DNA of 64,000 bases, taken from positions 64,001 through 128,000 of the IMG/VR virus record IMGVR_UViG_3300030108_004965. One strand, written 5' to 3'. Positions 1-64,000 of this stretch are shown one piece after another. The first letter of the stretch is position 1. Every line of letters starts with the position of its first letter. The notes under the pieces are model-generated. The model was not told where the DNA came from. It ran no database searches and saw only the letters and a program-made list of their open reading frames with translations. Source of the DNA: a virus. The translations under genes were made by a program, and so were the position numbers.

Positions 1-681
1 TCCATTTTGCCCACAACGATCACCAACAAACCAAACATCCCAATTAGGAAAATGTTTTAGTCCATAAGTTTTATCCCATCCTGTTGGATAAATGTCAAAC
101 GAAGTATCTCCACCAAGTTTTATCGTAACATCATTGTTTATCTCTTTTAGTTGTAGGATTGCCCTTAGTTCATCAATAAAATGCTTACGAATACTTCGTT
201 CCTTATCCATTTTGATGAATTGTTCTCTTTGTTTTTGATTAGCATTTCTGCCAATCGGACTCCAGTTGATCAGAGAACCTCTGCAGTTTATAAAATGTCC
301 GGTCAAAGGACAGCCAATGTGACAGACATCCAATTGAGAACAGATCAACTCACAAATCAATTCTCTATATTTTTTTTCTCCGAGTTCTTTTTCCATAAAA
401 ACTTCGTGTGCAAGTTCAAAGTCCCCATCAGCAGTTTGTGGGGGCTTAAAGTACTTTGTTCCATTACAAGGCATCAAGTGCGTCTTATAACGACAAGAGG
501 AGTTTTTCAAAAAACTTTTCATTTGCTCCCTTAGATAGTCTTCATCGGAACCGGTTATTATTCCGATTTCTGCGAATTCACTAAGTCTTCGTAATGATGG
601 CTCTAAGATCTTGGGATTAAATTGTTGTCTGGGTTCAGTTAACGTTCCGTCCATGTCGAACAATACAATTGTCCTACTCAT
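1..681 (-). CDS. HAD-IIB phosphomannomutase-like protein (eukaryotic PMM type), 3' end runs off window
   Basis: Manual translation, absent from ORF track: MSRTIVLFDMDGTLT (HAD motif I) ... GGDTSFDIYPTGWDKTYGL ... FVGDRCGQNG, matching PMM1/2-family motifs. Confidence 0.85.
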   Translation of the reverse strand, partial: MSRTIVLFDMDGTLTEPRQQFNPKILEPSLRRLSEFAEIGIITGSDEDYLREQMKSFLKNSSCRYKTHLMPCNGTKYFKPPQTADGDFELAHEVFMEKELGEKKYRELICELICSQLDVCHIGCPLTGHFINCRGSLINWSPIGRNANQKQREQFIKMDKERSIRKHFIDELRAILQLKEINNDVTIKLGGDTSFDIYPTGWDKTYGLKHFPNWDVWFVGDRCGQNG

Positions 682-883
682 TATTTGAACTCCCAATTGG
701 GGTACCTGATTTTACAACAAACTTGGTGCCAAAAGGTCCACAGCGGCGAACCTTTGTAAGGCCGTCTAGATTATTTCTATGTTCGTCGGCTTGCTGGAAA
801 TTATCATAAAATGCAACGTTGTTCCACATAACTTTTTGTGGGTTCGGTAACCTTTTGTCAGTAGTCTCCGTGTTCTCACTCAT
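674..883 (-). CDS. hypothetical protein (69 aa)
   Basis: ORF with GGAG RBS and upstream sigma70-like promoter. Confidence 0.7.
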   Translation of the reverse strand: MSENTETTDKRLPNPQKVMWNNVAFYDNFQQADEHRNNLDGLTKVRRCGPFGTKFVVKSGTPIGSSNNE

Positions 884-919
884 ACTGTTCTCCTATTATA
901 AAAATGTAGTTGTTCTTAT

Positions 920-948
920 AATATAACCTATGTAAGATCACTTGTCAA
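920..948 (-). promoter_or_regulatory. sigma70-type promoter
   Basis: TTGACA-N17-TATATT. Confidence 0.7.
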
Positions 949-1108
949 GTTTTTTTTCTACTTCGCCTTTAACATCCTTTATAATGTCGAGAGCCTCGTA
1001 AATCTTTCTTTGGTAAGGTTCTGCTGTGGCCAAGTAAGCGGCTCTTCTAATTTTATGTTCAATTTTGTCCAGAGCCAAATAAATTTTTACATCTAGGTCA
1101 TTGCTCAT
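938..1108 (-). CDS. hypothetical protein (56 aa)
   Basis: Manual ORF MSNDLDVKIYLALDK..., fills gap and overlaps upstream gene. Confidence 0.55.
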   Translation of the reverse strand: MSNDLDVKIYLALDKIEHKIRRAAYLATAEPYQRKIYEALDIIKDVKGEVEKKLDK

Positions 1109-1325
1109 TTTCTACAACCTCTAAATAAATTTCTGGTATTGTTTCTTCCCTTCCGTTCGCCCACAATACGGTTATTTTACCTCTATCGATACCATCATAG
1201 GAGTGTGTTGTTTTTTCATGTACTTCCTTGACGATCCCCAATAGTCCTAAGTTTAGTGAACTACGAATAAACTCCGACATAACTACTCCAGAACCTCTCT
1301 GTTTAACTAGGTCACCTACTTTCAT
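1098..1325 (-). CDS. KOW/SH3-like mini-protein (GDLV family)
   Basis: MKVGDLVK...LGIVKEV...VLWANG...YLEVV. Confidence 0.75.
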   Translation of the reverse strand: MKVGDLVKQRGSGVVMSEFIRSSLNLGLLGIVKEVHEKTTHSYDGIDRGKITVLWANGREETIPEIYLEVVENEQ

Positions 1326-1539
1326 TTAATAACTCCAATTCATAATCTGAGAACTTCCAGACACCATCTGTTGTATGTACATAATAAATGATTCCTCGAA
1401 ACTCTATGCACCTATCAACCTCTATTATGATGCCAACACCCTTATGTTCTCCTCTAACAAAGAAAGGAGCGAATCCGGAATGTTTTATGGCTACAAGATC
1501 CCCTATCTTAAATATAGCAGATTCTTCTGTCATTGTCAA
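1312..1539 (-). CDS. KOW/SH3-like mini-protein (GDLV family)
   Basis: FKIGDLVAI...GIIIEV...ELELLNESR*; 14-nt overlap junction with next gene. Confidence 0.75.
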   Translation of the reverse strand: MTMTEESAIFKIGDLVAIKHSGFAPFFVRGEHKGVGIIIEVDRCIEFRGIIYYVHTTDGVWKFSDYELELLNESR

Positions 1540-1589
1540 ATTTTCTTTTTGTTTATTTTTTCTTTTATATACATGTATAATAAATACTA

Positions 1590-1934
1590 TTAATCGTTAT
1601 TAAATAACTTTTCTGTATTATACCTTTTAATTAATTTATCAAACTCTCTTATATCTATACCTAACATTCTAGCACCATCTCTTTTAGATTGACATGCTGA
1701 TAATACAAATCTCAATACAGCATCTTTACAAATAGAGGGCATGGCTTTCCACAATGGAAAATTGTATAACTTTTGCTTGGTTAATTGCGCTGATAATTCT
1801 AATTTTATTGCAATTATTTCTTCAAAAGTTAACGTGGATAGCGTGTTTAAGAATTGATCGTTCACTCTTTGTTTTTTTCTCATAAGAGAAATAAAAGAAT
1901 AATTCTTAAATTTGTTTGTCTTTTTAGTTGACAT
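1590..1934 (-). CDS. putative Fis-like helix-turn-helix protein
   Basis: C-terminal SKRDGARMLGIDIREFDKLIKRY resembles the Fis-family HTH. Confidence 0.5.
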   Translation of the reverse strand: MSTKKTNKFKNYSFISLMRKKQRVNDQFLNTLSTLTFEEIIAIKLELSAQLTKQKLYNFPLWKAMPSICKDAVLRFVLSACQSKRDGARMLGIDIREFDKLIKRYNTEKLFNND

Positions 1935-1972
1935 CAGAACCTTTATAGGTTATATTATATCTGTAGTTGTTT

Positions 1973-2866
1973 TTAGTTTTGCATAGAATCATATTGATCC
2001 GTTGATGGCTCCGATACTTCTTTTTGGATTTCATCTTCGAATTTGTCAAAATATAATTTCATGTTTGTGATCAGGTAGTCTACAAATATTTTTTTGTCTT
2101 CTACATTTGCCAACATGTCATAAGCATCAAGGATATATTGTGATACTTTCTTAAATGTTGTAAACGCCATATTTCGTCCTGTTTCGTCCAAGCCAGACAA
2201 ACCATCTCCAAATTGTTCTACCTCGTTTGGTTCGTCATCGTCTTCGACAGGTATCTTTTTTTCTTCATCTTCGACATCGATCTGGATTTCTGCTTCTTCT
2301 AGCGCACCTAGGACATCTTCCAAATCATCATCGCCTTCTTCTGCTCCCGTAACATCTTCTGGTGTTTCGGTTTCGGTTTCTTGACCATAAACTTCTTCGT
2401 CAGAGTTTGGTCCCCCAAATTCCGGAGTTGGCTCAGCCATCAGCGCATCAGTTCCTGATAAATAAGTATCATTAACAAGTGAAGGTGCAAGTGCCTTTTT
2501 GACAGCAGAAATCATGTGGGCACGAAATGACTCTCTTTGGGTTTTTGATGTTGTCATTCTCTTATAGTCAGTTCGAAGAGTTGTGATCATTTTCTTGAGG
2601 ACATCTTCGAGAACATTAATACCAGTAGATCGATGAGGGTGCATATCTGAAATGTCTCCCTCTTGAAGAAGTTGTCTTATTATTTTTCTCAAACGCAACT
2701 CTTCAGAGATTCGTCTTTTCTTATTTTCTAAAATAATTTTATTTATTTTTTTTCTTATGTATTTTCTGACAACTTGTTCACCAATAATTTCTTCTCTCAC
2801 AGGCTCTTCCTCTTTATCAATTAGTTCAAACAGTTGCTTGAAACTTGTAACTTCAATTTTGGCCAT
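1973..2866 (-). CDS. acidic hypothetical protein, possible internal virion protein
   Basis: 297 aa, LRKIIRQLLQE-type motifs, long D/E-rich stretch. Confidence 0.6.
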   Translation of the reverse strand: MAKIEVTSFKQLFELIDKEEEPVREEIIGEQVVRKYIRKKINKIILENKKRRISEELRLRKIIRQLLQEGDISDMHPHRSTGINVLEDVLKKMITTLRTDYKRMTTSKTQRESFRAHMISAVKKALAPSLVNDTYLSGTDALMAEPTPEFGGPNSDEEVYGQETETETPEDVTGAEEGDDDLEDVLGALEEAEIQIDVEDEEKKIPVEDDDEPNEVEQFGDGLSGLDETGRNMAFTTFKKVSQYILDAYDMLANVEDKKIFVDYLITNMKLYFDKFEDEIQKEVSEPSTDQYDSMQN

Positions 2867-3966
2867 TATTTAAACCTTAATCTAATTTTTCTATTATTTT
2901 TTAACACTCTTTTGACTGACTCTTGTAGGTCGTTTCCTTCTTTCATCTCTTCTTTGTCTTCTTCTTCATTGTCATCTCCACCAACGTGCTTACGTAATTG
3001 TGGAGGAACTTTAGACATATCTTTCTTTTTAGAGCCACCTTCTTTTTCTTTCTTGTCCTGTTGTGCTTTAGAGATAGGTTCTTCTTTGTCTCCGTCACCA
3101 TCAACATCAGGAAAGTCAGGCTTTTCTGCCTCGTCTACGATGTTATTTCTTTCCTTGGTTTTCCGGAGCATCTCGTCCGCTCCTTCATTGTCAATCATAT
3201 CTTCTTTTTTGACCGGAGGGTGATCATCTCTCTTGTGATCTTCTTCTGTAAATGCCTCCAGAACAGTCAATTTTGATTCATGTATGTTCCTGATAATACT
3301 ACCATCTTCGAACTTAACATCGTACTTGGTGACTTTCTGTAATGATTCGTTCCAATTATGGTCAACAGTTACGCCTTTTTTTCCTTCATGCACAACATGG
3401 TGCGCACAATAGTGATTTGGGGCAAAAACTCTATCTTGGTTTTCTTCAAGATCGTATTCTTTTTTGTTTTCTTTTAAAATACCGAACTTTTTCATAAGAA
3501 GCTTGTTGAGTTCGTTGTTTTTCCATTCATTTAGAGACATTTGTTCGTTCCTTTTTAATTTTAATCCGTCTTCATACTCGCGCAAGGTTTCATTACCATC
3601 TTTCATGGCTTCTTGTTCAAGTTTTTTCAATCCTTTGTTCTTTAAATAGTACCCTTCCCCATGATATCCCCCAACGTCTAATCTGCCTTCGAGGTTCTGT
3701 CTGTGGTGAATAAGTTCGTGTGCGATAGATCTAAGCATGTCTTTTGGGTGTCGACCGTCAGTATATACGTGTATTTCAAGGGTGCTAGGGTCATAATAAG
3801 CTGTTTTTCCCAAAACATCAGCCTGATTACTAGGTTCTGAGTCGAAAACCATCACAGGAGGCTTAGAGAAGCCGTATTTTTGATCAAAATGATCATACAT
3901 ACCGTTGACATGACCTTCTAAAGAGGACAAATCAATGTTTGCGGGGTTTTTTATCTGACAGGGCAT
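2866..3966 (-). CDS. protein with N-terminal HExxH zincin-like domain, possible virion protein
   Basis: SIAHELIHHRQ motif; DVDGDGD motif; K/E-rich tail; CTAATTA motif just upstream. Confidence 0.6.
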   Translation of the reverse strand: MPCQIKNPANIDLSSLEGHVNGMYDHFDQKYGFSKPPVMVFDSEPSNQADVLGKTAYYDPSTLEIHVYTDGRHPKDMLRSIAHELIHHRQNLEGRLDVGGYHGEGYYLKNKGLKKLEQEAMKDGNETLREYEDGLKLKRNEQMSLNEWKNNELNKLLMKKFGILKENKKEYDLEENQDRVFAPNHYCAHHVVHEGKKGVTVDHNWNESLQKVTKYDVKFEDGSIIRNIHESKLTVLEAFTEEDHKRDDHPPVKKEDMIDNEGADEMLRKTKERNNIVDEAEKPDFPDVDGDGDKEEPISKAQQDKKEKEGGSKKKDMSKVPPQLRKHVGGDDNEEEDKEEMKEGNDLQESVKRVLKNNRKIRLRFK

Positions 3967-3973
3967 ACCTTAA

Positions 3974-4282
3974 TTAGTCCTCTAAATCCGATTTTTTAAC
4001 TAAAATAAGGCTTATTTTGACTGGTTTTGAGTGTCCAAACGGCAGTATTTCGGCTATTTTTATCTCTCTTTTGTCTAATTTACCGGTATATATTGACATT
4101 AATACCCCATATTTGTAGTCTCGGGACACTTTTTCGTGCTCAATATGCCATCCGGGCCACCTAACTATCTCTCCGATGTCGAATTTTTCCGTCTGAGAGT
4201 CCCCAAAAACCTTATTTTTGAGTTTATCGAGCATTTCTTTGCTCAATTTAAGTATTTTCACCTGAATTGCGTCCATAATCAA
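3974..4282 (-). CDS. hypothetical protein with divergent KOW-like segment
   Basis: FDIGEIVRW...YGVLM. Confidence 0.6.
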   Translation of the reverse strand: MIMDAIQVKILKLSKEMLDKLKNKVFGDSQTEKFDIGEIVRWPGWHIEHEKVSRDYKYGVLMSIYTGKLDKREIKIAEILPFGHSKPVKISLILVKKSDLED

Positions 4283-4562
4283 TCAATTCCACGCAATTTC
4301 CCCAAGGATCGGTCAAATAATGGTATTTTGAACCGTCTCGGTGCTCCTTGAACTCTAATTTACTAAAAGATTTCGGATTTACCTCCACAGCGAAGTGATT
4401 TGGGTGCGAATTTCGCAAAAAAAGTGCTAATTTTACGTTATCGAACCTCAAAAGCGCCCAAGATTCGTCATGATAAAGCATTTCTGCTTGAAAAGCGGCC
4501 CTATACCACCCACATGCCTCATAAATATCATCAACAGGTATCGCTATGTGGTCAATTTTCAC
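4248..4562 (-). CDS. VOC/glyoxalase family protein
   Basis: MKIDHIAIPVDD...HFAVEV...YLTDPWGNCVELI. Confidence 0.85.
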   Translation of the reverse strand: MKIDHIAIPVDDIYEACGWYRAAFQAEMLYHDESWALLRFDNVKLALFLRNSHPNHFAVEVNPKSFSKLEFKEHRDGSKYHYLTDPWGNCVELIDYGRNSGENT

Positions 4563-4927
4563 TCTTCACCCAGTTCTTCAAGCATTTTCACTATAGTATT
4601 GTCTAAATTTTGCATCCCAACAGGCTCAACTGGGTCCATTTCAGGTGTTACTTGGTCATATGCACCCTCTTCCATGCCATATTCCACATAATGCTTGACA
4701 GTTTTAAGGTAATCAGCGGCTTTTGTCAGTTTTGCTTGTACCCAAGACTCTAATTGTGTAGTATCTGTGAGCATTTGGCTTAATTCTCGTGAATATCTTT
4801 CCATATCGTGCAATTGTCTCTTAGCCATAGCCCCTTCGTGGTCCATTTCTTGACCCATATGGGGGTCATCCATCATTTCACACTCTTCTTGGATGATTTC
4901 AACAAGTCTTTTTTTACTAATCTTCAT
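4559..4927 (-). CDS. hypothetical protein, possible internal head protein
   Basis: MKISKKRLVEIIQEE N-terminus; DHEGAMAKRQL...WVQAKLTKAADYL. Confidence 0.6.
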   Translation of the reverse strand: MKISKKRLVEIIQEECEMMDDPHMGQEMDHEGAMAKRQLHDMERYSRELSQMLTDTTQLESWVQAKLTKAADYLKTVKHYVEYGMEEGAYDQVTPEMDPVEPVGMQNLDNTIVKMLEELGEE

Positions 4928-4930
4928 TTT

Positions 4931-4993
4931 TTAGCCCTTTATAAATGCAATATAGAATAAAAGCAATACAATAACTGTCATTTCTTCAAGCAT
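4931..4993 (-). CDS. small hydrophobic peptide (20 aa)
   Basis: Manual ORF MLEEMTVIVLLLFYIAFIKG with GGAG RBS. Confidence 0.35.
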   Translation of the reverse strand: MLEEMTVIVLLLFYIAFIKG

Positions 4994-5070
4994 CGCTACT
5001 CCTAACATAGTAATTAGAAAAAAAATTGTTATTTTTATTGTATTTTCGATTTTTTCTTCTATCGGTATCA

Positions 5071-5445
5071 TTAATTCAGCCCTATAAATTGTAATTCACT
5101 CCTAGGAACCTTCAAGATCATACCAATGAACCAAGAATGGTGACAATAAATGTAGCATTCGTCAGATTTAGCTGCCTGCCAAGGTATATAATAATACTCA
5201 GAGTTCCTAGGGCAAGGAACAAACTTCTTATCATTATGAGAATAGTAATAACCTACCCCCTTTCCTTTTAATCTGACGGGTTCCAAAAGGGTACCATCAT
5301 CATCCTGCAGCATTTTTGCGAGTTTTTCAGCCATTTTCAAGGGATTTTTGTATAAATACTCCCTTAACTTTGCTTTATTTTTGATCTCGCTATTCTCCGC
5401 CGCCACCATCGCCGCCTCCATCGTTGCTATCACCGTACCCGCCAC
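5071..5445 (-). CDS. hypothetical protein (start uncertain)
   Basis: ORF track; 5' part overlaps Gly-rich tail of upstream gene. Confidence 0.55.
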   Translation of the reverse strand: MAGTVIATMEAAMVAAENSEIKNKAKLREYLYKNPLKMAEKLAKMLQDDDGTLLEPVRLKGKGVGYYYSHNDKKFVPCPRNSEYYYIPWQAAKSDECYIYCHHSWFIGMILKVPRSELQFIGLN

Positions 5446-6652
5446 CGTACCACCAAGATCCTACGCCCCAATGGTACTTATTTGTACGTTTTTTTCTTCT
5501 AGAGCCTTTTTTAGGCCCGGGTTTCTTACCTTTTCTACGTTTCTTACGCTTTTTTTTCTCATCAATGTCGTAAACAAACCTAATTTTTATTTTTTTTTCT
5601 TTTTTTTTGTCATTTTCTTCCTCAAGAGCGCCACCGAAACCAACTGGAGCGCTTTTTGACCGAGGTAAACTCAAATTCTTCATACCAGAAGTCTTATATT
5701 TATTCAAACCAGTATCTACAATCTTTTTTTTCTGGTTGTTGTATCCTTTTCTGACCTGTTTTTGATACTTTTCCATTTCTAAAAGTAAATTTTCATCCTC
5801 AGAGATAAAATTTATTACATTTTTTAGATTTTGAGTTGCACCTTCTCTTGAAGACATCTTGTCTATTACTTGATCAAGAGTTCCACAAAAATAATCTTCA
5901 ACTTCCCACTGCAATTTTACAATTCCTTTGAGTTCTTCACAAGAATACGGTACCATTGCCAAGAAATAATGAACCAATTTGTCTTTTTTCTGCCAAACTG
6001 TGTCTTTGGAGCCAAGATATTCGACTCCCCTGACTTCTAGGGCGAGTTCTTCCTTCACTTCTCTCCAAAATGCATAGGGAGCCTCTTCTCCTTCCATCAA
6101 ATGACCACCGGGAGCATCCCACTCCAAGGAATCAGACCTTTGCGCTATGACAAAACGATTATCATTAGTCATTATTATACCCTTTGAGATTACTTCGATG
6201 TCTGAAAGCAGTTCATCGGGGTATTTTACTGTGATGTTGAAGTCTTTGTGAAGATTTCCATATGCTTTTATGGCTTCATGTTCCTTTGGATCATCATCCC
6301 AGTGCATTGAAGAACCCAATTCATAAAGTTTTTTTGCTTTTGTGTCTCCGTTTGTATAGAAAATACCATCAACATCTAATTTTAACTGATCCAACATAGT
6401 TCGAACAGACGATTCAGGGACTTCTAAGTCAACATTTCGAGAAGTTACAACAAAAACAGTGACTCCAGCTTCTTTAAACTTCTTTAATTTAGAAATAATT
6501 TTTTTATTCAAGCCACCAAACTGATATTGTATCTCAACATCATCATTACTGTTCTCAAAAGACTTTACAATTGTGTTATCGAAATCAAAAGTTACAACTT
6601 TTGCATTTTTATTCTCATTAAGTTTTTTCATTTTATTTATAAGGTCTTTCAT
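5390..6652 (-). CDS. HAD-like phosphatase / Nudix hydrolase fusion
   Basis: TFDFDNTI (HAD motif I), WDDD; Nudix box GGHLMEGEEAPYAFWREVKEELAL; Lys-rich and Gly-rich tail. Confidence 0.75.
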   Translation of the reverse strand: MKDLINKMKKLNENKNAKVVTFDFDNTIVKSFENSNDDVEIQYQFGGLNKKIISKLKKFKEAGVTVFVVTSRNVDLEVPESSVRTMLDQLKLDVDGIFYTNGDTKAKKLYELGSSMHWDDDPKEHEAIKAYGNLHKDFNITVKYPDELLSDIEVISKGIIMTNDNRFVIAQRSDSLEWDAPGGHLMEGEEAPYAFWREVKEELALEVRGVEYLGSKDTVWQKKDKLVHYFLAMVPYSCEELKGIVKLQWEVEDYFCGTLDQVIDKMSSREGATQNLKNVINFISEDENLLLEMEKYQKQVRKGYNNQKKKIVDTGLNKYKTSGMKNLSLPRSKSAPVGFGGALEEENDKKKEKKIKIRFVYDIDEKKKRKKRRKGKKPGPKKGSRRKKRTNKYHWGVGSWWYGGGYGDSNDGGGDGGGGE

Positions 6653-6670
6653 TATGCTCTATCTTCCTAT

Positions 6671-6699
6671 ATTATAACACATTTTTGCTACTTTGTCAA
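6671..6699 (-). promoter_or_regulatory. sigma70-type promoter
   Basis: TTGACA-N17-TATAAT, perfect consensus. Confidence 0.8.
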
Positions 6700-6709
6700 C
6701 TATTATTAT

Positions 6710-7138
6710 CTAAATGTCCTCGTCTTCTTCCATTACGTTTTTTAATCCTTGATGCATTGATCTTTCAACGTGTCCTTCGTGCTCTTTTTCAGCACTGACA
6801 AAGCGAATACGAACGCCTCCCATAGTGCCGGAGGTTGAAAACAATTCATTTAGCTTAGAAATGTCTTCTTCTTTCTTGTTGAACTTTTCTATTTCATCTT
6901 TAGTACTGAAAGGAACTCCACCAGCACCCGAAATACCACCGACACCACTTATTTCATCTAGCTCTTCGACTTCTTTTAGTTCACCTTTGTCTCTCAGGAC
7001 GCTCGCAACGTAAGCATTACCTCTTTTTTCATCAAAACCTTTCTGGTTTTGGATACATTGTGATTTTGAATCAAAATCTTTTTCTTGAAAACAATCTTTT
7101 TTCTTTTCTTTTAAAATTCTAACTTTCATGGAACCCAC
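6710..7138 (-). CDS. hypothetical protein, possible virion protein
   Basis: 142 aa ORF preceded by ACTATTTA motif. Confidence 0.6.
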   Translation of the reverse strand: MGSMKVRILKEKKKDCFQEKDFDSKSQCIQNQKGFDEKRGNAYVASVLRDKGELKEVEELDEISGVGGISGAGGVPFSTKDEIEKFNKKEEDISKLNELFSTSGTMGGVRIRFVSAEKEHEGHVERSMHQGLKNVMEEDEDI

Positions 7139-7164
7139 CTCAACTTAAATAGTAAGGGCAAATG

Positions 7165-7683
7165 TTAATCTGGGATCCAAAATAATTCTCCACCTTGTTC
7201 ATGAATCGGGTGCATCATATGGCCTATCTTCTCTACGTGCCTCATGCCGAAAGCATGCCCTAGTTCATGCTCCAAAAGCCTAGGCATGTACTTATGTTCA
7301 TTGGGTAGTATGATTTGAGCAGAAACCATTTTGTTGAGAATAGTCAACCTAGAGGTTACAGCATATGTGTTGGGCAATAAATCACCTTCGCTACGAATTA
7401 AAATCATTCCTTGTGACCATTTATTGCTGCAAATTTTACCATTTTTGTCCCAATGTATGTATCCAATCTCGTATCCGCGTATGCCCCACCACTCAACAGC
7501 CTTGTGGACACGGTAGTTTGTCAATTGGCTATCTGGGCATACAATAACTATTGGTTTCTCTTCCCATTCTCCAATAATAAATCTACTTTCTTCCCAAGCT
7601 GTTTTTATTGCAACACCGATTGCAAACCCAAGAACACCAGATAAGAGAAGCCACCAAAAGTAATAACGCTTTAGCATCCCCAA
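7165..7683 (-). CDS. matrixin-like (M10-type) zinc metalloprotease, membrane-anchored
   Basis: HELGHAFGMRH (HExxHxxGxxH) plus Met-turn MMHP; N-terminal TM segment. Confidence 0.8.
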   Translation of the reverse strand: MGMLKRYYFWWLLLSGVLGFAIGVAIKTAWEESRFIIGEWEEKPIVIVCPDSQLTNYRVHKAVEWWGIRGYEIGYIHWDKNGKICSNKWSQGMILIRSEGDLLPNTYAVTSRLTILNKMVSAQIILPNEHKYMPRLLEHELGHAFGMRHVEKIGHMMHPIHEQGGELFWIPD

Positions 7684-9257
7684 ATACCATATTCGATAGT
7701 AATGGTCTGGCTTGGCTCTGGTACGTACCCATCCTCAAACACAACAGAGTTGTTGTTCGGATCATAGAACCAGCCTGTAGTCGTTAGTTGGCCATTAATT
7801 GAAACCTGAATCGAAGACTCAATAGGATCTGGCTCATCTAATGGGAATCTTGTGCGAATAGTTACAGTGTTTGCAAGATCTTGCATTTGATTACCCCAAT
7901 CAGTAGCACAAATAGAATACCACTCACCATTATAACGCTGAGTCATGTCCCAATATCCTTTACCAAATTGAATTGTGCGCAAAATTGATCCCCATTGAAA
8001 GCTGCAACCAGCAGGATAATCGCCAATCACAGCAAATTGTCGAACCATGTCAACGTTTGGTTTTAAAACATCAAAAAAGCCAGTATAAGCATTCCAAGAT
8101 CCAATACTGTGATCTGGTTCGTCTGAGACATAAATAATAACTGCCGTTGCATCATCTCTCCAGAATGCTGTCCCCGGTGCTCCACCATTAGCATAGTCAG
8201 TATTTTCAAAAAATTGTTTCGCAGTCATAATTCCCATTTCATGGGCTGATCCTGAAATGCCTATTTGCGCTATTACTCCTTGGGCCCAATCGACAGGGTT
8301 TAAGGAATTAATATTGATAAAACAAATAGAACCAGTGCATTGTAGTCCCCATCGATCTGTTGTTATGAACCCTAAGTGAAAATCAGCACCCGAGGCCAAA
8401 AAGACATTCATAAAAGCAGTCATTTGGTTTGATAGTTCTCCTTGAAAAACACCCATAGAACCGGAATTATCAATGACAAATACGATGTCTAAAATAGGTA
8501 TTTCTTCTTGAATGTGCTCTTGTGTTATAATTTGTTCAAAAACTCCTTTTCCAAATTGATTCAGTTCTTCTTCTGCGTTTTGAGGATCATCTCCGCGAAC
8601 TATTATTGAACTCTCATCATCACCAGCGTCACTTGGTATGTAAGAAACAAGAAAATCTATTTCTTGATTTGGATCGAGAACCCATGGCGGAGGAGGTAAA
8701 GAGCCGAACTCCATAATGATATCAACAGGTTGCGTCACCATCTGAACTATCTCATGAATTGTGAGGGGTAAATTCCCATCATTTCTGATTGTTATTCTTT
8801 CCTCATTATCGCAACCCATTGAAATCGTTCCATAATCGAATTCTGAGGGGCCGACAGTCATTACAGGGGCATCACCCTTGCCAATTAAAAGAACTTCAAT
8901 TAAAGGGCTCTCATCGTCGTTAGAAAGCACTTCTATGAGGCCACCATTACTCTCAAATGTTTGAGGCTCATAATACACATCGATTTGAATTCCTTCTCCG
9001 GGCTGTAATTCCCAGCGATCTGATTCATCATGATCTACTGTAAACCTTGAGTTTCCTGCAATAAGATTCAAGGGATCAAGTAATAATACTTCATCCCCTG
9101 CATTTACAATAGTTAATTCCTCAACACCAGTTTCTTCTCCCGATCTTATGTTACCAAAATTAATAACTTCTGGTAAAACCACAATTTCAGGCTCTGGATT
9201 GTGTATTTTATTTAATGCTATGTCTTGACAAGCAAATAAAACTCCTAATAACAACAT
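7671..9257 (-). CDS. lipoprotein with two Ig-like (ASH/choice-of-anchor D-like) domains and a VWA domain
   Basis: Lipobox LLGVLFAC; repeated 'I.I.N.G...L.I'; LDIVFVIDNSGSM (MIDAS DxSxS); YVSDEPD. Confidence 0.75.
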   Translation of the reverse strand: MLLLGVLFACQDIALNKIHNPEPEIVVLPEVINFGNIRSGEETGVEELTIVNAGDEVLLLDPLNLIAGNSRFTVDHDESDRWELQPGEGIQIDVYYEPQTFESNGGLIEVLSNDDESPLIEVLLIGKGDAPVMTVGPSEFDYGTISMGCDNEERITIRNDGNLPLTIHEIVQMVTQPVDIIMEFGSLPPPPWVLDPNQEIDFLVSYIPSDAGDDESSIIVRGDDPQNAEEELNQFGKGVFEQIITQEHIQEEIPILDIVFVIDNSGSMGVFQGELSNQMTAFMNVFLASGADFHLGFITTDRWGLQCTGSICFININSLNPVDWAQGVIAQIGISGSAHEMGIMTAKQFFENTDYANGGAPGTAFWRDDATAVIIYVSDEPDHSIGSWNAYTGFFDVLKPNVDMVRQFAVIGDYPAGCSFQWGSILRTIQFGKGYWDMTQRYNGEWYSICATDWGNQMQDLANTVTIRTRFPLDEPDPIESSIQVSINGQLTTTGWFYDPNNNSVVFEDGYVPEPSQTITIEYGIWGC

Positions 9258-9314
9258 TCATAAGTCCTCCCTGTCTAAAGTAAATAGAGGGCGAATCAAT
9301 CATTTGGAAGATTT

Positions 9315-12300
9315 TTAATATTTCTCTATGTCCATAAATACTTTGGGTGCCCCATCATACCAATCAGCGCCGATGTGAATTTCCCTCTTAAGTGGTCGAT
9401 AAAAGTCCCTTAATGCATCTTGTAATTTTATAGCGGCTTGCTTTGAGTCCACTTCGAACACATATTCATCTTGAAGAACCTGAAAGTCCCTAGGAATGTC
9501 CTCAGCACTAAAAACGTCGTGCTTGCCTTCTATAAAAATCTCTAGTTCATTTGCAGCCATCATATAGATTCCATAAATTATACTTTCTGGGTTTTCAAAT
9601 TCTAGCATCAAATCGTGATACGGCTCATTTTTATTTTTTGAATACTCATCACCTAGAACTTCCATAATCATCGAGGTCAAATAGTTTCTATCAAGTTTTA
9701 TTTTCCCTTCATTGGCCTTCTTTTTTCCCTCAACAGCCAAATAAACCAACAGCGCTTGACTCGGTAGGTCTCTTAATGTTCCCTCCAATAGTTGTTCGAA
9801 TCTCATTGCTAACAAATGACCTTTGCTTTCACTCCAAGAGCGAACATCAATCTCGAAAGACACCCTCATCCTCATCTTATAGTTACCCATTCCTCCTAAT
9901 CTTAGTCTAGGATTGGAAATTTTACTGTATTTTATGTCAAGGCGAGTTGGTCTAGTTATTCTTTCTGGTATTGCATTATAAAGAAGTTGCTTGAACCCTT
10001 GGGACTCACCAAATTCCCTTGCTTCTCTAAAGATATCCGGATTTGCCTTTCTCCATTCTTCTGCTTTATCTGTTTCTTTTGTTTGTAAAATCACTTGGAG
10101 GTTTAAGGTAATTATAGCCACTGCTCCGGGCTTATCAACAGGCCCCGTCATTCCGCTATATGACAGAGAGGCTCTAAAAACATTTGTCTGGTTATTAATT
10201 GGGGCATTAGTTTCAATCTTCTCAGTGTAATACCCATCTCTGATTTGTTCTTTCATTGCCTCCCAAGACTCAATAGCCGGTCTTGGCTTGGTTCTCGCGC
10301 CAATACCTTGAATGAAAGCATCAATCCTTTTATCTAAATCTTTTTCGTCGTCCTCTTCTCCGTACATATGCTGAAAGGCATCTTTATCCAGTTCTGGATT
10401 CCCAGTAGCATTAAAAAACTCTGTTATGGAAGGCCAATATTTTTCTTTCGGCAGAGTGTTTGCTTTTCCGAGGACTTGAAGAATTTTATTCTCATCTTTA
10501 TTGTATTCAAGGGTTACATGATATCTCATTTTCCCCCCTTCACTAGTTGACATAAGATTGTATAAAGTGTTTCCGATCCCAGATGCAGAACCACAATTAG
10601 ACATTTCTGCTTGAGTTATTTCACAATAGTCTGTCTCGGTGCTATGCCAGAACATTCCATCATCTAGTCTCAAGAAAACACAAGGTTGACCAGCCTCCAC
10701 ATCACCACAATCTTTAAAATATTCTTCATTATAATCTACACTGAAGCCTCTTAGCCCTTCAATATATTCATCTAGGGGCAAATCTTTATTTGTATCCAGC
10801 CAATCATTAAGTTTTTGAGCAGCATCTTTACCAGTGCCTCTTATGCTTTTTGCATAACGAAATAAATAACCCACATCTTTTTGAAAAGTCTCAAAGACTT
10901 CTATTGCGTTATCTTGAAATTCACGTTCAACTCGATCAATTATGCCCTTAACAACCAGTTCTACCCGTTTGAACCCAACAGTATTATTTTTGTTCCATTT
11001 TACCAATTGTTTTTTTATTGATTTTAGTGTTTTATTTAAATATCTCATTAGTGGCATGTTGCTATTTGGATTAGCCTCGGCAATTTGACGAGATTGAAAC
11101 GAAACCTCTTTTCTCCTCGCCCTTCCAAAATAAAAAGGATCTCTTGCCAAAGACTTCACCTTTACATACAGATCGAGAAATTTTTGTTCTTCTTTTATTT
11201 TTGTTTCAAAATCAGCAATCTGCTCATCCTTTTCTTCTTGTGGAAAATCAATGAGAGGTGCTTCTTTTATACCTTCGATATACTTTTTGTAAGTTGCGAT
11301 CTTATTCTCATGAAGCCTTTCGCCACTTTCGGATAGGTCTATACTATAAATCCCAGCAGAGGTGATAAAGCGAACGGGTCTAATTCTTGAAATGTTTGCT
11401 GTCCTCAAGAAAACCTTAGAAAAAGCTTCTTGAAATGGCTCTTTCACGGAACCTTTTATCGAGTTGGTAAGGATTTTAAGTTCCGGAGGCCATTGATCCT
11501 CCCATCCTTCTTGCAGGACCTCATCGCCCCGCGATTCGCGCCCAAAATTTTCCTCATTTAACTCATTGAATTGGTCATAATTCGCCAAAATATTTTGAAA
11601 AACAAGTAGCGCAACCTGTCGGTACATTTCATAATAAATCGTACTATTATAGCGCCCTTTAATACTATCCCACTTTCCGAGTTCAGTAAAAGGTAATCCA
11701 ATTTTATCATCGTTCAACCACCTTTTGAGTTTATCTCCTAACTCAGGACGTGTAAGAGCATAGTCTAATATGGCAACAGTGCCTTTGTCAGAGATTGCAA
11801 AAGTAAGTCCGTGGTCATAGGAGTTACCCTCATCATTGACAATTCTTTGGAGTAATTCTTTATCCATTTCTAAATCATCAGCAAACTCAAATGCTTGCTT
11901 CACGTTACCGGAGGAAACTAGTCCAAACAATTTTTCCATAATACCTTCATCTTCACTCTCTTCTTCCCTAAGCACCTCGTTGATCATTTTATAAAGATAG
12001 TTACGGTCAATCTTTTCGTTGATATCACCAGATTCAGACCATCCAGTAAATTTTTTGATTTGCTCGGGGACTTCTTCTTTAGATAGGTTTCCGCCCATTG
12101 GAATGTAAGTGCCACGATCACTAGCAATCTCCATTGTAATTTTTCCGGGAGAAAGGGATTCAATAGTTGGAATCTCACCAGAACCATCGTCAGGGTTCAT
12201 AAATATCCATGGGTCGGATGGGTGATCGACATTGTTCCCTTCAAACCAAAATGTAAAAATCAATTTTTTATTCCGAGGCAAAGGAACACTTAATCTAGTA

Positions 12301-13766
12301 TCCCCATTGTCACTGTTAAATACAAACTCTTGGTCTCTTGGGGGAGTAACACCAAAAACTTCCGTAAATTCGTTGTGTAAATCGTAACCTATTTCGATAA
12401 GTTCTTTGCCCGGTTCATCGGCGTTATAAATAATGTTTTTTGCTACGATGTTACGCAATTCATCTATTTGTCCATCTGTTAGATCGAAGTATTCGTGCAT
12501 TTCCCACGCTTGCATTGCATTGCCCTCACCTTCTTGTTGGGCAAGATCCATTAGTTTTTGGAATTCTTCGTTGGACTCGTTTTCTTTCAAGGGATTTTTT
12601 CCTCTGCGAATGTCCCACGACGCATATGGCCTTGCGGGAGCATTAGCGTAAGGTAGTTGACCATCACTTGGAGGTTCGGTAAGTTGAGCGGAGAACATTA
12701 ATTGAAAAGCGAATGCATATCCCTCACGCCATTTTTCGTTTGGGTGGTTTTCTGTCGCTTTCTGGATGTAAGCCCGTAATCCTTTGGCGGATTGCTTTTC
12801 TCCTTTTCGAGCAAGCCGTTTTGCATCGCGATTCCCCTGTATGTGACCCCTAACCCAAGGAGAAGGTGTATTATTACGAGATTCTTCCAAACCAATGGCG
12901 CTGAATACACCACGTCGAAAATTGGATTTTAAATATTTGTTTGGGTTTTTAAGAAACCGTCGTTGCTGGGAGTGTTTAAGGATCTTGTCAACAAAACTAA
13001 GCAATTTTATTTTATCGGCTATCAATTGAACATCTTCTTCTTTGTTACCAGAAAAACTCCATACCTGACTGTTTACCCATTCATCGAACTCTGGCAGGGG
13101 TGGTGGTGGCTTTTCGCGATCTTTGATTATTTGACTCTCACTGGATTTGAAATATAATTTTGGTAGTTGCATGTCTGCTTCAAGATTTAGGATAAGCCTA
13201 ACGTCATTTGTCAAACTGCTTCTGGATTCACGCGATCTGTAATCCATAAAAAGTCTGGGAGCGATTGACACTCCGGCAGCGGTATTGTCATCTTCCATGT
13301 TGCCTTCCCAAGCAATAACATCGTATTTTCTCTGCGCGTTCCGAACCACGGGATCCGTAACAATGCTTTTCATAAATGTTACGACGTCGCTGTCTGTAGG
13401 TTGTGCTACGTAGCCGGTTTCGTCAGCTTCCGGTTCCGGTTGCACACCAATTAATTCGCCCTCTTCATCGTAACCTCTTTGTCCAATGTTGTATGCTCTC
13501 ACTGGATCTATGTCACTTCTTGCTCTTACGTAACTAGCAAGGAATCCATCTGGGGTGTTTGCTATTGCTTGTAATAGTTCATCTGCCTGTTGAATGTTAT
13601 CTGGGTCGCCTGTATTCAACAAATTATTAATAAATTCAAAATCGTCTTCATCAACCCCTGTTAATTTAATCCCTAGTCTGTTAGCCCATTCTTCAATTGA
13701 ACTGGGAATGTATCGGTCGAACGCCTCTTGTACCATTTCCATTAAGAGTTTCGATGTTACTTTCAT
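9315..13766 (-). CDS. large multidomain hypothetical protein (1483 aa), possible internal head protein
   Basis: Internal repeats KIDRNYLYKMINEVLREE / KLDRNYLTSMIMEVLGDE; PcfJ-like segment HVTLEY...ILQVLGKANTLP. Confidence 0.65.
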   Translation of the reverse strand: MKVTSKLLMEMVQEAFDRYIPSSIEEWANRLGIKLTGVDEDDFEFINNLLNTGDPDNIQQADELLQAIANTPDGFLASYVRARSDIDPVRAYNIGQRGYDEEGELIGVQPEPEADETGYVAQPTDSDVVTFMKSIVTDPVVRNAQRKYDVIAWEGNMEDDNTAAGVSIAPRLFMDYRSRESRSSLTNDVRLILNLEADMQLPKLYFKSSESQIIKDREKPPPPLPEFDEWVNSQVWSFSGNKEEDVQLIADKIKLLSFVDKILKHSQQRRFLKNPNKYLKSNFRRGVFSAIGLEESRNNTPSPWVRGHIQGNRDAKRLARKGEKQSAKGLRAYIQKATENHPNEKWREGYAFAFQLMFSAQLTEPPSDGQLPYANAPARPYASWDIRRGKNPLKENESNEEFQKLMDLAQQEGEGNAMQAWEMHEYFDLTDGQIDELRNIVAKNIIYNADEPGKELIEIGYDLHNEFTEVFGVTPPRDQEFVFNSDNGDTRLSVPLPRNKKLIFTFWFEGNNVDHPSDPWIFMNPDDGSGEIPTIESLSPGKITMEIASDRGTYIPMGGNLSKEEVPEQIKKFTGWSESGDINEKIDRNYLYKMINEVLREEESEDEGIMEKLFGLVSSGNVKQAFEFADDLEMDKELLQRIVNDEGNSYDHGLTFAISDKGTVAILDYALTRPELGDKLKRWLNDDKIGLPFTELGKWDSIKGRYNSTIYYEMYRQVALLVFQNILANYDQFNELNEENFGRESRGDEVLQEGWEDQWPPELKILTNSIKGSVKEPFQEAFSKVFLRTANISRIRPVRFITSAGIYSIDLSESGERLHENKIATYKKYIEGIKEAPLIDFPQEEKDEQIADFETKIKEEQKFLDLYVKVKSLARDPFYFGRARRKEVSFQSRQIAEANPNSNMPLMRYLNKTLKSIKKQLVKWNKNNTVGFKRVELVVKGIIDRVEREFQDNAIEVFETFQKDVGYLFRYAKSIRGTGKDAAQKLNDWLDTNKDLPLDEYIEGLRGFSVDYNEEYFKDCGDVEAGQPCVFLRLDDGMFWHSTETDYCEITQAEMSNCGSASGIGNTLYNLMSTSEGGKMRYHVTLEYNKDENKILQVLGKANTLPKEKYWPSITEFFNATGNPELDKDAFQHMYGEEDDEKDLDKRIDAFIQGIGARTKPRPAIESWEAMKEQIRDGYYTEKIETNAPINNQTNVFRASLSYSGMTGPVDKPGAVAIITLNLQVILQTKETDKAEEWRKANPDIFREAREFGESQGFKQLLYNAIPERITRPTRLDIKYSKISNPRLRLGGMGNYKMRMRVSFEIDVRSWSESKGHLLAMRFEQLLEGTLRDLPSQALLVYLAVEGKKKANEGKIKLDRNYLTSMIMEVLGDEYSKNKNEPYHDLMLEFENPESIIYGIYMMAANELEIFIEGKHDVFSAEDIPRDFQVLQDEYVFEVDSKQAAIKLQDALRDFYRPLKREIHIGADWYDGAPKVFMDIEKY

Positions 13767-14037
13767 ATTAAAATCTCCAAAATTTTTTTTGAGAATATTT
13801 TCGTCACTCTAAATAGTGCCTCAGTGATCTAATTTGGGGAAATTTGAAATCTGGGAAATTTTGTGGGGAGTATTTATGTATCTCGCTTCGCTCGTTGCGC
13901 AAATGGCAACATGAAGAACTTATTTCGACCTCTCCATGACCTCCACCACTAGGGGGGAGGGGGGAGCATGTGCGCACAAACGCAAAGCAAAAAAAAACCT
14001 GCTCAAAAATGAACAGGCTTCTCTACACACTCGATGC

Positions 14038-14634
14038 TTACGCAGGATTAGAAGGTATCCACATATCTCCGAACGCTTCATTCATTTCAGCAACCAGCCA
14101 ATCTGGCTTAGTGGGATCTTCGAGAGTGCCGACACGAGAAGCAGGCTTCTGATAAGGTCGAGGAGCCGGGGCTTTACCACGCTTACGCTCAGACTTAGGA
14201 CGCTCGGTGAGATAGGTATCGAACTCCCAGCCTACATCCTCGGCACCATCGATAGCAACGAGCATCTCGTTAACACCGCGAGTACGGGAGATGATGGACT
14301 CTTGCATCTGCTTGACCAGCGGACGGGCTTCATAGAGAGCGTCCAGAGGGTCGGCAGAACGGGCATCCAAACCATCAATCATTGCAAGCGCGGTGTTCTC
14401 GGAAGCCTCGGCAACACGGGACATCCAAGCCTCACGGGAGATAGTGCCGGAGGAGAGGACAACATCGGTAGCCTCGGAGAAGTCGGTAACACGGACACGA
14501 ACGCGCTCACCTACACGACCGACAACATCGCAGAAGCCGATGGAAGGGTGATAAGCAAGAGTACCAATGGCCGGAATGCGCGAGCCTCTGGGGGTTGTAA
14601 CGAAAGAAGGAGAGTTGTTAGTTGAGTTAGGCAT
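14038..14634 (-). CDS. hypothetical protein (198 aa)
   Basis: Start moved to MPNSTNN after GGAGG RBS; the longer ORF-track start overlaps the promoter. Confidence 0.7.
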   Translation of the reverse strand: MPNSTNNSPSFVTTPRGSRIPAIGTLAYHPSIGFCDVVGRVGERVRVRVTDFSEATDVVLSSGTISREAWMSRVAEASENTALAMIDGLDARSADPLDALYEARPLVKQMQESIISRTRGVNEMLVAIDGAEDVGWEFDTYLTERPKSERKRGKAPAPRPYQKPASRVGTLEDPTKPDWLVAEMNEAFGDMWIPSNPA

Positions 14635-14733
14635 GAAGCCTCCTATGGAAAAGGGTAGAGAACCATTCCCGACCCTGTACATATAATGTATCATATTAGA
14701 ATAAAGATTGCAAGGAAAAAATAAAAGAGTTGA

Positions 14734-14748
14734 GGACATAAAATGTCC
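14734..14748. promoter_or_regulatory. palindromic operator GGACA-W5-TGTCC
   Basis: GGACATAAAATGTCC ~20 bp upstream of TTGCAA-N17-TACATT promoter. Confidence 0.75.
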
Positions 14749-14760
14749 TATTTGTATGGT

Positions 14761-14871
14761 CTAAGTCTCATCATTGTAGAACTCCATGAGATGGTAGGCT
14801 TCACAAATAAGGAAGCCTAACAGGGTTGAAAGGAAAAAAACGATAGTAACATCAAAAGGGGTAATAATCAT
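14761..14871 (-). CDS. small membrane peptide (36 aa)
   Basis: Manual ORF MIITPFDVTIVFFLSTLLGFLICEAYHLMEFYNDET, GGAGG RBS. Confidence 0.5.
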   Translation of the reverse strand: MIITPFDVTIVFFLSTLLGFLICEAYHLMEFYNDET

Positions 14872-14883
14872 GTAACCTCCAGA

Positions 14884-15270
14884 TTATTGTCTAAGGTGCG
14901 CTACGTAGGCGGCAGTTGCGAGTTCACAGCCAACACCGTTCTTAGCGTAGTGACGGGCGGTCTGGGCATTAGCAACGTCCATGCGAACAACCTGTGAACC
15001 AGCGTGTATCTCGACATAGTACTGACCTGAGGGAGACACGAAGGGCACGGCCTTATAGGTGTAAGTTGTTTCATCAACTTTGTTAGGGGCGCGACCTTCT
15101 GAAATAGCCCGTGCAGACGCGATGTTAGCACACGCTACAACCTCGGAGCGGTTGGGACGGACAGCCCAGATAGTTGGAACCATACGATTGAGAGGTCGTT
15201 CTAGACCTTCGACATGTACGGGGGTGAAAAGAGTTCCTTCGAAGTAAGTAGAGTTTGAAATGGTAGTCAT
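14884..15270 (-). CDS. hypothetical protein (128 aa)
   Basis: ORF with GGAGG RBS and own promoter. Confidence 0.75.
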   Translation of the reverse strand: MTTISNSTYFEGTLFTPVHVEGLERPLNRMVPTIWAVRPNRSEVVACANIASARAISEGRAPNKVDETTYTYKAVPFVSPSGQYYVEIHAGSQVVRMDVANAQTARHYAKNGVGCELATAAYVAHLRQ

Positions 15271-15344
15271 AAGACCTCCGGAAATGAAAACAGAACCATT
15301 CTGCCTTCTTGTATATAATGTATCATATTGAGAGAGAAATGCAA

Positions 15345-15359
15345 GGACATTATTTGTCC
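15345..15359. promoter_or_regulatory. palindromic operator GGACA-W5-TGTCC
   Basis: GGACATTATTTGTCC abutting -35 (TTGCAT) of a TGaTACATT promoter. Confidence 0.75.
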
Positions 15360-15880
15360 GTTTTTTGATAACGCCCGAATGGTCGGTTCTTTGGAGGAAT
15401 AAAATTTCCTTCTGGATTAAAAGATTGTACGCGCCATCCGTATCGGTTGCCTCCTACAACCACGAGAGGATCGACGTATCCGCACTCTTGTTTATAGACA
15501 AGTTCGAGAGCATAAATATAATAACTGTTTAACTGAAGAATAGCACTACTGTAATCATCCCAGTCCCTCAGGACTTTCGCCTTCGCTACACGCCCGATGG
15601 CTAGGGACAACTTAGTGCCATTGATTTTATCGCTAGGTGTTCCGAATGGTCGGAGTTTTGCGATAGCCGCCGCATTGTCGTACAACCACTGAACCAACCA
15701 ACCGCATTGTTTCAACAACTTGGCTTCTACTTCCTCGATGAGCCGGGCTTCATCGGCATAGTTGTGAATGGAAACTTTGGAAAGTCTCTTCTTTCTCGAC
15801 CAGTCGAACCATTTATCGGTGTGGTGTGAAACGTCGGTATAATCGACCTTTGGGATAAACAGGGTTTTAAACTTCTTCAT
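15350..15880 (-). CDS. hypothetical protein (176 aa)
   Basis: ORF with GGAG RBS and TTGACA/TGaTACAAT promoter. Confidence 0.75.
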   Translation of the reverse strand: MKKFKTLFIPKVDYTDVSHHTDKWFDWSRKKRLSKVSIHNYADEARLIEEVEAKLLKQCGWLVQWLYDNAAAIAKLRPFGTPSDKINGTKLSLAIGRVAKAKVLRDWDDYSSAILQLNSYYIYALELVYKQECGYVDPLVVVGGNRYGWRVQSFNPEGNFIPPKNRPFGRYQKTDK

Positions 15881-16039
15881 CGTAACTCCTTTGGTGAAGA
15901 TTGCTTATACCTATATTGTATCACGATGAGCCGATTTGTCAAATAAATAATGGTCTTTTGACATTCTCTTGACATTTGGCTATAAGCCCCGTGGCTCTAG
16001 GAGCGGAGCGACTTGGGTTTGGAGCGGCCTCCGGCTTAC

Positions 16040-16123
16040 ATAGTTATGTAAAGTTTTTTGTCCTCTCATAGTTATGTAAAGTTTTTACATTTAGAGACAT
16101 TTGTATAGTTATGTAAAGTTTTT
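16040..16123. repeat. iteron-like direct repeat cluster 1 (3 x ATAGTTATGTAAAGTTTTT)
   Basis: Identical 19-mers at 16040, 16068 and 16105 in non-coding DNA. Confidence 0.9.
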
Positions 16124-16631
16124 TGATCTCCTGCAAAACTTCGTTTTGTTACGCATGTAACGCTCGCACCTCACATATGACACACGTAACACGTAACACA
16201 CGCATTTTTTCACAAATGAAAAAACCTAATAAAATCGGGGGGTTAATGGTGGTTGCTCCTAAAGGATGTTACTCGGTTACGCTCGGTTTCTCCGTAACAC
16301 ATTGGCGGTTACGATTGTTGCACACTACTTACAGATGGAGTTTCGTCTATAATGCCCGTAGAGCCGAAGGCTTCGTGCTTATTACACCCATAATACCAGC
16401 ACACAGGCACACACAACACAGAAGCCGCACAATCACGCATAGAGGCTTCTAAAAGCCCTCTCCTATACGACACCCACACGCAACGCAGGAAACGTTCACA
16501 AACAGCATTTACAGCCTTCTATGAGCATCTGTGAACACATACAAGTTCGCTCCTGTGGGAGTGAAGTGGGCTTAGGGATGGGGGGTAGTAGAGTAGTAGA
16601 GTAGACCGGACGGGGATAGGGTAGGGGAGTA

Positions 16632-16829
16632 CTAGTGTAGAAGGCCGCAGGACAGGGGCTTTAATCGTTTACTCTCAGTCCAGAAAGGTTTTATTTTATG
16701 TAAGAATGAAACATAAACATCAAGACCGTAATCATAAAAGGGTTCTTCTGGTACAGTCCTGAGAACCAAGACCATTCTATGGCCGTCCAGCATAAGCAAG
16801 TCACCTGCTGTTATGTCATTCCAGTTCAT
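16632..16829 (-). CDS. KOW/SH3-like mini-protein (divergent GDL family)
   Basis: ITAGDLLMLDG...VLVLR...WTESKRLKPL. Confidence 0.6.
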   Translation of the reverse strand: MNWNDITAGDLLMLDGHRMVLVLRTVPEEPFYDYGLDVYVSFLHKIKPFWTESKRLKPLSCGLLH

Positions 16830-17010
16830 CTAACACCTCGTAGTATATAAGGAATGACGACCAGTTTGTTGTGTGGACATTATCATAACTACCGAACATT
16901 CTAACACGTAAGTGTTCTACTGTGATATCATTCGTTTCATTCTTTCCTACAACTTCAGCATGTCCATAGTTTCCTTTACTATCTCTCACCAATAACTTTT
17001 TATTTTTCAT
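16816..17010 (-). CDS. hypothetical protein (64 aa)
   Basis: Start MKNKKLL after GGAGG; ATGA overlap with upstream gene. Confidence 0.65.
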   Translation of the reverse strand: MKNKKLLVRDSKGNYGHAEVVGKNETNDITVEHLRVRMFGSYDNVHTTNWSSFLIYYEVLDELE

Positions 17011-17186
17011 GTGTCCTCCGATGTTTTCACTTTGATTAACCATTTATTTGAGTGGTTGCTTGTTACGCCATTTGCCCATTGTACAGCACTTGCGCCCGAA
17101 TGAGATACAGAACCCTCAACAACTCTTATCACGATACCTAGACAGTCTTTGCTTCCGCTGTATCGCACTAAATCTCCTACCTTCAT
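17007..17186 (-). CDS. KOW/SH3-like mini-protein (GDLV family, 59 aa)
   Basis: Manual ORF MKVGDLVRYSGSKDCLGIVIRV...VQWANG. Confidence 0.75.
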   Translation of the reverse strand: MKVGDLVRYSGSKDCLGIVIRVVEGSVSHSGASAVQWANGVTSNHSNKWLIKVKTSEDT

Positions 17187-17371
17187 AATGCCTCCAAATA
17201 ATCTTTGTGTACTCGCCTTGTCTCACCATCGCTCCATGTTACATACCATCCAAGATCCCATTCTCTAACCAGAACACCGACCTGCTCTCGATAGTCAACA
17301 TTGTCCATCTGCTCGTATTTCCTTCCAACGCACCATACCATCGTCCATTTAACTAAATCTCCTTTTTTCAT
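17183..17371 (-). CDS. KOW/SH3-like mini-protein (GDLV family)
   Basis: MKKGDLVKW...VGVLV...VTWSDG...YLEAL. Confidence 0.75.
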   Translation of the reverse strand: MKKGDLVKWTMVWCVGRKYEQMDNVDYREQVGVLVREWDLGWYVTWSDGETRRVHKDYLEAL

Positions 17372-17378
17372 TTTGTCC

Positions 17379-17552
17379 TCACGGGTTTGAGCATGCTATC
17401 AGTTCCATATCTTCATAGGAGCAAAGAACCGTTGTGTTGTCGAACAACTGGACAACAGCATACATTTCGCTTTCTGTGTCCTCCCAGTGGAGATCAATGA
17501 TGATCCCCATCTGGTCGATTATCTTGTCCTTTACCAAGTCTCCAATCTTCAT
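17379..17552 (-). CDS. KOW/SH3-like mini-protein (GDLV family, 57 aa)
   Basis: Manual ORF MKIGDLVKDKIIDQMGIIIDL...DMELIACSNP. Confidence 0.7.
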   Translation of the reverse strand: MKIGDLVKDKIIDQMGIIIDLHWEDTESEMYAVVQLFDNTTVLCSYEDMELIACSNP

Positions 17553-17713
17553 TCTATCTTCTCCAGTTCATCGCTTGCCCACACACACGGCACAGGATAG
17601 GCACAGCCAGTTAACAATGAGCGCACAACGTAGAGCGCAGGTCTAATCTCGATGACTACCGCCAGTTCACCGAACTCTTTATCAAGCACCAAGTCTCCAA
17701 CATTAAACATCAT
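17549..17713 (-). CDS. KOW/SH3-like mini-protein (GDLV family, 54 aa)
   Basis: Manual ORF MMFNVGDLVLDKEFGELAVVIEI...DELEKIE. Confidence 0.7.
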   Translation of the reverse strand: MMFNVGDLVLDKEFGELAVVIEIRPALYVVRSLLTGCAYPVPCVWASDELEKIE

Positions 17714-17937
17714 CACTTCCAAGTAGGCTGAAGAGTTTCAGTGCAGAAGGTCAGGTCTTTGTGAGTAATCCACTTGTCGATACCATCGAACAGTTCGAGA
17801 TCCCAAGTTCGCAACTTGACTTCTTTGCCTTTGGTGTCGGTAGCATCGACATAACTGTACCCTTGCGATATAACTATGAAGAGTTCTCCGGTGCGTTCGT
17901 GGCGAACCAAGTCGCCTGATTTAAGTCGTAATCTCAT
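17713..17937 (-). CDS. KOW/SH3-like mini-protein (GDLV family)
   Basis: LKSGDLVRHERTGELFIVIS. Confidence 0.7.
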   Translation of the reverse strand: MRLRLKSGDLVRHERTGELFIVISQGYSYVDATDTKGKEVKLRTWDLELFDGIDKWITHKDLTFCTETLQPTWK

Positions 17938-18116
17938 TTTGCCTCCAAAGCGTAGATTATTTCGTCGATTGCTTCATCAAGTTCGAGAAGGTCATGTGCC
18001 TCGTCTTGATTGGTTGTTGTTGATGTTCGATGGATTATCCATCGCTGGATTTGTACCAGTCTTTCGTAGTCAGGATTTTCAGTGTTGTTAAGGTATTGCC
18101 AAATCTTGTCAATCAT
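17934..18116 (-). CDS. hypothetical protein (60 aa)
   Basis: Start MIDKIWQY after AAGGA RBS, downstream of promoter. Confidence 0.65.
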   Translation of the reverse strand: MIDKIWQYLNNTENPDYERLVQIQRWIIHRTSTTTNQDEAHDLLELDEAIDEIIYALEAK

Positions 18117-18173
18117 CTTAGTTCCTTTTGTTGGGGTTATACTATATTGTATCACGTTGAGGGGAAAAGTCAA

Positions 18174-18188
18174 GGACAGAAAATGTCC
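18174..18188. promoter_or_regulatory. palindromic operator GGACA-W5-TGTCC
   Basis: GGACAGAAAATGTCC abutting TTGACT-N16-TACAAT. Confidence 0.75.
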
Positions 18189-18190
18189 GT

Positions 18191-18406
18191 TTATGCGATT
18201 TTTGTTATGCCTCGGAGTAGACCGAGTTTTGTAAAGACCTTTTCTTTTCCCTTGCCATAAACAGGGGATTTAATGACCTCAGTTGTGATGTAAGGCGCAC
18301 CATAACGGCTTGTATCGCAAGAAGTGCCCGTTACAATGAGAACCTCATTGCCTACGTTACATTCGTTAAGGAGAATGTCTCCTATTTTGATCTCGGTGAT
18401 GTTCAC
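18191..18406 (-). CDS. KOW/SH3-like mini-protein (divergent)
   Basis: IKIGDILLNEC...VLIVTG. Confidence 0.65.
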   Translation of the reverse strand: MNITEIKIGDILLNECNVGNEVLIVTGTSCDTSRYGAPYITTEVIKSPVYGKGKEKVFTKLGLLRGITKIA

Positions 18407-18465
18407 AGTGAACTCCTTTTGTTTGGGTTATATAAGTAATGTATCACGTTTTGAGAGTTTGTCGA

Positions 18466-18480
18466 GGACATAAAATGTCC
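18466..18480. promoter_or_regulatory. palindromic operator GGACA-W5-TGTCC
   Basis: GGACATAAAATGTCC abutting TCGACA / TGaTACATT promoter. Confidence 0.75.
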
Positions 18481-18482
18481 GT

Positions 18483-18761
18483 TTATGCAATCAGCCCAGC
18501 ATGTCGAGCCGCTTCGGGAAGCATAATACTTGATGGCTTGACTTCACGCTTGATAAGTCCAACGTGTTGAGAAGTTGTCATCGAGATGAAGTCACCGCCT
18601 GTCGCTGTGAAGTCATAGACAACGATACCGCTTGTTGTCCACTCGGCAATCTTGAGTTTGTAAGAATAAAGAGCAGTACCATCGGTAAAAAGGTTAAGGC
18701 CGAGAGCGTCGCGACCGTTGAGGAAAGAGTTGATTACTTGTTCGTTTGTTGGGATTGGCAT
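18483..18761 (-). CDS. hypothetical protein, paralog of 20207..20512
   Basis: TNEQVINSF...TDGTALYSYKLKIAE...VYDFTA...SMTTSQHVGLIK. Confidence 0.75.
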   Translation of the reverse strand: MPIPTNEQVINSFLNGRDALGLNLFTDGTALYSYKLKIAEWTTSGIVVYDFTATGGDFISMTTSQHVGLIKREVKPSSIMLPEAARHAGLIA

Positions 18762-18819
18762 TGTTGCCTCCATTGTTTGGGTTACATATATAATGTATCA
18801 CGTTTTAAGGTTTTGTCGA

Positions 18820-18834
18820 GGACATTTTATGTCC
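18820..18834. promoter_or_regulatory. palindromic operator GGACA-W5-TGTCC
   Basis: GGACATTTTATGTCC abutting TCGACA / TGaTACATT promoter. Confidence 0.75.
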
Positions 18835-18855
18835 GTTTTTGTTTAGTCTCGAACA

Positions 18856-19074
18856 TCAGGGAGTTACAGGGAACACTTCATGTGCATGAAGCCAATAGGC
18901 CGAACCAAGCGATTGAAAGTGAACCTTGACCAGAAGCGTTGCTTGGTTCTTGTAACCCTCGACAGCAACGACTATTCCGATAGAACAGGTTCGCCATTGT
19001 CGATAGACGTTCTCATGCACATGGATACGAAGTGTCTCGCTATCCACGGTCACAAGATCGCCCACCTCGAACAC
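18856..19074 (-). CDS. KOW/SH3-like mini-protein (GDLV family)
   Basis: MFEVGDLVTV...IGIVVAV...VKVHF...YWLHAHEV. Confidence 0.75.
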   Translation of the reverse strand: MFEVGDLVTVDSETLRIHVHENVYRQWRTCSIGIVVAVEGYKNQATLLVKVHFQSLGSAYWLHAHEVFPVTP

Positions 19075-19662
19075 CTATGAAACCAACTTTAAGGCGCATT
19101 GACCACGGACAACAGCGGCTACACCGTCCTTCTCAACCATTCTCATACCAGCCTTGCGGAAGTCCTCGATAAGTTGGGAATGTTCGGCAACATCATCACC
19201 AAAGCCATCACCAGCGATTTCATTGATATACTCTTGTATCCCCACAAGATCGAATACATAGATACTAACGTGTGGATTAGAAGTTGGATACTTCGTATAG
19301 GTGAAGTCAGGGAACTGACTACCATGTGCGCTATCCGCTTGATACACGATAAATCGGTTAAACTGTATCATTTCACGGGAAATGCGGTGCGCTTTGCTTG
19401 TATGGATCGAACCGCTTCTAACGTCTTTGGTAACGTATCTATAAGCATATTGGCGAAGCAAATCACCAGTAATCCCCTGAGCGATACGCTCAACAACCAC
19501 ACTGTCATGTTCCTCCATCAGTGCAGTCCAATAGATATAACCGCTGTCATCGCTTTCAAGTTTCAAGCCGTGAAGAGAATAGCCAAGAGCAGACATGAAG
19601 ATTGCTCTAAGAGCGTCGAGAGTTTGTAGTTGTGTATGACATTCAAAAGTAGGATTTAACAT
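19075..19662 (-). CDS. hypothetical protein (195 aa)
   Basis: Start MLNPTF after GGAG RBS. Confidence 0.7.
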   Translation of the reverse strand: MLNPTFECHTQLQTLDALRAIFMSALGYSLHGLKLESDDSGYIYWTALMEEHDSVVVERIAQGITGDLLRQYAYRYVTKDVRSGSIHTSKAHRISREMIQFNRFIVYQADSAHGSQFPDFTYTKYPTSNPHVSIYVFDLVGIQEYINEIAGDGFGDDVAEHSQLIEDFRKAGMRMVEKDGVAAVVRGQCALKLVS

Positions 19663-19741
19663 AAGAACTCCGAAGGAGAAGAGGTTATTGTAAATAGGGC
19701 TTAGAACCATTCCTTGCCCTCTTGTCTATATTGTATCTCGT

Positions 19742-20050
19742 TTAGAACAAACTGTCAAGTAAATCGGCTAAGTTTTTTGGATCTTTTCGGACATTTTTTG
19801 TCCGTTTCTTAAATCCTCCGTTGCGTCCTTGCTTGTAAAGTTCGTTGGCACGGGCTTCATCAATAAATTCTATTTCTTCTTTGAGATTGAAATGTTTTGT
19901 ACAAAAGAACCATTTTTTACCATGACCCATAGACTGAAAAGTGACCATCCACAAGTCATCATTCGGGTTCTTTCGGGGCTTTATCCAAAGAGCATAGCCA
20001 ACCCCATACACTTGATGTTCACAGTATTTATATTTATCATCATTCGACAT
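19742..20050 (-). CDS. hypothetical protein (102 aa)
   Basis: ORF with GAGG RBS. Confidence 0.7.
   Translation of the reverse strand: MSNDDKYKYCEHQVYGVGYALWIKPRKNPNDDLWMVTFQSMGHGKKWFFCTKHFNLKEEIEFIDEARANELYKQGRNGGFKKRTKNVRKDPKNLADLLDSLF
19789..19803. promoter_or_regulatory. palindromic operator GGACA-W5-TGTCC (inside ORF)
   Basis: CGGACATTTTTTGTCCG ~30 bp upstream of TTGACA at 19754-19759. Confidence 0.7.
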
Positions 20051-20065
20051 AATCGTAATCCTCAG

Positions 20066-20173
20066 TTAAAATGTGCAAGATGTTATGGTAGTGTGCATTG
20101 TAGTGAAAAATAACAGGAGTGTCGTAGTCATCGAAGAAATGAACATGCCAATAGTTATCAACTCTCTTGGCAT
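20066..20173 (-). CDS. small hydrophobic peptide (35 aa)
   Basis: Manual ORF MPRELITIGMFISSMTTTLLLFFTTMHTTITSCTF. Confidence 0.4.
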   Translation of the reverse strand: MPRELITIGMFISSMTTTLLLFFTTMHTTITSCTF

Positions 20174-20206
20174 GTCCGTATCCTCGATCAAAGTGACGAA
20201 CCAAAA

Positions 20207-20512
20207 TCATCGTCTGTTCTGCGGCAGAAGGCCGGAAGCCACCGCAGTCTCGACTAATACGACGTTTCGCCTTGGTACACGTTGCTTCACCATGCCAACA
20301 TGCTGTGATGTCGTTTGAGACTTGTAAGCGTTGCCACGGGCAGTGTAGTCGTATACTAGGGTAGTAGCCTTTCCATAATCATCTGGAATATGTTCGGCAA
20401 TCCGTAGGTTGTAAGAGAAGAGAGATTGACCATCTGTGGTCAATGCACCCCCATTTGCTGGTCGTTGGTTCATAAAAGCATTTACTACTTGTTCGTTAGT
20501 GTGTCTAGCCAT
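20207..20512 (-). CDS. hypothetical protein, paralog of 18483..18761
   Basis: TNEQVVNAF...TDGQSLFSYNLRIAE...VYDYTA...SQTTSQHVGMVK. Confidence 0.75.
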   Translation of the reverse strand: MARHTNEQVVNAFMNQRPANGGALTTDGQSLFSYNLRIAEHIPDDYGKATTLVYDYTARGNAYKSQTTSQHVGMVKQRVPRRNVVLVETAVASGLLPQNRR

Positions 20513-20531
20513 TGTTACCTCCAATGGGTTT

Positions 20532-20575
20532 TGGGTTGTATATAATACCTATCGGGTTGGATAGGATTTGTCAAG
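20532..20575 (-). promoter_or_regulatory. class-B early promoter (TTGACA-N17-AACCCGATAGGT type)
   Basis: TTGACAaatcctatccAACCCGATAGGTATtatatacaacccaa. Confidence 0.7.
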
Positions 20576-20598
20576 AAAAAAGTTGAAAATAGTTCCAA

Positions 20599-20997
20599 TC
20601 ACCCCAGTTCTTCGCAAGCCAGATCAGCCTTTAATCTTCTGACCAGTGCGCCAGTCTTGCCCATGTCGGGGTGTGAGGTGATCAGATCGTAGGTAGGCAT
20701 GAGCCAGATTGGTTTGTGTTTTAGTTTATTAACGAACAGCAGGGCATTTTTGTAACTTGGAAATACCCCAACTTGCGCTCCAGAAAGCAGGTGAGTTACA
20801 ACATGCTTTTTGCTGTATCGTGTCCGTTCTTTTTGCTGTTTCTCTTTCCATTCTTTCACGCACCGATGAATGATAAAAGGATAAACATGTTCGGCTGGCA
20901 TTGTACAGGTCAGTTGATCAAAGTTGTATGTCATAATGTTAATTGTTTGTCTCGTAAGGCTCATAAACGCTCCTATAAGGCATTTGTGAAGGTTCAT
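20599..20997 (-). CDS. hypothetical protein (start uncertain)
   Basis: ORF track. Confidence 0.6.
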   Translation of the reverse strand: MNLHKCLIGAFMSLTRQTINIMTYNFDQLTCTMPAEHVYPFIIHRCVKEWKEKQQKERTRYSKKHVVTHLLSGAQVGVFPSYKNALLFVNKLKHKPIWLMPTYDLITSHPDMGKTGALVRRLKADLACEELG

Positions 20998-21024
20998 AGG
21001 GGTACAGGTAGGGTAGGAGGAGAG

Positions 21025-21042
21025 AAGCCCCTAAAGGGGCTT
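21025..21042 (-). terminator. hairpin overlapping the stop codon of the VWA gene
   Basis: AAGCCCC-TAAA-GGGGCTT, followed on the transcript by a C-rich tract rather than a U-tract. Confidence 0.45.
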
Positions 21043-22294
21043 ATTTGTCCACCGCAATGACACGCTCATTCGTTGTGAAGTATGGACGAGAAGCACACTC
21101 CGGAGTAGTCATCCACATACGCTGACACTTCGATGGTACGGGCTTAGGTGCTTCCATATCAGTTAGAATGATATGACCATCAAAGTTGCGCTCATTGACC
21201 CAACGGGTCGGAGCGTCGAAGCAAGTACCACCGCAAGAGACACGCTCGAAGGTTCGACGTTTCCCCTTCTTCCAGACATAGACTTCATCTTCAGCAACGA
21301 CTGTATCGAAGGGAACAACGGTAAACTCGGCATACTTGGCAAGTCCGTTAAGTTCTGCGAAGAAGATGGAAAGCATTTGATCTGAAACAGATCCCGACTG
21401 GTCGATAGAGATAGCAATCTTGGCTGTACGGTTGACCTTCTTTCCAGCATGAATGTAAGGGAAACGCTTGTTAATCCTACGGACTGTCGAGCGACGATTA
21501 GCCCGTTGGGAAGTCTTGACAAAGTATCGAAGCACAGACCGCCAGTTCACCTTCGGTGTAACCATATCTTGGATCTTCTTTCTCATACCTTGGGATACAG
21601 TACCCCAGCCACGACCGCCAGCATTGACTTCATCGGTTGCCTTGCGGATAACGTCTTTCAAGCGTTCCTCGGCCATAGCCTTAGTCTCTTGATCGACTTC
21701 TCCCCAACCGCTGTGGTCATCGAGGCTATCAGGCAAGCCGCCACCGCCTTTACCTTGCCCATCACCATCGGAAGGATCGCCAGAGCCAGAACCTTCGCCA
21801 TCTTGACCTTCGCCTTGACCTTCGCCTTCGCCATCTTTAGGCTTGAACTGCTCGTCATTCTGAAGTTTGGAGAAGTACCACTCAGCCGACATTTCCAGAG
21901 GATAGTCTTGAAACGGCTCTTGTGTCGGGATACAGCCACCTTCGGGAAGTTTACCAACCAAGAAGGAGTTGATCGCAAGGTCTGTGGCTACATTCCACAT
22001 TTTGGACATACCCTCCGGTGGTAGGCGACCAGTAACATGTTCTAAGATAAGATGATAAAACTCATGCATAAGAACCCCAAGCCGCTGTTCTTCTGGAAGA
22101 TCAGCAAAGAAGTTAGGATTGTACATCATGACGAACTGAGCAGTCTCTTTGTCAATCATTACACCAGCGGTAGGAATAGCGGTGCTTTCCACTTTGTGAA
22201 TACGACGAGACAAGCCAGCGAAGAAGGGTTCGGATTGTAGCAACTTGAAAGTGTGTTTGTTCAAGTCAAACTTGGGAGTTGTTTTGTCAGTCAT
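21041..22294 (-). CDS. DUF2201-type metallopeptidase + VWA-like domain protein
   Basis: GVLMHEFYH (HExxH); G/E/D linker; IAISIDQSGSV (MIDAS); GGTCF; IILTDME. Confidence 0.85.
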   Translation of the reverse strand: MTDKTTPKFDLNKHTFKLLQSEPFFAGLSRRIHKVESTAIPTAGVMIDKETAQFVMMYNPNFFADLPEEQRLGVLMHEFYHLILEHVTGRLPPEGMSKMWNVATDLAINSFLVGKLPEGGCIPTQEPFQDYPLEMSAEWYFSKLQNDEQFKPKDGEGEGQGEGQDGEGSGSGDPSDGDGQGKGGGGLPDSLDDHSGWGEVDQETKAMAEERLKDVIRKATDEVNAGGRGWGTVSQGMRKKIQDMVTPKVNWRSVLRYFVKTSQRANRRSTVRRINKRFPYIHAGKKVNRTAKIAISIDQSGSVSDQMLSIFFAELNGLAKYAEFTVVPFDTVVAEDEVYVWKKGKRRTFERVSCGGTCFDAPTRWVNERNFDGHIILTDMEAPKPVPSKCQRMWMTTPECASRPYFTTNERVIAVDK

Positions 22295-22310
22295 AAGACC
22301 TCCAAGGTTT

Positions 22311-22354
22311 TGGGTTATGTAATATACTTATCGGGTTAGACAGGAGTTGTCAAG
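22311..22354 (-). promoter_or_regulatory. class-B early promoter
   Basis: TTGACAactcctgtctAACCCGATAAGTATattacataaccca. Confidence 0.7.
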
Positions 22355-22393
22355 AAAAAGGAGTAAAAAACCTTGACAACCCCCGTCACTTCG

Positions 22394-23458
22394 TTAGTCC
22401 TTCTTAGCACCAAGGATCTCGATCATGTAATCACGAACAGAAGAACCGTTGGAAAGTTGCACAGAATGGACACCAGAAGCGTTGTGACGCTGTTCAGCAC
22501 CTGAAGCAATAACAGTCCAGAAAGACATGCCAATCTCCGATGGTAGCGTGATCATGTACTCAGCAACATTTTTCAGTTGATCAGCAGACAACTTATCATC
22601 GAAGCACTTAGATTGCTTGAACTTCTCGATAAGAGCGTTGTGGTCGTTGATCTTGAAGTCTTTGGTCAAATCAAGTTTGCCTTCATCCAAGATGTTCTCG
22701 ACAGTTACAATCTTCTTGTAGTTTGCAACGAAGTCATTGAAAGCGACCGCACCCTCGAAGCCAATGAAAGAAGAGGCAAGGTGATAAAGCACAGGGCTTT
22801 GCTTAATCTCCCCATTCATCGAGAGTAGAGCGTCTGAAAGACGAACCCAAGAGCGACGAGAAGGATAAACCTTGTTAGGCTCGTATTCATCGGTATGTTC
22901 AAGGTGTTGATGGTTTTGGTTGATGAAGTCCCAGATTTGAGAAACTACGTTTCCATCTGCCCAATCGAGCCAATCTTCAACCGTAGGTTGTACATCAAAG
23001 ACAGTATAGCGATCCAGTTCCGCTGGATCCATTTCACCAACTTGATACTGTGCCCCGTGTTCTCCACCGTTTACACAAGCAAAGATAAGGGTGTCGGGGT
23101 GTAGGGTATACCCTGCGATCTTCCGACTGTCGCATAACTCGAAGATACCTTGGCGAACTTCCATAGTTGCACGGTCTACTTCATCGAGGAATAGGATAGC
23201 AGGTTCATTGCAAGCGTTATGCAACCATTCTGGTGCAAGCCACGTAGTAACGTTGCCCTCTACCTTTGGTAGACCAAGCAAGTCACCTTCGGTCATCTGT
23301 GAAGCACGACGCTCGATGACAGGCAGACCACGGGCTTCTGCAATCTGATAGACGATAGCGGATTTACCGATACCGTGACGACCACGAATGAGAACAGGAA
23401 ACTTAGCGTCAAGGATGAAAGGAAGAACTGAGTTGAGAGTTTTGAAGTCAATAGCCAT
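22394..23458 (-). CDS. MoxR-like AAA+ ATPase
   Basis: Walker A GRHGIGKS, Walker B ILFLDEVDR, ELDRY; adjacent to VWA partner. Confidence 0.9.
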   Translation of the reverse strand: MAIDFKTLNSVLPFILDAKFPVLIRGRHGIGKSAIVYQIAEARGLPVIERRASQMTEGDLLGLPKVEGNVTTWLAPEWLHNACNEPAILFLDEVDRATMEVRQGIFELCDSRKIAGYTLHPDTLIFACVNGGEHGAQYQVGEMDPAELDRYTVFDVQPTVEDWLDWADGNVVSQIWDFINQNHQHLEHTDEYEPNKVYPSRRSWVRLSDALLSMNGEIKQSPVLYHLASSFIGFEGAVAFNDFVANYKKIVTVENILDEGKLDLTKDFKINDHNALIEKFKQSKCFDDKLSADQLKNVAEYMITLPSEIGMSFWTVIASGAEQRHNASGVHSVQLSNGSSVRDYMIEILGAKKD

Positions 23459-23578
23459 AGTTGGCCTCCAAGGGTGTGTCCAGTAAGGACGGGTTATATA
23501 ATAAATAGTGATTGAGAATAGAAAGGTTGTTGTTTCGCTTTCATACTAATAATGTATCATGCTATCAGAAAAAAGCAA

Positions 23579-23593
23579 GGTCAAAAAATGTCC
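23579..23593. promoter_or_regulatory. palindromic operator (GGTCA-W5-TGTCC)
   Basis: GGTCAAAAAATGTCC abutting TTGCTT / TGaTACATT promoter. Confidence 0.7.
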
Positions 23594-23757
23594 GTTTTTA
23601 TTTTGCCTCGACAGGCTCGTTTGTTGCGCTTCTTTTTTTTATCGGTGTGCGCTCCAGCACCGCTTCTTTGAAATGCGTGAACTGCTATCCAGTTACGCTC
23701 TTTGGGTTGTTTATTCTTCTTAGAAGATTTGCAGGGTGATCTACACTTGTATGACAT
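23581..23757 (-). CDS. small basic protein (58 aa)
   Basis: Manual ORF MSYKCRSPCK...ERNWIAVHAFQRSGAGAHTDKKKKRNKRACRGK, GGAGG RBS. Confidence 0.6.
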   Translation of the reverse strand: MSYKCRSPCKSSKKNKQPKERNWIAVHAFQRSGAGAHTDKKKKRNKRACRGKIKTDIF

Positions 23758-23771
23758 GGTGTCCTCCAGAT

Positions 23772-23843
23772 TTAAGCGTTAATGATACCAGCAAAGGCAT
23801 ACATAGTGAAAAGAAAGGCGATGTAGATAGTGATCAAAGTCAT
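23772..23843 (-). CDS. small membrane peptide (23 aa)
   Basis: Manual ORF MTLITIYIAFLFTMYAFAGIINA, GGAGG RBS, first gene behind a class-B promoter. Confidence 0.5.
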   Translation of the reverse strand: MTLITIYIAFLFTMYAFAGIINA

Positions 23844-23874
23844 AGTGACCTCCAAGTTGATCGGTTGTTGTTTC

Positions 23875-23930
23875 GGTTATATTATACTCTTATCGGGTTA
23901 GGTTAGATTTGTCAAGAAAAAAGTTTATTT
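23875..23930 (-). promoter_or_regulatory. class-B early promoter
   Basis: AATAAACTTTTTTCTTGACA...AACCCGATAAGAGTAT; near-identical to 24974 and 26246 copies. Confidence 0.75.
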
Positions 23931-24088
23931 TTTTCTATCACCTCGAAATTCTGGTCGAGTGTCCATTCCACCCCCCAACTGTTGTTAAGCCAATGGATTT
24001 TGGTTGTACTGGCTACTTTGTTTGTTTCTACTATTATCCCCAGCGCACGGGTGTGGACACGGTGTCTTACTAAATCTCCTATTTGCAT
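23912..24088 (-). CDS. KOW/SH3-like mini-protein (GDLV family, 58 aa)
   Basis: Manual ORF MQIGDLVRHRVHTRALGIIVE...IHWLN...FEVIEK. Confidence 0.7.
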   Translation of the reverse strand: MQIGDLVRHRVHTRALGIIVETNKVASTTKIHWLNNSWGVEWTLDQNFEVIEKNKLFS

Positions 24089-24261
24089 AAGACCTCCAGT
24101 TTATTAATCCAGTAATCCCCAACTCCCATTCCATTGAGCCAATGAACAGTTACCATAGTATAAATGCTCTCCGATGGCGATGTTATTTTCCTGAGTTCAA
24201 CCACAATACCCATGCCTTGGTGCATATCACTTTCATGCATTACTAAAGTTCCTATTTCCAT
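24079..24261 (-). CDS. KOW/SH3-like mini-protein (GDLV family)
   Basis: MEIGTLV...MGIVVEL...VHWLNG...KLEVLCK*. Confidence 0.75.
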   Translation of the reverse strand: MEIGTLVMHESDMHQGMGIVVELRKITSPSESIYTMVTVHWLNGMGVGDYWINKLEVLCK

Positions 24262-24956
24262 TATTTACCTCGCTTTTTACGGGATACAAGTTTGATTGCT
24301 CGCTCTTGTCGAAGTTGTTCGCCCGAAGGGAACATTATTCTGTATGTTCGAGTTCCACCTTTGGTTTTGTTGTATGTCGCGACCTCATGGACAACAGAAG
24401 CATCTACTTCTGTGATGAAGCCCATCTCTTTGTGTTCTCCCTGCTTCTCCTGCCAGTAGGTATATTCAGACTTGCGAACCTGTACCAAGTCACCTACGGA
24501 GTAGAGTAGGGGCTTTTCAAAAGTGTCTCGAAGTCTTGGGGCTAACTTGGAAGAAGTAAGTCTATTGCAATCTTCGAGACACGGTACACTACCTTCCGTA
24601 TCACGGGAGGCATGCAACACAGCACGAGCAGTTCGCTTGCGGTTGTCGATGTGATGGGCATAAGCCGATTGTCTTGAAGTGAGGAAGAAGGTAGCCAAGA
24701 ACAGAACCCATTCGCGATATGCACCATCCTCTTGCCACATTATACGGTGGTTCTCACGTTCTTCATCAATCTTACTAGCCTTCTCGTCCGAGTTGCGTTC
24801 CATAAGAACCTGAGCGAACTGGGCTTGACCAGAAGTCAATGCGCCCCACTTCTTCAGGCTTCTCGCCATGTCCTCTAGGATGCCGCTGTCTCGCAGATTA
24901 TTGAGTTTGTAGGCGTTGTTCATAGCGTTGATAAGTTGGTTGTGAGTGATGGTCAT
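24261..24956 (-). CDS. hypothetical protein with C-terminal GDLV/KOW-like domain
   Basis: ...YSVGDLVQVRKS...MGFITEV...YRIMF...ERAIKLV. Confidence 0.7.
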   Translation of the reverse strand: MTITHNQLINAMNNAYKLNNLRDSGILEDMARSLKKWGALTSGQAQFAQVLMERNSDEKASKIDEERENHRIMWQEDGAYREWVLFLATFFLTSRQSAYAHHIDNRKRTARAVLHASRDTEGSVPCLEDCNRLTSSKLAPRLRDTFEKPLLYSVGDLVQVRKSEYTYWQEKQGEHKEMGFITEVDASVVHEVATYNKTKGGTRTYRIMFPSGEQLRQERAIKLVSRKKRGK

Positions 24957-24973
24957 TGTGACCTCCATTGTTT

Positions 24974-25031
24974 TGGGTTATATAATACTCTTATCGGGTT
25001 GAGTTAGATTTGTCAAGAAAAAAGTTTATTT
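24974..25031 (-). promoter_or_regulatory. class-B early promoter
   Basis: TTGACAaatctaactcAACCCGATAAGAGTATtatataaccc. Confidence 0.75.
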
Positions 25032-25213
25032 TAGTTGTTATCGGCCATTCTGTCGGCAACCATTAGCATAGCCAAAACTGTCTCCCAAATCAAGTCGCTA
25101 TCTTCTTTCGACAAATGCTTGGTTTCCTCGATTGTTGCTTGTATAAGTCCGGCAAAACTTAGGTTCTCCGCTAACTTCCTTATATTCTCTTCTGCTTGTT
25201 CAAATGGTGTCAT
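25031..25213 (-). CDS. hypothetical protein (60 aa)
   Basis: ORF with GGAGG RBS. Confidence 0.65.
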   Translation of the reverse strand: MTPFEQAEENIRKLAENLSFAGLIQATIEETKHLSKEDSDLIWETVLAMLMVADRMADNN

Positions 25214-25544
25214 AGCCAGCCTCCATCATTATCAATGCAAAGGAAGTCAAGAGTTCATCGGCTGTGTGATCTCTGCCACCAGCGATTTCAACCATGCGGT
25301 CGACCTTTCCTTCTTCATTACAAGCAAACACTAATGTTTCCAAGTAGCCCATTCGGGTGCTTTCCGAGATTACGAAGTGATTGATCTTCGTAGCACCACC
25401 AATCAAAGAGCCGTGATTGCTTGGGTATCCATCGCTATCAATATAAAGACCCCATTCGGGAGCATGGACAACATACTGCTTGATGTAGGTATCATCGGAA
25501 AACACTGTCTTTTCTGTTTCGTTTATTACCTTCGGTATCATCAT
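25200..25544 (-). CDS. hypothetical protein (114 aa)
   Basis: ORF with GGAGG RBS. Confidence 0.7.
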   Translation of the reverse strand: MMIPKVINETEKTVFSDDTYIKQYVVHAPEWGLYIDSDGYPSNHGSLIGGATKINHFVISESTRMGYLETLVFACNEEGKVDRMVEIAGGRDHTADELLTSFALIMMEAGYDTI

Positions 25545-25738
25545 TTATCACCTTCCTTTGTTGGTGGTTGGAAGCCCATAGAAGGCTTCTCTGTGGCTTC
25601 TGGTGGTGTTGCCCGAACCATCATGGGCATACCCCCCATTTGGGGTGGTAGAGTAGCACTGGACAGGGCTAACACAGTTATTACTTTGTTTAATAGTTCA
25701 TCGGAAATGTCGATGGTTAGTTTGATTTGATTACTCAT
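25541..25738 (-). CDS. hypothetical protein (65 aa)
   Basis: Start MSNQIKL; RBS supplied by the LEVL codons of the upstream GDLV gene. Confidence 0.65.
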   Translation of the reverse strand: MSNQIKLTIDISDELLNKVITVLALSSATLPPQMGGMPMMVRATPPEATEKPSMGFQPPTKEGDK

Positions 25739-25917
25739 AGTACCTCCAAGTATCGGGGATCGCACCATTGCAATCCGTTTAGTTTTTTTATTTCATGTCC
25801 GAGGAAATGGACACGGATAGTGTGGTGTCCTCGGATTGGTTTGTTGTCGATAAGCACGACAATGCCTGATCTGAAGCCAAGTGCGCTCCCCATTCTTACC
25901 AAGTCTCCTACTTGCAT
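25735..25917 (-). CDS. KOW/SH3-like mini-protein (GDLV family)
   Basis: MQVGDLVRM...SGIVVLI...VHF...YLEVL*. Confidence 0.75.
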   Translation of the reverse strand: MQVGDLVRMGSALGFRSGIVVLIDNKPIRGHHTIRVHFLGHEIKKLNGLQWCDPRYLEVL

Positions 25918-26069
25918 ATTACCTCCAAATCCCACACAGACATATTGCATATATCCCCATCATTCCAAAGGACTTCCACTTCATTGTCGTCGCCTATCTG
26001 TTCGGGGTCTATACAGGCAATGATACCGATGTGTCCTTGGTCGTGTCTAACTAAGTCTCCTACTTTCAT
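25908..26069 (-). CDS. KOW/SH3-like mini-protein (GDLV family)
   Basis: MKVGDLVRHDQGHIGIIAC...VLWNDG...DLEVICK*. Confidence 0.8.
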   Translation of the reverse strand: MKVGDLVRHDQGHIGIIACIDPEQIGDDNEVEVLWNDGDICNMSVWDLEVICK

Positions 26070-26227
26070 ACGGCCTCCAAGTCGTCGGGGTTGCTTGTCC
26101 AAGTCTTTGCTCCACTGTGTTCTCCAAACCATTGGACATGGTGGTGAAAACCTACTATCTCGATGATGACACCGAGACACTGTGTGTGTCTGCAAGATAC
26201 CAATGTTCCTACTTTCCAGTTTCGCAT
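26066..26227 (-). CDS. KOW/SH3-like mini-protein (GDLV family, 53 aa)
   Basis: Manual ORF MRNWKVGTLV...LGVIIEI...VQWF...DLEAV*. Confidence 0.7.
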   Translation of the reverse strand: MRNWKVGTLVSCRHTQCLGVIIEIVGFHHHVQWFGEHSGAKTWTSNPDDLEAV

Positions 26228-26245
26228 AAGACCTCCAAGTCTTTT

Positions 26246-26301
26246 TGGTTATATTATACTCTTATCGGGTTGAATTGGATTTGTCAAGAAAAAAGTTTAT
26301 T
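26246..26301 (-). promoter_or_regulatory. class-B early promoter
   Basis: TTGACAaatccaattcAACCCGATAAGAGTATaatataacc. Confidence 0.75.
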
Positions 26302-26530
26302 TTAGTTCTATGACCTCGAAGCAGTGGGAGTATTCCATTTCGAGTTCTTCTTCTGTGTATGATAGGATGGTGGTGTAGTCCTTCCCTAGTCCACGCACAT
26401 TTCGGGGGCAAACCCAATAAATACTGTAAATGTTATCACCACGATAGTCTACATAGACTTGGAAAACTACGCCTGTATCTCGACAACCTCCAGTTGTATC
26501 TATGATAAGTTGTCCAAGTTTCAGTTTCAT
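26297..26530 (-). CDS. KOW/SH3-like mini-protein (divergent)
   Basis: LKLGQLII...TGVVFQV...IYW...FEVIELK. Confidence 0.7.
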   Translation of the reverse strand: MKLKLGQLIIDTTGGCRDTGVVFQVYVDYRGDNIYSIYWVCPRNVRGLGKDYTTILSYTEEELEMEYSHCFEVIELK

Positions 26531-26688
26531 AATGCCTCCAAGTCACAGGGGTCTAGCCACCCACCAGTTTGGTGTTGTATCTCGAACCAATAAACCCTTG
26601 CATATGTTTTCGATCCCCATTCCATAACATGGGTTACAACACCCATCAGCCCGTTGACTTCGCCTCTTATCAAATCTCCAACATTCAT
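26527..26688 (-). CDS. KOW/SH3-like mini-protein (GDLV family, 53 aa)
   Basis: Manual ORF MNVGDLIRGEVNGLMGVVTHV...VYWF...DLEAL*. Confidence 0.75.
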   Translation of the reverse strand: MNVGDLIRGEVNGLMGVVTHVMEWGSKTYARVYWFEIQHQTGGWLDPCDLEAL

Positions 26689-26897
26689 TTCGCCCCCTTA
26701 AATCTTTTGATTTCATATCGAGCCATAGGGAAGTTGTATGTTGTTCCGTCTTTTTTATACCAGTCAATCTGGTAGCCATGTCTTTGGTTCTTATATTCTA
26801 CGACCATTCCGAAAAGTCCGAGGACATTGTGGTTCTGGTCTAGTTTCTTCCCAGCCGCAGATAGTTCGACCAGTTCGCCATTCTCTATTCTTTTCAT
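26685..26897 (-). CDS. KOW/SH3-like mini-protein (divergent)
   Basis: IENGELVEL...FGMVVEY...IDWY..DG. Confidence 0.7.
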   Translation of the reverse strand: MKRIENGELVELSAAGKKLDQNHNVLGLFGMVVEYKNQRHGYQIDWYKKDGTTYNFPMARYEIKRFKGAK

Positions 26898-27064
26898 AGT
26901 GCCTCCAGCACTTGCTTTGTTGCGTAGTATTCCCAGTCTAAGGACTGGTCAAGGGTTATTACTTTGTAAACGGGGTCATCTGTTGCAAGGTCATCATAGG
27001 TTATACCAACGATAAGCACGATCTCCTCGACAGTTTTGTCAAACGCTATGTCTCCTATTTGCAT
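26894..27064 (-). CDS. KOW/SH3-like mini-protein (GDLV family, 56 aa)
   Basis: Manual ORF MQIGDIAFDKTVEEIVLIVGI...QVLEAL*. Confidence 0.7.
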   Translation of the reverse strand: MQIGDIAFDKTVEEIVLIVGITYDDLATDDPVYKVITLDQSLDWEYYATKQVLEAL

Positions 27065-27225
27065 ATTACCTCCACATATTTGTTGGGCAAAGACAGTTCA
27101 TACGTGTTTCCCACCGCCTTGGTTAAACCGATGATTTTCCAGCGGTTAAACTCGTTGGATACCCTTGCGGTTACGATCCCGATTTCATCGGTAGTTGTTA
27201 TTCTTACTAAACTTCCTATTTGCAT
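27055..27225 (-). CDS. KOW/SH3-like mini-protein (GDLV family, 56 aa)
   Basis: Manual ORF MQIGSLVRITTTDEIGIVT...YVEVICK*. Confidence 0.7.
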   Translation of the reverse strand: MQIGSLVRITTTDEIGIVTARVSNEFNRWKIIGLTKAVGNTYELSLPNKYVEVICK

Positions 27226-27413
27226 GTTACCTCCATAGGGTAGGAAATAAGTTTCAAGTCATAATCCTCATACCACCCGTTATGCTGGGGAGTAGAGGGG
27301 AAGTGTACTTCATAGGCACGTTGCTTCTTTCCGCTTTCTGGAAAGATCCAGCCAAGAGCCACGATAAAACCGATGTTGCCAAGCCCATCATCTACTAAAT
27401 CACCTATTTGCAT
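27216..27413 (-). CDS. KOW/SH3-like mini-protein (GDLV family)
   Basis: MQIGDLVDDGLGNIGFIVA...VHF...MEVTCK*. Confidence 0.75.
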   Translation of the reverse strand: MQIGDLVDDGLGNIGFIVALGWIFPESGKKQRAYEVHFPSTPQHNGWYEDYDLKLISYPMEVTCK

Positions 27414-27592
27414 ATTACCTCCAACCTGTGGCACTCCCACCAATGCTCGTAGCCTTCTGGTGTCCAGCAAACAAGAGCCGTGGGGTTGCTGGTGATAGTT
27501 GAACATTCAACAATCTTGACTACAATCCCGAAGGAAACACCAAAGGTGTTGACTTGGTTGTCTTTTATCTTCACTAAATCTCCTACTTTCAT
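27404..27592 (-). CDS. KOW/SH3-like mini-protein (GDLV family)
   Basis: MKVGDLVKI...FGIVVKI...VCW...RLEVICK*. Confidence 0.8.
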   Translation of the reverse strand: MKVGDLVKIKDNQVNTFGVSFGIVVKIVECSTITSNPTALVCWTPEGYEHWWECHRLEVICK

Positions 27593-27759
27593 GATACCAC
27601 CTCACACATAAAGTAAAGCCATTCTTTCTCGACACCTTCACAAAGAACAGTGTAAGTGCCATTCATAGCGTTTAGCCGAAGGCAAAGCCCAACATAGTGT
27701 TGGGGTTGCCCTCCAGTGTAGTCAGTGTATTGTATCAGTGATCCAACTTCATCATTCAT
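27589..27759 (-). CDS. KOW/SH3-like mini-protein (divergent, 56 aa)
   Basis: Manual ORF MNDEVGSLIQY...YVGLCL...MCEVVS*. Confidence 0.65.
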   Translation of the reverse strand: MNDEVGSLIQYTDYTGGQPQHYVGLCLRLNAMNGTYTVLCEGVEKEWLYFMCEVVS

Positions 27760-27817
27760 AATGTCTCCAGTTGTTTGGGTTATGTTAGTAATGTATCACG
27801 ATTTGAAGATTTGTCGA

Positions 27818-27832
27818 GGACAGAAAATGACC
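27818..27832. promoter_or_regulatory. palindromic operator (GGACA-W5-TGACC)
   Basis: GGACAGAAAATGACC abutting TCGACA / TGaTACATT promoter. Confidence 0.7.
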
Positions 27833-27835
27833 GTT

Positions 27836-28735
27836 TTATAGCCAAAGTTGTATAAGGTCGGTCACACCTTCTTCATAGAGTTTTTCTTGTGAGCGTTTTT
27901 TCGTTAGGAACTCCATTGCTTTGGCATGCCCTTCTTCTATCCACTCCGCACCAAGGGGAGTTTTGGAAGGAGACAAGACAGATATAAACTGGGGTTCGTT
28001 CCAAGAGTATCGAGAACCTGTGTATTTCACCAAGTTTCGTTCAAGACTATTGCTTATTCTAACTCCTATACCATCTGTGCCGAAGGAAACAAGTTTTGTC
28101 TCGTTGCCGATCTGGACTGTGACTTTGAGGTGCTGTCTGTAATCGTCTTTTCGATAATCATAACCGTTGCTGTGTGTTTTACTTCCGCAGAATAAAGACA
28201 GTTCATGCCAGTTTACATCTGTAACAACTCCGATAAACTCTTCGGTTGTACGGTTGTTACCATAGCCGCTCTCGGTCTTTAGGTTGAGTAATGCTCCTTC
28301 GGAGATACCCATTTGCTCGACAAATACCTGATGGAACATTTTACGCCAGTTGCGATTGGCATTGATAGCATCGGTGTTGTAAGCGTCCATATCTTCGCAG
28401 TGTCTACGATTGTGTTCTGTTGAACCACAGAACCCACACTTCGATTTAGACCGCTTGCGACCAGTGTTGCCACGTTTTTTGGCGGCTTCTTGCTTTGCAT
28501 AAGCGTTCATGCAGTTTTGATACCACTCTCCCCAATACTTTGGGTTCTTGTACCAATGACAGGTAGCAGTAGACTTACTTACCCCGATGGGTATCACGGG
28601 AGGAGACTTTGTAAACCAAGCATAGTCCTCGGCTACACGGGGGCAGTTGGTTGCGTTGTGCCCTTCTGCTCGGCAGTAGGAACATTTTGATTTACTTCTG
28701 TAAGAAGTGTTTCCGCTGTTGTTGTATATATTCAT
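27836..28735 (-). CDS. double CCHC zinc-knuckle protein (paralog A)
   Basis: CSYCRAEGHNATNC and CGFCGSTEHNRRHC (CX2CX4HX4C). Confidence 0.8.
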   Translation of the reverse strand: MNIYNNSGNTSYRSKSKCSYCRAEGHNATNCPRVAEDYAWFTKSPPVIPIGVSKSTATCHWYKNPKYWGEWYQNCMNAYAKQEAAKKRGNTGRKRSKSKCGFCGSTEHNRRHCEDMDAYNTDAINANRNWRKMFHQVFVEQMGISEGALLNLKTESGYGNNRTTEEFIGVVTDVNWHELSLFCGSKTHSNGYDYRKDDYRQHLKVTVQIGNETKLVSFGTDGIGVRISNSLERNLVKYTGSRYSWNEPQFISVLSPSKTPLGAEWIEEGHAKAMEFLTKKRSQEKLYEEGVTDLIQLWL

Positions 28736-28737
28736 GA

Positions 28738-28989
28738 TTACTTCTCCTGTGAAGTTCGGGGTGTTTGTCCACCTGTGGACTTTGGTTTTTTAGGTTGTTT
28801 TTTAATGGGCATATAACACAAGCCCTCTTGTATCATTACAGAAGCGGTGCGACCGAAGAAGCCCTGCATAGACCATGCAAGTCCTGTGTCAATAAGGTGT
28901 TGCCACGCTTGAATGTATTGCTCGTCGCTATCGGCTTCTTGTGCGCCTTCGGCTATCATCGTAGCCTCTAAGTTAGTTAGTTTCTTCAT
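28738..28989 (-). CDS. conserved-looking phage hypothetical protein
   Basis: AWQHLIDTGLAWSMQGFFGRTA motif; GGAGG RBS. Confidence 0.7.
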   Translation of the reverse strand: MKKLTNLEATMIAEGAQEADSDEQYIQAWQHLIDTGLAWSMQGFFGRTASVMIQEGLCYMPIKKQPKKPKSTGGQTPRTSQEK

Positions 28990-29048
28990 CGAAACCTCCA
29001 TTTGTTTGGGTTATACTATAAGTGTATCACGGTGGTGGGATTTTGCAA

Positions 29049-29063
29049 GGACAAAATATGTCC
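29049..29063. promoter_or_regulatory. palindromic operator GGACA-W5-TGTCC
   Basis: GGACAAAATATGTCC abutting TTGCAA / TGaTACACT promoter. Confidence 0.75.
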
Positions 29064-29067
29064 GTTT

Positions 29068-29220
29068 TCATAATAGTTCGAGATTACAGCCGTTGTAGCC
29101 TTGTTTGTATTTTTCATCGAACCAGTAGACCACCCACCTATCGACACAACCTACTTGCCATAGAATAATACCTATGCCTTCGCCACAGCCGTCTGTTACC
29201 AAATCACCTACTCCGAACAT
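29068..29220 (-). CDS. KOW/SH3-like mini-protein (GDLV family, 50 aa)
   Basis: Manual ORF MFGVGDLVTDGCGEGIGIIL...VYWF...NLELL*. Confidence 0.7.
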   Translation of the reverse strand: MFGVGDLVTDGCGEGIGIILWQVGCVDRWVVYWFDEKYKQGYNGCNLELL

Positions 29221-29221
29221 G

Positions 29222-29494
29222 CTACACCTTCCCACTGTCTACATTTTGTACTACAAGTAAAGGTTCACCATTCGCATAGGAGGCTGAGACAAACGCATAT
29301 TCGCTCACAAATGCCCCTTGGTTGAGTTCCTTGTGGAAATGCTTAACCTCACCGCTGGTGAGCCACAAACGCTCGTCAGGGGTAACATATGCGCTTGCTG
29401 TGGCAAACTCATGAACATCGCCCGACCATTCGCCTCGGTTCTCTTCTGCTAGCATTTTGGCTGTTTTCATTATTATTTCCAGTTTATCGTTCAT
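29222..29494 (-). CDS. hypothetical protein (90 aa)
   Basis: Start MNDKLEII after GGAGG. Confidence 0.7.
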   Translation of the reverse strand: MNDKLEIIMKTAKMLAEENRGEWSGDVHEFATASAYVTPDERLWLTSGEVKHFHKELNQGAFVSEYAFVSASYANGEPLLVVQNVDSGKV

Positions 29495-29717
29495 GTTGTC
29501 CTCCTTTGACAATCTTGAATGTTTCAGTTGAACCATAAAGGTCATGATCCCACATAGCGTCATCGTCATCTTCACTTAACCACTTAATGTAGATAAGATG
29601 GGCAAAGCCACCATTTTTGTGGTGCGCCTCGGTATGAGTTACCCACCCTATGTCATTAGCCTCTGGATGATTATTTTCCCAATGTTTATACAGTATCATG
29701 TCTCCAACTTCTATCAT
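29484..29717 (-). CDS. KOW/SH3-like mini-protein (GDLV family)
   Basis: MIEVGDMILY...IGWVTH...IKWL. Confidence 0.7.
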   Translation of the reverse strand: MIEVGDMILYKHWENNHPEANDIGWVTHTEAHHKNGGFAHLIYIKWLSEDDDDAMWDHDLYGSTETFKIVKGGQHER

Positions 29718-29774
29718 AATGTCCTCCAGTGTTGGGGTATAGTAGTAATGTATCATGTCCTCGAAATAAATCAA

Positions 29775-29789
29775 GGACATTTTTTGTCC
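29775..29789. promoter_or_regulatory. palindromic operator GGACA-W5-TGTCC
   Basis: GGACATTTTTTGTCC abutting TTGATT / TGaTACATT promoter. Confidence 0.75.
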
Positions 29790-29791
29790 GA

Positions 29792-30772
29792 TTATGGAAC
29801 ATGGTATCCATAAGATTTCAATCGTGCCTTAAGTTTCCCAGCGTTGCGACCTCTACGGGATGGATGGAACTTTGCTATCAACGGGGCTAGTTTACAGTTA
29901 ACTTCCCAAAGATTTTTGTTTTTTGCAATCCATTCCCAACACTCGGTATATCCATTGTTAAACCATTCTTCAGTAGGAATGTTCTCACTTGGTGCAAGGA
30001 TGTTATCTATTCTAGCACCCCAACTAGAGCCACGGTTGAACAACTCAGCAATCTTACCTTCTTTGCCCTGCTGGGTGTCGTTAATAACAAGAGAATGAAA
30101 CGGGTTTGTTAGTGTATGAGTTTGACCATCTATCAATACATCAATGCTTAACTCTGATTTGTAATCCCAATCTGATAGCGTCAAACCCATGTTGACCTGA
30201 TCCCAAGAAATAGCGGTGACAATACCAATCCCTGACCAGTTCTCTAGCCATAGGCCATTTTGTCGAAAGTGACTAGCAGACAAAGAAAGCAATGCACCTT
30301 CAGCAAAGCCCATACCCTTCACAAAACGCTCATAGAATAACTTGCGATAGTTCTGAGAGGCTCGGCCAAGATCGTCGATGAAGTTGTGCATAACATCGCA
30401 GTTCCTACGGTTATGCCCAGTCTCTCCGCAGAAGCCACAAGAAGTCTTGCGCTTTCGAGGCTTAACGCCCAGCCGTTCTAGTCGATCTTTCTTTTCCTTT
30501 CTGGCTTGTATCCGACGTTGTTGTCGGTCGTAGGCAGACTGCATGTTTCTGAAGATACGGTCATGATAAATCAACCTACCATCTTGATCTCTCTTACCGT
30601 AGGTGTTCCCATACCAAGTGGTGAACAGGCTAATGTCGGGTTCTTTGCCCTGCTTCTTCAGTTCCACCATCTTGGCTGGTACAGGGCAGGTCATCCACAT
30701 GTGACCTTCATTGCCACAGGTAGGGCAGTGTGTTGCTCGTTTATATCGATTTCTTTCTTCGTATATTTTCAT
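29792..30772 (-). CDS. double CCHC zinc-knuckle protein (paralog B)
   Basis: CPTCGNEGHMWMTC and CGFCGETGHNRRNC; shares NYRKLFYERFV..MG..EGALL and ILAPSE..P.EEW with paralog A. Confidence 0.8.
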   Translation of the reverse strand: MKIYEERNRYKRATHCPTCGNEGHMWMTCPVPAKMVELKKQGKEPDISLFTTWYGNTYGKRDQDGRLIYHDRIFRNMQSAYDRQQRRIQARKEKKDRLERLGVKPRKRKTSCGFCGETGHNRRNCDVMHNFIDDLGRASQNYRKLFYERFVKGMGFAEGALLSLSASHFRQNGLWLENWSGIGIVTAISWDQVNMGLTLSDWDYKSELSIDVLIDGQTHTLTNPFHSLVINDTQQGKEGKIAELFNRGSSWGARIDNILAPSENIPTEEWFNNGYTECWEWIAKNKNLWEVNCKLAPLIAKFHPSRRGRNAGKLKARLKSYGYHVP

Positions 30773-30790
30773 TTCGACCTCCAAGTCGTT

Positions 30791-30833
30791 TGGGTTATAT
30801 AGAACACTTATCGGGTTCAGTTGGTTTTGTCAA
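30791..30833 (-). promoter_or_regulatory. class-B early promoter
   Basis: TTGACAaaaccaactgAACCCGATAAGTGTtctatataaccca. Confidence 0.7.
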
Positions 30834-31024
30834 ACATTTTCTTGATTTTTCTTTATAGCCTCGGTGATCTCGATAAAGTCATCTTTTTTTATTTTTGCAA
30901 GAGCCAGACTAACAATGGCTGGGTCTGTATCCATTCCTTCTATTATATCTTGCAGTTCCCATATGCCCGATTGCTGTAAGATGTGCAATGAGTTAACGGA
31001 GATTTCTAAATCAACTAGGTTCAT
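30830..31024 (-). CDS. hypothetical protein (64 aa)
   Basis: Start MNLVDLE after GGAGG. Confidence 0.65.
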   Translation of the reverse strand: MNLVDLEISVNSLHILQQSGIWELQDIIEGMDTDPAIVSLALAKIKKDDFIEITEAIKKNQENV

Positions 31025-31259
31025 TTTGTACCTCCTGTATGACTTCGATTTCATTGGACGAACAGCCGATATAGTCTCCGTTCTCCAATGCTACGTGCCA
31101 ACGACCCCAGTGTTCTTGTCCGTGTTCATCGACACCTTCATCGGCCATGACTATCCCGATCCTGTCGGAATAAACATAGCCCCTTTTATCTTTCCATTCT
31201 TTTACAATGACCAGTTCCCCGATCTGAATGGCTTTTTTGCTTCTGTTTATTTTTAACAT
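31011..31259 (-). CDS. KOW/SH3-like mini-protein (GDLV family)
   Basis: IQIGELVIV...IGIVMA...VALENG...EIEVI. Confidence 0.7.
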   Translation of the reverse strand: MLKINRSKKAIQIGELVIVKEWKDKRGYVYSDRIGIVMADEGVDEHGQEHWGRWHVALENGDYIGCSSNEIEVIQEVQNEPS

Positions 31260-31420
31260 AGTATCTCCAAATCTTCTTTGTCTACCCAATCATCTACCAA
31301 ATCTTCTTCACAGACCCAATAGCAAAGTATCATTCCATCCGCTAAATCTTCATGATCCACGATGATACCTATCCCCCAGTAGGGATAACGGGGGTTGTGG
31401 ACTAAATCTCCTATTTTCAT
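31253..31420 (-). CDS. KOW/SH3-like mini-protein (GDLV family)
   Basis: MKIGDLVHNP...IGIIVD...CYW...DLEILC*. Confidence 0.8.
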   Translation of the reverse strand: MKIGDLVHNPRYPYWGIGIIVDHEDLADGMILCYWVCEEDLVDDWVDKEDLEILC

Positions 31421-31617
31421 ATTACCTCCAAGTAGTAGCCATATTCGTGCGTAGGAGATGCGTTGTGTGCCCACAGCACCGCATACTCCTCATGTTCGTC
31501 CTCATACCCCCCTGCACCTCGGTAGGAGACTATCATCCCGATCCAATCGAACTCATTGCCAGATGGATCAGCGAAGCCCTTCTGGATCTTTACAAGGTCG
31601 CCTATCTCAAAGTTCAT
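31417..31617 (-). CDS. KOW/SH3-like mini-protein (GDLV family)
   Basis: FEIGDLVKI...IGMIVS...VLW...YLEVI*. Confidence 0.8.
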   Translation of the reverse strand: MNFEIGDLVKIQKGFADPSGNEFDWIGMIVSYRGAGGYEDEHEEYAVLWAHNASPTHEYGYYLEVI

Positions 31618-31894
31618 CCTTCACCTCCTTAACGTCCAGAAATGAGCCTATATAACCCACAGGACACCTATACATTATGACCCTCCAGCCCATGAACTGG
31701 GTAGGTAGACGGGTATGCCACGGGGATACCTCGGTATCCTCTGTCTCTGCGTATACGTCTAGTGTAGTACCGCAGTCATTCGATGCCTTGCGGATGTAGA
31801 AGGCACTATCCGTACACTCTATCACTAAGGATTTTATCTCTTCTTTTGCCTCGTCAAACGGGGCTTTCTCTTTATTCCAATGTATGTTAGCCAT
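31607..31894 (-). CDS. hypothetical protein (95 aa)
   Basis: RBS supplied by the MEVING junction of the upstream gene. Confidence 0.7.
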   Translation of the reverse strand: MANIHWNKEKAPFDEAKEEIKSLVIECTDSAFYIRKASNDCGTTLDVYAETEDTEVSPWHTRLPTQFMGWRVIMYRCPVGYIGSFLDVKEVKDEL

Positions 31895-32036
31895 TTATCA
31901 CCTCCATTTCGCTTTCTATGTGATAGCCTTGTGTGCCATCAGTCCACTGAACATAAAACTCTCCGTCGTATACCACTTCTGTGATAATGCCGATGTCTCC
32001 ATCTTCGTTGTATCTTACTAAATCACCTACTTCCAT
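31887..32036 (-). CDS. KOW/SH3-like mini-protein (GDLV family, 49 aa)
   Basis: Manual ORF MEVGDLVRYNEDGDIGIITEV...VQWTDG...EMEVING*. Confidence 0.8.
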   Translation of the reverse strand: MEVGDLVRYNEDGDIGIITEVVYDGEFYVQWTDGTQGYHIESEMEVING

Positions 32037-32202
32037 TTATCACCTCCAAGTTTTCTTTTCGTTCATAACTGCTTTTTTGATTGCTCCACTGGATCAGGCA
32101 CTGTTCCACTATCCCGAATGGGGTATATCCAAGCCGTTTCCTAACGACAATACCAAACAACCACTTTGTGTGCTTGGGGCTTACTAAATCACCTACTTCC
32201 AT
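32023..32202 (-). CDS. KOW/SH3-like mini-protein (GDLV family, 59 aa)
   Basis: Manual ORF MEVGDLVSPKH...FGIVV...IQWSN...NLEVINGSR*. Confidence 0.8.
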   Translation of the reverse strand: MEVGDLVSPKHTKWLFGIVVRKRLGYTPFGIVEQCLIQWSNQKSSYERKENLEVINGSR

Positions 32203-32350
32203 TTATCACCTCCATATCGCTTGGGTTCATAAATCCCAAATCTCCACAAGACCATTGTACCCACCAGCCACCTGTGTTGTGCTTGACAATAATACCTGTC
32301 CTGTTGCACCCATACTTTGACTTCATCTTTACTAAATCACCTACTTTCAT
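32189..32350 (-). CDS. KOW/SH3-like mini-protein (GDLV family)
   Basis: MKVGDLVKM...TGIIVK...VQWSCG...DMEVINGSR*. Confidence 0.8.
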   Translation of the reverse strand: MKVGDLVKMKSKYGCNRTGIIVKHNTGGWWVQWSCGDLGFMNPSDMEVINGSR

Positions 32351-32526
32351 ATTACCTCCAACTGAGTTGGGAAATACATTCCGTACTTTCCTGTGTTGAG
32401 CCACAAAACTCTCGTTCTTTGAAACTGGCCAGTTGGTGACATTGATCCTTCTATGACCATGCCAAACCAGTTTGATTTGTCGTGAGAGGTTTTGTGCCTA
32501 AACTTTACCAAATCACCTACTTTCAT
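32347..32526 (-). CDS. KOW/SH3-like mini-protein (GDLV family, 59 aa)
   Basis: Manual ORF MKVGDLVKF...FGMVIE...VLWLN...QLEVI*. Confidence 0.8.
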   Translation of the reverse strand: MKVGDLVKFRHKTSHDKSNWFGMVIEGSMSPTGQFQRTRVLWLNTGKYGMYFPTQLEVI

Positions 32527-32689
32527 TTATCACCTCCACATGATAACTGCCGCCAGTTGTAATGCGGCCATCACCCCACTGAATACGGTAAATCCAATGA
32601 ACAGGGTTTACTTGTTTCTTCTTGCTTATTACAATCCCAACACCTTGTTTCGGGTTGGTTGTTAGTTTTACCAAATCACCTACTTCCAT
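32513..32689 (-). CDS. KOW/SH3-like mini-protein (GDLV family, 58 aa)
   Basis: Manual ORF MEVGDLVKL...VGIVIS...IQWGDG...HVEVINESR*. Confidence 0.8.
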   Translation of the reverse strand: MEVGDLVKLTTNPKQGVGIVISKKKQVNPVHWIYRIQWGDGRITTGGSYHVEVINESR

Positions 32690-32828
32690 TTATCACCTCC
32701 AGTGATGTTAAAGGGCATAGGTAGATTTCATTATTGAACATAACACAGCAGTCACCATTTCTTCTTATCTCTACAAGAACACCGATGGTTGGGTCATTCG
32801 CAAACAAAACTAAATCACCTATATTCAT
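32676..32828 (-). CDS. KOW/SH3-like mini-protein (GDLV family)
   Basis: MNIGDLVLF...IGVLVE...SLEVINGSR*. Confidence 0.8.
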   Translation of the reverse strand: MNIGDLVLFANDPTIGVLVEIRRNGDCCVMFNNEIYLCPLTSLEVINGSR

Positions 32829-32829
32829 A

Positions 32830-33201
32830 TCAATACCCCACTTGTATTTCACGCTTGACATGGATCTCACTTTCCCACCAGTCGCCACGATACTCTATGT
32901 CTTCGAGTTCTTCGCCAATGCGGAGGAAGCGAAACTTTTCTCTTTTTTCAACATCTTCCTCCATAGCGTCCATAAACTTCTCAAACATTTGAATGTCTTC
33001 AAACTCATTGAAGGTGGTATACCATTTTATACTATTGCACGTAAAGAGCCAATGCCCCTCGCATTGATAGTCTTTATCGAACTCAAAGTCAGACATATCT
33101 CCAAAGATTTGAGCCATGAGTTCTTCTGTTTTGAGAAAGGTGAGGAAGTCACCTTGTAAGTCTTTGTGTATTGCTATTGCAACGTCTGATCTGTATCCCA
33201 T
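32830..33201 (-). CDS. hypothetical protein (123 aa)
   Basis: MGYRSDVAIAI...FRFLRIGEELED; GGAGG RBS. Confidence 0.75.
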   Translation of the reverse strand: MGYRSDVAIAIHKDLQGDFLTFLKTEELMAQIFGDMSDFEFDKDYQCEGHWLFTCNSIKWYTTFNEFEDIQMFEKFMDAMEEDVEKREKFRFLRIGEELEDIEYRGDWWESEIHVKREIQVGY

Positions 33202-33260
33202 TGGACACCTCCTGTTTGTTGGTTATACTATAAGTGTATCACGACCAGCCAAAAAAGCAA

Positions 33261-33275
33261 GGTCATTTTTTGTCC
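33261..33275. promoter_or_regulatory. palindromic operator (GGTCA-W5-TGTCC)
   Basis: GGTCATTTTTTGTCC abutting TTGCTT / TGaTACACT promoter. Confidence 0.7.
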
Positions 33276-33448
33276 GTTTTTATTATTCTTAATTCGACCT
33301 CGGCAATCTCGGAGATAACTCCATCGTTCCACCAAACTCTATACCATCTGTTCCCTGTGTACATGTGCGAAGAGATTACAATGCCGATCTTCTTTGTGTT
33401 GCTCCAAGTCCAGATAAACTCGACAAGTTCACCGTTCTGGATCATCAT
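33263..33448 (-). CDS. KOW/SH3-like mini-protein (GDLV family)
   Basis: IQNGELVEF...IGIVIS...VWWNDG...ELRII. Confidence 0.75.
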   Translation of the reverse strand: MMIQNGELVEFIWTWSNTKKIGIVISSHMYTGNRWYRVWWNDGVISEIAEVELRIIKTDKK

Positions 33449-33626
33449 TTAAGGCCATTAGTTCACAGTCTATAAGGTCAATCCCTTCAGTTCCATCTGC
33501 CCACAAAACATCGTAAGTTGTCTGATTGAATGTATTTAACTCTGGGCTTGTTATATCCGAAACGATCCCGATCATTCCGTGGTCTGCGTCGTATTGTATC
33601 CACATAACTAAATCACCTATTTTCAT
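33429..33626 (-). CDS. KOW/SH3-like mini-protein (GDLV family)
   Basis: MKIGDLVMW...IGIVSD...VLWADG. Confidence 0.8.
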   Translation of the reverse strand: MKIGDLVMWIQYDADHGMIGIVSDITSPELNTFNQTTYDVLWADGTEGIDLIDCELMALNDDPER

Positions 33627-33783
33627 TTATCACCTCCAATCCACTGGTGTACATTCCAGACCTGCTTCCGCACTGCCAGAACACCACGGCATATTCCTGA
33701 GCATGCACATGAAAACACAATATGTTCTCTACTATTCCGTACTGTTCGTGTTCTTTGTGTTTTACTAAATCACCTACTTTCAT
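33613..33783 (-). CDS. KOW/SH3-like mini-protein (GDLV family, 56 aa)
   Basis: Manual ORF MKVGDLVKH...YGIVEN...VFW...GLEVINENR*. Confidence 0.8.
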   Translation of the reverse strand: MKVGDLVKHKEHEQYGIVENILCFHVHAQEYAVVFWQCGSRSGMYTSGLEVINENR

Positions 33784-33934
33784 TTATCACCTCCAACCAT
33801 TGGATCTCGATCCAGTAGGTTTTACCACTAGACCAATAAACATTCGCATATCCTTTTGTAACCTCGACAATCATTCCGGTGTCTCCGGCAGAAGGATAAT
33901 CTTCACCTACTATAACTAAATCACCCCTCTCCAT
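33770..33934 (-). CDS. KOW/SH3-like mini-protein (GDLV family, 54 aa)
   Basis: Manual ORF MERGDLVIV...TGMIVE...VYWSSG...WLEVINESR*. Confidence 0.8.
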   Translation of the reverse strand: MERGDLVIVGEDYPSAGDTGMIVEVTKGYANVYWSSGKTYWIEIQWLEVINESR

Positions 33935-34121
33935 CGAACACCTCGTCGATGCTATCTATCTTCTTGATGAAATGCCCAGCAATGTCAGGGTGCTTTACTT
34001 TGAGCCACATGCCCACAATGTCGCACTCCCACATGTCTACAACCTCATAGTACACGGGTTCATAGTTTTGATACACTCCGTACCTTTTTGCTGTTACCTT
34101 ATCGCCTATTTTTATTCGCAT
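33921..34121 (-). CDS. KOW/SH3-like mini-protein (divergent)
   Basis: MRIKIGDKV... Confidence 0.7.
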   Translation of the reverse strand: MRIKIGDKVTAKRYGVYQNYEPVYYEVVDMWECDIVGMWLKVKHPDIAGHFIKKIDSIDEVFDGEG

Positions 34122-34297
34122 AATACCTCCATGCCCCAACTGTCATACGTCCAGCCTCTACCAGATCGCCCGTTTGAGAAAAGAACAACAAAGTAAGATT
34201 TACCCTCCATCCTATATTCTTCCGTCGCAATACCCAACGCACCAACCAATTGTTTGTTGTCGCTTTTTGTGACCATCACTAAACTACCTACTTTCAT
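34112..34297 (-). CDS. KOW/SH3-like mini-protein (GDLV family)
   Basis: MKVGSLVMV...LGIATE...VLFSNG...GMEVLCE*. Confidence 0.8.
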   Translation of the reverse strand: MKVGSLVMVTKSDNKQLVGALGIATEEYRMEGKSYFVVLFSNGRSGRGWTYDSWGMEVLCE

Positions 34298-34445
34298 TTA
34301 TCACCTCCATTCTTCTGGCTGGTGTCCAAGAATGATCCCCATCGTACCAAAGCACCTTGATGGTGAACTCATTCTGGCCAATCTCTGTTACTATTCCCAT
34401 TTGTTCACTATGGAATACATGCTTTACTAAATCACCTACTTTCAT
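34284..34445 (-). CDS. KOW/SH3-like mini-protein (GDLV family, 53 aa)
   Basis: Manual ORF MKVGDLVKH...MGIVTE...VLWYDG...RMEVINESR*. Confidence 0.8.
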   Translation of the reverse strand: MKVGDLVKHVFHSEQMGIVTEIGQNEFTIKVLWYDGDHSWTPARRMEVINESR

Positions 34446-34624
34446 GATGCCTCCTGTTTGTCGTCTAAGGGTCTGTAAAAGACCCTCCAGTTAATGTCGC
34501 CAATCTGGCAATACCTGTCTTTGTCTAGGTTGATACAGCCGATATATCCACCAACCAATGATGGTTCTGTGACTACGTATCTGTCGCCTAGATCCTTGTG
34601 TATGTAAATGTCGCCTACTTTCAT
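34442..34624 (-). CDS. KOW/SH3-like mini-protein (divergent)
   Basis: MKVGDIYIHKD... Confidence 0.7.
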   Translation of the reverse strand: MKVGDIYIHKDLGDRYVVTEPSLVGGYIGCINLDKDRYCQIGDINWRVFYRPLDDKQEAS

Positions 34625-34782
34625 ATTACCTCCAACAGATCCTTGTGGATACGGAATGTTAGGTTCGGTTTCCTCGATCTGTTCTTCTTATGAATAAAAA
34701 CAGCACAGTGTGTCGAAGATGCACTGACAACGATACCTATTTCTTTTGTGCTTTTGGTCATTACCAAATCTCCTGATTTCAT
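34621..34782 (-). CDS. KOW/SH3-like mini-protein (GDLV family, 53 aa)
   Basis: Manual ORF MKSGDLVMTKSTKEIGIVVS...LLEVI*. Confidence 0.75.
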   Translation of the reverse strand: MKSGDLVMTKSTKEIGIVVSASSTHCAVFIHKKNRSRKPNLTFRIHKDLLEVI

Positions 34783-35120
34783 GATGCTTTCCCCTTGTGA
34801 TTAGAGTTGCCGATGTTCTCTCCAACCTTGGAGAAAGCCACGTTATTAAGACCGCCACGACGTTGGTTATTCCAGCCTCTGTTGGCTTCCCAAGTCTTGC
34901 CGTAAATCTCTGCGTCATCCTCGCTGTCGAAGCGTAGGATCTGCATAGCCGCCATCTTACCATCACCGGTAGTGAAGGCACGAACTCTGCTCTTGATTTC
35001 AAGACCAAGTTCCTCGACGCAATCGGGACACTCGTTGATCTTGCCACCTGCCCGTCGCTTTTTAGGGCATTGCAAACTAAAGTCATCACCGCAGTGAATA
35101 CATTCTCTTATGTGTCTCAT
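34779..35120 (-). CDS. zinc-ribbon protein
   Basis: ECIHCG...ECPDC; GGAGG RBS. Confidence 0.7.
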   Translation of the reverse strand: MRHIRECIHCGDDFSLQCPKKRRAGGKINECPDCVEELGLEIKSRVRAFTTGDGKMAAMQILRFDSEDDAEIYGKTWEANRGWNNQRRGGLNNVAFSKVGENIGNSNHKGKAS

Positions 35121-35176
35121 TTGACACCTCCGTTTTGTTTGGGTTATACTATATCGTATCACGTTGTTAAAATAAA

Positions 35177-35401
35177 TCAAGGACAAATTATGTCCGAAAA
35201 TGCTTTGTAGAGTGCTGGTGTCCAGTCGCTCGGCTTTATCTCATAGTGAAACATTGATTTCCAAGTCTCACTACAAGTGAAGTCTCCATCGTTCCAAGCC
35301 ACTTGGAACATCTCACGATCATCATCATAATCGACAACAATCCCAATGAAAACGTCATCTGTGTCGCTTCTTACGAAGTCTCCGATCTTGAAGTTATTCA
35401 T
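35177..35401 (-). CDS. KOW/SH3-like mini-protein (GDLV family)
   Basis: FKIGDFVR...IGIVVD...VAWNDG. Confidence 0.75.
   Translation of the reverse strand: MNNFKIGDFVRSDTDDVFIGIVVDYDDDREMFQVAWNDGDFTCSETWKSMFHYEIKPSDWTPALYKAFSDIICP
35181..35195. promoter_or_regulatory. palindromic operator GGACA-W5-TGTCC
   Basis: GGACAAATTATGTCC abutting TTGATT / TGaTACGAT promoter. Confidence 0.75.
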
Positions 35402-35603
35402 AGATACCCCCAAGATGCCTAATTTCATCCGTGTAGTGTGGCTGGATGCGTTCATCATAAACTCCATTCAGCCACTCAACAAGGACTTGTCCATAGCCTT
35501 CTTCTGTTATCACCATGCCTATCGGCAATGTAACATCATTTTCCGATGGATCTGGTGTCCAATGTGCGTCATAAACTAAATCACCAATCTTGAACTCACT
35601 CAT
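35394..35603 (-). CDS. KOW/SH3-like mini-protein (GDLV family)
   Basis: FKIGDLVY...IGMVIT...VEWLNG. Confidence 0.75.
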   Translation of the reverse strand: MSEFKIGDLVYDAHWTPDPSENDVTLPIGMVITEEGYGQVLVEWLNGVYDERIQPHYTDEIRHLGGIYE

Positions 35604-35853
35604 AATCGCCTCCATCACTGTCGATACCTCCGAAAATCTTCGGATTTCTTTCTTGAACCTGCTTCATACATCGCACTGCTTGCTCATACTGCTCTCTGTA
35701 TTCGTCATTAGGTTCTATCTGATACATAAGTTGCAACTCATGCACACGTTCTTTTATTGCAGTTAGAATAAGAATGTCAACCTGCTCATGTATTGTTGGT
35801 TCTCTTCCTAAGATGGTTTCTAACTCTTGGTTCATTTTTTTAATCGCACTCAT
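35596..35853 (-). CDS. hypothetical protein (85 aa)
   Basis: ORF track, helical. Confidence 0.65.
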   Translation of the reverse strand: MSAIKKMNQELETILGREPTIHEQVDILILTAIKERVHELQLMYQIEPNDEYREQYEQAVRCMKQVQERNPKIFGGIDSDGGDYE

Positions 35854-36085
35854 GGCTATCTCCTTTGATTTCCTTGCAATACTTGATAAGACCTTTGTCC
35901 ATCAAGACAGTTTCGTTCTTGATTATATCGTGAAAGCGGTAGTTGTTTATCACAATACCATCGCTCCTTTTTATTGTTTCTTCTCCTATAAATAGAAGCA
36001 TATCCCAGCCACGATCCCATGAGTTGTTATCATAGTTCCATTGGTTCGTTCGCCAACGGCATTTGTATAATAATCCTGCTGTCAT
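35840..36085 (-). CDS. hypothetical protein (81 aa)
   Basis: First gene of the module; GGAGG RBS and promoter. Confidence 0.7.
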   Translation of the reverse strand: MTAGLLYKCRWRTNQWNYDNNSWDRGWDMLLFIGEETIKRSDGIVINNYRFHDIIKNETVLMDKGLIKYCKEIKGDSHECD

Positions 36086-36163
36086 TTTGTCCTCCTGACT
36101 TTGGGTTATACTATATTGTATCCCGTTGTGGTTCAGTTGTCAAATCTTTTCTGTTTCTTTTCC

Positions 36164-36178
36164 GGACATTTTTTGACC
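36164..36178. promoter_or_regulatory. palindromic operator (GGACA-W5-TGACC)
   Basis: CGGACATTTTTTGACCG ~20 bp upstream of TTGACA. Confidence 0.7.
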
Positions 36179-36227
36179 GCCTCACATGTGATAATAAAAG
36201 GATCGCATACATGCGGAATGAGATTGC

Positions 36228-36511
36228 ATAGTTATGTTAAATAAATTTTTTTTTGGGGAAATACATAACATAGTTATGTAAAGTTTTTAGATGATAAAAG
36301 TTGTCAAAAAGTTGTCAAATCTTTGTTGCAAAAGGGTCAAAAACGTGTTATATTAGATAATACGGAGGCTTTTGTGTCAAGTGTTTTTTTACAAGGCTCA
36401 CATAGTTATGTTAAGTTTTTATGAGTTATGTAAAGTTTTTTAGACAAAAGCCATAGTTATGTAAAGTTTTTTGGATTTGTTTTACAGATCCCATAGTTAT
36501 GTAAAGTTTTT
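36228..36511. repeat. iteron-like direct repeat cluster 2 (6 x ATAGTTATGTAAAGTTTTT, some degenerate)
   Basis: Copies at 36228 (partial), 36270, 36402, 36422, 36453 and 36493; same orientation as cluster 1. Confidence 0.9.
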
Positions 36512-36828
36512 CAATCCTCATCATCAGAACTATCTTCCTCCCAAAATGAGGGGAAATATGCAAAGTGCCTGTACATTTCTGCGTAATAGGAATAGTCCGT
36601 TTCAAACAATTCACTTTTGAATTCGTAGTCTGGTGCAAAGCCTTTACATGCTACGGATGTTATTTCATTGTTATATACAATTCCATAAACTCCGCTCTCT
36701 AAACAAACACTATAATAAAATCCACGATTTTTATTGGAGCAAATAACAAATTCATCCGTGAGTATGATGCACGTTGATGTTGTTGTGCCATCAGAAATCA
36801 AAACAAGATCACCTTTTTCTACCTTCAC
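36511..36828 (-). CDS. hypothetical protein with GDLV/KOW-like N-terminus
   Basis: MKVEKGDLVLI. Confidence 0.65.
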   Translation of the reverse strand: MKVEKGDLVLISDGTTTSTCIILTDEFVICSNKNRGFYYSVCLESGVYGIVYNNEITSVACKGFAPDYEFKSELFETDYSYYAEMYRHFAYFPSFWEEDSSDDED

Positions 36829-37028
36829 TTGCTAGACCATTCGGCTAATTCATGATCCCAAAATGCCAACAAAGACATCGTGAGATCAAAAGCCTGCTGT
36901 TTGTCACTTTCTGATAGGTGTTCAAAATATTGTATCTTCAAACACTGATCGCATAGGCTATCCATGATTTGATCAAGGGTGGCGTAAGGAGGGGAGGAGG
37001 GTAGGGTAGTAGTAGGGTAGTAGGTCAT
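36825..37028 (-). CDS. hypothetical protein (67 aa)
   Basis: ORF track, ATGA overlaps on both sides. Confidence 0.55.
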   Translation of the reverse strand: MTYYPTTTLPSSPPYATLDQIMDSLCDQCLKIQYFEHLSESDKQQAFDLTMSLLAFWDHELAEWSSK

Positions 37029-37258
37029 GATTTGTCTTCTAAAATTTCAATTTGGCCATTTTCTACAAGCCTCTTGAAGGTGTCACCACCCATAACAACC
37101 ACATTACCATCATCATAAAAAATTTCGTAATTCGTTTTCCAATTGAACAAAGGTTGCTCTGTCCAAGTACCGGATTTAATCTCGCGATAGATAATTCCAA
37201 CACGCTTTCCGTCTTGTATAAGAGTCCCTAGTTTTACTATGTCAGAGTTTTTTTGCAT
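37025..37258 (-). CDS. KOW-like hypothetical protein
   Basis: KLGTLIQDGKRVGII...IFYDDG...IEIL. Confidence 0.65.
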   Translation of the reverse strand: MQKNSDIVKLGTLIQDGKRVGIIYREIKSGTWTEQPLFNWKTNYEIFYDDGNVVVMGGDTFKRLVENGQIEILEDKS

Positions 37259-37958
37259 CCCTCAAGACTACCCTTAAAGTTTCTTGATCCAAAGTTTTAA
37301 TGTTGGATGCAAGTGTTATATGTTCAATCAAAGATGGTAGACCAAAAGGTGCGCCGACTCTAATAGCCGAGAGGACCCCCAGTACCCTACCAGATTCATC
37401 AAACAAAACTGATCCTGAAGAACCCGGCCATGCAAATGTGTTAACCATTAGCGTATCATTGTGTGTGCCCGTTAATAACCCTTCGGAGATGTGCCACCCT
37501 TCTTTGGCTGGGTGCCCACAGTGGTAGACTTTCTCGCCCATCTGGTTGGTAATGTCTCTACGAAATGGTATTGCTTTTGTGTAATTTAATTTTTCTTTAG
37601 GAACAAGTATCGCTATATCTGTATTGTAGTCTGCCAAAATAACTACGGCTTCTGTCATTGCAAAGCCTCTTTCTATAATCGAAACCTCAGTGGCTCCATG
37701 AACAACGTGTGCTGCTGTCATGATGAACCTGTGCTTTCCTAGTTTAAAATAGTTGCCAGACCCTGTGCCGGCTGGTATGTCCCCTTCGAAACTTTGAATA
37801 GCAACTGATGACAGGTATGAAACTTTAAGTCCTCGTGGGGCAAATGGATCTAGTTCAGCAGTATAGCTATCATCATACTCCGGTGACAAATCAATGTCTA
37901 AATGAGCGTTGGCAGGTGGTGTACAAGCCAACATTATAAATAAAATAGTTTTAATCAT
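37242..37958 (-). CDS. trypsin-like serine protease, predicted lipoprotein
   Basis: TAAHV (His), DIAIL (Asp), PGSSGS (Ser); signal ending MLAC. Confidence 0.85.
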   Translation of the reverse strand: MIKTILFIMLACTPPANAHLDIDLSPEYDDSYTAELDPFAPRGLKVSYLSSVAIQSFEGDIPAGTGSGNYFKLGKHRFIMTAAHVVHGATEVSIIERGFAMTEAVVILADYNTDIAILVPKEKLNYTKAIPFRRDITNQMGEKVYHCGHPAKEGWHISEGLLTGTHNDTLMVNTFAWPGSSGSVLFDESGRVLGVLSAIRVGAPFGLPSLIEHITLASNIKTLDQETLRVVLRDAKKL

Positions 37959-37996
37959 TTTCTATTCCCCCCTATAAGTAACTAGGAATAAAAAAC

Positions 37997-38015
37997 AAAA
38001 AAACCCCGTAGGGTT
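37997..38015 (-). terminator. rho-independent terminator
   Basis: AACCC-UACG-GGGUU hairpin followed by U-tract. Confidence 0.7.
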
Positions 38016-38030
38016 GGGAAGGATAAAGAA

Positions 38031-38600
38031 TTACTTAACCGGGTGTATCGACGCAAACAGTATTGTGACAGCCTGCTTGATGTCTTTGTCTAAAATACTT
38101 GGCTTTAAATTCGTACATTTATCTGGGAACTTTTCTGTTATTTGTGTTGGTGGACGGCCAACTTGATTAATACTAGTTTCTTTTACTTGCTCTTTGCATT
38201 TCTCTAAAGAGTAAGACGATTTCGAAGCGCTTGCTATTAGTTGAGTGTTCTCGTCATACAGTTTCACAACAATTGTTGCAAAGTTCTCGGTTGTAAAGAT
38301 GTCAGTCACCATGACCCAGTGATAATTTTCAGACCCACACCTAAGTGGCCTACTGTAGTCGCAAGTAGTATCTAGAGCGTATTCTATTGTGTGCTTATCG
38401 TAGACCCTTAAATCTTGAGCACGATTGCTGCGCACAACCCAATGTGAATTTACATTTGCTGATGATACTAGGACGCTATTGATATAACTTTGATATCCGT
38501 TTAGTAGTGGATCGTGTATTGTTGGGGGAGCAACAAACACTTTTTCTGTTTCTTTTATTGGCTCTGCTGCGAGCATTAATGAAGTTACTAACCAATACAT
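38031..38600 (-). CDS. secreted hypothetical protein
   Basis: Short hydrophobic N-terminus, paired Cys. Confidence 0.6.
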   Translation of the reverse strand: MYWLVTSLMLAAEPIKETEKVFVAPPTIHDPLLNGYQSYINSVLVSSANVNSHWVVRSNRAQDLRVYDKHTIEYALDTTCDYSRPLRCGSENYHWVMVTDIFTTENFATIVVKLYDENTQLIASASKSSYSLEKCKEQVKETSINQVGRPPTQITEKFPDKCTNLKPSILDKDIKQAVTILFASIHPVK

Positions 38601-38602
38601 TT

Positions 38603-38950
38603 TTATTTCCTCCCATGATCATCTTGGATACGCACCACATCATGTATCTCACTAGTAGATACCTCAATGATCTTTACATCAGTTCCTTGGGAAGCGCAAA
38701 ATCTGTGTACAGTTAGTGGAGAGATGTGGTAAGTGTCTCCGGGATTTAAGATAAGTCTGGTTTCTTCTCTTCTAGATCCTTCTTCCAAGACCAATTCCAT
38801 AATACCCTCTAAAACCATAATTGTTTCCTCTTTCACTTTGTGAAATTGTAGAGACAACCTTTTTCCTTTTTTGATATGTAAGATTTTTCCAACATACTTT
38901 TCTGTTAGTGCCCAAATGTTTTCGTGGCCCCAAGGTTTATTAACAATCAT
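38603..38950 (-). CDS. cupin (mannose-6-phosphate isomerase type II-like)
   Basis: KPWG...GKRLSLQFH..KEE...HRF. Confidence 0.85.
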   Translation of the reverse strand: MIVNKPWGHENIWALTEKYVGKILHIKKGKRLSLQFHKVKEETIMVLEGIMELVLEEGSRREETRLILNPGDTYHISPLTVHRFCASQGTDVKIIEVSTSEIHDVVRIQDDHGRK

Positions 38951-39399
38951 TTTATCTCCTTCATATATAATCTAAGCGCAGTTTCAACTCTCTCCGCGTA
39001 TTCTTCAAGATTTATTTCTATTCCATTTTTGAGCGCATAATCATAACCTAAGTGCCAAGCAAGGGCTTCCTCAAATAATTGTATACGCCTGTGTTCTTTT
39101 AGTCTGTTGCTCTCGTGAAAAATAACGTGGCCTATCTCGTGAGCCAAAGATACAAGTTTTTCAAATTCATCTTGGTCATCTCCGATGTCTATTATACCTT
39201 CGCACTCTAACTCTTCTATTTCATCCTCCGGTGTAGGAACCCAATAGGAGTTTGATCCGGGGGCACACTCAACACTGATATTGAAATCATACTCTGCTCT
39301 CTCCATCAGTAGAGCAAATTTCTGTTTCAATATCTTTTTTGGTGAAGTACTTGATAAGATCCGTATAACCTCCAATGAATTTTTCTTCGCCTTTTTCAT
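38947..39399 (-). CDS. HExxH (IrrE/ImmA-like) hypothetical protein; start uncertain
   Basis: LAHEIGH...EEALAW; 5' end overlaps the glutaredoxin. Confidence 0.6.
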   Translation of the reverse strand: MKKAKKNSLEVIRILSSTSPKKILKQKFALLMERAEYDFNISVECAPGSNSYWVPTPEDEIEELECEGIIDIGDDQDEFEKLVSLAHEIGHVIFHESNRLKEHRRIQLFEEALAWHLGYDYALKNGIEINLEEYAERVETALRLYMKEIK

Positions 39400-39577
39400 T
39401 TATTTCAATAATCATAGGCACCGTATCATGTTTGTAAATAGATTTATAATACATTAACATCTGACTGCTGTGGTCCACGGAGCAGTATTCAAACGGCAAT
39501 GATCTTTCTATCATTTCCATTTTTGCCCGTAAACAAAACGGACATTCGTTCCAGCAAATAATTTTATAATATTTCAT
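39287..39577 (-). CDS. glutaredoxin
   Basis: CPFC, TVP, IGGY. Confidence 0.85.
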   Translation of the reverse strand: MKYYKIICWNECPFCLRAKMEMIERSLPFEYCSVDHSSQMLMYYKSIYKHDTVPMIIEINEKGEEKFIGGYTDLIKYFTKKDIETEICSTDGESRV

Positions 39578-39578
39578 T

Positions 39579-39857
39579 TCATCCTCTTAAAATTTGTCGC
39601 TTCTTAACTTTACCATTAACTTCTGATGGTGTGCCCACCACTGTCAGTATTCTTGTTTGATTCCCTTCAGACAAGACTATCCTACTGAACTTTACTCCTT
39701 CTACGAGACCCAAGTTCGTTACTTCGTTGACAAGATTTTGGTTTGCGTTTATGTCTTCCGATACAGAGATAATGTGTGCTGAGTTTATATAAATTTCATT
39801 TAAAAATGCAGTGCCTCCGCGCATACCTCTCTTTACTTCAACTAGTTTAATCAGCAC
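39579..39857 (-). CDS. FlbD/SwrD-like small protein
   Basis: MLIKL...IYINSAHIISVSE...IVLSEG...VVGTPSEV. Confidence 0.5.
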   Translation of the reverse strand: MLIKLVEVKRGMRGGTAFLNEIYINSAHIISVSEDINANQNLVNEVTNLGLVEGVKFSRIVLSEGNQTRILTVVGTPSEVNGKVKKRQILRG

Positions 39858-40095
39858 AAGCCACCTCCTGTATGTTGTGTCTTATATTTTTCGTAGGCAC
39901 AGTCCAATTGTCTCCGCCCATCATTACCAAGCATTGGTTGTTTTCTTTGAACTCTAAAAAGATAGCGACATTAGGCGCAGTTGTTTGGTAAAAATTAGAA
40001 AACAGATCATCTTTGCCGGGAATCCTAGGTCTGTTCATCAGTGTCCCCGCTGGGATCCATAGTAGGTCGCCCTTCTGGTACATTTTTCTCTCCAT
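39847..40095 (-). CDS. KOW-like hypothetical protein
   Basis: YQKGDLLWI. Confidence 0.6.
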   Translation of the reverse strand: MERKMYQKGDLLWIPAGTLMNRPRIPGKDDLFSNFYQTTAPNVAIFLEFKENNQCLVMMGGDNWTVPTKNIRHNIQEVACAD

Positions 40096-40351
40096 TATAA
40101 TAATTGTTCAAGCCAATCAATATGGCTTCGACATCGCCCATAATTAGATCTGCTATGTTCAATTTTTTACGCACTTTATCAAACATTTCTAAAATTAGGT
40201 CGTAGTTGTCGTTTGCCTCTTCGATGTTCTCGAGTGCTTTCTTCAATACATCACAGGCTTGTTTTAGTTCGAATTGGGCATTGTATCCCAAAGTTTCGGC
40301 TTGTTCAGGAACCTCTTCGATTTCCATCCCATAAGATATTCTTACTCTCAT
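40025..40351 (-). CDS. helical hypothetical protein
   Basis: ORF with GGAGG RBS. Confidence 0.65.
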   Translation of the reverse strand: MRVRISYGMEIEEVPEQAETLGYNAQFELKQACDVLKKALENIEEANDNYDLILEMFDKVRKKLNIADLIMGDVEAILIGLNNYYNGEKNVPEGRPTMDPSGDTDEQT

Positions 40352-40361
40352 TTTACCTCCA

Positions 40362-40622
40362 TTAAAATAAATTTGAGTATAATGCTTGGACTATCAGTCC
40401 GGTTATAGCAAGACCAAATGACCATATAAATTTCGACATGCCTGCTTGCCATTGCTCTAGGTCACGAACGCGAGCATACAAACCCTGCTCTGGATTGTAG
40501 ATTGCTTCTTTGATCTTTTTTACATCATCAAACATCTCTGCTTGTCTGTCAGCCATACGTTGAATTTGATGTGCAAGATCAACTATTGCATCTTTTAAGT
40601 CTTGGTGATCGTTCTCGCTCAT
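40362..40622 (-). CDS. coiled-coil protein with C-terminal TM (XhlA/holin-like)
   Basis: MSENDHQ...FIWSFGLAITGLIVQAL. Confidence 0.55.
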   Translation of the reverse strand: MSENDHQDLKDAIVDLAHQIQRMADRQAEMFDDVKKIKEAIYNPEQGLYARVRDLEQWQAGMSKFIWSFGLAITGLIVQALYSNLF

Positions 40623-40651
40623 AATCGTAAACCCTCTGATACTAAGTAGTA

Positions 40652-42220
40652 TCAACAAGCCACAATAGCATGGGACGTTGTCAATAAAGTTCCCGCAGCA
40701 CTCGTAGCATTACGCAAAGCGCACTTGGTAACTTTACAAGGATCAATGATTCCTTTCTCGTAGGTACTAGTCAGTTCCCTATTCAAAAAATCATAGCCAA
40801 TATCTCCCTCGCATGACTTTACGTTTTTAACTATAATGTCTGCAGACTCTCCAGCATTTGTTGCCATTTGTCTCAAAGGTACCTCGCATGCCTTTAGCAC
40901 CACTTGTGCACCCAGAGATTGTTCTTCATTGTCTGTCTCAACAAACAAGCCGGTGGTGGCTCTGAGTAAGGCTACTCCACCGCCCGGTACTATACCCTCT
41001 TCCTGCGCAGACCTAACAGCCTCTAGAGCATCATCAATACGGTGGCGCTTCTCAATCATTTCTACTTCAGTTTGAGCACCCACTTTGATCACCGCTACAC
41101 CCGATGCCAGTCTGGTTATTCTTTCCTGAAGTCTTTCGCACTCAGAAAGATTGTCTGTTTGTTTTATCAGTGCCTTTACGGTCTCGATTGTATCATCAAT
41201 CTTTTGATTATTTCCCTTGCCTCCGACAACTGTTGTCCAAGTCTTGGTTATATTAATGTTTTTGCATTGCCCAAAGTGATTGAGGGTAACATCTTTTAAG
41301 GTCAGAGAGTTCTCTCTTGTAATGAATGTTGCTCCTGTGCTGACGCACAAGTCCTTCATTATGTTTCTTCTCTCCTCTCCATACTTTGGTGCTTTGATAG
41401 CACACACCTTCATTGTACCACGGACTGCATTGGCAATGAAAGCAGCAAGGGCTTGACCTTCAATGTCGTTTGATATCAAAACCAATGGACGATTGTCTCT
41501 TGCGGCAAGTTCGAGTACTTTCATTACCTGTTCAATGTGTTCAACCTTTTCATCTGTCACAAGAATAAGCGGATTGTCATAGTTCACCATTGCGTTTCTT
41601 TGGTCTGTGATAAAGGTGTTGCTAGCATACCCAGAATCGAATCTAAAGCCTTCAATAAGGTCTAGTGATGTATTCATACTCCGAGCCTCTTCAACGAGCA
41701 CAGAACCATCTTTACCGGCTTTGTCAATAGCGGTTGCAATAAGTTTACCAATTGATTTATCATTGTTGGCAGAGATGGTTGCAATGTGTCTTATGTCCTC
41801 GACAGTTTGAATGGGTCTCGACATTTCTGTGAGTTTCTCTGTGATAACTTCGACTGCTTTATCCATGCCACGTTTTAATTCAACAGGAGATACACCTGCT
41901 GTCATATACTTTTGTGCTTCTTTTAAGATCGCACGAGACAATACTGTTGCGGTGGTTGTTCCATCACCAGCAGAGTTCACTGTTTCTTCTGCTGCTTGCT
42001 TGATCACTTGTGCTCCAAGGTTTTGGAACGGGTCTTCAAGTTCAATGAACTTTGCAATTGTCACACCATCTTTGGTGATGACAGGTAGATTCTCTTCTTT
42101 ATGGTATAGTGCTACATTCCGCCCTCGAGGACCGAGAGTGGTTGCAACATTATCCGCAAGAATGTCAACTCCCTCCAGAATCTTTTGGTTGAGAGTTTGT
42201 CCTTGGTCATAATGTTTCAT
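40652..42220 (-). CDS. groEL: group I chaperonin GroEL
   Basis: TLGPRGRNV, TKDGVT, GDGTTTA, GIVPGGG; lacks GGM tail. Confidence 0.97.
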   Translation of the reverse strand: MKHYDQGQTLNQKILEGVDILADNVATTLGPRGRNVALYHKEENLPVITKDGVTIAKFIELEDPFQNLGAQVIKQAAEETVNSAGDGTTTATVLSRAILKEAQKYMTAGVSPVELKRGMDKAVEVITEKLTEMSRPIQTVEDIRHIATISANNDKSIGKLIATAIDKAGKDGSVLVEEARSMNTSLDLIEGFRFDSGYASNTFITDQRNAMVNYDNPLILVTDEKVEHIEQVMKVLELAARDNRPLVLISNDIEGQALAAFIANAVRGTMKVCAIKAPKYGEERRNIMKDLCVSTGATFITRENSLTLKDVTLNHFGQCKNINITKTWTTVVGGKGNNQKIDDTIETVKALIKQTDNLSECERLQERITRLASGVAVIKVGAQTEVEMIEKRHRIDDALEAVRSAQEEGIVPGGGVALLRATTGLFVETDNEEQSLGAQVVLKACEVPLRQMATNAGESADIIVKNVKSCEGDIGYDFLNRELTSTYEKGIIDPCKVTKCALRNATSAAGTLLTTSHAIVAC

Positions 42221-42241
42221 TGTTCCTCCATTGTTTTATAT

Positions 42242-42270
42242 AATATAACCTTATATTGATTGTTTGTCAA
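42242..42270 (-). promoter_or_regulatory. sigma70-type promoter (groEL)
   Basis: TTGACA-N17-TATATT. Confidence 0.75.
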
Positions 42271-42271
42271 G

Positions 42272-43834
42272 TTATTTTAATAACTTTTCTTCAATAATTG
42301 ATTCGATCAATTGATCAAGGGATAAATTGGATTCTTTGATTGTTTGACCGTAGTTTGTTGCTAGTAATTTCAGGTCTTTTGAGTATTTTTCTGATTTGCG
42401 CAGCGCGTCTTCACCTTTGGTAATTGTTGGTTCGGTCGAATAATCTTGTGTTGCGGTTTTCAACTGTCTTAAATCATCTAATAATGTTTTAAATTTTTTA
42501 AAAGTGTCCTCAACAACTGTATCAATTCCTTTGGCTGCTTCGCTAGCAAATTCGGTTAGGGTCTTTTTATTTGTTTGTGGCATAATAAAAGTTCCAATTT
42601 TATTCCAATCACCAGTTCTTTTACTAATAATTAATTGGCCATCGCCATCTATCAAGTCTTTGTTTTTTGTAAGATCATATTTGTTACCCTCAATAGAAAC
42701 TTCTGTCGGGCCTGTTTTTTCAACTATGACTCTATAGATGTCTAGGTTATATAATGCTTCAATGTCAGAAGTTTTTGTGCCCTGTTTATCGGTCTTGTAT
42801 GCTATTACATATTCAACAGGAAAGCCTTCTGTGAAGTTTTTCCACGATTGCGAAATTTTACTGCCATCCTGATAATATTTTGCACTACCTTTGGTTCCGT
42901 CCGCTTTTAAGAAGTCAGCCTCACCCATTCCACCAGCGATACCAGTTATTTTTCCTCCCGCTTGTCCTCCGGAAATATAAGCCAAAAAAGTTTCAAAATA
43001 ATATGCACCAGCACCGTGATCAATATTTTTTGCAAAATTGTTAAACATGTCTAAAATACCAATGTTTACAATAAAATTTTGCGATAACTTCATTAAATCC
43101 GTCTTGCTTCCAGCCGTATACCTGCCTTTCAAAGCATTTTTGACCTGCTTGGCGCCTTTAGAATTTGCAATTAAAAGTGAAAAATCAGTCAGTGTCTTAA
43201 GTCGAGTCGACAAATCAGTTCCAGTTGAGTTCATCGCAAAAAATCTATCGAAATAATTTTTTTGCTCCGCTGTCATTTCCGCTCGATCTCCAAGACCAGT
43301 CTGTATGTTCGGTGATGTTATCGATGGATCATCAACAACTTTTTGCGTGATTGCTTTTGGAGCCATTAACTTTTGGAAATCACTTAAAATCTTTTTATAA
43401 TCATTAGGAAAATAATTAGCAAAATTAGGAACCCTCTTTAATAAACCCCAGTTTTTAAGTTGAAAAAATTCCTTTTTAAATTTTTTTTTGTTGGTGCTTG
43501 AGATCTCACCCCAGACTGTTGGACCTAAGAAAATCTGCATCAACGCTACGTTATTTTTACTACTTGGTGACAACATTTTTTGCCCTTTCTTCACCTTTTT
43601 TTGCCTAATCAATTCCGAGTCGTCTTTAATGTCAGAATATGTGAAACTTTTAGTATCTGAATAGTCAAATACATCCGAATTCGACTGTTTTCTAAAGATG
43701 TCTTTTGTTTTCTTCGTGATGTATACACTATCAGAACCCAGTGCTTTCCTTAAGTCATCGACCTTTGTTCCTATTGGGATGTTTAATACTTCACTCAACA
43801 TCTGCTCGATCAACTTGTCCAATTCTTTGCTCAT
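42272..43834 (-). CDS. hypothetical protein (520 aa)
   Basis: LDKLIEQMLSE / LDQLIESIIEE motifs at both ends. Confidence 0.7.
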   Translation of the reverse strand: MSKELDKLIEQMLSEVLNIPIGTKVDDLRKALGSDSVYITKKTKDIFRKQSNSDVFDYSDTKSFTYSDIKDDSELIRQKKVKKGQKMLSPSSKNNVALMQIFLGPTVWGEISSTNKKKFKKEFFQLKNWGLLKRVPNFANYFPNDYKKILSDFQKLMAPKAITQKVVDDPSITSPNIQTGLGDRAEMTAEQKNYFDRFFAMNSTGTDLSTRLKTLTDFSLLIANSKGAKQVKNALKGRYTAGSKTDLMKLSQNFIVNIGILDMFNNFAKNIDHGAGAYYFETFLAYISGGQAGGKITGIAGGMGEADFLKADGTKGSAKYYQDGSKISQSWKNFTEGFPVEYVIAYKTDKQGTKTSDIEALYNLDIYRVIVEKTGPTEVSIEGNKYDLTKNKDLIDGDGQLIISKRTGDWNKIGTFIMPQTNKKTLTEFASEAAKGIDTVVEDTFKKFKTLLDDLRQLKTATQDYSTEPTITKGEDALRKSEKYSKDLKLLATNYGQTIKESNLSLDQLIESIIEEKLLK

Positions 43835-44724
43835 TATAATTCCTCTAGTAATTTTTTAATGTCTAAACCAGCGCAATCAATCTTTCGCTTGGTCAAATGA
43901 TAATGGCTTATAAAGCCTTCAAAGCGCCCTTCAGAGGCTTTCTTGCTCACCTTGGTGTTCGTATTGCCTGCACGATCTAAAGGTGCCTGAAGGGGTATCC
44001 CCGTGCATTTATGAACGGCTTTCATGAGCGCCTTTAGGGCTTCGATTTGCACAGGATAGAAGCCGAGATGTTCTGGTAGTTTCTTGCCATGAACGTGTGC
44101 ATCTGTGATGATTGGGCGTGGACCGAAGTCTCGCTTCTCATACCAAGATTGATACTTTGTGTAATAGGCATTGCTTATCTCAACACCAACGGATCGGTCG
44201 TTCCAAACTTTACCTCCGGCATGCCAAGCAATGTCGTTCATATCCATAAACTGATAGATTGTACCATCGTTGTCGATTGAAAAGTGGACAGAGATTCCAC
44301 GCTTGGTGAGAACTCTATAGCAGGATTCTGCTGATAGACATACATCCCAATGACACACAAAGAACTTTGGATCTCTTTTGTACTTAGACTTTTTCCATCC
44401 GCTTCTTAATTTTAGACCTCCGCCTTCAAAAAACAACTTGACCTTTGGCCAGTCGATTGGAAAATACTCCGAGTTGTATATAATAAATGATTCCGTATTG
44501 TCCTTATGTCCCATAGGGGCATGCTCGTCCCAGTTGGCAATTCGTTGTGTATAGATTCTACGATATGTTGCAGGTCCGCAAAGACCGTCTGCTGTTATTT
44601 TATGTTCTTTTTGAAACTTTTCAATGGCAGCGACAAGTTTTTCACCATGCTTGTTGCAACCAAACCATTCCGGAGTCCATCCTAGTTTTGCGGCAGAGCC
44701 TTCATTATAAAAAATCTTATCCAT
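43834..44724 (-). CDS. endolysin: PG-binding domain + N-acetylmuramoyl-L-alanine amidase (Amidase_2)
   Basis: FQKEHKITADGLCGPAT; VCHWD, SVHF, IAWHAG, SVGVEI, SHY..KIDC. Confidence 0.85.
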   Translation of the reverse strand: MDKIFYNEGSAAKLGWTPEWFGCNKHGEKLVAAIEKFQKEHKITADGLCGPATYRRIYTQRIANWDEHAPMGHKDNTESFIIYNSEYFPIDWPKVKLFFEGGGLKLRSGWKKSKYKRDPKFFVCHWDVCLSAESCYRVLTKRGISVHFSIDNDGTIYQFMDMNDIAWHAGGKVWNDRSVGVEISNAYYTKYQSWYEKRDFGPRPIITDAHVHGKKLPEHLGFYPVQIEALKALMKAVHKCTGIPLQAPLDRAGNTNTKVSKKASEGRFEGFISHYHLTKRKIDCAGLDIKKLLEEL

Positions 44725-45360
44725 CTATAGCACCTCGTCTGCCATGCCTCTTTCAATAGCCTCATCCGCTGATAAATAAACGTTTGAGTTCTTATTAATT
44801 AGTGTTTGAATCTGTCTTTTTGTCATCGAAGACTCCTCAGACAAACACTGCAAGTATATGTCTTGAAGATGATGCATGTTTTCCACCTCATTTTTCATAT
44901 GCTTAAGGTCTCCCATGTAACCAGCATTGACTGAGTGCAACATGATTTGGCAGTGTTTTCCGAGTTTTCTTTTGCCTTTGGTACCGGCTGCTAAAATTAG
45001 AGTTCCGGCGGACATTACCTTGCCAATGCCAATTGTTTCAATGTCACAAAACTGTTTGCACCAGTTCATAACATCATATACCCCAAACATTTCATGAGCC
45101 GATCCGCCAAAGGTTGAAACATAAATTTTTATATCCTCGGCTCTCTCTGCTTCTGGTTCTTTCTCTTGAGCAAGCACCAAAAGTGCTGAAATTAAGTCTG
45201 CTGTTTTCTCTTCGTTGACCTCTCCAACAAACATAATGCTTCTCTGTTCTGGGCCTTTGCTTAGAGACCCTAGGAGATCTACAACCGTTTGTGTTTCTTG
45301 TTCTCCGACCTCTTCAATTGATGACTCAGATTTTTTTGTTTTCTTTTTTCCAAAATACAT
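44725..45360 (-). CDS. clpP: ClpP-like protease subunit
   Basis: STFGG, MSAG (catalytic Ser), MLHS, YLSADEAIERGMADEV. Confidence 0.9.
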   Translation of the reverse strand: MYFGKKKTKKSESSIEEVGEQETQTVVDLLGSLSKGPEQRSIMFVGEVNEEKTADLISALLVLAQEKEPEAERAEDIKIYVSTFGGSAHEMFGVYDVMNWCKQFCDIETIGIGKVMSAGTLILAAGTKGKRKLGKHCQIMLHSVNAGYMGDLKHMKNEVENMHHLQDIYLQCLSEESSMTKRQIQTLINKNSNVYLSADEAIERGMADEVL

Positions 45361-45374
45361 TTTATCTCCATAAT

Positions 45375-45399
45375 AAAAAAGAGGGGACGAAACCCCTCT
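45375..45399 (-). terminator. rho-independent terminator
   Basis: AGAGGGG-UUUCGU-CCCCUCU followed by U-tract. Confidence 0.75.
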
Positions 45400-45434
45400 A
45401 ATTAGATTTGTATAACAAGAATTAATCCTGTTTT

Positions 45435-46016
45435 TTATTTTCGTTGGCTACGAGTATGGCGCTTGTTTCCAAGAGCCTTGTTCATCTTGGCCTCAGCCTT
45501 TTTTGCTTCCAAAAGTCTTTTAGCTACGCGCTTTGCAACTTCTTGCACAATTTCTTTTCTACCGGGACGGTAGTTAATACCTTTGAGAGCCTCAGCAATC
45601 ATTTCTTCTTCCATTGGATCATCGTCCATTGGATCATCACCCATTGGTGCATCGTCCATTGGCTCTTCTTCTGCTCCGGCTGCGGAAGTAATTTGAGATA
45701 GAATGCTTACGGCTTGTTCTAGAACGTCTACATCTTCTCGAGAAAGATCAACATCAGCGGCGCCATCAGCATCCATTTCAATTGCTTCTTCGTCTTCTGC
45801 TGGTAGGTCTCCGCCTTCCATCTCAGCACCCATAGCAACTTCTTCTTCGGCTTCTTCTTGCATTACCTCTTCGTCGTCACGCTTATGGTCCATGCCATAG
45901 CCTTCTTCAACAGTTTCTTCTTCTTCATTTTTGGCATACATTTCATTGATTGGTGAAAGGTTTGCCAATTTTGCAAATCGGCGTACTTGCGCCTCGCTCA
46001 ATATTTTTTTAGCCAT
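45435..46016 (-). CDS. acidic hypothetical protein, possible scaffold/internal head protein
   Basis: LSEAQVRRFAKLANL; D/E-rich; IVQEVAKRVAKRLLE. Confidence 0.65.
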   Translation of the reverse strand: MAKKILSEAQVRRFAKLANLSPINEMYAKNEEEETVEEGYGMDHKRDDEEVMQEEAEEEVAMGAEMEGGDLPAEDEEAIEMDADGAADVDLSREDVDVLEQAVSILSQITSAAGAEEEPMDDAPMGDDPMDDDPMEEEMIAEALKGINYRPGRKEIVQEVAKRVAKRLLEAKKAEAKMNKALGNKRHTRSQRK

Positions 46017-46083
46017 AGTATTTCTCCTTAAAGCCTTTTTTCATTATAAATAGGATTAAAAATAATAAAAGAACACAATGAAA

Positions 46084-46431
46084 TCAAATTTCTGGGTGCT
46101 CTTTTGCTATAATATCAAAAATGTCATCTATCTCATCTTCAACAAAGCCAAAATCTTTTAATAATTCCTCAGACTTTTCTTGATCTTTTTTGATTTTTTC
46201 GCGTTGGATCTTTGACTGCTTTCCTTCAGCTTCCTTGTAATGATTGATAAACATTTCCATAACAGGATCCTTTTCAACAACCGCCTGCACACAGGCTCTG
46301 AGAAATTCTGATTGTGTCATGCTGTGATATTGCATACGTATTTTAAAATCTGCATGCAGAGTGTCTTTTGCATAAAATGTGAATTTCTTAGTGTCCTTGG
46401 CGTACTTATTTGGCATCTTTATCTTTGACAT
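46084..46431 (-). CDS. hypothetical protein, possible RHH-like DNA binder
   Basis: FKIRMQYHSMTQSEFLRACV. Confidence 0.6.
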   Translation of the reverse strand: MSKIKMPNKYAKDTKKFTFYAKDTLHADFKIRMQYHSMTQSEFLRACVQAVVEKDPVMEMFINHYKEAEGKQSKIQREKIKKDQEKSEELLKDFGFVEDEIDDIFDIIAKEHPEI

Positions 46432-46681
46432 CCTGTATGATTTTTTGTGCTGTATTCCAACAATCTGGACAATACAGTCTTACTATCTTTTCTTCCTCTT
46501 TAACAACTACATTCCAAGTTTTAACCATCTGTTTATCTTTGTTATCGTAGGGAGCAAGACAAGCAGAACATTGATCCGGTAGAAGATCAAACAAGCCTAC
46601 TATTTTATCTATTTCTTTGTTAGGTTTGTGACCTTTTTTTTTCTTAGATTTTTGCGCTGCTCGTCTTTGTGCCCTATTCAT
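46406..46681 (-). CDS. hypothetical protein with CxxC pairs
   Basis: CSAC...YCPDC. Confidence 0.65.
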   Translation of the reverse strand: MNRAQRRAAQKSKKKKGHKPNKEIDKIVGLFDLLPDQCSACLAPYDNKDKQMVKTWNVVVKEEEKIVRLYCPDCWNTAQKIIQDVKDKDAK

Positions 46682-46983
46682 TATTTCTCCTTTCTTAAGT
46701 TATCATAAATGTCGATCAGTGCATCAATGTCAACATCATTTTTAAGCAGACGATAAGCCCGAACAGTTAGGCTGATGTCTTCTTTTGTTAACCAACCGCT
46801 GTCAATGTAGTCAGCCTTCAGTTCACGCTTTTGTTCTTTGAATGGCTCCATCGCATCTTCTAGTGCCTTCATTGACTTGATGTAGTCAGCCATGTGCTGC
46901 TCTTTTGTTTTAAAGCAAGCCTCTTCGTAGTCCTCAACAATTTCAGTTGGGTTATTAGTATATACTTCAAATTTAGTCATCAT
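46681..46983 (-). CDS. GapR/T4 DsbA-like dsDNA-binding protein
   Basis: YIKSMKALED...KEQKRELKADY...VRAYRL..DVDIDALIDIY. Confidence 0.55.
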   Translation of the reverse strand: MMTKFEVYTNNPTEIVEDYEEACFKTKEQHMADYIKSMKALEDAMEPFKEQKRELKADYIDSGWLTKEDISLTVRAYRLLKNDVDIDALIDIYDNLRKEK

Positions 46984-47200
46984 CTTGTTCCTCCACTATT
47001 TCTTCAATTTGATTATGATTATATTGTACTCCCAGATAATCCATTAATGAACCGGGATCTTGAAACTCTACTGTTTCCAAAATATCTTCTTCTATAAAGA
47101 TTTCCATGTTACCAACTTCATTTCTGCTGATTCCATAAATTTGTGATGGATTTATCCACCAGTCTTCTCCATCTACTGTTTTAATTAATACAAAAGTCAT
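46973..47200 (-). CDS. FlbD/SwrD-like small protein
   Basis: FVLIKTVDGEDWWINPSQIYGI. Confidence 0.5.
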   Translation of the reverse strand: MTFVLIKTVDGEDWWINPSQIYGISRNEVGNMEIFIEEDILETVEFQDPGSLMDYLGVQYNHNQIEEIVEEQDDD

Positions 47201-47201
47201 G

Positions 47202-47411
47202 TTAACCTCCTATTAATGAATGACTTGATGCTCTTTGTATGTAATCAAGAGCATGATCAATTGTTGTAAATTGTGTTCTAATGGTCGGGCCACCAGATAA
47301 AGAGATTATTACATCTTTGCTTCCACTGGAGCAGTACCATATTTGTGCTATTTGATTAGGGTTCACTAAAACTACCTCGCCACTGTTAGCAGTTATTTGT
47401 ATCATTCTCAT
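47202..47411 (-). CDS. FlbD/SwrD-like small protein
   Basis: MIQITANSGEVVLVNPNQIAQI...ISLSGG. Confidence 0.55.
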   Translation of the reverse strand: MRMIQITANSGEVVLVNPNQIAQIWYCSSGSKDVIISLSGGPTIRTQFTTIDHALDYIQRASSHSLIGG

Positions 47412-47520
47412 TATATCCTCCTATTTTTGATTTAATGTATAATCCCACAAAAGGGATTGATGATGCCGCAGCAAAAAGAATGTTCCATTCGCCATGACAG
47501 TTTAAAAAATGTTGCATCAT
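47386..47520 (-). CDS. small hypothetical protein (44 aa)
   Basis: Manual ORF MMQHFLNCHGEWNILFAAASSIPFVGL, GGAGG RBS. Confidence 0.45.
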   Translation of the reverse strand: MMQHFLNCHGEWNILFAAASSIPFVGLYIKSKIGGYNENDTNNC

Positions 47521-48527
47521 ACCTCCAACTTAAAATTTTTTAACCCAAACCACTTATTTAACTCATAATTTATCTCTTGAATCGACAAGGCTTGCACATA
47601 AGCAACGTTATTATAGTATTTTGAAAAATCTATCTTTCTTAGCGCATCCTTGACATCTTCTCTATCGATTTTTAAATACATTGTTGTGGTTTTAGCCTCG
47701 ACAGAGGGTTCTGTAATCTCGCGGCATTTGCCACAAGAGTGTCCAAAAACAATTATTTCAAAATTAGCACCTTTAACAAAATCTGGTCTGTTGACTTTCA
47801 CCTTTTCATAACAGTCTGTTTCAAATGGTACATATTTACCATCTATGAACTCAAACAGTTCTTTCTTAATTTTCTTATGTGATATAACCTTTTTCTGCTT
47901 TGGTGTAATTTTTTTAATAAGTTTGTGGTCCGGTATCTTAATCGTCTTACGTTTCTTTTTCTTTCGCTGCCAGATTTGAAATACAGTATTTAATACATCC
48001 GCTTCTTTGCTTGTTCCATCTGGAAGATAAAAACAATTTTTGGGCATTTCTATATCAGAAATCAAATGATAGTGGCGGTCTAATGAATTGTGCACTGTCC
48101 ATTTTCTCCAAGACTTTGGCACAAGATAACAAATATACTCACAGTGAGTTGTAGCATGTTCAAAAAACTGTTTTGCCAAAGAACTCGCCCTCCCAAAGGG
48201 AGGGTTCGTTATGGAGATAAGATCATTATGATCAGAAAAATTAGTTTTAAGATAGTTACCTTTTTTTACCAAAGGGTGTTTGGGCTCAATGTCATATGAG
48301 ATTATGTTACTGGTTGGTACACCAATCCGTTGGAAGCCTTTTATGAACTCACCAGTGCCTCCACAGGGCTCCAATAAAGTCTTGCCTTTTAAATCAATGT
48401 GCTTTTGTACTTCTGCTAGGCAAAGATCAACTACGTCTACATTTGTATAGTATTGTTCTTTCCCTGTCGTTCTAGTGTTCGCATAAGATTGTTTATTTTT
48501 GTGTCCTGCCTTAACATTGTTGCTCAT
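47517..48527 (-). CDS. N6-adenine DNA methyltransferase (gamma-type motif order)
   Basis: LLEPCGGTG (motif I), TNPPFG (motif IV). Confidence 0.85.
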   Translation of the reverse strand: MSNNVKAGHKNKQSYANTRTTGKEQYYTNVDVVDLCLAEVQKHIDLKGKTLLEPCGGTGEFIKGFQRIGVPTSNIISYDIEPKHPLVKKGNYLKTNFSDHNDLISITNPPFGRASSLAKQFFEHATTHCEYICYLVPKSWRKWTVHNSLDRHYHLISDIEMPKNCFYLPDGTSKEADVLNTVFQIWQRKKKKRKTIKIPDHKLIKKITPKQKKVISHKKIKKELFEFIDGKYVPFETDCYEKVKVNRPDFVKGANFEIIVFGHSCGKCREITEPSVEAKTTTMYLKIDREDVKDALRKIDFSKYYNNVAYVQALSIQEINYELNKWFGLKNFKLEV

Positions 48528-49185
48528 TTATAGCCTCCAATTTCTTACATAAGTTTGATGTATCCACTTCCAGATACGGCCAGTTTATTTTTTTCTTTTG
48601 TTCTTTTCCGTTGCCATCTGTCCACTTGTGATCATAACTCTTGGTGTGCGGACCACATTCAGAAATTAGATTGTCTGTTAAAACAGAAGTCTCTACGAAG
48701 ATTATACGAATGTCTTCTAGGTTTGCTATGGATTTCATACCACAAGTTTCAGTTAACATATAATAATCATCGTGATAAGAGGATTCAAAAACAATCTTCT
48801 TCATTGCCTCGAGGGTTTGATCACTTTGCTTAAGGGCTGTTATGCCTCCATTACTAGCAAAAAACTTAGAAGCGCCTGTTCTAATTGGCTTTAGATTATT
48901 GAACTCACTGGTGGTGAAACCTTTTAGTTCGAGCGTCTTTTTGCCCCAATAAAGATCAGGCTCAGAGTTACCTTGTCCTCCAACTGTTATTTGTCCACTA
49001 GAAAGGATGGCTATAATTTTTTGAAACCAATAGTGGTTCACTCTTCCGTTAGTTATAATAGTATCAACATACTTTTGCATTATCTGCAAGCCACGAACAA
49101 ACTCGTTGTATTGTTGTATTGCTTCCTTTGAAGCATGCTTCTTTAGTTGTCCGATTGTAAAGATTTTGTTAACAAAGTTTTTCAT
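48511..49185 (-). CDS. putative PD-(D/E)xK restriction endonuclease
   Basis: PDLYWGKKTLELKG; overlaps the MTase gene. Confidence 0.5.
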   Translation of the reverse strand: MKNFVNKIFTIGQLKKHASKEAIQQYNEFVRGLQIMQKYVDTIITNGRVNHYWFQKIIAILSSGQITVGGQGNSEPDLYWGKKTLELKGFTTSEFNNLKPIRTGASKFFASNGGITALKQSDQTLEAMKKIVFESSYHDDYYMLTETCGMKSIANLEDIRIIFVETSVLTDNLISECGPHTKSYDHKWTDGNGKEQKKKINWPYLEVDTSNLCKKLEAINEQQC

Positions 49186-49217
49186 ATTGTCCTCCTATGA
49201 TTCTTTATTATGTTTAT

Positions 49218-49246
49218 AATATAACTGGTTTTTGATCAGTTGTCAA
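49218..49246 (-). promoter_or_regulatory. sigma70-type promoter
   Basis: TTGACA-N17-TATATT. Confidence 0.75.
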
Positions 49247-49252
49247 GTTTTT

Positions 49253-52200
49253 TTATCCAATCATCATCCATTTTTTGTCAACAGCACCGTAGGTTGAGAA
49301 TCCCCAAGTTTCATTATACTTTGGATATTTCAAAACGTATGGTTTATTAAGAAAAATCAGATCCTTTTGAGGATTAACTCCCCAGCACCTAAGTCTAGTG
49401 ACTTCTGAATTTGAATCAATGACATCAATTGTATAAAACCACTTTCCATTCTTAGATTTTTTAGAACTAAGTTTAATTGGAATACACCAAGCCATCCCCA
49501 AGTCAGGATCAAATTCCGATAGTGGTGGAATCATGTATTGATCTATTATTTTATTGGATCTTTCAGTCATTACCATGTTGATAGGATAAATGCCTGTGAG
49601 AGTTTGTGTGTTCTGGATTATCTCTGCGGTTGAAAAGGAACCCTCTGGTCTGTAAGACTCAATGTTTTCGTTTAGTTTCTTCTTGTTCTTAGGTTTGTCA
49701 ACCACGACGGCAGACCAAAAATGTTTGTCACCAGTAAACCTACTATCAATGAGATCATCCATCGCAGAGGCTCTACAAAGGGCATCCAAGGACTTCTTGT
49801 TGAGTTTCCTTGCTACTACCCCACCATCAAAAAGAAGTTGCTCTACGGACGCAAATGGGCGCTTCTCGATGATTTCATCAATGGCTGCGTCGCCAAGACC
49901 CTTGATCGTTGTCAACGGTGCAATAAGCGTTTCATCATCTTGTGGAGTCCAACGTCTTCCGGAAGTATTGATATTCAATGGCTTGATTGTGTAGCCCCAA
50001 GATTTTGCGATGTTGATTGCCGCTTCTTTGCGAGACTCCGGCTCTTTGTCCAAGAATGCACAAGCCCACTCAGCGTTATAGTATGTAGCCAGCCAAGCAG
50101 TCTGGTAAGAAATCATAGAGTAAGCGACGGCGTGAGACTTATTGAAACCATAGCCAGAGAAGTATTCAAACTTCTGCCACATGTCTTCTGCTGATCTTTT
50201 GCTCATTCCTTTCTCAATACAGCCTTCAACAAACTTATGAAGAATCTCTTCTTTCTTTGCTTGCTTTGAGGCATCAAGACCTTTCTTAGTTAACAGTTTG
50301 CGTAGTAAATTAGCATCATCAAGGCTAATGCCTTTACCAAGGCGGTTCGCAAGAAGAGCGATCTGCTCCTGAAATATAAGGAATCCTCTTGTTTCTCTTG
50401 TAAGTTCTTCGACGATTTCATTTTCATACTTTATTGATAACGGGTCTTTGACGGCTTGTACGTAGGCTTTGTCAACACCAGCAGACAAAGGGCCGGGGCG
50501 ATAAATACTCGTAATAGCAGAGATGTCGATGATTGACTTTGGCTGCGCTCTTTTGGAAAGGTTTTGTGCTCCCTTCTCTGTGAATTGGAATATACCCATC
50601 CACTTTCCCGCTTGGAAAATGTTCTTATAAACTTCTTTATCATTTAAATTAATTACATCCGGATGAAGATTTTCATCATAATACTTTTTAACGTCCTCGA
50701 AGGTCGGGGACTCAACACCATGGTGTCGTTGGAGAATACGCTCAATGCATTCCTCCATCATTCTAAGGGTTGCTAAGCCTAAAATGTCAAACTTAATAAA
50801 GCCCATAGGCTCAAGTTGTCTTACGTTCTGTCCTTCAGACCAAGGAGTCTGTCTCACACCCTTAGAGGCAATAAGGGGCATATACTTGTCTAGGTCTGCA
50901 CCAATCACCACACCACCGGCATGACGAGAAGTAGAGCGTACTTGTCCCATTAAACCTTCGACATGAGACTTGACCTTTGGGTGTTCAATAAAAAACTTTT
51001 GCAGAGTCTCAGAGAACTCACACACTTCTTCAAAGGTCGGAGTATAAACCCCAGCACGAATACCGTGCTTCTTCTTAGCAAGCGGAGTTGCTTCCTTAAG
51101 CATGGTATTTGTGACCTTGTTCACATCTGCAAATGGTATGTCATAGAACTTTGAAATGTCTTTGATTAATGATTTCAATTGTAAAGTATTGAAATTAGAG
51201 ATAGGAACTACAGTGTTAGAGCCCCATTCATCAATAAGTATTTCTTTAAGCACCATAGGATCAGAAACATCGTAATCAATGTCAGGATAATCCGTGGCGT
51301 CCGCTCTGAGGAAACGAGAAAAAAGGAGACCATACTTAATAGGATCCACTTGTGTAATACCCAGTGCATAAGCCACCAGCGATCCTGCTGCTGATCCTCT
51401 TCCGGGTCCTGCGAGTTGTACTTCATTTGTTTTATCCGTAATTGACTTCATAGTCAAGAAATATTTTGAGAATCCTCTGTCTGATATAACTTCCAATTCA
51501 TGCTTTAGTCTATCGGCGTACTCCACCCAAGTGGCTGACCCTCGTTTAACAGAACGCGATGCCAGAATTTTAAATAAGCCCTCGAAGGATAGTTGAGCCA
51601 AGTATTCTGCAGGGTGATGGCCAGCAGGTACGACAAAATCAGGCAAGCGTACAGTGTTATCAGGGAGAAAATCATCAATCCTTTCAAAAGCAATACGGAC
51701 CGTTTCCAGCATCGATTGGCGAACGATTTCGTCATCGTAAGGAACATCGGTATGTATGATGTTTGTATATCGTTTATAATCGGCCCACATCTGTTCGCCG
51801 TTCTTTGGATAAAGCTCATAACCAATCTCGTCCACGTTATCAGGTAGTTCATCAGACATCCATTCCGGTTTACCCTTGCCGAGCCAACCTATTTTCTTAT
51901 ATAGTTCTCGATCGTTCCAAGCATCAGGCGTTGGATAATGAGAGTCACATGTTGATATCAAAGGAATGCCAAACTCTTTGTGCATCTGAATGACATAGCG
52001 ATTCAGTTCGTGTTGTTCCGGAATGGCATTCCATTGCAGTTCTCCATACCATCTATCACCAAAGATGTCTAGCATCTTTACTGTCATGTCTCGCATGGCT
52101 TGCTTGACAGCCCTAGGGCCTTCTTCACGATGCTCCCAGTAACAACCGGCATAGATACCACCAAGACAAGCAGAAGCGGCAATGATACCCTCATTGTGCT

Positions 52201-52708
52201 TCTCTAATAGATCAAAATCAATACGAGGCTTACGATAGAAGTTATCGCCGTGATAAGATTCTGAAACCAACTTGAAAATGTTATTCAAGCCAGTCTGGTT
52301 CATTGCAAGTAGAACAATGTGTCTCTTGCGGTTTAGTTCTGATTTAGATGCAGACTTGGATTCCGCTTCGTTCTCGACGGTTGTTCCGGAGCGAGCGTCG
52401 TCAATGTTTTTAGACTTATCTTTGTCTGCTCTGTGTTCTTCAAGTTTAAGTTTCCATTCCGCAACGGACTCGATAAAATATGCTTCAACACCAAAGATGG
52501 GCTTGAAGTCTTTACCTTCTTTCTTCATTCGCTTGGCGTGAAGAACTTGGTAAGCCAGACCATTCATGTTCCCGTGGTCTGTTAATGCAAGGGCTCTGCT
52601 TCCATTGTTATAAGCAAAGTCCATATGGTCTTGTGGATATCCAAATCCATCGAAAGGGGATCCAACCCCAGAATGAGCGTGTAGCCCAACAAAGTCAATC
52701 TTATTCAT
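49253..52708 (-). CDS. dnaE: DNA polymerase III alpha subunit
   Basis: PHP LHAHS..ALTDHG; PGRGSAAGSL; YPDIDYD; KFDILGL; GYGFNKSHA. Confidence 0.97.
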   Translation of the reverse strand: MNKIDFVGLHAHSGVGSPFDGFGYPQDHMDFAYNNGSRALALTDHGNMNGLAYQVLHAKRMKKEGKDFKPIFGVEAYFIESVAEWKLKLEEHRADKDKSKNIDDARSGTTVENEAESKSASKSELNRKRHIVLLAMNQTGLNNIFKLVSESYHGDNFYRKPRIDFDLLEKHNEGIIAASACLGGIYAGCYWEHREEGPRAVKQAMRDMTVKMLDIFGDRWYGELQWNAIPEQHELNRYVIQMHKEFGIPLISTCDSHYPTPDAWNDRELYKKIGWLGKGKPEWMSDELPDNVDEIGYELYPKNGEQMWADYKRYTNIIHTDVPYDDEIVRQSMLETVRIAFERIDDFLPDNTVRLPDFVVPAGHHPAEYLAQLSFEGLFKILASRSVKRGSATWVEYADRLKHELEVISDRGFSKYFLTMKSITDKTNEVQLAGPGRGSAAGSLVAYALGITQVDPIKYGLLFSRFLRADATDYPDIDYDVSDPMVLKEILIDEWGSNTVVPISNFNTLQLKSLIKDISKFYDIPFADVNKVTNTMLKEATPLAKKKHGIRAGVYTPTFEEVCEFSETLQKFFIEHPKVKSHVEGLMGQVRSTSRHAGGVVIGADLDKYMPLIASKGVRQTPWSEGQNVRQLEPMGFIKFDILGLATLRMMEECIERILQRHHGVESPTFEDVKKYYDENLHPDVINLNDKEVYKNIFQAGKWMGIFQFTEKGAQNLSKRAQPKSIIDISAITSIYRPGPLSAGVDKAYVQAVKDPLSIKYENEIVEELTRETRGFLIFQEQIALLANRLGKGISLDDANLLRKLLTKKGLDASKQAKKEEILHKFVEGCIEKGMSKRSAEDMWQKFEYFSGYGFNKSHAVAYSMISYQTAWLATYYNAEWACAFLDKEPESRKEAAINIAKSWGYTIKPLNINTSGRRWTPQDDETLIAPLTTIKGLGDAAIDEIIEKRPFASVEQLLFDGGVVARKLNKKSLDALCRASAMDDLIDSRFTGDKHFWSAVVVDKPKNKKKLNENIESYRPEGSFSTAEIIQNTQTLTGIYPINMVMTERSNKIIDQYMIPPLSEFDPDLGMAWCIPIKLSSKKSKNGKWFYTIDVIDSNSEVTRLRCWGVNPQKDLIFLNKPYVLKYPKYNETWGFSTYGAVDKKWMMIG

Positions 52709-52737
52709 GTTGTCCTCCATGATTGTATTATGTTTAT

Positions 52738-52766
52738 AATATAACGTGTTGTTGTTTAGTTGTCAA
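52738..52766 (-). promoter_or_regulatory. sigma70-type promoter (dnaE)
   Basis: TTGACA-N17-TATATT. Confidence 0.75.
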
Positions 52767-52767
52767 G

Positions 52768-53109
52768 TTATTTCATCAAGAATTGTGTAAGTATCAGAAC
52801 CAGACACAAACAAAATGAAATAATATTTTTTGCAGTCAAGAACTCTTCCCCTAGGAAATACCATGTAAGGGGAATAAATATAAGGTAGCCAATACCAAAA
52901 GTTAAGAACCTAATGACCCAAAGAGATTCGACTTCCTGATACATCATTCGTGTAGCAACTGCAAACCCAACAGAAACAATAGGGCCGAGACAAACCGCCA
53001 AGAGAATGTAGTTCTCTTCAAGTTTACCTCCGATCACACCAGCGTTGCTCTGGAACCAAGCGGCAAACTGACAAACTGCGAAAATGATAGTGGCTAATAA
53101 GAACCTCAA
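52768..53109 (-). CDS. small multi-TM membrane protein (DMT/SMR-like)
   Basis: Four hydrophobic helices; LTWYFLGE motif. Confidence 0.6.
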   Translation of the reverse strand: MRFLLATIIFAVCQFAAWFQSNAGVIGGKLEENYILLAVCLGPIVSVGFAVATRMMYQEVESLWVIRFLTFGIGYLIFIPLTWYFLGEEFLTAKNIISFCLCLVLILTQFLMK

Positions 53110-53119
53110 TGCTTCATCC

Positions 53120-54061
53120 TCATTTGGCGGCTAGTTGAAAATCATCTGACATCAACTCTCTCATTTTAAATAGTCCCAACTCTTTGTGTTTGCACTCTAG
53201 CATCACATCCATTTCAAGACCAAAGGTATTGATCGGAGTCCAGTATGAATCTGAGTGGGCATGGGCTCTGATCTTTGGGTCATTCTGCTCTACGGAGCGT
53301 GACTGACTGTAGTGAACCACGGGGCGAACATCGCCCCATGTGGAGAGAGCCAATTCAACGGCATCCAGTTGAGACAAGCCACCAGTACAAAATGTATGAT
53401 GATGGTAGTCATGTACAATGGGGATGCCTATCTTTTTGAATATACCATCGTACAACTCTTGGGTTGAATATAGCGACTCTTTGTCGTCATTCTCTACAGT
53501 CAGTCGAGACCGTACAGCGTCTGATAATCTAGCGAAGTTCCGGCAAAAATTGCCAAGGGCCATAGGTTTATCATTGTAAGCGCCTCCAACATGAATGTTG
53601 ATTTTGGCTTTTGGTGTGCGTGGTTGGCACAACAAGTCCATTAGTTTACCGTGAATCTCAAGATCACGGATGGTGTTTAGCACCACTTGCTCGTTAGGCG
53701 AGCAAAGTTTGTTGAACGGACCGGGATGCGTTGTAAGACGCATACCATGTTCCTCTGCAAATAGTCCGCAGTCAAATAAAATTTCTTCAATCTCATTGAA
53801 GTCAGGGAGATCTTCAAGTTTGTAATCGGAAGCCCACGGAAAGATGTCGGAGGACATACGAAAAAACGTGATGTCATTTTGTAAGTTCCACTCTAGAATT
53901 TGTCGCAGATCTTTCACATTCTGTAGAGCAAGTTCTGAAGCGTAGGGCAAACCTTTTGCTTGGAAGGTTCGCTTGATCATAGAGCGGTTTGTTGTGATCT
54001 TGGGCTTTTGTGCGCCAAGGGTCATGTTTATACAGGCATAGCCTAGTCGATAGTTAGTCAT
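53120..54061 (-). CDS. uvsE: UV damage endonuclease
   Basis: RLGYACIN, FFRMSSDIFP, TTHPG, LTVENDDK, DYHHH, HYS, AHSD, MLECK.KE. Confidence 0.95.
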   Translation of the reverse strand: MTNYRLGYACINMTLGAQKPKITTNRSMIKRTFQAKGLPYASELALQNVKDLRQILEWNLQNDITFFRMSSDIFPWASDYKLEDLPDFNEIEEILFDCGLFAEEHGMRLTTHPGPFNKLCSPNEQVVLNTIRDLEIHGKLMDLLCQPRTPKAKINIHVGGAYNDKPMALGNFCRNFARLSDAVRSRLTVENDDKESLYSTQELYDGIFKKIGIPIVHDYHHHTFCTGGLSQLDAVELALSTWGDVRPVVHYSQSRSVEQNDPKIRAHAHSDSYWTPINTFGLEMDVMLECKHKELGLFKMRELMSDDFQLAAK

Positions 54062-54093
54062 TGTGTCCTCCAATGTCTTTGTATTATGTTTAT

Positions 54094-54122
54094 AATATAA
54101 CGTGTTTTTATGCTACTGTCAA
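54094..54122 (-). promoter_or_regulatory. sigma70-type promoter (uvsE)
   Basis: TTGACA-N17-TATATT. Confidence 0.75.
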
Positions 54123-54464
54123 GTTTTTATTTCTTCTATCAAAAACCAACGCATTTCGAAATAATTTTTCTTTCTCTAACTCTTTGATTTCTAAAACTTT
54201 TCTTAAAATTACTTTACAATTATTTTTACGCGGCTGATTGTGAGTTCTCTCTTGGCTGTGGTCCCAATCTGGTTCCTTACCAAAAGCATCAACAATTACC
54301 CACCACCAATCTGATCCATAATTTTTAGATGTGTCAAAGTTAGGATAACAAAAAGAGATGACCTCTAGCATGTTCTCTTTGCTCCAAAATGTTGGTGTAT
54401 CTTTCAGGTACAATTCTTTGTGAATTTGTGCTTTTATTTCTGGTAGTAATTTATCTTTTTTCAT
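54108..54464 (-). CDS. hypothetical protein (118 aa)
   Basis: Start MKKDKLL after GGAGG; the ORF-track start runs through the promoter. Confidence 0.65.
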   Translation of the reverse strand: MKKDKLLPEIKAQIHKELYLKDTPTFWSKENMLEVISFCYPNFDTSKNYGSDWWWVIVDAFGKEPDWDHSQERTHNQPRKNNCKVILRKVLEIKELEKEKLFRNALVFDRRNKNLTVA

Positions 54465-54485
54465 TTTGCCTCCAATGTTATTTAT

Positions 54486-54514
54486 AATATAACTGATTGG
54501 AAGACTGTTGTCAA
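54486..54514 (-). promoter_or_regulatory. sigma70-type promoter
   Basis: TTGACA-N17-TATATT. Confidence 0.75.
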
Positions 54515-54531
54515 GTTTTTTGGTGAAGTTT

Positions 54532-55911
54532 TTATTCTTCTGCCCAATCTTTACACGCTTGACCCTTAGGAGTATTTGCTTTTGCCCCTTTGCATCCGTG
54601 CCTAGCCTTAAATGATTTCTTTCTCTTAGTGTTACCAGACTTCCCCGTAACGCGTACTCCGGCTTGTCCCCAGTGGATTCTTTTATAACCACCACTGTCG
54701 CTTTTTACACACTTCATCCATTTCTTTCCTTTACGAGTAGACGATGCCTTCTTTGTGACCTTGGTGCATTTTGAATTTTTCTTTTCTTCCAGTTCCGCCT
54801 CGGCAAGTTCGTTATTCATTTCCTCGATAACTTCCTCGATAATTTTATTTAACGATTCTTTCTTTGGATCTGTGTTCACGTTTTTGGCTTTACCTTTACG
54901 ATTTGGGTTTGGGTCTTTCTTTCTTTTTCTTTTAGCAGCGTTATCTCTTTCTTTCTTTGACATTGATGCTGCTTTTTCTGGTGATGCACATTTTGGTTTG
55001 GTCTTTTGTCCGGGTTGCTTAGCACATGGTTTTCCATCGTATTTACCGCCAATTTGCTCCCAACCTTTTTGTCCATCACCATCTTTGTCATCAAACCAAT
55101 CACGAAGACCTTCTTCGTCTAGTTGACCTTCCTCAGCCTTGACACAATTCCGATAGGTTCTGCCGAACATCTTTTTTGTTTTTTGTGTGTCATGGGTTTT
55201 ATATCCTTTTTGGCAGCGTTCTTCAAGTTCTATGTTTTTCTTTTCTTCTTGAATTCCGTATGTCTTACAGGGATCTTGGCCGCAGCCGCAGTTTTTTTTT
55301 CCTTCTTTTTTGAGAGCCTTATCGATTGATTTTGCTTGTTTACCATGTGCCTTGACAGCACCTTTTAGTTGCTTAGAAACATCCTCCAACTCTTCTTTTT
55401 CATCATCAGTGATTTCTGCTTCGTCAAGAGATTCATTTTTTTTCTTTGATTTGTTTCCCCAATTCTTTGCCCCAACTTTCCGACACTTAACAAGGGCACC
55501 AGAAGCATATGCGGATGGCCAAACATCATAACGAGCCTTTACCTTGTGATAGCAAGCGTCTTTTTTGCCATTTTCATCAAGCATTTCTTCTTCTAGAACT
55601 TCTTCAATAAGTTCATACAGCATTCTTTTCTTTTCACTTAGATCAGCGTCTTCTGGTGTTCCTTGTAATACTGCTCTGATGTCCATTGCAATATCTTCTG
55701 TATCTGCTTTATCGATGGGCTCTGTGGAGTGTCTTTCTCCATTCTTAGAGAACTCAATCCTTCCTGTGTCCTCGTTGTACATAAGAGCATTGGAGTAGTC
55801 TTTTCTGACTAGTCTCTTGATTTCTCGGAACTTAGGCTTAAACTTATGCCAGTATCTTTTTCTCTCTTCTAGAACTTCTTCAATAATCTTTCGTAATGTC
55901 TCATTTCTCAT
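54532..55911 (-). CDS. mosaic basic/acidic protein, probable internal head protein
   Basis: Three LxxIIEEVLEE motifs; DACYHKVKARYDVWPSAYASGALVKCRK; GLRDWF. Confidence 0.65.
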   Translation of the reverse strand: MRNETLRKIIEEVLEERKRYWHKFKPKFREIKRLVRKDYSNALMYNEDTGRIEFSKNGERHSTEPIDKADTEDIAMDIRAVLQGTPEDADLSEKKRMLYELIEEVLEEEMLDENGKKDACYHKVKARYDVWPSAYASGALVKCRKVGAKNWGNKSKKKNESLDEAEITDDEKEELEDVSKQLKGAVKAHGKQAKSIDKALKKEGKKNCGCGQDPCKTYGIQEEKKNIELEERCQKGYKTHDTQKTKKMFGRTYRNCVKAEEGQLDEEGLRDWFDDKDGDGQKGWEQIGGKYDGKPCAKQPGQKTKPKCASPEKAASMSKKERDNAAKRKRKKDPNPNRKGKAKNVNTDPKKESLNKIIEEVIEEMNNELAEAELEEKKNSKCTKVTKKASSTRKGKKWMKCVKSDSGGYKRIHWGQAGVRVTGKSGNTKRKKSFKARHGCKGAKANTPKGQACKDWAEE

Positions 55912-55939
55912 AAATCAAACCCTTATTTATCTAGTTTAA

Positions 55940-57022
55940 TTAGTCATAAGGAAACAATCGTCCCTCTGCTTTATCGAAAAATTCTTCGTCTAATTCACAT
56001 CCAATGAACCCACGGCCCAAATTTTTGGCGGCGAGCAGCGTTGCTGCTGAACCGGCGAATGTGTCTAATACCACATCTGCGGGATTACTATGTTTTTTGA
56101 TCAAGGCTTCCATGAACGCCAAGGGTTTTTGTGTAGGGTGAAACCTTCCTCTCTCGTGACAGATAGGGAAACGATACACTCCATTATCGTATTCCGAATT
56201 AAACGTGGGCTTACTGACTTTTACGCCGAGGAGAGCGACCTCTCTAGCGTTTGACAAGTAATTACGTTTTGAATTAAGCGGAACCGGGTTTGTTTTGACC
56301 CATTCAATAAAGCGAATCTGTTTGAATCCTGCTTCTTCCATTATACGCTTCACATCTGTAATTTTCCAAAGATCACAAAAGATAATAGCGGTTCCGTGCT
56401 TCTTTAATACGCGATAATATTCAAAAACAGAATCTCGCAAATCTTCCAAAGAAAAATTTTCGGATTTATCCCATTCACCATGTTCCGTAGATACAGCAAA
56501 ACGCTTCTCTCCGTTCACAACACTTTTGAAGCCTGATTTTTTACTAATAATATAAGGTGGATCGGTCAGAACCAGATCCACGGATCCTTTTTCCATCTTC
56601 GCCATTAACGATAGGGAGTCTGTCCACTCAAAGTCTTGGATTTCTCCTCGAAGCATCTTTAGGATCTCCTTGTGCTCTTGTTCCGAGAAAAAATCAGTGC
56701 CGTCTGTGAAGCAATCTGGTTGTTCGAATCCCACCTTTCGCATCTCTTCCATCCATTCAAATCCATGTGCTTCCACTTCCATTCCATATTCTTCATAAAC
56801 CACATGATGACACATTTCATGCAATAATACCCCAAGCATTTGTCTCTCGGAGAGTCCTTGGTTGTTTGCTAGCAAAATGGCATTACAACCCATTTCATCA
56901 TGACGATAGCTTCCTAACAAATCATCATCCATTTCTTTAATAAAAACCGGTACCGATCTGTACTCATTGTCCCAGTATTTTTTCATAAAATAACCAAAAG
57001 CGTAATTCCATATATAATTCAT
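55940..57022 (-). CDS. SprT-like metalloprotease / N4-N6 DNA methyltransferase fusion
   Basis: LLHEMCH + HG.EW; LTDPPY; HPTQKP; VLDTFAGSA. Confidence 0.85.
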   Translation of the reverse strand: MNYIWNYAFGYFMKKYWDNEYRSVPVFIKEMDDDLLGSYRHDEMGCNAILLANNQGLSERQMLGVLLHEMCHHVVYEEYGMEVEAHGFEWMEEMRKVGFEQPDCFTDGTDFFSEQEHKEILKMLRGEIQDFEWTDSLSLMAKMEKGSVDLVLTDPPYIISKKSGFKSVVNGEKRFAVSTEHGEWDKSENFSLEDLRDSVFEYYRVLKKHGTAIIFCDLWKITDVKRIMEEAGFKQIRFIEWVKTNPVPLNSKRNYLSNAREVALLGVKVSKPTFNSEYDNGVYRFPICHERGRFHPTQKPLAFMEALIKKHSNPADVVLDTFAGSAATLLAAKNLGRGFIGCELDEEFFDKAEGRLFPYD

Positions 57023-57246
57023 TTGTCCTCCATTACGTATATAAGTTTTTCAACTTCTGCGAACCAAACAGGCAACATCCCGCCATCTGCGAGTTGAATA
57101 CTTAAATCAAAAAAATTTTCTTCATCGTTTGATTCATAGATTTCTATAACTATTCCGATCTCCTGTTGAATGGCAGTGACACCGTCGTACTGCACATTTT
57201 GTAAAAACACAACAAGATCTCCGATTTCATAGTTACAAAAATCCAA
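57019..57246 (-). CDS. KOW/SH3-like mini-protein (GDLV family)
   Basis: YEIGDLVVF...IGIVIEI...LADG...EVEKL. Confidence 0.7.
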   Translation of the reverse strand: MDFCNYEIGDLVVFLQNVQYDGVTAIQQEIGIVIEIYESNDEENFFDLSIQLADGGMLPVWFAEVEKLIYVMEDK

Positions 57247-57301
57247 CTAATAATTCCCCCAATTACAATCACAGGGATCGCACTCACATACGGGGCAAGC
57301 C

Positions 57302-57604
57302 TCACTCTGGCTCTGATTCTGCATGGAGCGGATATCCTGCACCTCTCGCATACATTTTTGTTGTTTCGACTTTTGTTTCTGCGATTTGTTTTGAATAGAT
57401 TCCTGCAATTCCTTTCCCCTTCTTGTGGACGTTCATCATTATTGATTTTGCCTCTTGTTCGCCCTTATTAAATACCTCCATAAGAATCAAAGTAACCAAA
57501 TTCATTGGAGTGTAGTCATCATTATAGAATACAACCTTATATTTTCTAGGTCTGTCTATTTTTTGCCGGTCTTTCACCAGTAAGTCTTTTTGTTTTTTTG
57601 TCAT
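57302..57604 (-). CDS. clpS: ATP-dependent Clp protease adaptor ClpS
   Basis: PRKYKVVFYNDDYTPM...MMNVHKKGKGIAG.Y..IAETK...YPL. Confidence 0.95.
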   Translation of the reverse strand: MTKKQKDLLVKDRQKIDRPRKYKVVFYNDDYTPMNLVTLILMEVFNKGEQEAKSIMMNVHKKGKGIAGIYSKQIAETKVETTKMYARGAGYPLHAESEPE

Positions 57605-57767
57605 GTGTCCTCCCATGCTTTACTTTAAACTTAATTTTTTTTTCTTCGAAACAGCAGTCCTCTACCTTTTTGTTAGACAAGATACAAATTTGCTTTTCAA
57701 AATACTTTATCATTCGCCTGTATGATGCTATAGATTCATCTATAATCTTAGTTTCGTGATCAGTCAT
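57546..57767 (-). CDS. hypothetical protein (73 aa)
   Basis: Start MTDHETK. Confidence 0.5.
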   Translation of the reverse strand: MTDHETKIIDESIASYRRMIKYFEKQICILSNKKVEDCCFEEKKIKFKVKHGRTHDKKTKRLTGERPAKNRQT

Positions 57768-58660
57768 TCTATGTGACCCGTTCCAACGACTTCCCATTCC
57801 ATGTGAGTCTCTATGTAAGTATTTTCTTCCTCCCAAAGAACATTTTCAATCTTATGTCTTGTAAGATGTACGGCAACAAGAGCCCAAGTAGGATAAGATG
57901 ACAGGTACTGTCCCGGAATCGTCATCATCCCCGTGTCTCCACTAGAGCAAGCAACATAGCCTAGCAAAGAAGCGCCATCGGGTGAATAAACTGCCAACAT
58001 TATAGTAAATGTACTGTTAGATCCATAAGGTGCCCACCAAAACGTAGCACCCGTTCTGTAAATTGGCGCAGCGAAAGCATATGAAATGTCAACATACCTA
58101 AGTTCAAACGGCTCTATAGAATCAAAACCATGAAACGATGTAAACTGGGCGAAATCATAATCATCTTCTCTTGAAATAGTATGCACAGTATCTCTTATAT
58201 AAATAGAGTCAGTGAACCAAGTACCAACATAATTACCATCCATGGTTTTATAAGCGTTAAGAGTAGTATTCCCTGTTCTTGCTTTTATCTCTGCTCCCAT
58301 ATCATATAATTGGACAAGGGGCACGATCTGTGTTACATTTTGTGTGCATTGTCCTTGGGGAGGAATGTGTCTTGTATAAGTATCAAAAATCTTTTCGTGG
58401 AACCTTGCATCAAATCGAACTGTTATTTCATTTGTCTCGCCCATACAAGCCAAACAAGCCACTTGTCTCAAGTGGTAGTGTACATACCCTCCAATGCCTT
58501 CAGGAGGCTCTGTAGAGGGCTCTGAGGCTGGCTCTGTTGATGGTTCGACAGGCGGTGGTGCAGTGTCTGCTACAGTAGAAGAATCTACAATAATGTCCGG
58601 TCTTTTTGATATTGATACCTCTGTGCAGGACAGCATCAATAGTGGTAATAAATATTTCAT
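57764..58660 (-). CDS. lipoprotein with EPST-rich linker
   Basis: MKYLLPLLMLSC lipobox after GGAGG; EPSTEPASEPSTEPP; the ORF-track 5' extension lies in the tmRNA. Confidence 0.75.
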   Translation of the reverse strand: MKYLLPLLMLSCTEVSISKRPDIIVDSSTVADTAPPPVEPSTEPASEPSTEPPEGIGGYVHYHLRQVACLACMGETNEITVRFDARFHEKIFDTYTRHIPPQGQCTQNVTQIVPLVQLYDMGAEIKARTGNTTLNAYKTMDGNYVGTWFTDSIYIRDTVHTISREDDYDFAQFTSFHGFDSIEPFELRYVDISYAFAAPIYRTGATFWWAPYGSNSTFTIMLAVYSPDGASLLGYVACSSGDTGMMTIPGQYLSSYPTWALVAVHLTRHKIENVLWEEENTYIETHMEWEVVGTGHIE

Positions 58661-58674
58661 TTTTTCCTCCAAAG

Positions 58675-59006
58675 TGGTGGACTCGAGGGGAGTCGAACCC
58701 CTGTCCGCGCTAGTCTTAGTTTGAGTCATTCACATGCTTGTCTGATTCTTTCTCCAACCAGATAGATAGACGGCTGTGAAACGATGCTTACCGCCCTATT
58801 GCATCGAGTTGTTTTGATTTTTACAACTGTCCTGTTGTGTTGCCTCTCTTGGATAGATGGTTCGAGGCGACCACCCGATTAAGCCGCTAGGGCTTCTTCG
58901 AAATACAAATTGTTGTTTGCGTTTATAAAGTTTGAACGATTAAGGCTGATTCACGCCTGCATGCACTCTCTCCTTGATTCTAACACGTCGAAGCCATTGC
59001 GAGCCC
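58675..59006 (-). ncRNA. ssrA: tmRNA, tag peptide (A)NNNLYFEEALAA*
   Basis: Acceptor stem GGGCTCG/CGAGTCC-ACCA with G3.U70; T-arm GGTTCGACTCCC; tag ORF 58879..58920 ending GCG GCT TAA. Confidence 0.95.
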
Positions 59007-59019
59007 GTATTATAATTAT

Positions 59020-59048
59020 AATATAACTGATTAAGTAACAGTTGTCAA
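59020..59048 (-). promoter_or_regulatory. sigma70-type promoter (ssrA)
   Basis: TTGACA-N17-TATATT. Confidence 0.75.
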
Positions 59049-59656
59049 CTTAAATCTGTACAATCTATGTAAAAGTGTTCTAAAAAATTTTTGACAATGT
59101 TGTTTTTTTGCTCCTCAGTCTCGGCCTCATAAAGCAACCAACCGTATGTTTGTTTTTTCATTTTTATTTGTTCTCTTAGTTTTCCTATCTGCACTTTTAA
59201 ACACTCTATAGCATTTTCATAATTATCAATTGTCAGATTGTGATCTTCTACAATTTCAAATAATTCTCCCCACTTTGCATTATTTATGGCAGAAGAAGCA
59301 TTTTGAAAGATTCTATTGTACTCTTCTTGCCTTGGGTCATCAAGTGGTATTGTATCTGGGTGGAATTTTCTCGCTATTTGTCTGAAAATGTGTTTTGAAT
59401 CAAATTGATTTTTTCTCATTTCTTCTTTCATTAACTCCATGACAGCCGACTCAGAGGAAAAAATCTCAGACACTCTGGTTGCGTGTTTTTCTCTAAGCCG
59501 AGAAAGGTCAATGTTATTATCAATACAGTATTGGGTGTAGTACTTTTCGAAAAGCACATTTGCTTCTGGCATTACTTCTAGAACATAACTTAATTCGTTA
59601 GATTCTGCTCTGAATTCGTTCATCAATTTTTTGAATTTAAACTTTAACTTATTCAT
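59045..59656 (-). CDS. J-domain-containing protein
   Basis: FRQIARKFHPD...IFQNASSA. Confidence 0.75.
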   Translation of the reverse strand: MNKLKFKFKKLMNEFRAESNELSYVLEVMPEANVLFEKYYTQYCIDNNIDLSRLREKHATRVSEIFSSESAVMELMKEEMRKNQFDSKHIFRQIARKFHPDTIPLDDPRQEEYNRIFQNASSAINNAKWGELFEIVEDHNLTIDNYENAIECLKVQIGKLREQIKMKKQTYGWLLYEAETEEQKNNIVKNFLEHFYIDCTDLS

Positions 59657-60557
59657 CTCGCTCTAAATAGTTTTGAGCAATTGGTTTACACTTTTGTCTC
59701 GTAAGAATCGTCTTCGTAGGTCTTTTTATTTCTTTATCAACAGTCGCAGACATAAAGTTTTTATACTCAACCCAAGAAGAAATATTATAAAAATCATTTA
59801 CCTCCCTTTCTATCGCATTTTCAAAATTAAATGGAGCAAACACCTGATCTATTTCAAAAAAACGAGCAGACCATCTCTCTTCAATAGGAAGTGTATCGTG
59901 CTCTCTCCAATCAGATCCGGGCCTGAACCTGCCTGTACCAGACCTTATGACTTTTCTGAATTCTATGAATTCTTCTTTGCCAAACGTGAAGGAAGTGTAT
60001 AAGCCATCTTTAAAGGTCTTTCCTTCTGATGAAATATAAAAGTTTTTTGTAGAAGAAATCAGCTTCCTGTGTTCTCGAAGTTGCCATGCTGGAAAGTAAC
60101 CATAAGGAAAACTGACATAGTATTTGTTTGGTATGACCCACTTAGAAATTTCGTCGGCTATTTTAAAAACAGATAAAGATCCATGTATAACAGACCATGC
60201 CAAGCAATCTCTTTTGTCTCTATCTTTTGGGTGCACCGGGACGTAGTAAACAGGTATGTATCTTATCGTTTTTTCAGGCTTCCTTTCGTGTCTCCTGTGG
60301 GCATACACTGGGTCTTTTACAAAGTCTCCAATCTTCTTTTTTATCAAAGGAGAAATGTCATCATTACAGATGATCCAAATAGTGTCGCAGCCAACATAAG
60401 CACACTCAGCAACAGCAGCCTCAAGCAAAGAATAGTCAGGGGCGATTGGCATTAAACAATCAGGCCATGCTTGATTAAAATCTAAGGGTTGCCCAGCAAC
60501 TGGGATGATCCCTGCTAGGTGAAAGTATGTTGTGTCATTTTCTCTAGTAACTTCCAT
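59649..60557 (-). CDS. nucleotidyltransferase-fold (GT-A/NTP_transferase-like) protein
   Basis: LAGIIPVAG...PDCLMPI...AVAECAYVGCDTIWII. Confidence 0.7.
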   Translation of the reverse strand: MEVTRENDTTYFHLAGIIPVAGQPLDFNQAWPDCLMPIAPDYSLLEAAVAECAYVGCDTIWIICNDDISPLIKKKIGDFVKDPVYAHRRHERKPEKTIRYIPVYYVPVHPKDRDKRDCLAWSVIHGSLSVFKIADEISKWVIPNKYYVSFPYGYFPAWQLREHRKLISSTKNFYISSEGKTFKDGLYTSFTFGKEEFIEFRKVIRSGTGRFRPGSDWREHDTLPIEERWSARFFEIDQVFAPFNFENAIEREVNDFYNISSWVEYKNFMSATVDKEIKRPTKTILTRQKCKPIAQNYLERDE

Positions 60558-61312
60558 GTGTATCCTTTTTTCTGCTTCATTTCATAAACATTTTTAAAAG
60601 AAATTTCTGGGACATAATGCGGTACTGTCACGCGCTTATTAAACTCAATCACCGGCTTCCGAAACTTAGGTAAGCCCTTAGAATTATATCCAACAACGCT
60701 TCCATTAATACCTTCTTTTTTTATCATCTGTAACATCTTTAATCTAGAGTAAGTTGGGGACATTTCTAAGTCATTTAATTGACTCTCTGAGAGGTATGAA
60801 ATACCAACCAAATCTTTGACGTGGGAGCCAACATTTTCTCTCTCCGAAGAGAAGAATTTTATGTTCTTTATGAACTCATCTTGTGGGTCAATTATTTCAT
60901 CGACATCGTGGTTCCCACCCACTCGCCAATCATAAAAATCATAGACGTGATACCACCCCGTTTCACGGTGGTCAAACTCATTTAATTTGTCGTAAGAAAT
61001 AGTGATTTTTTTATTGAAATTTGTTAGCAATACTAAATTTTCATTTTCTTTACGATAACCCGCAATGTTGTTAGGAAAAAGCAAAATTCCGGACATGCTC
61101 AGTAAAAAACAAAGCCTATCCCACACTTGCAAAGGTGTTGCTTTGTCAATACCAAGCCATGCAAAGTCATAGTCATCATACTGTACATCTAAATTAAAGG
61201 GCGGAATAGGGGATATTAATACGCAGGGAGTTTCAGTACGAAATGAGTGCAGTAAACACGTTATTGTTTTCCCTATATTGAGTTCTTTGTAGTGCAATTC
61301 TAAATCTGACAC
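60515..61312 (-). CDS. hypothetical protein (265 aa)
   Basis: ORF track. Confidence 0.7.
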   Translation of the reverse strand: MSDLELHYKELNIGKTITCLLHSFRTETPCVLISPIPPFNLDVQYDDYDFAWLGIDKATPLQVWDRLCFLLSMSGILLFPNNIAGYRKENENLVLLTNFNKKITISYDKLNEFDHRETGWYHVYDFYDWRVGGNHDVDEIIDPQDEFIKNIKFFSSERENVGSHVKDLVGISYLSESQLNDLEMSPTYSRLKMLQMIKKEGINGSVVGYNSKGLPKFRKPVIEFNKRVTVPHYVPEISFKNVYEMKQKKGYTWKLLEKMTQHTFT

Positions 61313-61321
61313 GAATACCTC

Positions 61322-61987
61322 TTAACTTCTACCGAATTTTTTCATTTGCGCTAACATTTCTTCCGGGGACATTTTAGGTTCTCTTCTAGATCTTTTCTTT
61401 TGTTTTGGTGCTGATTTTTGTGTCGCATATCCAGAATTTTTTAATACCGGAATCAAGTGTCTATTGATCGCAGAACTAGTGGTCATGTAAGCATCCTGAA
61501 CCTTCTGTCCATTGATGACTCCAATGCCCACAGCAAGGTCAGTTGGAAAGACCATTCCGCCTCTGTCCGACGACACCATTTGTAGTATGTTTTTCATCCC
61601 TTCTTGTTTTAGAAATTCCAGTTCCTCTGGTTCTAAATTTGCTTCAAGAATTTTTAGTTTTTTATCGATAATTTTCTTAACAATCTCAGAGGACCCATAG
61701 CCTCTTCTGCTTTCGTCTGACCAGTAAAGAGTGAGGCCGATGTTAGCATTCCCAAGAATGGTTGAAACATCATCATCAGATAGTGAAGTGTTAGATGCTA
61801 CTGATTTTTCTAGATCAGAATAAAGCAAATCAAATTCTTTATCATGTAGTCTTTTATATTCATCATCCCAACTATTGTAAGCACCAAAAAATATGTCACG
61901 AACCTTGTCCAATAATTTATCTTTATCAATGTTAAATCTGGAATTTTCTTTGAGAAAAATTTTCCACTCTTTAAGTATTTTTTTCAT
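61322..61987 (-). CDS. hypothetical protein, possible internal head protein
   Basis: MKKILKEWKIFLKE N-terminus. Confidence 0.65.
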   Translation of the reverse strand: MKKILKEWKIFLKENSRFNIDKDKLLDKVRDIFFGAYNSWDDEYKRLHDKEFDLLYSDLEKSVASNTSLSDDDVSTILGNANIGLTLYWSDESRRGYGSSEIVKKIIDKKLKILEANLEPEELEFLKQEGMKNILQMVSSDRGGMVFPTDLAVGIGVINGQKVQDAYMTTSSAINRHLIPVLKNSGYATQKSAPKQKKRSRREPKMSPEEMLAQMKKFGRS

Positions 61988-62210
61988 TTTTGATTATCCT
62001 CAATAAAAACTTTTCCGGTATCTCTTTAAATAGTCTATCTTTTATTAAAATATCGTACCCATAATACTCTACCATACGCGTTTCGGACTCAAAATCCTTT
62101 TCATATAACAAGTACGGATCCGTCATTATGATTCCGTTTTCTCCTCCAATATGCTGGAACAAAATGAAACCCTCTGTGTTTAGGAAGAACAAATCTCCCT
62201 TTTTAAACAC
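61971..62210 (-). CDS. KOW-like hypothetical protein
   Basis: MFKKGDLFF...GIIM. Confidence 0.6.
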   Translation of the reverse strand: MFKKGDLFFLNTEGFILFQHIGGENGIIMTDPYLLYEKDFESETRMVEYYGYDILIKDRLFKEIPEKFLLRIIKNEKNT

Positions 62211-62916
62211 CCTTTAGTTTCCTATATGACCATACGGCTGAAGGCCATAGGTCTGTTGCTATTTCCAGACAAGCATTGGCCACATCCTGTATCTCTTGTT
62301 GGGCACCCTCATGCGTCCTTAGGTCTATAAACTTCAGCAGATTATTTAAATTAACAGTCCCGTAATACTCAGTATACATGTTTTGAGGGAGAACCATTCT
62401 AGCCTGCTCGCGACACACACCAGCGGCCATCAACTGCTCAAAGAGTTCTTTAGCCATTCTAGTGTGCCGTTTTAAATAATCACTACAAGTTAAGCCAAAG
62501 TTAGGGTCAGACAAATCCGGATAAAGTATCGGATCTATTTGGTCTGGATTTGAAGACTGCCTGTTGGACTTATGCTGTGTACGGAATGCATCTGGGCAAT
62601 GAAAAGTAAGATCTTTATCTGTGTATCTTCTGGAAATTTCATTGTAACTCCAAGTACGGTGTCGCATATGTTGAGAGCGCACAAACAAAGGAACAACAAA
62701 CTTAAAGGTAACCACATTGTGCTCGAACGTGCTCGTATGTCTGTGTTTGACAAGATAGTTAATAAGTTTTTTATCTCGAGCATCCAAATCCTCCTTTTCT
62801 ACTCCAAATGAAACACGGGCGCTGTTCACGATTGTGAGGTCAGAGCCCATGTGGTCAATATATTGTACTTTGCCTATACCGTCTTCGTATAGGTCAATTG
62901 TTTTTTGATAAGACAT
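62203..62916 (-). CDS. thyX: FAD-dependent thymidylate synthase
   Basis: HTSTFEH; QHMRHRTWSYNEISRRY; EQARMVLP; AQQEI. Confidence 0.95.
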   Translation of the reverse strand: MSYQKTIDLYEDGIGKVQYIDHMGSDLTIVNSARVSFGVEKEDLDARDKKLINYLVKHRHTSTFEHNVVTFKFVVPLFVRSQHMRHRTWSYNEISRRYTDKDLTFHCPDAFRTQHKSNRQSSNPDQIDPILYPDLSDPNFGLTCSDYLKRHTRMAKELFEQLMAAGVCREQARMVLPQNMYTEYYGTVNLNNLLKFIDLRTHEGAQQEIQDVANACLEIATDLWPSAVWSYRKLKGV

Positions 62917-62918
62917 AC

Positions 62919-63614
62919 CTACTCCTTGGATTGATATGCTTTTTCTGCTGAGTATACACCAGTTTCATCACCCATTGCAAGACTTGGGTCGTCGCTATTA
63001 AAGAAGGGAATCTGAAACTTCTTACCTCCGATAGCACTAAACAAATCTGGTGCGTCTTGTGCTACTTTCCCAGAAACAATAACATCTCTGTCGTCCACAG
63101 CATAATATTCTTGTGGACCAAACGCTGGTTCGTCAGAACCATCCGGTTCTGTCTGATAATAGGTCAACCTAAAGTAGACACTCGGTTGACCTTTACGATA
63201 ATTGCGTATTAATTTTTCGCCACCAATAACAGCAGCCTGACCGTATTTTTTTCCAAGATCAATTAGGTCTTGCTTTTTAATGTTCAGTACAAAATAACTT
63301 GTTTCATCACCGCCATACTTACCAGCAAGTTGAACATAATCAAGACCTGCTGAGTCTAGTGTGTTTCTTAAGTCACTCATTCTTTCTGCGTTAGATCCTT
63401 CGTCAGCAGACTCTCCTCTCGGGTTTTCCGCTGTTAGTATACCTATTCTCTGTAGTTCTGCTCGTGGGTTGGGATCCCTTAGCATTCCCAAGACTTGATC
63501 TAAGGACAAATCAACTTGTTTTTCAGTTAAAAAAGGACTCTCCAGCAACACAGATTTCTTTCTACTCTCTAGTATTACTTGTTTAATCATCTGTTTTAAA
63601 TTTTCTTTATTCAT
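62919..63614 (-). CDS. hypothetical protein (DUF3293-like core)
   Basis: GILTAENP...N...L...L...G.Y....E.SYFV...LG.KYGQ. Confidence 0.6.
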   Translation of the reverse strand: MNKENLKQMIKQVILESRKKSVLLESPFLTEKQVDLSLDQVLGMLRDPNPRAELQRIGILTAENPRGESADEGSNAERMSDLRNTLDSAGLDYVQLAGKYGGDETSYFVLNIKKQDLIDLGKKYGQAAVIGGEKLIRNYRKGQPSVYFRLTYYQTEPDGSDEPAFGPQEYYAVDDRDVIVSGKVAQDAPDLFSAIGGKKFQIPFFNSDDPSLAMGDETGVYSAEKAYQSKE

Positions 63615-63883
63615 TCCTTTAGTCTCCCGTAAACATAATTCTCTAACACTAGGTAATTAGTTTCTCCCATTGCTTTTACTTCTGATAGCATTCTTCTCTC
63701 GACAACTATTCGGTCTCCTATGTCAACATTTACAGTACAATCATCAGAGATCCCTAGGACATCACACACAACATATACAGATTGTGGAGTCTTAAAATCA
63801 TCAGGTAAAACGATGATTGAATTTTCCTTTTCTTCTTCTAATGGTAGAACAAGGATGTGCCTATTCTTTGGCTCAAGATACAT
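63611..63883 (-). CDS. groES: co-chaperonin GroES
   Basis: LEPKNRHILV...SIIVLP...VDIGDRIVV...YLVLENYVYG. Confidence 0.8.
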   Translation of the reverse strand: MYLEPKNRHILVLPLEEEKENSIIVLPDDFKTPQSVYVVCDVLGISDDCTVNVDIGDRIVVERRMLSEVKAMGETNYLVLENYVYGRLKE

Positions 63884-63924
63884 TTTTCCTCCATTTATAT
63901 AACCAATGCCTTTTAGCATATCAT

Positions 63925-63953
63925 ATTATAACACACTAAAAGGCAACTGTCAA
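63925..63953 (-). promoter_or_regulatory. sigma70-type promoter (groES)
   Basis: TTGACA-N17-TATAAT. Confidence 0.75.
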
Positions 63954-64000
63954 CTATTATTCGTGAGAATTTTTCTTTATTTGAATCTCTGCTCTCAATT

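Follow-up and report, generated by a model that had tools for sequence, protein, structure and literature searches.

In the genome of an abundant, uncultured, marine T4-like phage, a 19-bp direct repeat, ATAGTTATGTAAAGTTTTT, is gathered in two clusters about 20 kb apart, and the question raised by this locus is what function these arrays fulfill. Replication origins and the control of the early region are essentially uncharted for uncultured marine myovirus-like phages. An initial annotation of the window, i.e., the whole 64,000-nucleotide stretch of DNA that was analyzed, had counted three copies in one cluster and six in the other, all intergenic and in the same orientation, and had proposed dual origins, packaging or injection signals, or recombination sites. 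The two arrays are as follows:

16040-16123, plus strand: cluster 1 (small array), with exact copies of the 19-mer at 16040, 16068 and 16105.
36228-36511, plus strand: cluster 2 (large array), with copies at 36270, 36402, 36422, 36453 and 36493 and a degenerate half-copy at 36228.

All three copies counted in cluster 1 are exact. Five of the six counted in cluster 2 stand, three being exact (36270, 36453 and 36493) and two carrying one (36402) or two (36422) mismatches, while the sixth, at 36228, is a half-copy which matches 14 of 19 bases, contiguously over the first 11 only. Every copy does lie on the plus strand, and the reported cluster 2 spacings of 42, 132, 20, 31 and 40 bp are correct (those of cluster 1 are 28 and 37). 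Both clusters were also rightly placed between genes, cluster 1 within intergenic region 15881-16631 and cluster 2 within 36086-36510, save that the copy at 36493 overlaps by one base the stop codon of the minus-strand gene 36511-36828. Allowing up to three mismatches, eight matches were found against 0.04 expected by chance, a number reached in none of 100 shuffles. A genome-wide search, which had been suggested as a check, retrieved no further copy with two or fewer mismatches outside both clusters in the whole 191,696 bp, and the 12-nt core is likewise confined to the copies of clusters 1 and 2. The arrays occupy the longest non-coding, multi-repeat regions of this tightly packed genome, and their duplex stability falls in the lowest 0.3-3% genome-wide, yet does not represent the genome's extremes.

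Comparison with relatives indicates that the 19-mer is under strong purifying selection. The word is unchanged in five related IMG/VR phages (G001, G003, G004, G005 and G006) and in at least 120 marine metagenome contigs, and it stays invariant where neighboring proteins are only 34-44% identical, the adjoining protease being down to 35-44%. When cluster 2 was aligned with that of G001, motif columns were 95% identical versus 44% for flanking and spacer columns. Thirteen core positions are invariant and the information in the position weight matrix spans about 22 bp; the full site, c-ATAGTTATGTAAAGTWTTTT-tg, is asymmetric and measures about 21-22 bp, with the 19-mer as its core. Of 411 copies, only 2 deviate from the strand used by the others on their contig, a strand antisense to the genes. 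The helical phasing that had been claimed for cluster 2 is not evident from the window's spacings alone but is present among relatives, where spacings peak at 28-29, 40-41, 50 and 60 bp and show a periodicity of 10.5-11 bp (resultant length 0.45 versus 0.24 at the null 99.9th percentile; 191 spacings from 126 distinct arrays, which are phylogenetically non-independent). Collectively, these data support that the repeats behave like iterons, i.e., as asymmetric sites of about 21-22 bp which share one orientation and appear helically phased and selected. The copies were also considered as sigma-70 or phage-sigma promoters. This possibility was rejected, as no -35-like signal was found upstream of the copies and the position weight matrix holds no information 5' of the motif, and the copies all point away from the genes, some of them at a distance of only 20 bp from each other.

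The conserved unit does not include the TCACATRTGA palindrome which had been reported near each cluster. Both decamers exist, but TCACATATGA at 16171 is not a true palindrome, unlike TCACATGTGA at 36182. The decamer is altered to TCGCATGTGG in the nearest relative, and one lies within 160 bp of the array in only 4 of 117 arrays of relatives.

Between and beside the arrays lie two further regions:

16124-16631, no strand assigned: about 500 bp of non-coding DNA adjacent to cluster 1, with GTTAC/GTAAC dyads, direct repeats and blocks conserved in relatives.
16632-36085, minus strand: early-gene block between the arrays, made of small genes, including GDLV-type minigenes, behind many stem-loop plus early-promoter cassettes.

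The non-coding stretch 16124-16631 matched no Rfam family. The early block, whose GC3 is about 0.45 versus 0.31-0.35 elsewhere, is syntenic in G001 and G003 and is kept in all complete relatives, and no contig without it was found. The arrays themselves are syntenic: the large one separates the first early promoter from the last gene upstream, and the small ones are found towards the opposite end of the block, next to long non-coding DNA rich in repeats and between homologs of 14884/15350 and of 16816/17007. Arrays are thus found at both borders, as the initial annotation had it, but a simple bracketing by two clusters does not describe the relatives, since in G003 and many contigs three to four small arrays follow one another, each with an early promoter downstream. 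The promoters associated with the arrays in the window are the following:

15915-15942, minus strand: leftward early promoter about 100 bp from cluster 1 (TTGACA-16-TACAAT with TG).
36115-36143, minus strand: P_left, the first early promoter of the block (TTGACA-17-TACAAT), preceded by a stem-loop at 36159-36179.
36291-36318, minus strand: leftward promoter-like site (TTGACA-16-TATCAT), whose -35 is one of two TTGTCAA direct repeats (36301-36307 and 36312-36318).
36326-36354, plus strand: P_right, an antisense sigma-70-type promoter inside the large array (TTGCAA-17-TATATT with upstream TG).
36358-36401, plus strand: region downstream of P_right, predicted to be transcribed, with a U7 run at 36384-36390.

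The segment at about 36098-36205, P_left included, is nearly unchanged in G001, and TGTCAAG repeats adjoin the arrays in relatives too. An equivalent of P_right was found in 24 of 28 large arrays of relatives (the best with a 12/12 consensus match plus TG) and in 4 of 81 arrays having two or three copies. In many lineages a copy of the 19-mer ends 11-13 bp upstream of the P_right -35, the nearest copy in the window's phage being 37 bp from it. In most relatives a hairpin and a U-run lie downstream of P_right and would end its RNA after about 40 nt; the stem sequences vary between lineages while hairpin and U-run are retained. In the window's phage this hairpin is weak (-6.5 kcal/mol, z -0.4).

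We propose, with a probability of roughly 40%, that the arrays are iterons at which a sequence-specific protein assembles origin or replication-control complexes, on the model of T4 oriE or SPP1 oriL/oriR. The motif, with its selection, orientation, phasing and synteny, and the nested promoter are observations; protein binding at the arrays and the role in replication are what we infer. The site of about 21-22 bp would be bound by a sequence-specific DNA-binding protein, either phage- or host-encoded, and the head-to-tail copies, on roughly one helix face, would allow its cooperative assembly into a nucleoprotein complex of higher order, in the manner of initiators bound to their iterons. The early region is bordered upstream by the large array, which is built round a divergent pair of host-type early promoters; one of them, P_right, is a strong antisense promoter that in most lineages would make only a hairpin-terminated RNA of about 40 nt. 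It may thereby represent an element of the T4 oriE kind, iterons being combined with an early promoter supplying transcriptional activation or a primer, whereas the small arrays at the other border may be partner or control sites, comparable to SPP1 oriR, P1 incA or P4 crr. The oriE-like pairing of iterons with a host-type early promoter is indeed found here in a phage with T4-type replication genes, the genome encoding gp32-like, UvsX/RecA, DnaB-like helicase, 5'-3' exonuclease (RNase H-like) and DnaE-type polymerase homologs. The immuto-related group is cosmopolitan, uncultured and marine; its replication genes are T4-like, and its polymerases are of the DnaE or a divergent PolA type.

The replication role is weakened by several observations. 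No gene of the genome matched the initiator families Rep_3, lambda-O or SPP1-gp38-type at E<=1; neither GC skew nor GC3 skew, which the initial annotation had suggested inspecting, shows a switch or inflection at the arrays, although skew is uninformative as to where replication starts; and no AT-rich unwinding element is shared by the lineages, the AT-rich stretch 36228-36262 not being kept in G001. The initial interpretation is partly supported, in that the repeats are iteron-like; the most plausible class of explanation is still an origin or some other signal bound by protein. Regarding candidate binders, HU/IHF and HTH_3 family members are absent from the genome, and the proteins flanking the arrays contain no Pfam DNA-binding domain. 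A more specific version, in which a new type of iteron-binding protein would run the arrays and the micro-transcription unit as the replication origin and control system of the marine immuto-related phage group, array pairing looping the 20-kb block into a switchable or insulated domain, is rather unlikely.

A close rival, which we consider possible but doubtful, is that the arrays are operators or insulators of early transcription, through which an early or middle protein of the phage, or else a factor of the host, would activate or shut off P_left and P_right, or would block read-through from the upstream operon into the early block, possibly via array-array looping. Such a function would agree with the presence of a strong leftward early promoter 27-125 bp to the left of the array, i.e., downstream of it, in 96 of 122 arrays of relatives. 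The copy ending 11-13 bp upstream of the P_right -35 in many lineages also places its AAAGTTTTTT half in the register of an UP element, and asymmetric operators of 17-19 bp do exist (P1 C1). As the serial small arrays of G003 and many contigs each stand upstream of an early promoter, transcriptional control fits them at least as well as replication. Still, the distance from array to P_left varies over the same 27-125 bp with a stem-loop in between, so that array and supposed target promoter are not in fixed register. The block also contains more than 15 other early promoters without a 19-mer copy, most small arrays lack P_right, and no candidate regulator was found.

The arrays might also be terminase (pac) sites or border a long terminal repeat with the early genes, of the T5 or SPO1 type. 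In favor of this, the block resembles a host-takeover region that would enter the cell first; direct repeats are often recognized by terminase small subunits, and contig ends fall within 60 bp of an array in slight excess (15 observed versus 7.4 expected). A precedent is provided by cyanophage S-PM2, whose ORFan block adjoins a zone where elevated read depth was taken to indicate terminal redundancy (PMC4503421). This explanation is nevertheless improbable, as TerL belongs to the gp17 type of T4 (46% identity to that of Flavobacterium phage immuto, 32% to cyanophage gp17), a type associated with headful packaging of permuted genomes, with which a fixed terminal repeat or the injection signal proposed earlier fits poorly. 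Three complete genomes are circular, differently broken maps, and contig word depth in two samples (X1 and X2), a weak measure since it is contig-derived, is equal in block and right flank (about 11-14 versus 12, and 7-8 versus 6-7), without the twofold step expected of a terminal repeat or the coverage feature anticipated in the initial annotation. It is even less probable that the copies act as RNA, those downstream of P_right forming a decoy or sponge for a translational repressor. On the plus strand, GUUAUGUAA is identical over 9 nt to the 3' part of aaAAUUGUUAUGUAA, the SELEX consensus (high-affinity ligand) of T4 RegA (PMC3014915), the genes of the phage for replication, recombination and packaging are T4-like, and P_right could transcribe three to four copies in the window's phage, where the terminator is weak. 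In most lineages, however, hairpin and U-run would halt P_right before the copies, the small arrays have no plus-strand promoter, and no copy lies at a translation start. RegA translational operators were specifically rejected: no PF01818 homolog was found in the genome even at E<=10, the copies are intergenic and antisense to all genes, and only the 9-nt identity to the SELEX ligand holds. An excision role is unlikely, and it is highly improbable that the arrays are recombination sites through which the 20-kb block would be excised, lost or amplified, site-specifically or by homologous recombination. Direct-orientation repeats do occur at both borders of a variable, accessory-looking block, and promoter-early stem-loops (PeSLs) are a precedent for repeats able to mediate deletions in T4-type phages (PMC4122927). 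Yet none of at least 120 related contigs joins the outer flanks of clusters 2 and 1, and no joined flanks or circular junction emerged from these contigs or from four runs, although contigs would miss rare forms. The predicted junction between 16.1 and 36.3 kb is therefore absent from the related contigs, depth is equal inside and outside the block, and the looping out or amplification first envisaged finds no counterpart. The joints seen are only promoter-cassette joints or co-occurring strain variants, contigs of two independent samples pass through cluster 2 or stop there without foreign junctions, all complete relatives retain the block, and a repeated, phased unit of 19-22 bp that is invariant across deep divergence is not what a crossover site requires.

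Under the preferred reading as iterons of an origin or replication-control system, the arrays would offer a way to test iteron-type complexes in T4-like replication, where the role of the T4 oriE iterons has been undefined for decades; they could equally serve to study the shut-off of host-takeover genes. In phages that are deeply diverged and found worldwide, a few syntenic positions are marked by one unvarying, information-rich site of about 22 bp, and the architecture is reproducible, combining a divergent early promoter, a micro-transcript and phased copies. The 19-mer may be used as a handle for fishing out its binding protein, and this single short pattern allows the phage group and the borders of its early region to be recognized in metagenomes.

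Several known systems share part of this architecture. The P1 C1 operators and the Cox/Apl-type arrays are non-palindromic sites of 17-19 bp or phased direct repeats at a few phage regulatory regions, a likeness to the present arrays; they belong to temperate switches with known repressors, whereas no lysogeny module or repressor was seen here and HTH_3 is absent. The block itself, with repeated stem-loop plus sigma-70 early-promoter cassettes flanking small variable ORFs, matches what is described for PeSLs (PMC4122927). The 19-mer arrays differ from these in being separate, outside the cassettes, upstream of the stem-loop and at the borders only. Two distant sets of one direct repeat served by one initiator are known from P4 (ori/crr) and P1 (incC/incA). 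Likewise, SPP1 has two distant sets of the same direct repeats per replicon, oriL and oriR, both bound by one initiator, one set initiating and the other stalling or controlling replication (PMC6316719). SPP1, P4 and P1 encode a recognizable initiator, often near or around the repeats, and possess an AT-rich unwinding element, unlike the present phage, in which no Rep_3, lambda-O or gp38-type gene and no conserved unwinding element were found. T4-type phages, for their part, are not known to need an origin-binding protein, and T4 oriE combines iterons, which have no proven role or binder, with dependence on an early promoter (PMC3016281). What is shared with oriE is that a T4-type genome bears clustered, evenly spaced direct repeats, syntenic in relatives and tied to a host-type early promoter (PMC3016281). 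The repeats show no sequence similarity to the 19-mer, and where T4 oriE has one cluster of 12-nt repeats, the phages described here carry a 21-22 bp site whose two to four arrays border the early region; an antisense promoter is nested there and, in most lineages, would make a micro-transcript.

A 19-bp direct repeat forms a small array (cluster 1) and a large array (cluster 2) separated by 20.2 kb, both in intergenic DNA as the initial annotation had described:

16040, 16068, 16105, 36270, 36453 and 36493: exact copies of ATAGTTATGTAAAGTTTTT
36402 (one mismatch) and 36422 (two mismatches): imperfect copies of ATAGTTATGTAAAGTTTTT

The three copies claimed for the small array are all exact. 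Six had been claimed for the large array, of which five are good copies and the sixth, at 36228, is only a half-copy; the stop codon of the gene 36511-36828 (minus strand) directly adjoins the last copy. A scan of the whole 191,696-bp genome, a check the annotation had suggested, revealed no further copy with two mismatches or fewer, and 0.04 matches to ATAGTTATGTAAAGTTTTT are expected by chance. The TCACATRTGA motif that had been noticed near each cluster is changed in a related phage, G001, and just 4 of 117 arrays have it nearby. Searches of both cluster regions against public phage records (blastn) returned no match, nor did Rfam at 15800-16700, even at E≤1.

The repeat is shared with several related IMG/VR phages. 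G001 (187 kb; arrays of 3 and 6 copies) and G006 (7 copies) were found via neighbouring proteins, so that their discovery is independent of the motif; scanning for the pattern brought in the complete genome of G003 (184 kb), as well as G004 and G005. A two-copy pattern is present in at least 120 marine metagenome contigs, and all sequencing runs listed as containing the sequence are marine metagenomes, with no RNA run among them. The 19-bp word is unchanged in genomes whose neighbouring protease shares 35-44% identity (G003 and G005) and in contigs where this value drops to 34%. When cluster 2 is aligned between the window's phage and G001, identity reaches 95% in motif columns vs 44% in surrounding columns. 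The consensus from 380 distinct copies, c-ATAGTTATGTAAAGTWTTTT-tg, has 13 invariant positions, a figure inflated by the choice of contigs by their core, and the flanks beyond it contain no conserved position. Copies on one contig share a strand, with only 2 exceptions among 411, and they are antisense to genes wherever genes are recognisable. Their spacings peak at 28-29, 40-41, 50 and 60 bp, with a periodicity of 10.5-11 bp far exceeding the uniform null. Matches in G007/L034 and single-copy IMG/VR matches were rejected as chance, and Lachnospiraceae and Acinetobacter MAG contigs with the 13-nt core as different elements. In the Lachnospiraceae contig (L278, 100-150), the core AGTTATGTAAA makes up each arm of a perfect 26-bp palindrome. 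This palindrome is repeated twice at a distance of 31 bp, upstream of an MFS transporter gene/operon and a 107-aa ORF, and looks like an unrelated operator sharing a half-site; the Acinetobacter contig carries a 10-bp tandem repeat.

Collectively, the array features point to a putative sequence-specific DNA-binding protein that would assemble head-to-tail on the arrays. This reading is suggested by the extreme conservation of an asymmetric site of ~22 bp and by the occurrence of 2-9 phased head-to-tail copies that are limited to a small number of syntenic non-coding stretches. The site is not a promoter, since it has no -35 partner and points away from genes, some copies being 20 bp apart; nor is it coding, because reading frames differ among copies. 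A DnaA box, an IHF site, a sigma-28 -35 element (TAAAGTTT) and a T4 late promoter, considered by eye, were rejected since the copies have no conserved flank, the second halves or partner elements being missing. A genome-wide search for a binder found no Rep_3, lambda-O, gp38-type, HU/IHF, HTH_3 or RegA family member. Likewise, Pfam and PHROG scans of flanking and early-block proteins detected no DNA-binding domain, and the proteins neighbouring arrays showed no informative domain or fold. The commonest neighbour of small arrays is p128 (14884-15270, minus strand), whose AlphaFold2 model (13 homologues; mean pLDDT 75) has no Foldseek match in the PDB at E≤0.001. In the p128 family, a motif following the pattern xHNLASARAxxxGR / VANAQTARxYxKxGV is duplicated within the protein. 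A 198-aa neighbour (14038-14634) had no usable match in the ESM Atlas.

Almost all genes of the window lie on the minus strand. The phage carries genes for a DnaE-type polymerase, GroEL, ClpP, a gp32-like SSB, UvsX/RecA, a DnaB-like helicase, a 5'-3' exonuclease, a divergent PolA-like protein and a tmRNA (58675-59006, minus strand; Rfam RF00023, 92.8 bits; ARAGORN tag peptide ANNNLYFEEALAA), the last being the only Rfam match in the whole window. Its large terminase is of the T4 gp17 type, the top match among cultured phages being Flavobacterium phage immuto (46%), followed by Microcystis phage Mel-JY01 (43%). These traits are consistent with membership of the immuto-centred group of 155-190-kb phages (PMC11348598).

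The three complete genomes align collinearly; their maps are circular, each broken at another place. Every large array (≥4 copies) has the first early gene (homologue of 35840-36085) on one side and the end of the upstream operon (homologues of 36511, 37025 and 37242) on the other. Small arrays (2-3 copies) are flanked by homologues of 14884/15350 and of 16816/17007; the G003 lineage has 3-4 of them in series, 1.2-2.3 kb apart. The region between the arrays, the early block, contains small genes, many of GDLV type, behind repeated stem-loop-plus-sigma-70 promoter cassettes of two main types (repeat families D2/D3 and D6), which match the PeSLs described in T4-type phages (PMC4122927):

15300-36200, minus strand: at least 15 promoter cassettes, each a GGACAnnnnnTGTCC stem-loop and a sigma-70 early promoter, flanking small genes

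GC content is 43-47% in the early block (13000-36000) vs 35-40% in the rest of the genome, and GC3 is ~0.45 vs 0.31-0.35 elsewhere, the rise beginning near 13.8 kb, ~2 kb left of cluster 1. A 1483-aa ORF (9315-13766, minus strand), which adjoins the block and has no Pfam or PHROG match, is all but missing from G001 and G003 and is thus a lineage-specific insertion. The G001 contig starts and stops within the homologue of a MoxR/CobS-like AAA ATPase gene (22394-23458, minus strand), which indicates a circular map with the assembly broken inside the early block.

Promoters accompany most arrays. A strong leftward early promoter lies 27-125 bp left of the array in 96 of 122 cases, with a stem-loop between. 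A strong promoter that points rightward, antisense to every gene, lies within 24 of 28 large arrays but in only 4 of 81 small ones (2-3 copies). The window's copy of this rightward promoter, P_right, is as follows:

36326-36354, rightward: P_right, antisense promoter within the large array

In G005, P_right has a perfect 12/12 consensus with TG. One copy of the repeat ends 11-13 bp before the P_right -35 in many lineages, this gap being 25 bp in G001-like phages and 37 bp in the window's phage. In most lineages, a hairpin and U-run follow within ~10 nt, stem sequences varying with the structure kept, so that an RNA of ~40 nt is predicted; the hairpin is weak in the window's own phage. The non-coding DNA beside small arrays extends over 300-600 bp and contains repeats of other families, namely TGTCAAG direct repeats, GTTAC/GTAAC or GTTGC..GCAAC dyads and perfect hairpins. 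Large arrays of G003 and G005 contain a conserved ~60-nt stretch between copies (L124 1216-1413, plus strand, and the G005 equivalent), which varies mainly at every third base and is absent in the window's lineage. The stretch could be a small plus-strand ORF (MLSFLKQVGDRLELMG...) that reads through the copies in G003 and G005; this reading was set aside because a minus-strand frame would account for the changes just as well and other lineages lack the ORF.

What the arrays do can be weighed against these data. Recombination sites are the least probable function: the proposed looping-out of the block found no counterpart, as the outer flanks of the two clusters meet in none of the related contigs. 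Among Logan contigs of four runs compared with 26501-46500 (cluster 2 and part of the block), one from an independent sample spans 35747-36903 unchanged, and joints occur only between promoter cassettes or derive from co-occurring G001-like variants. Contig depth in the block vs right of it is ~11-14 vs ~12 in one sample (X1) and 7-8 vs 6-7 in another (X2), which is weak evidence because each contig gives one depth figure. Packaging signals, also a minor option, are improbable: contig ends fall within 60 bp of arrays slightly more often than by chance (15 vs 7.4), an excess explained by assemblies breaking at repeats, and the gp17-type terminase and circular maps argue against fixed genome ends. 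A role at the RNA level is hardly more plausible than recombination; it rests on GUUAUGUAA, which the T4 RegA SELEX ligand contains in identical form (PMC3014915), but the genome has no RegA and a terminator follows P_right.

A close rival to an origin role, if itself rather unlikely, is that the arrays control transcription from the boundary early promoters or insulate them. This would account for arrays lying recurrently upstream of early promoters, for the arrays in series in the G003 lineage and for the fixed register of one copy with P_right, the AAAGTTTTTT half of that copy being similar to an UP element; however, the distance to the first early promoter of the block (P_left) varies and many early promoters have no copies. 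We tentatively favour an origin or replication-control complex, with a probability of about 0.4, since the form of the arrays is classical for iterons and they sit in the genome's longest non-coding regions, which hold multiple repeats. The skew feature looked for at the arrays did not appear, neither GC skew nor GC3 skew switching there, and skews and duplex stability give no decisive origin signal. The lowest-stability (most AT-rich) 100 bp of the genome (G000:C1:138960-139060), outside the window, adjoin the divergent PolA-like gene (137573-138769) and represent another candidate origin region.

Iteron arrays are already a known kind of element. In the literature searched, for descriptions rather than for the word itself, the 19-mer, its placement at the borders of a PeSL-type early block, the antisense micro-transcription unit nested within the large array and the wide spread of the word in marine metagenomes appear undescribed. 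The replication reading is further favoured by two precedents. The large array resembles T4 oriE, in which iterons are likewise combined with a host-type early promoter (PMC3016281), and the two-array layout is reminiscent of SPP1 oriL/oriR, where one protein serves two distant repeat sets (PMC6316719).

Follow-up and report, generated by a model that had tools for sequence, protein, structure and literature searches.

The DNA analysed here comes from an uncultured marine phage represented by an IMG/VR record of 191,696 bp, of which the window, the whole stretch under study, covers 64,000 nt. A motif scan combined with an alignment identified 43 ORFs of 49–82 aa between positions 16632 and 35603, all on the minus strand, which take up 42% of this interval. 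They share the skeleton GDLV...GIV...VxWxDG...LEVI, a pattern that is far above chance. A family profile built from 38 members gave 39 matches at E≤0.01 in the whole genome (best E 2e-18), all of them on the minus strand and within the window, with 35 in 17019–35594; the search found none on the opposite strand or in the 128 kb beyond the window. Thirty-six of the 43 ORFs are significant against the profile, and about seven, starting at 16632, 17549, 18191, 26297, 27589, 33921 and 34442, carry only the motif and fall below the threshold. The remaining profile matches are located at 1098–1325 and 1312–1533 (E 1e-13 and 2e-15, with orthologs in genome G003), 37025–37258 (E 4e-5) and 57019–57246 (E 1.7e-11), and weaker, motif-only candidates lie at 36511–36828 and 39847–40083. 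The initial annotation had counted the same 43 ORFs of the same lengths, and its estimate of about seven more elsewhere is roughly right, because these four matches and two candidates amount to 4–6 further copies. One additional copy forms the C-terminal domain of a 235-aa protein. Together, about 45 copies constitute approximately 5% of the phage genome, and the many homologous copies that are significant against a common profile identify a lineage-specific expansion.

The family genes, all on the minus strand, are arranged in runs. Six mini-genes occupy 16632..17937, four of them significant (17007, 17183, 17379, 17713) and two motif-only (16632, 17549), and the run is interrupted by a non-family 64-aa ORF (16816–17010). 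Two lone members follow: a divergent, motif-only one with the sequence IKIGDILL (18191..18406), whose ortholog in genome G002 is 80% identical, and a 72-aa one starting with MFEVGDLV (18856..19074; E=1.3e-4), with orthologs that are 81% and 69% identical. Two members at 23912–24088 and 24079–24261 (E 3e-17 and 8e-18) overlap by 10 nt and precede the 235-aa fusion (24261..24968; E=2.3e-5 on the C-terminus), in which an N-terminal domain predicted by AF2 to be helical (residues 5–147, pLDDT about 90) is joined to a C-terminal GDLV barrel (strands in residues 157–225). Three members start at 25735, 25908 and 26066 (25735..26227), and eight in succession (26297..27759) are connected by overlaps of 4 nt or of 10 nt, those of 10 nt giving ...EV(I/T)CK* tails. 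A lone 50-aa member (29068..29220), the last gene of its predicted operon, ends in LELL with a GAA codon, and a lone 77-aa member is located at 29484..29717 (E=2e-12). The interval continues with three members (31011, 31253 and 31417; 31011..31617), six in succession with mostly 14-nt overlap junctions (31887..32828), ten in succession (33263..34782), of which 33921 and 34442 are motif-only, and two at 35177–35398 and 35394–35603. The array also contains genes of a MoxR AAA+ ATPase and its DUF2201 VWA/metallopeptidase partner, and a GroEL gene is close by.

Neighbouring family genes overlap by 4, 10 or 14 nt in the same orientation and are translationally coupled through these overlaps. The codons of the conserved C-terminal L-E-V, TTG-GAG-GTn (TTGGAGGT), double as the Shine-Dalgarno sequence of the next gene. 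The 14-nt overlap junction reads GGAGGTGATAAATG(G/A)AAGTAGGTGA and specifies the tail EVIN(G/E)SR*; the 34-nt junctions are near-identical, with 13 strict copies. The glutamate codon of the motif is GAG in 25 of 32 cases, whereas elsewhere GAG accounts for 61 of 165 (Fisher p=2.4e-5), and GAA is used there mostly in operon-ending members or where a separate Shine-Dalgarno sequence follows. The ends of the genes look hyper-conserved at the DNA level because the L-E-V codons are also the ribosome-binding site of the next gene, which makes them a neat case of overlapping constraints.

Sixteen promoter-like elements, predicted from their consensus, are confined to the array module (79.3–99.2 kb of the genome), lie on the gene strand and are kept in relatives. 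The ten class-P elements (15292..35199) are positioned at about 15292–15363, 18121–18192, 18413–18484, 18767–18838, 23526–23597, 27765–27836, 28996–29067, 29722–29793, 33208–33279 and 35128–35199. Each consists of a stem-loop GGACA-N5-TGTCC adjoining TTGAC-N16/17-TACA(A/T)T, followed by a TATAACCCAAACAAA leader; an alignment of nine copies showed the invariant CGG.CA...TG.CCT.G, then a TTGAC-like hexamer, a spacer of 16–17 nt and (TG)nTACA(A/T)T. The six class-Q elements (20529–20594, 22308–22373, 23870–23935, 24971–25036, 26242–26307 and 30788–30853) contain a T-run, the invariant TTGACAA, AACCCGATAAG and TAT(T/A)ATATAACCCAAAA, and lack a good -10 hexamer at 17-nt spacing. A generic sigma70 scan was not enriched (46 sites versus 38.7 ± 5.4 in shuffles), and four of its sites, 18173, 18465, 18819 and 27817, coincide with class-P elements. 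The elements appear to divide the module into about 16 short operons. A promoter-dense module of this kind resembles an early or host-takeover region, in keeping with the early expression proposed in the initial annotation.

The AF2 model of the protein encoded at 25908–26069 (pLDDT 92.9) has strands at residues 6–9, 14–20, 30–35, 40–44 and 48–52, and in this modelled member they form a small five-stranded barrel of SH3 topology. Foldseek and VIA matched it to the KOW domain of NusG (32–34% identity), Spt5 KOWs, the UvrD/PcrA Tudor domain, HspQ and the B. subtilis prophage protein YorP, all at Z 7–8, and VIA reported more than 200 chains of SH3, Tudor or KOW class at Z≥5. Known barrels of this type likewise have five strands and about 50 residues and align with the model at an rmsd of 1.1–2 Å over 46–52 residues; the highest identity is that of the T. 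maritima NusG KOW (2xhc; Z 7.7, rmsd 1.4 Å, 47 residues aligned, 34% identity). The family also resembles the KOW motif in its first strand, G-D-x-V, and in the glycine-containing loop and hydrophobic second strand that come next. The array members are stand-alone proteins of 50–80 aa, whereas the known cases are domains of larger factors. At the sequence level, no Pfam, NCBIfam or PHROG model matched the family at threshold, and none of the 38 members matched PF00467 at E≤0.1. The best KOW match was that of a single member to KOW6_SPT5 (E=0.0029, 17.5 bits versus a cut-off of 27), and the family profile weakly matches the KOW of uL24c (E=0.011). For the Mfd/CarD RID, a further small SH3-like barrel, the CarD_TRCF_RID model had no Pfam match, and Mfd chains reached only TMq 0.55–0.57 in Foldseek. 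The KOW/SH3/Tudor resemblance suggested in the initial annotation thus stands for the fold, and none of the members scanned reached the threshold of the KOW or CarD-RID sequence models. The best structural matches are tied among KOW, Tudor, HspQ, YorP and PsaE-type barrels; therefore, the family cannot be placed in one subfamily or given a role in binding RNAP, S10 or Lon. Some homologues are labelled 'HspQ' by JGI, a name that the Pfam and NCBIfam models do not back.

The conserved alignment columns agree with the motif described in the initial annotation: G5 (47 of 47), D6, L7, V8, G19, I20, V21, V37, W39, D/N41, G42, L53, E54, V55 and I56. The loop-length variability noted there is found in three segments, β1-β2 (7–24 residues), β2-β3 (7–18) and β4-β5 (8–17), and the β3-β4 turn is constant at two residues. 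Members range in pI from 4.1 to 10.1. Only the fold-determining residues are common to all, and the surfaces extend from very acidic to basic. These surfaces bear on the reading that the barrels are RNA-directed regulators, which would act in the manner of LSm/Hfq or KOW proteins on mRNAs, sRNAs or the transcription-translation machinery and adjust the stability of RNAs or their termination. Nucleic-acid binders of the KOW, LSm and PWWP types belong to this fold class, the uL24 match points the same way, 12 members are basic with a pI above 8, and such a role was proposed for T4 GoF, whose D25Y variant makes an mRNA more stable and acts as a suppressor of rho alleles. However, 30 of the 49 members classified are acidic (seven are neutral), many with a net charge of -9 to -14 over about 55 aa, which is unfavourable to general RNA binding; the model lacks the N-terminal Sm helix, and the KOW and LSm Pfam models all remained below threshold. 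We consider RNA-directed regulation unlikely as the role of the family.

The barrels could instead be adaptors that redirect host or phage AAA+ proteases or chaperones to other substrates. The top Foldseek match in the PDB is HspQ, a Lon specificity-enhancing factor (5ycq; TM 0.82, E 7.6e-3), the JGI name and the MoxR, DUF2201 and GroEL genes fit this role, and SPO1 Gp53 provides a precedent for ClpCP (PMC6873191). However, the likeness to HspQ is at the level of the fold and is tied with many SH3-like barrels at Z about 7, none of the 38 members matched the YccV/HspQ models of Pfam and NCBIfam at E≤0.1, and gene neighbourhood by itself is weak evidence. The adaptor role is therefore quite improbable.

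The five related phage records contain 11, 30, 37, 19 and 6 family copies, so that copy number ranges from 6 to 39 when the present genome is included. Paralogs within the genome are at most 47% identical, and for 40 of 42 members the best match is in another phage; the paralogs are thus old rather than recently diversified. The dN/dS of ortholog pairs is 0.10–0.57; the MoxR and VWA enzymes have 0.05–0.08, and the remaining unannotated genes in the module 0.10–0.32. These values are approximate because dS is near saturation in many pairs. Together with the Shine-Dalgarno sites, they show that the ORFs are real genes, each under purifying selection.

The initial annotation had proposed a diversified arsenal of small binders against host transcription/translation factors or anti-phage defences. 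In its strong form, this reading describes a binder library that is still diversifying, its loops driven by positive selection or hypermutation as part of an arms race against such factors or defences. The loops of paralogs are indeed wholly different in sequence and length, and gene content turns over among related phages. However, pooled dN/dS is equal in loops (0.216) and strands (0.217), no pair exceeds 0.57, the paralogs are deeply diverged with their nearest relatives mostly in other genomes, and the 90%-identity cluster of one paralog has about 12 variable sites, mostly conservative, among the 15 members listed. No match to RVT_1 was found in the 191.7-kb genome, which thus lacks the reverse transcriptase of a DGR, and the few conservative population changes do not have the character of a DGR-type variable repertoire. 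Loop-focused positive selection is unsupported on these three grounds, namely equal dN/dS, few population variants and no reverse transcriptase, and ongoing diversification is very unlikely.

Between related phages, whole genes have been gained, lost or moved, and synteny breaks lie at junctions and promoter-like elements. In a test that took P/Q elements and gene junctions together, 58% of the synteny-block ends (n=55) lay within 25 nt of one of them, versus 15% at random, and none of 2000 simulations reached as high a value. Recombination at junction repeats is only a candidate cause, because alignments that stop at fast-evolving genes would also give breaks at gene boundaries. The near-identical junctions, the position of the break points and the spread in copy number could also reflect selfish or neutral cassettes, in which a recombinogenic repeat and the promoter-like elements multiply small ORFs of little fitness value, but this is the least probable reading, since all testable ortholog pairs, loops included, have dN/dS well below 1, paralogs have persisted down to about 30% identity without pseudogene decay, and single paralogs are widespread and stable across ocean metagenomes.

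We favour, with moderate confidence, the interpretation that small binding proteins make up a hyperplastic module for host takeover in this interval, probably expressed early. Its dominant content is an old lineage-specific expansion of an unnamed SH3-like (KOW/Tudor-type) barrel family, in which each copy may be a separate binding module, expressed early and directed at its own host or phage macromolecule, a protein or, for some copies, a nucleic acid. The whole set would serve host takeover or counter-defence, and recombination of cassettes, instead of continuing hypermutation or positive selection, would maintain and reshuffle this repertoire. More tentatively, we speculate that most of the approximately 45 barrels use one scaffold against different host targets, such as defence proteins, RNAP or ribosome factors and nucleoid proteins, and that the 34-nt junction and the PeSL-like elements possibly constitute an integrase-free cassette system. 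The junction combines C-terminus, Shine-Dalgarno sequence and N-terminus in one dual-coding repeat, and the system would let marine phages exchange single binders with translational coupling kept automatically.

Components of such a module have counterparts in other phages. Class P resembles the promoter-early stem-loops (PeSLs) of T4-type phages (PMC4122927; hyperplastic regions also in PMC2839356): a short stem-loop is directly followed by a sigma70-like -35/-10 pair, and the elements are repeated many times in a variable accessory region (here ten of ten copies) and associated with break points. This likeness is known from sequence; the GGACA/TGTCC stem differs from that of T4-type PeSLs, the present phage is not T4-like, having a DnaE-type polymerase, and unlike in T4-type regions, break points are marked by class Q and by the intragenic overlap junction as well. 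T4 also encodes early small proteins with the SH3/LSm-type five-stranded barrel, which the phage can do without in the laboratory and for which no partner is known (PMC12152347). The likeness to the present family is one of fold, and they too are small, of unknown function and invisible to BLAST, but T4 has three, each with an extra C-terminal domain, whereas the copies here are mostly barrel-only and arranged in tandem. The host-takeover module of SPO1, whose products bind individual host proteins (RNAP, HU, ClpC; PMC6873191), likewise packs small genes of unknown families into a compact cluster, divided into many short operons whose promoters and ribosome-binding sites are strong. Most of its 26 genes are unrelated to one another, whereas here one fold makes up most of the module, the likeness being one of gene organisation.

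The locus is among the largest expansions seen, comparable to the zinc ribbons of Bacillus phage G, whose roughly 35 copies have been termed 'unprecedented' (Iyer et al. 2021, PMC7824862), and phage arrays with over 30 similar genes have been described (PMC13282480). In these cases, too, one tiny domain is present in tens of copies per genome, whereas the fold here is SH3-like, the copies are deeply diverged instead of highly similar, and the expansion is common, with turnover, to a whole marine phage clade. The evolutionary picture is clean, with ancient paralogs that are individually constrained and shuffled as whole cassettes. If the members bind distinct host targets, they would offer a ready panel of minimal binders and probes for vulnerabilities of abundant marine bacteria. 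Large phages carry many unexplained genes, of which small SH3-like ORFs are among the most frequent, and the BFVD matches to the model include many uncharacterised small phage ORFs. The family deserves a definition of its own, because it comprises 3,624 clusters at 50% identity in marine metagenomes and has no Pfam entry. Another marine contig contains 18 family copies within 7.8 kb.

The tiny "GDLV" proteins form a genuine multigene family that is ancient and whose members are each under constraint. The interval 16632–35603 contains 43 minus-strand ORFs encoding proteins of 49–82 residues, which were delineated by a motif scan and alignment and cover 42% of its length. The proteins share the skeleton M-[KEQ]-[VI]-G-D-L-V ... 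G-[IV]-[IV] ... V-x-W-x-[DN]-G ... L-E-V-[IL], their variable segments are 7–24, 7–18, and 8–17 residues long, and the length of the β3–β4 turn is invariant. The count, motif, and loop variation described in the initial annotation were thus reproduced. Profile A1, built from 38 members, has 39 matches in the whole genome (E ≤ 0.01). Without exception, these are minus-strand matches located in the window, 35 of them within 16632–35603. Four clear outlying copies are located at 1098, 1312, 37025, and 57019, and two weaker candidates elsewhere in the window. In total, 49 ORFs account for 9.5 kb (4.9% of the genome). The C-terminal domain of a 235-residue fusion protein (24261–24968) is one more family copy. 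AlphaFold confidently predicts the N-terminal domain of the fusion protein to be all-helical, followed by the barrel at lower confidence; the helical domain has no informative match in the PDB. Chance ORFs were rejected as an explanation because the genes are confined to one strand, have Shine-Dalgarno sites and dN/dS values under 1, and are represented by orthologs in five further phage records.

The structure of the member encoded at 25908–26069, predicted by AlphaFold2 using the family alignment, contains five strands and has a pLDDT of 92.9. Foldseek and VIA-align grouped the model with SH3-like small barrels. The structural matches include the KOW domains of NusG (at most 34% identity over 47 residues) and Spt5, the Tudor domains of UvrD/PcrA and PHF, HspQ (TM 0.82), the prophage protein YorP, and PsaE/NdhS/PetP, all of which tie at a Z-score of about 7–8. 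Many uncharacterised small phage ORFs in BFVD were also matched, including T4-type gp30.5 and DUF2158 proteins. Searches of Pfam, NCBIfam, and PHROGs returned isolated sub-threshold matches and no curated family, a profile search of the PDB reached the KOW domain of uL24 at E = 0.011, and the ESM Atlas matches were unnamed viral clusters only. Neither megablast of 10 kb nor tblastn of one member gave a match in the INPHARED phage set. The model therefore supports the SH3/KOW/Tudor-like fold suggested in the initial annotation, in the form of a predicted SH3-like mini-barrel, but, as the structural matches tie and no curated family is matched by sequence, not the membership of the proteins in the KOW, CarD-RID, or HspQ families. 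An exhaustive profile search identified 3,624 clusters of homologues (50% identity, E ≤ 1e-3), nearly all with a length of 50–70 residues, and a few homologous proteins hold 5–7 tandem copies. The distant metagenomic homologues P0026 (L015), P0039, P0043, and P0142 are single polypeptides with 3–7 tandem barrels. In P0142, five repeats follow a signal peptide and, by eye, a lysozyme-like N-terminal domain, a layout that suggests a cell-wall-binding use of the related repeat.

Translational coupling links the genes into mini-operons, which are preceded by repeated promoter-like elements. The overlap between consecutive genes is 4 nt (ATGA, n = 13), 10 nt (n = 5), or 14 nt (n = 9). The 14-nt junction, GGAGGTGATAAATG(A/G)AAGTAGGTGA, encodes E-V-I-N-(E/G)-S-R-stop in one reading frame and M-(K/E)-V-G-D in the following one, and the 10-nt junction encodes E-V-I-C-K-stop and the start M-Q-(V/I)-G of the next gene. 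Hence, the NESR and CK tails are by-products of the N-terminus of the next gene. The Shine-Dalgarno sequence of the next gene, GGAGGT, is contained in the L-E-V codons, typically TTG-GAG-GTn. Glutamate is encoded by GAG at 25 of the 32 motif positions, compared with 61 of 165 elsewhere (p = 2.4e-5), and G is the last base of the preceding leucine codon in 18 of 22 cases, compared with 49 of 171 elsewhere (p = 2e-6). This codon usage proves a dual constraint on the L-E-V codons. The seven members with GAA are mostly operon-terminal or have a separate Shine-Dalgarno sequence after them. The hydrophobic-E-hydrophobic pattern is kept even in these members, which argues that the residue pattern is a feature of the protein and the codon choice a feature of translation. 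Many mechanically listed ORFs, for example those at 20524, 18773, 24968, 29001, 30784, and 35467, start with MEVxM or MEAxM. Their leader is ATG-GAG-GTn-nnn-ATG, in which an in-frame first ATG precedes the GGAGGT Shine-Dalgarno sequence; the second ATG is probably the true start.

The promoter-like elements are 60–70 nt long, intergenic, confined to positions 79.3–99.2 kb of the genome, and always on the gene strand. Class P elements (n = 10) consist of the stem-loop GGACA-N5-TGTCC abutting TTGAC, followed by 16–17 nt, (TG)n-TACA(A/T)T, a TATAACCCAAACAAA leader, and GGAG-ATG. Class Q elements (n = 6) contain a T-run, the invariant TTGACAA, AACCCGATAAG, and the leader TATAACCCAAA, as in class P and at an equal distance. 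Both classes are conserved in the related phages G002 and G003, and class P additionally in G001. The case for promoters rests on these conserved repeated elements; a generic scan for sigma70 promoters and terminators showed no significant promoter enrichment. In class P (15292–35199), the -35 hexamer is overlapped by GGACA-N5-TGTCC, a perfect inverted repeat. We speculate that the repeat could function as a weak terminator and also as an operator through which a dimeric repressor silences the module. In its sequence, class P agrees with how promoter-early stem-loops (PeSLs) are defined in the literature: composite stem-loop/early-promoter elements that are restricted to the hyperplastic regions of T4-type phages and have been implicated in modular shuffling (PMC4122927; PMC2839356). 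Class P likewise combines a stem-loop with a promoter-like sequence, here outside the T4 group.

Anchoring on the MoxR ATPase gene recovered five related phage records. The per-genome copy counts proposed in the initial annotation gave 11, 30, 37, 19, and 6 matches to profile A1 in these records and 39 here, and in an unrelated marine contig, a stretch of 7.8 kb contains 18 copies, again with 14-nt overlaps. Compared with G002 and G003, backbone enzymes are 90–95% identical, family orthologs are 35–93% identical, and orthologs of many members are absent from these two phages. Copies within the genome are at most 47% identical to each other, and for 40 of 42 members the top match belongs to a different genome. 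These identities argue that the expansion is old and common to the clade, and a recent burst of duplication was rejected on the same grounds. The dN/dS values of 27 ortholog pairs are 0.10–0.57, compared with 0.05–0.08 for enzymes and 0.10–0.32 for the remaining unannotated genes in the module. These values are rough because many pairs approach saturation of dS. When codons were pooled by predicted secondary structure, dN/dS was 0.217 in strands and 0.216 in loops; absolute dN is higher in loops (0.24 vs 0.17), but the constraint relative to dS is equal. There was no indication of positive selection in the 27 ortholog pairs or the pooled codons, with dS near saturation in many pairs, and the loop-focused diversification anticipated in the initial annotation was not borne out. 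For one paralog, the 15 listed members of its 90%-identity cluster vary at about 12 sites, mostly conservatively. The genome encodes no reverse transcriptase.

Turnover occurs by the reshuffling of whole cassettes. Of 55 synteny-block ends relative to G002 and G003, 58% are no more than 25 nt away from a class P or Q element or from the start junction of a family gene, compared with a random expectation of 15% (none of 2000 simulations equalled the observed value), although block ends at gene boundaries are also expected if alignments merely stop at a fast-evolving gene. The enrichment is consistent with the proposed role of PeSLs in modular shuffling. Relative to the related phages, there is a four-gene indel at 32189–32828 and a six-for-three replacement at 33638–34611. 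Single genes have relocated as well: those at 23912, 24079, and 26297 occupy other positions in the relatives.

The conserved residues of the family are those of the core only, and the isoelectric points range from 4.1 to 10.1, with many members very acidic. Therefore, we favour the possibility that each paralog has its own distinct binding partner. The acidic majority may target proteins or mimic DNA, and the basic minority could bind nucleic acid. The proposed "natural binder library" holds loosely, as a repertoire on one scaffold, but not as ongoing loop-focused diversification. By analogy, the module is similar to host-takeover or accessory early regions like the one in SPO1 (PMC6873191). 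Tiny domains expanded to high copy number were already known from big phages, for instance roughly 35 zinc ribbons in phage G (PMC7824862) and arrays of over 30 similar genes (PMC13282480). The present locus is a large, well-resolved example from an unnamed family, in which the gene junction is clearly dual-coding and PeSL-like elements occur in a phage that does not belong to the T4 group.

The window corresponds to positions 64001–128000 of an IMG/VR virus record of 191,696 bp, which CheckV rated complete. Among the encoded proteins are a DnaE-type Pol III alpha subunit, GroEL, a fusion of an N6/N4 methyltransferase with SprT, and a NUDIX protein, and homologous proteins derive from Tara and other ocean metagenomes. 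Therefore, the source is an uncultured marine phage with a genome size just below the jumbo limit. The phage also encodes a MoxR-type AAA+ ATPase (AAA_5) and its DUF2201 VWA/metallopeptidase partner (21041–23458, minus strand), located mid-array with a class Q element before each gene; these two genes are the best conserved of the module (dN/dS 0.05–0.08). Paralogous proteins of 299 and 330 residues (27836–28735 and 29792–30784, minus strand) contain two CCHC zinc-knuckle-like motifs (CxxCxxxGHxxxxC) each and have no match in Pfam or PHROG; their orthologs in relatives are 63–73% identical, with dN/dS of 0.14–0.25. A second small paralog family of about 92–105 residues (18483–18773 and 20207–20524, minus strand), with its own promoter-like element upstream of each copy, has the motif ...TNEQV(I/V)N(S/A)F(L/M)N...TDG..L(Y/F)SY.L(K/R)IAE...TTSQHVG. 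Its sole database match is a weak one of 20207–20524 to phrog_7247, which is also the only PHROG match among the module's other unannotated genes, none of which matched Pfam. The G+C content is 0.41–0.47 in the accessory module (about 12–36 kb) and 0.34–0.39 in most of the remaining window; a different origin, the amino-acid composition, or the many GGAGG/GGTGA junctions could cause this shift. An Rfam scan of the window identified nothing beyond a tmRNA (58675–59006, minus strand; RF00023, 92.8 bits), which was also found by ARAGORN and encodes the tag peptide ANNNLYFEEALAA. The tmRNA has a weaker overlapping match to the permuted-tmRNA model.

Follow-up and report, generated by a model that had tools for sequence, protein, structure and literature searches.

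In a marine phage of ~192 kb, about forty tiny barrel-protein genes are chained head to tail through a shared joint of ~34 bases, and comparison of sequences indicates that the shuffling of these gene cassettes is real, since the same gene body was found with different neighbours in five lineages and in 98 metagenomic junction instances. We consider it probable that the junction is a coupled-translation joint which doubles as a short homology patch for cassette exchange by general recombination or slippage. The window analyzed here, a stretch of 64,000 nucleotides, derives from the complete genome of this phage (191,696 bp), in which every gene lies on one strand.

The plastic region occupies about 17-36 kb of the window and consists of several operons with a common plan: a repeated terminator-promoter cassette, then a non-family "anchor" gene, then a chain of paralogues of 49-75 aa. 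All features located below are on the minus strand. Array 1 (33263..34782), delimited by ORFs and family HMM matches, contains nine overlapping small genes after a 113-aa anchor gene (34779-35120); the first five are 34621-34782, 34442-34624, 34284-34445, 34112-34297 and 33921-34121, the last four 33770-33934, 33613-33783, 33429-33626 and 33263-33448. This gene series recurs in contigs of independent origin (Tara, JGI and NCBI). Array 2 (31887..32828) comprises six overlapping family genes (32676-32828, 32513-32689, 32347-32526, 32189-32350, 32023-32202 and 31887-32036). Its operon is opened by a 123-aa non-family anchor gene (32830..33201), which shows 77-85% aa conservation in the relatives G001, G003 and L044 and stands at another genome position in G001 than in the window phage. 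On the other side of array 2, a 95-aa non-family gene (MANIHWN..., 31607..31894) takes the upstream half of the junction, Shine-Dalgarno sequence and ATG. Array 3 (25735..27759) holds eleven family genes, joined mostly through type C junctions (LEVICK-stop) and through type D/B junctions (LEAL-stop, LEVL-stop), with a 65-aa non-family gene (MSNQIKL..., 25541..25738) carrying the half-junction TTGGAGGTACT-ATGA. Additional family genes lie at 17379-17552, 17183-17371 and 17007-17186 (span 17007..17552).

A search for the 34-mer allowing ≤3 mismatches gave 7 matches, all on the minus strand, against 0 in 100 dinucleotide-preserving shuffles (0 expected by chance), and recovered every one of the seven places named in the original prediction. 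Exact copies were found at 32015..32048 (joining the 32023 and 31887 cassettes), 32181..32214 (joining 32189 and 32023), 32505..32538, 32668..32701 and 33762..33795, whereas the copies at 33605..33638 and 34276..34309 have 2 and 3 mismatches, respectively. The junctions at 32015 and 32181 have a 35-nt run in common (TGGAGG...GTAAG). The predicted spacing was reproduced as well, with copies 157-166 nt apart and about 115-145 nt of unique DNA between them. The variant copies are real junctions, those at 32350, 34624 and 31420 with GGAGGTAAT-ATGA and those at 33934 and 34445 likewise; many more variants are present at 17-27.6 kb, and half-junctions were seen ahead of the unrelated genes at 31894 and 25738. 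The system lies wholly on the minus strand and uses four junction types or more, the 34-mer representing one of them: type A has a 14-nt overlap and an upstream gene ending LEVIN(G/E)SR-stop, type B an ATGA overlap (LEVI-stop), type C an 11-nt overlap (LEVICK-stop), and in type D the upstream gene ends LEAL-stop. The core common to different types amounts to about 7-10 nt only (TGGAGGT), which is microhomology and unsuited as a substrate for RecA-type exchange.

The reading frames agree with the triple role proposed for the repeat as C-terminus, Shine-Dalgarno sequence and N-terminus. In type A the C-terminus of the upstream gene reads L-E-V-I-N-(G/E)-S-R-stop and the downstream gene, M-(K/E)-V-G-D-L-V, begins 14 nt before this stop; the NG/NE and ME/MK alternatives are one nucleotide read in two frames. 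The last-strand codons L-E-V, TGGAGGT, are the Shine-Dalgarno sequence of the next gene and extend to the 9-nt GGAGGTGAT, five bases past which stands the ATG. The stop codon of the upstream gene is the TGA in GGTGAT of the downstream gene. Strand 1 begins in the first codons (ATG RAA GTA GGT GAT), which also close both other frames (ATGA or TAG; TGA within GGTGA), so that the upstream gene is terminated in whichever frame it arrives. The tail after LEVI (NGSR, NESR, CK etc.) is a by-product of the neighbouring gene.

The family HMM gave 32 matches for this phage and 98 for four related genomes, and a profile search returned 243 matches, all metagenomic. AlphaFold2, given a 45-sequence alignment, predicted a five-stranded beta-barrel (pLDDT 92.9) with strands at residues 6-9, 15-24, 29-36, 41-45 and 49-51, with LEV as the final strand and with lower confidence for the C-terminal residues, tail included. 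Foldseek TM-scores of 0.75-0.83 were obtained to HspQ, eS4 KOW, PetP and Tudor domains, with E-values of 0.006 or weaker. The predicted family fold is thus of the SH3/KOW/Tudor-like type, a barrel of five strands; the strands are conserved and the loops hypervariable. Small barrels of the KOW, Tudor, PetP and HspQ kinds are likewise five-stranded and of ~50-60 residues, and the family's G-D-L-V ... G-I-V resembles the KOW motif. Unlike such SH3-like barrels, the family does not reach the curated models: no Pfam model matched at threshold (best 17.5 bits vs a cut-off of 27; weak matches to KOW6_SPT5, SH3-C and DUF3104), nor did any PHROG model (best E 4e-5, to families of unknown function). From predicted fold and promoter context, the most likely role of these small proteins would be to bind host targets early in expression.

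Gain, loss and reordering of cassettes between relatives were expected, and indeed content and order differ strongly and homology stops at the junction. The content of array 2 is different in every relative examined. The complete 187-kb relative G003 is collinear genome-wide at ~75% nt identity; its arrays contain 6 cassettes against 9 in array 1 and 3 against 6 in array 2, and cassettes have been translocated between arrays, the orthologue of gene 17007 being placed in another one. G001 and L044 show yet other orders. Translocated cassettes are homologous from the ATG through to the Shine-Dalgarno sequence or stop. Blastn alignment ends fell within -25..+30 nt of a start codon in 65 of 118 cases vs 22% expected (p = 6e-15), a statistic that is inflated because junctions conserved in all copies attract alignment ends. 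The exact 26-mer core was found in 117 marine metagenome stretches. The 98 junction instances link 65 upstream to 67 downstream body clusters. Of the upstream clusters with several members, 9 of 19 had more than one partner, as had 10 of 20 on the downstream side; some of these differing partners may be artefacts, as identical repeats of 26-35 nt can cause chimeric joins in short-read assemblies, and some of the JGI records are possibly re-assemblies of one sample. Depending on the contig, what comes after the 32189 body (>90% aa identity) is 32023, 31887, 32513 or a further body; in contig L081 the 32189 body is joined directly to the 31887 body through the junction at 32181. The 31887 body itself occurs with four different tails, EVING-stop, EVI-stop, EVICK-stop and EVIDGNR-stop.

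The junction would have served in the first place the dense coupled translation of a family with both ends structurally conserved. Because identical stretches of 26-35 nt recur every ~165 nt, also in related phages, junctions would double as short homology patches, at which general recombination, possibly by the RecA-like gene product, or slippage could delete, insert, swap and reorder whole cassettes with expression kept.

Alternatively, the junction might be kept purely for strand, ribosome binding site, start, N-terminal strand and off-frame stops, with no role as a recombination site, and turnover might result from random illegitimate recombination of which selection spares only the gene-end events (Hendrix-type mosaicism). 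We regard this as unlikely. Synonymous positions had been predicted to be conserved beyond the need of either peptide. Conservation does exceed what codon usage predicts, but is largely explained by the 9-nt extended Shine-Dalgarno sequence, the off-frame stop codons and the AT-rich 5' codons, which leave an unexplained residue. With the 5'-codon usage of non-family genes as reference, and with related copies counted as independent, GTA was used in 32 of 40 family cases (43% in the reference), GGT in 48 of 63 (23%) and TTR in 56 of 63 (53%). GGT is present in 31 of the 33 genes whose upstream gene arrives in frame +2, and stops for both alternative frames occur within 14 nt in 76% of family genes vs 31% of other genes. 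Five folded junctions gave z-scores of -0.96 to +0.63 vs shuffles; the RNA is unstructured and resembles an ordinary initiation region. Orthologous junctions are kept across lineages at ~75% overall identity, arrays are stable at strain level, and selection against broken cassettes could alone account for the surviving breakpoints at gene ends. Against constraint as the only cause stand four observations. The synonymous bias persists without any overlap (GGT 23/38, TTR 56/63). Remnants of truncated or fused cassettes were not observed in any of the five lineages, though single cassettes are clearly dispensable. The 32023 cassette lies between identical 35-nt direct repeats, and one relative lacks exactly that unit. 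In the strain-level contig L041, a type-B junction occupies the 33762 site, where the window has type A; the 35-mer standing there has an exact counterpart at another junction of that genome. Against a background of 98.6% identity, such a change would otherwise require an indel plus substitutions.

A stronger form of the homology-patch reading, to which we give only tentative credence, is that the junction is more than a constrained initiation region and has been selected as a portable "plug", by which any cassette could be joined to any other through short-homology recombination and still be expressed. Each cassette would bring its own spacer and start, together with stops against either foreign frame, and would have at its end the Shine-Dalgarno sequence for the next gene. 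If so, a globally distributed marine phage clade would keep its SH3-like binder genes as a library for combination and exchange, in an integron-like system that is built on translation signals and needs no dedicated recombinase.

The precision of the cassettes and their combinatorial partners might also point to a dedicated site-specific system, in which an unrecognised phage or host recombinase uses the junction like an attC, perhaps via circular intermediates; AGGTGAT is present in the junction as a direct repeat, a possible binding site, and circular intermediates have a phage precedent in the mini-circles of PeSL (promoter-early stem-loop) elements (PMC2839356). This appears very improbable. 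The system had been proposed to be integrase-free, and no tyrosine integrase (PF00589) matched in the complete 191,696-bp genome, while the control genomes all did. As to the phage recombinase to be looked for, a RecA-family gene is present (E = 9e-41), but RecT and ERF were not found; the recombinase classes covered were tyrosine integrase, RecA, RecT and ERF. Moreover, no hairpin or inverted repeat was found in the 34-mer, and junction types of differing length and frame work equally. A diversity-generating retroelement was rejected, since reverse transcriptase (PF00078) had no match in the genome.

Among about 20 strain-level contigs from several samples (96.7-100% nt identity; one at 92%), no change of copy number was detected and all were collinear; events are therefore rare. 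In contig L032, identity is 99.6% downstream of junction 33934, but another cassette stands upstream. Turnover is seen between lineages with identities as high as about 95% and is rare among near-identical strains. The "accordion" of the original prediction, understood as recent selected tandem duplications with later contraction as in poxvirus K3L amplification, draws on the tandem layout with direct repeats every ~165 nt and can practically be dismissed, as recent duplicates are absent, paralogue interiors compared within each of four genomes share at most 57% aa identity (median 26%), and copy number is constant among strain-level contigs.

Multigene families and genomic accordions are a feature of large DNA viruses (poxvirus K3L, ASFV MGF). 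These too are large viral tandem paralogue families, presumably for host interaction; unlike them, the present family has no recent identical copies, and consists of very small members linked through translation signals that overlap. With integron arrays the phage shares small, exchangeable, promoter-less cassettes that point in one direction and are expressed from an upstream promoter. However, the cassettes here overlap and are paralogous, and there is no IntI-type integrase, attI or structured attC; an integron was rejected because PF00589 had no match in the genome and five folded junctions showed no structured attC.

In the modular evolution of Botstein and Campbell, "linker" sequences flank the exchanged modules. 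As with the junctions, conserved flanks steer exchange so that a module stays placed and expressed (summarised in PMC2839356), but the junctions here are coding, 26-35 nt long, and bound single genes of ~55 codons, not multi-gene functional modules. The T4 internal-protein (IP) loci (PMC2839356) likewise encode highly variable small proteins, at defined plastic sites flanked by conserved elements; they differ in fold and context, the conserved N-terminus here being predicted barrel strand 1, with no capsid-targeting role shown here.

A close parallel is the PeSL-mediated shuffling of modules among T4-type phages (Arbiol et al., 2010, PMC2839356; Comeau et al., 2014, PMC4122927), where short repeated expression signals between small non-essential genes of plastic regions provide homology patches for cassette insertion, deletion and replacement with no integrase. 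The window phage has PeSL-like composites as elements separate from the 34-mer, 11 in the window (15.9-36.1 kb), 10 in G003 and 3 in G001. They consist of a GGACA-n5-TGTCC hairpin, a TTGAC box, a TACAAT-like box and a TATAACC leader, a predicted promoter/terminator, and thus place a predicted stem-loop terminator and sigma70-like promoter between small genes of the plastic region. The composite at 33202..33275 (hairpin, -35 box, -10 box, TATAACC leader and Shine-Dalgarno sequence) precedes the 123-aa gene, and that at 35121..35195 (hairpin at 35195-35181) precedes the 113-aa anchor gene and array 1; in G001 the promoter cassette has been relocated along with the block headed by the 123-aa gene. 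Insertions, deletions and replacements bounded by a repeated element were found for the coding junctions. Unlike PeSL, the junction repeat lies within two overlapping coding sequences and not between genes, carries a translation signal and not a transcription signal, and joins cassettes that all come from one protein family. The PeSL authors themselves likened their system to integrons (PMC2839356). The original prediction did not recognise a described system here; the logic of the shuffling is already described, in Botstein linkers and T4-type PeSL, and the working principle of the junctions would be that of such linker sequences or PeSL elements shifted into coding sequence.

The cassette-junction feature is real and well supported. 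With at most three mismatches, the 34-base repeat has seven matches in the window, all on the minus strand and exactly where the original prediction had placed them (32015, 32181, 32505, 32668, 33605, 33762 and 34276), compared with none in 100 dinucleotide-preserving shuffles. That the repeat ends one gene and starts the next is borne out by the frames and the 14-nt overlap seen in the sequence and in the ORF list, where the overlapping genes around it encode 49-65 aa (minus strand). The upstream gene closes with TTG GAG GTG ATA AAT GRA AGT AGG TGA (L-E-V-I-N-[G/E]-S-R-stop), the downstream gene opens within the same string with ATG RAA GTA GGT GAT TTR GTA (M-[K/E]-V-G-D-L-V), and a single nucleotide decides both between G and E in the tail and between E and K in the N-terminus that follows. 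A listing of the junctions distinguished several types, of which the 34-base repeat is one: type A (GGAGGTGATAA-ATG..GGTGA, overlap of 14 nt), type B (GGAGGTAAT-ATGA, upstream gene ending LEVI-stop), type C (GGAGGTAAT-ATGCAAATAG, ending LEVICK-stop) and type D (GGAGGCATT-ATGA, ending LEAL-stop). The half-junctions proposed to serve unrelated genes were also found, with just the upstream half used at 31894 and 25738. Programmed frameshifting fusing the encoded barrels was dropped, since the junction overlaps of 4, 11 and 14 nt imply different frames and each junction type has a strong Shine-Dalgarno (SD) sequence and start codon.

Synonymous positions in the junction had been said to be conserved beyond the need of the peptides. 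In the 63 genes starting with M-x-[VI]-G-D-L-V, compared with genome-wide usage in long genes, codon 3 is GTA in 32/40 (genome-wide 25%), codon 4 GGT in 48/63 (38%), codon 5 GAT in 56/63 (67%), codon 6 TTR in 56/63 (50%) and codon 7 GTA in 38/63 (25%). The skew also holds when the null is tightened to codons 2-10 of non-family genes (n = 369; GTA 43%, GGT 23%, GAT 59%, TTR 53%), with p from 4e-3 to 6e-19, values that overstate independence because the copies are related. An upstream neighbour in frame +2 depends on the TGA of GGTGA for its stop, and GGT occurs in 31/33 genes with such a neighbour and in 23/38 of the rest. Frame +1 is closed by nt 9 in every family gene, via ATGA or the TAG of [GA]TA-GG, and 76% of family genes vs. 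31% of others block both foreign frames within 14 nt (Fisher p = 2e-12). The claim thus stands insofar as the skew exceeds both codon-usage nulls, but much of it is explained by the SD GGAGGTGAT (matching the usual anti-SD at the 16S 3' end over 9 nt), by the off-frame stops and by a junction RNA that is without structure on folding; TTR, GAT, and GGT where the overlap does not demand it remain as an unexplained residue. The junction amounts to a compact recipe for chaining small genes independently of frame: an extended SD and a short spacer lead to the start codon, and both other frames meet a stop.

A scan for the N-terminus found 27 family genes in the window, and an HMM built from these brought the count to 32 for the phage as a whole and detected 98 in four related genomes; the family makes up about 1 in 8-10 of the phage genes (rough estimate, ~32 of roughly 250 called genes). 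An AlphaFold2 model based on a 45-member alignment predicts a five-strand barrel (pLDDT 92.9) with G-D-L-V at strand 1 and L-E-V as the last strand, its confidence dropping over the final residues, including the tail after LEVI. From this model, both ends of the repeat are predicted to encode structural strands, and the tail beyond them to be a by-product of the overlap. A capsid-targeting role of the conserved N-terminus was set aside, since the model puts G-D-L-V in strand 1. In a Foldseek search the matches were KOW, Tudor, PetP and HspQ barrels, with TM 0.75-0.83 and E-values that are weak. Neither Pfam nor PHROGs gave a match that passed its threshold, be it for the cassettes or for the two genes (123 and 95 aa) at the borders of array 2, and a profile search returned 243 metagenomic proteins without names, largely from ENA, Tara and JGI. 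The family, which is unannotated, presents hypervariable loops on a stable mini-barrel and is a set of candidate binders for host takeover or anti-defence. Several family genes, among them 32676-32828 and 33263-33448, fall below 60 aa or leave the upstream start ambiguous, and simple gene callers miss or mis-start such genes, also in public calls on near-identical contigs.

The window spans bases 64001-128000 of one virus contig, which measures 191,696 bp, is rated complete and has all its long ORFs on one strand. Encoded are GroEL (window 40652-42220), a DnaE-like polymerase (49253-52720; 27-30% identical to the DnaE of Bacillus and Streptomyces phages), an HNH-family protein (21041-22294) and an AAA_5/MoxR-like ATPase (22394-23458). 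Among GenBank phages neither a near-identity match to a 5-kb region nor a close relative was found, and relatives of the GroEL and DnaE-like polymerase there are distant (27-45% identity). A composite element splits the family region (~17-36 kb) into operons; it consists, in order, of a hairpin GGACA-n5-TGTCC, a TTGAC box, a TACAAT-like box ~17 nt on, a TATAACC-CAAACAA leader, and SD plus ATG. Eleven copies are present in the window, 10 in the related genome G003 and 3 in G001. Those of the window mark operon starts on the minus strand over 15909-36143, with TATAACC leaders at 36110, 35148, 33227, 30799, 29015, 26253, 24982, 23881, 18432, 18141 and 15909, and come in two subtypes by their -10 region (GTGATACA.. 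vs. CCGATAAG...). A generic sigma70 scan showed no enrichment (46 vs. 37 ± 6 in shuffles), and the case for these putative promoter cassettes is their recurring pattern, not that scan. By its architecture the composite looks like an analogue, outside T4-type phages, of the promoter-early stem-loop (PeSL). Two paralogues encoded on the minus strand (326 aa at 29792-30772 and 299 aa at 27836-28735; ~28% identical) bear CCHC zinc-knuckle-like motifs (CPTCGNEGH, CGFCGETGHNRRNC), and a third copy of 310 aa occurs in the related lineage L044. For the 83-aa gene at 28738-28989 (minus strand), the annotations precomputed for near-identical contigs give a Pfam DUF7417 match; its conservation in relatives is 88-90%, and its place is always immediately ahead of the 299-aa gene.

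The "accordion" of the original prediction does not fit the strain-level data: about 20 contigs of 96.7-100% identity, and another of 92%, are collinear and show no cassette gain or loss; there are three exceptions. L032 is 99.6% identical downstream from codon 5 of the 33934 gene, and upstream it carries another cassette with codons 2-4 changed. L041 (98.6%) has at 33783 a type-B junction whose 35 nt are identical to that at 32350, a swap that conversion would explain more easily than an indel plus substitutions. The sole difference in L052 is in 14 nt ahead of the ATG at 32350. SNPs between strains are grouped in cassette-sized clusters. What looked like an additional 50-aa cassette in L041 is no new gene but a change of junction type, a supposed 155-nt insertion in L047 is a gap (100 N) in the scaffold, and differing gene calls in L056, L059 and L060 are due to the gene caller and not to the sequence. 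From the collinearity and the three exceptions we conclude that cassette exchange occurs, slowly, and that "shuffling" suits the data. Metagenome contigs of this phage often begin or finish at cassette junctions (loci L032, L052 and L041), and sample ERR598984 holds two variants of the same array side by side; array assemblies are therefore fragmented at repeats.

Cassette order, whose invariance across relatives would have counted against the prediction, varies in G003, G001 and L044. An exact search of IMG/VR with the 26-nt core yielded two contigs (G001 and G002), the complete 187-kb G003 was reached via the 123-aa anchor protein, and L044, a fifth lineage, via a family match. G003 is collinear with this phage genome-wide at ~75% nt identity; its array 1 holds 6 genes vs. 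9 and its array 2 holds 3 vs. 6, the orthologues of 17007-17186 and 26297-26530 are located in other arrays, and only about one third of this phage's cassettes have orthologues there at ≥50% aa identity. In G001 the block led by the 123-aa gene sits behind the orthologue of 24261-24956 and continues with that of 25908-26069 (81% nt), and in L044 a copy of the 31887 cassette (81% identical) follows immediately after the 113-aa anchor. In the alignments, homology of translocated cassettes begins at the ATG and stops at the SD or stop, and a given body may carry a type A junction in one genome but type C elsewhere. Of the ends of blastn alignments between arrays, 65/118 fall within -25..+30 nt of a start codon (expected 22%), a statistic biased by junction conservation. 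Window 32000-32090, comprising the C-terminal part of the 32023 cassette and its junction, is 97-100% identical over ~90 nt to ~10270-10360 of L012 (G001), and neighbouring cassette interiors are just 50-65% identical; this mosaic tract suggests recent exchange between lineages.

The exact 26-mer is present in 117 marine metagenome stretches. The 98 instances with both flanks fall, at ≥80% nt, into 65 upstream and 67 downstream body clusters forming 81 distinct pairs, and among the clusters that recur, half are joined to more than a single partner; chimeric joins are possible in short-read assemblies at identical 26-35-nt repeats, and some JGI records may be re-assemblies of a single sample. 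Next after the 32189 body (>90% aa identity) comes any of four bodies: 32023 (window and L139), 31887 (L081), 32513 (L089 and L116) and a 31887-like one (L068). Array 2 reads 123-aa gene, 32676, 32513, 32347, 32189, 32023, 31887 and the MANIHWN gene in the window, where identical 35-nt direct repeats flank the 32023 cassette; 123-aa gene, 32189 (95% nt), 31887 (95% nt), another cassette and MANIHWN in L081; and 123-aa gene, 32189, 32513 and MANIHWN in L116. The window's own order is confirmed by independent contigs of several projects.

We consider it probable that the junction is a joint for coupled translation which, with stops for either frame, also offers repeat homology for recombination or slippage. 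The two structural ends of the family and the embedded SD would form a compact joint, which would be the reason that the junction exists; its 5' half would act as a stop pad in either frame; and its repetition would provide short homology for general recombination or slippage, with in-frame, expressed products. Constraint together with selection that filters random breaks is a less likely explanation. A site-specific enzyme not yet recognised appears quite improbable, as tyrosine integrase, RecT, ERF and hairpin were all looked for and none was found. The integrase-free character of the system is in line with this search, and a RecA-family recombinase is encoded in the whole phage genome (G000:C1:132668-133951). 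Recent amplification is the least credible, paralogue interiors within each genome being a median 26% and at most 57% identical, and the tests made exclude a diversity-generating retroelement.

For the study of such arrays, the 117 metagenome stretches form a large natural collection in which breakpoints can be sought, with the warning that short-read assemblies and gene callers mishandle them through contig breaks at junctions and missed genes below 60 aa. The arrangement had not been recognised as a described system, and no paper on an identical one was found in a literature search, but its logic is reportedly that set out by Botstein and Campbell as linker sequences. If the junctions guide exchange, they would be a clear natural case of modular phage evolution by linker sequences, operating at single-gene resolution and within coding sequence. 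The linker logic has been demonstrated for PeSLs in T4-type phages, by authors who also drew the integron comparison and according to whom <50 bp of homology is enough for T4 recombination (PMC2839356; PMC4122927). The composite hairpin-promoter elements of this phage match these T4-type PeSLs in architecture. The junctions described here differ from linkers and PeSLs in that the linker lies inside overlapping coding sequence, that it carries translation and not transcription signals, and that every cassette belongs to one hypervariable barrel family.
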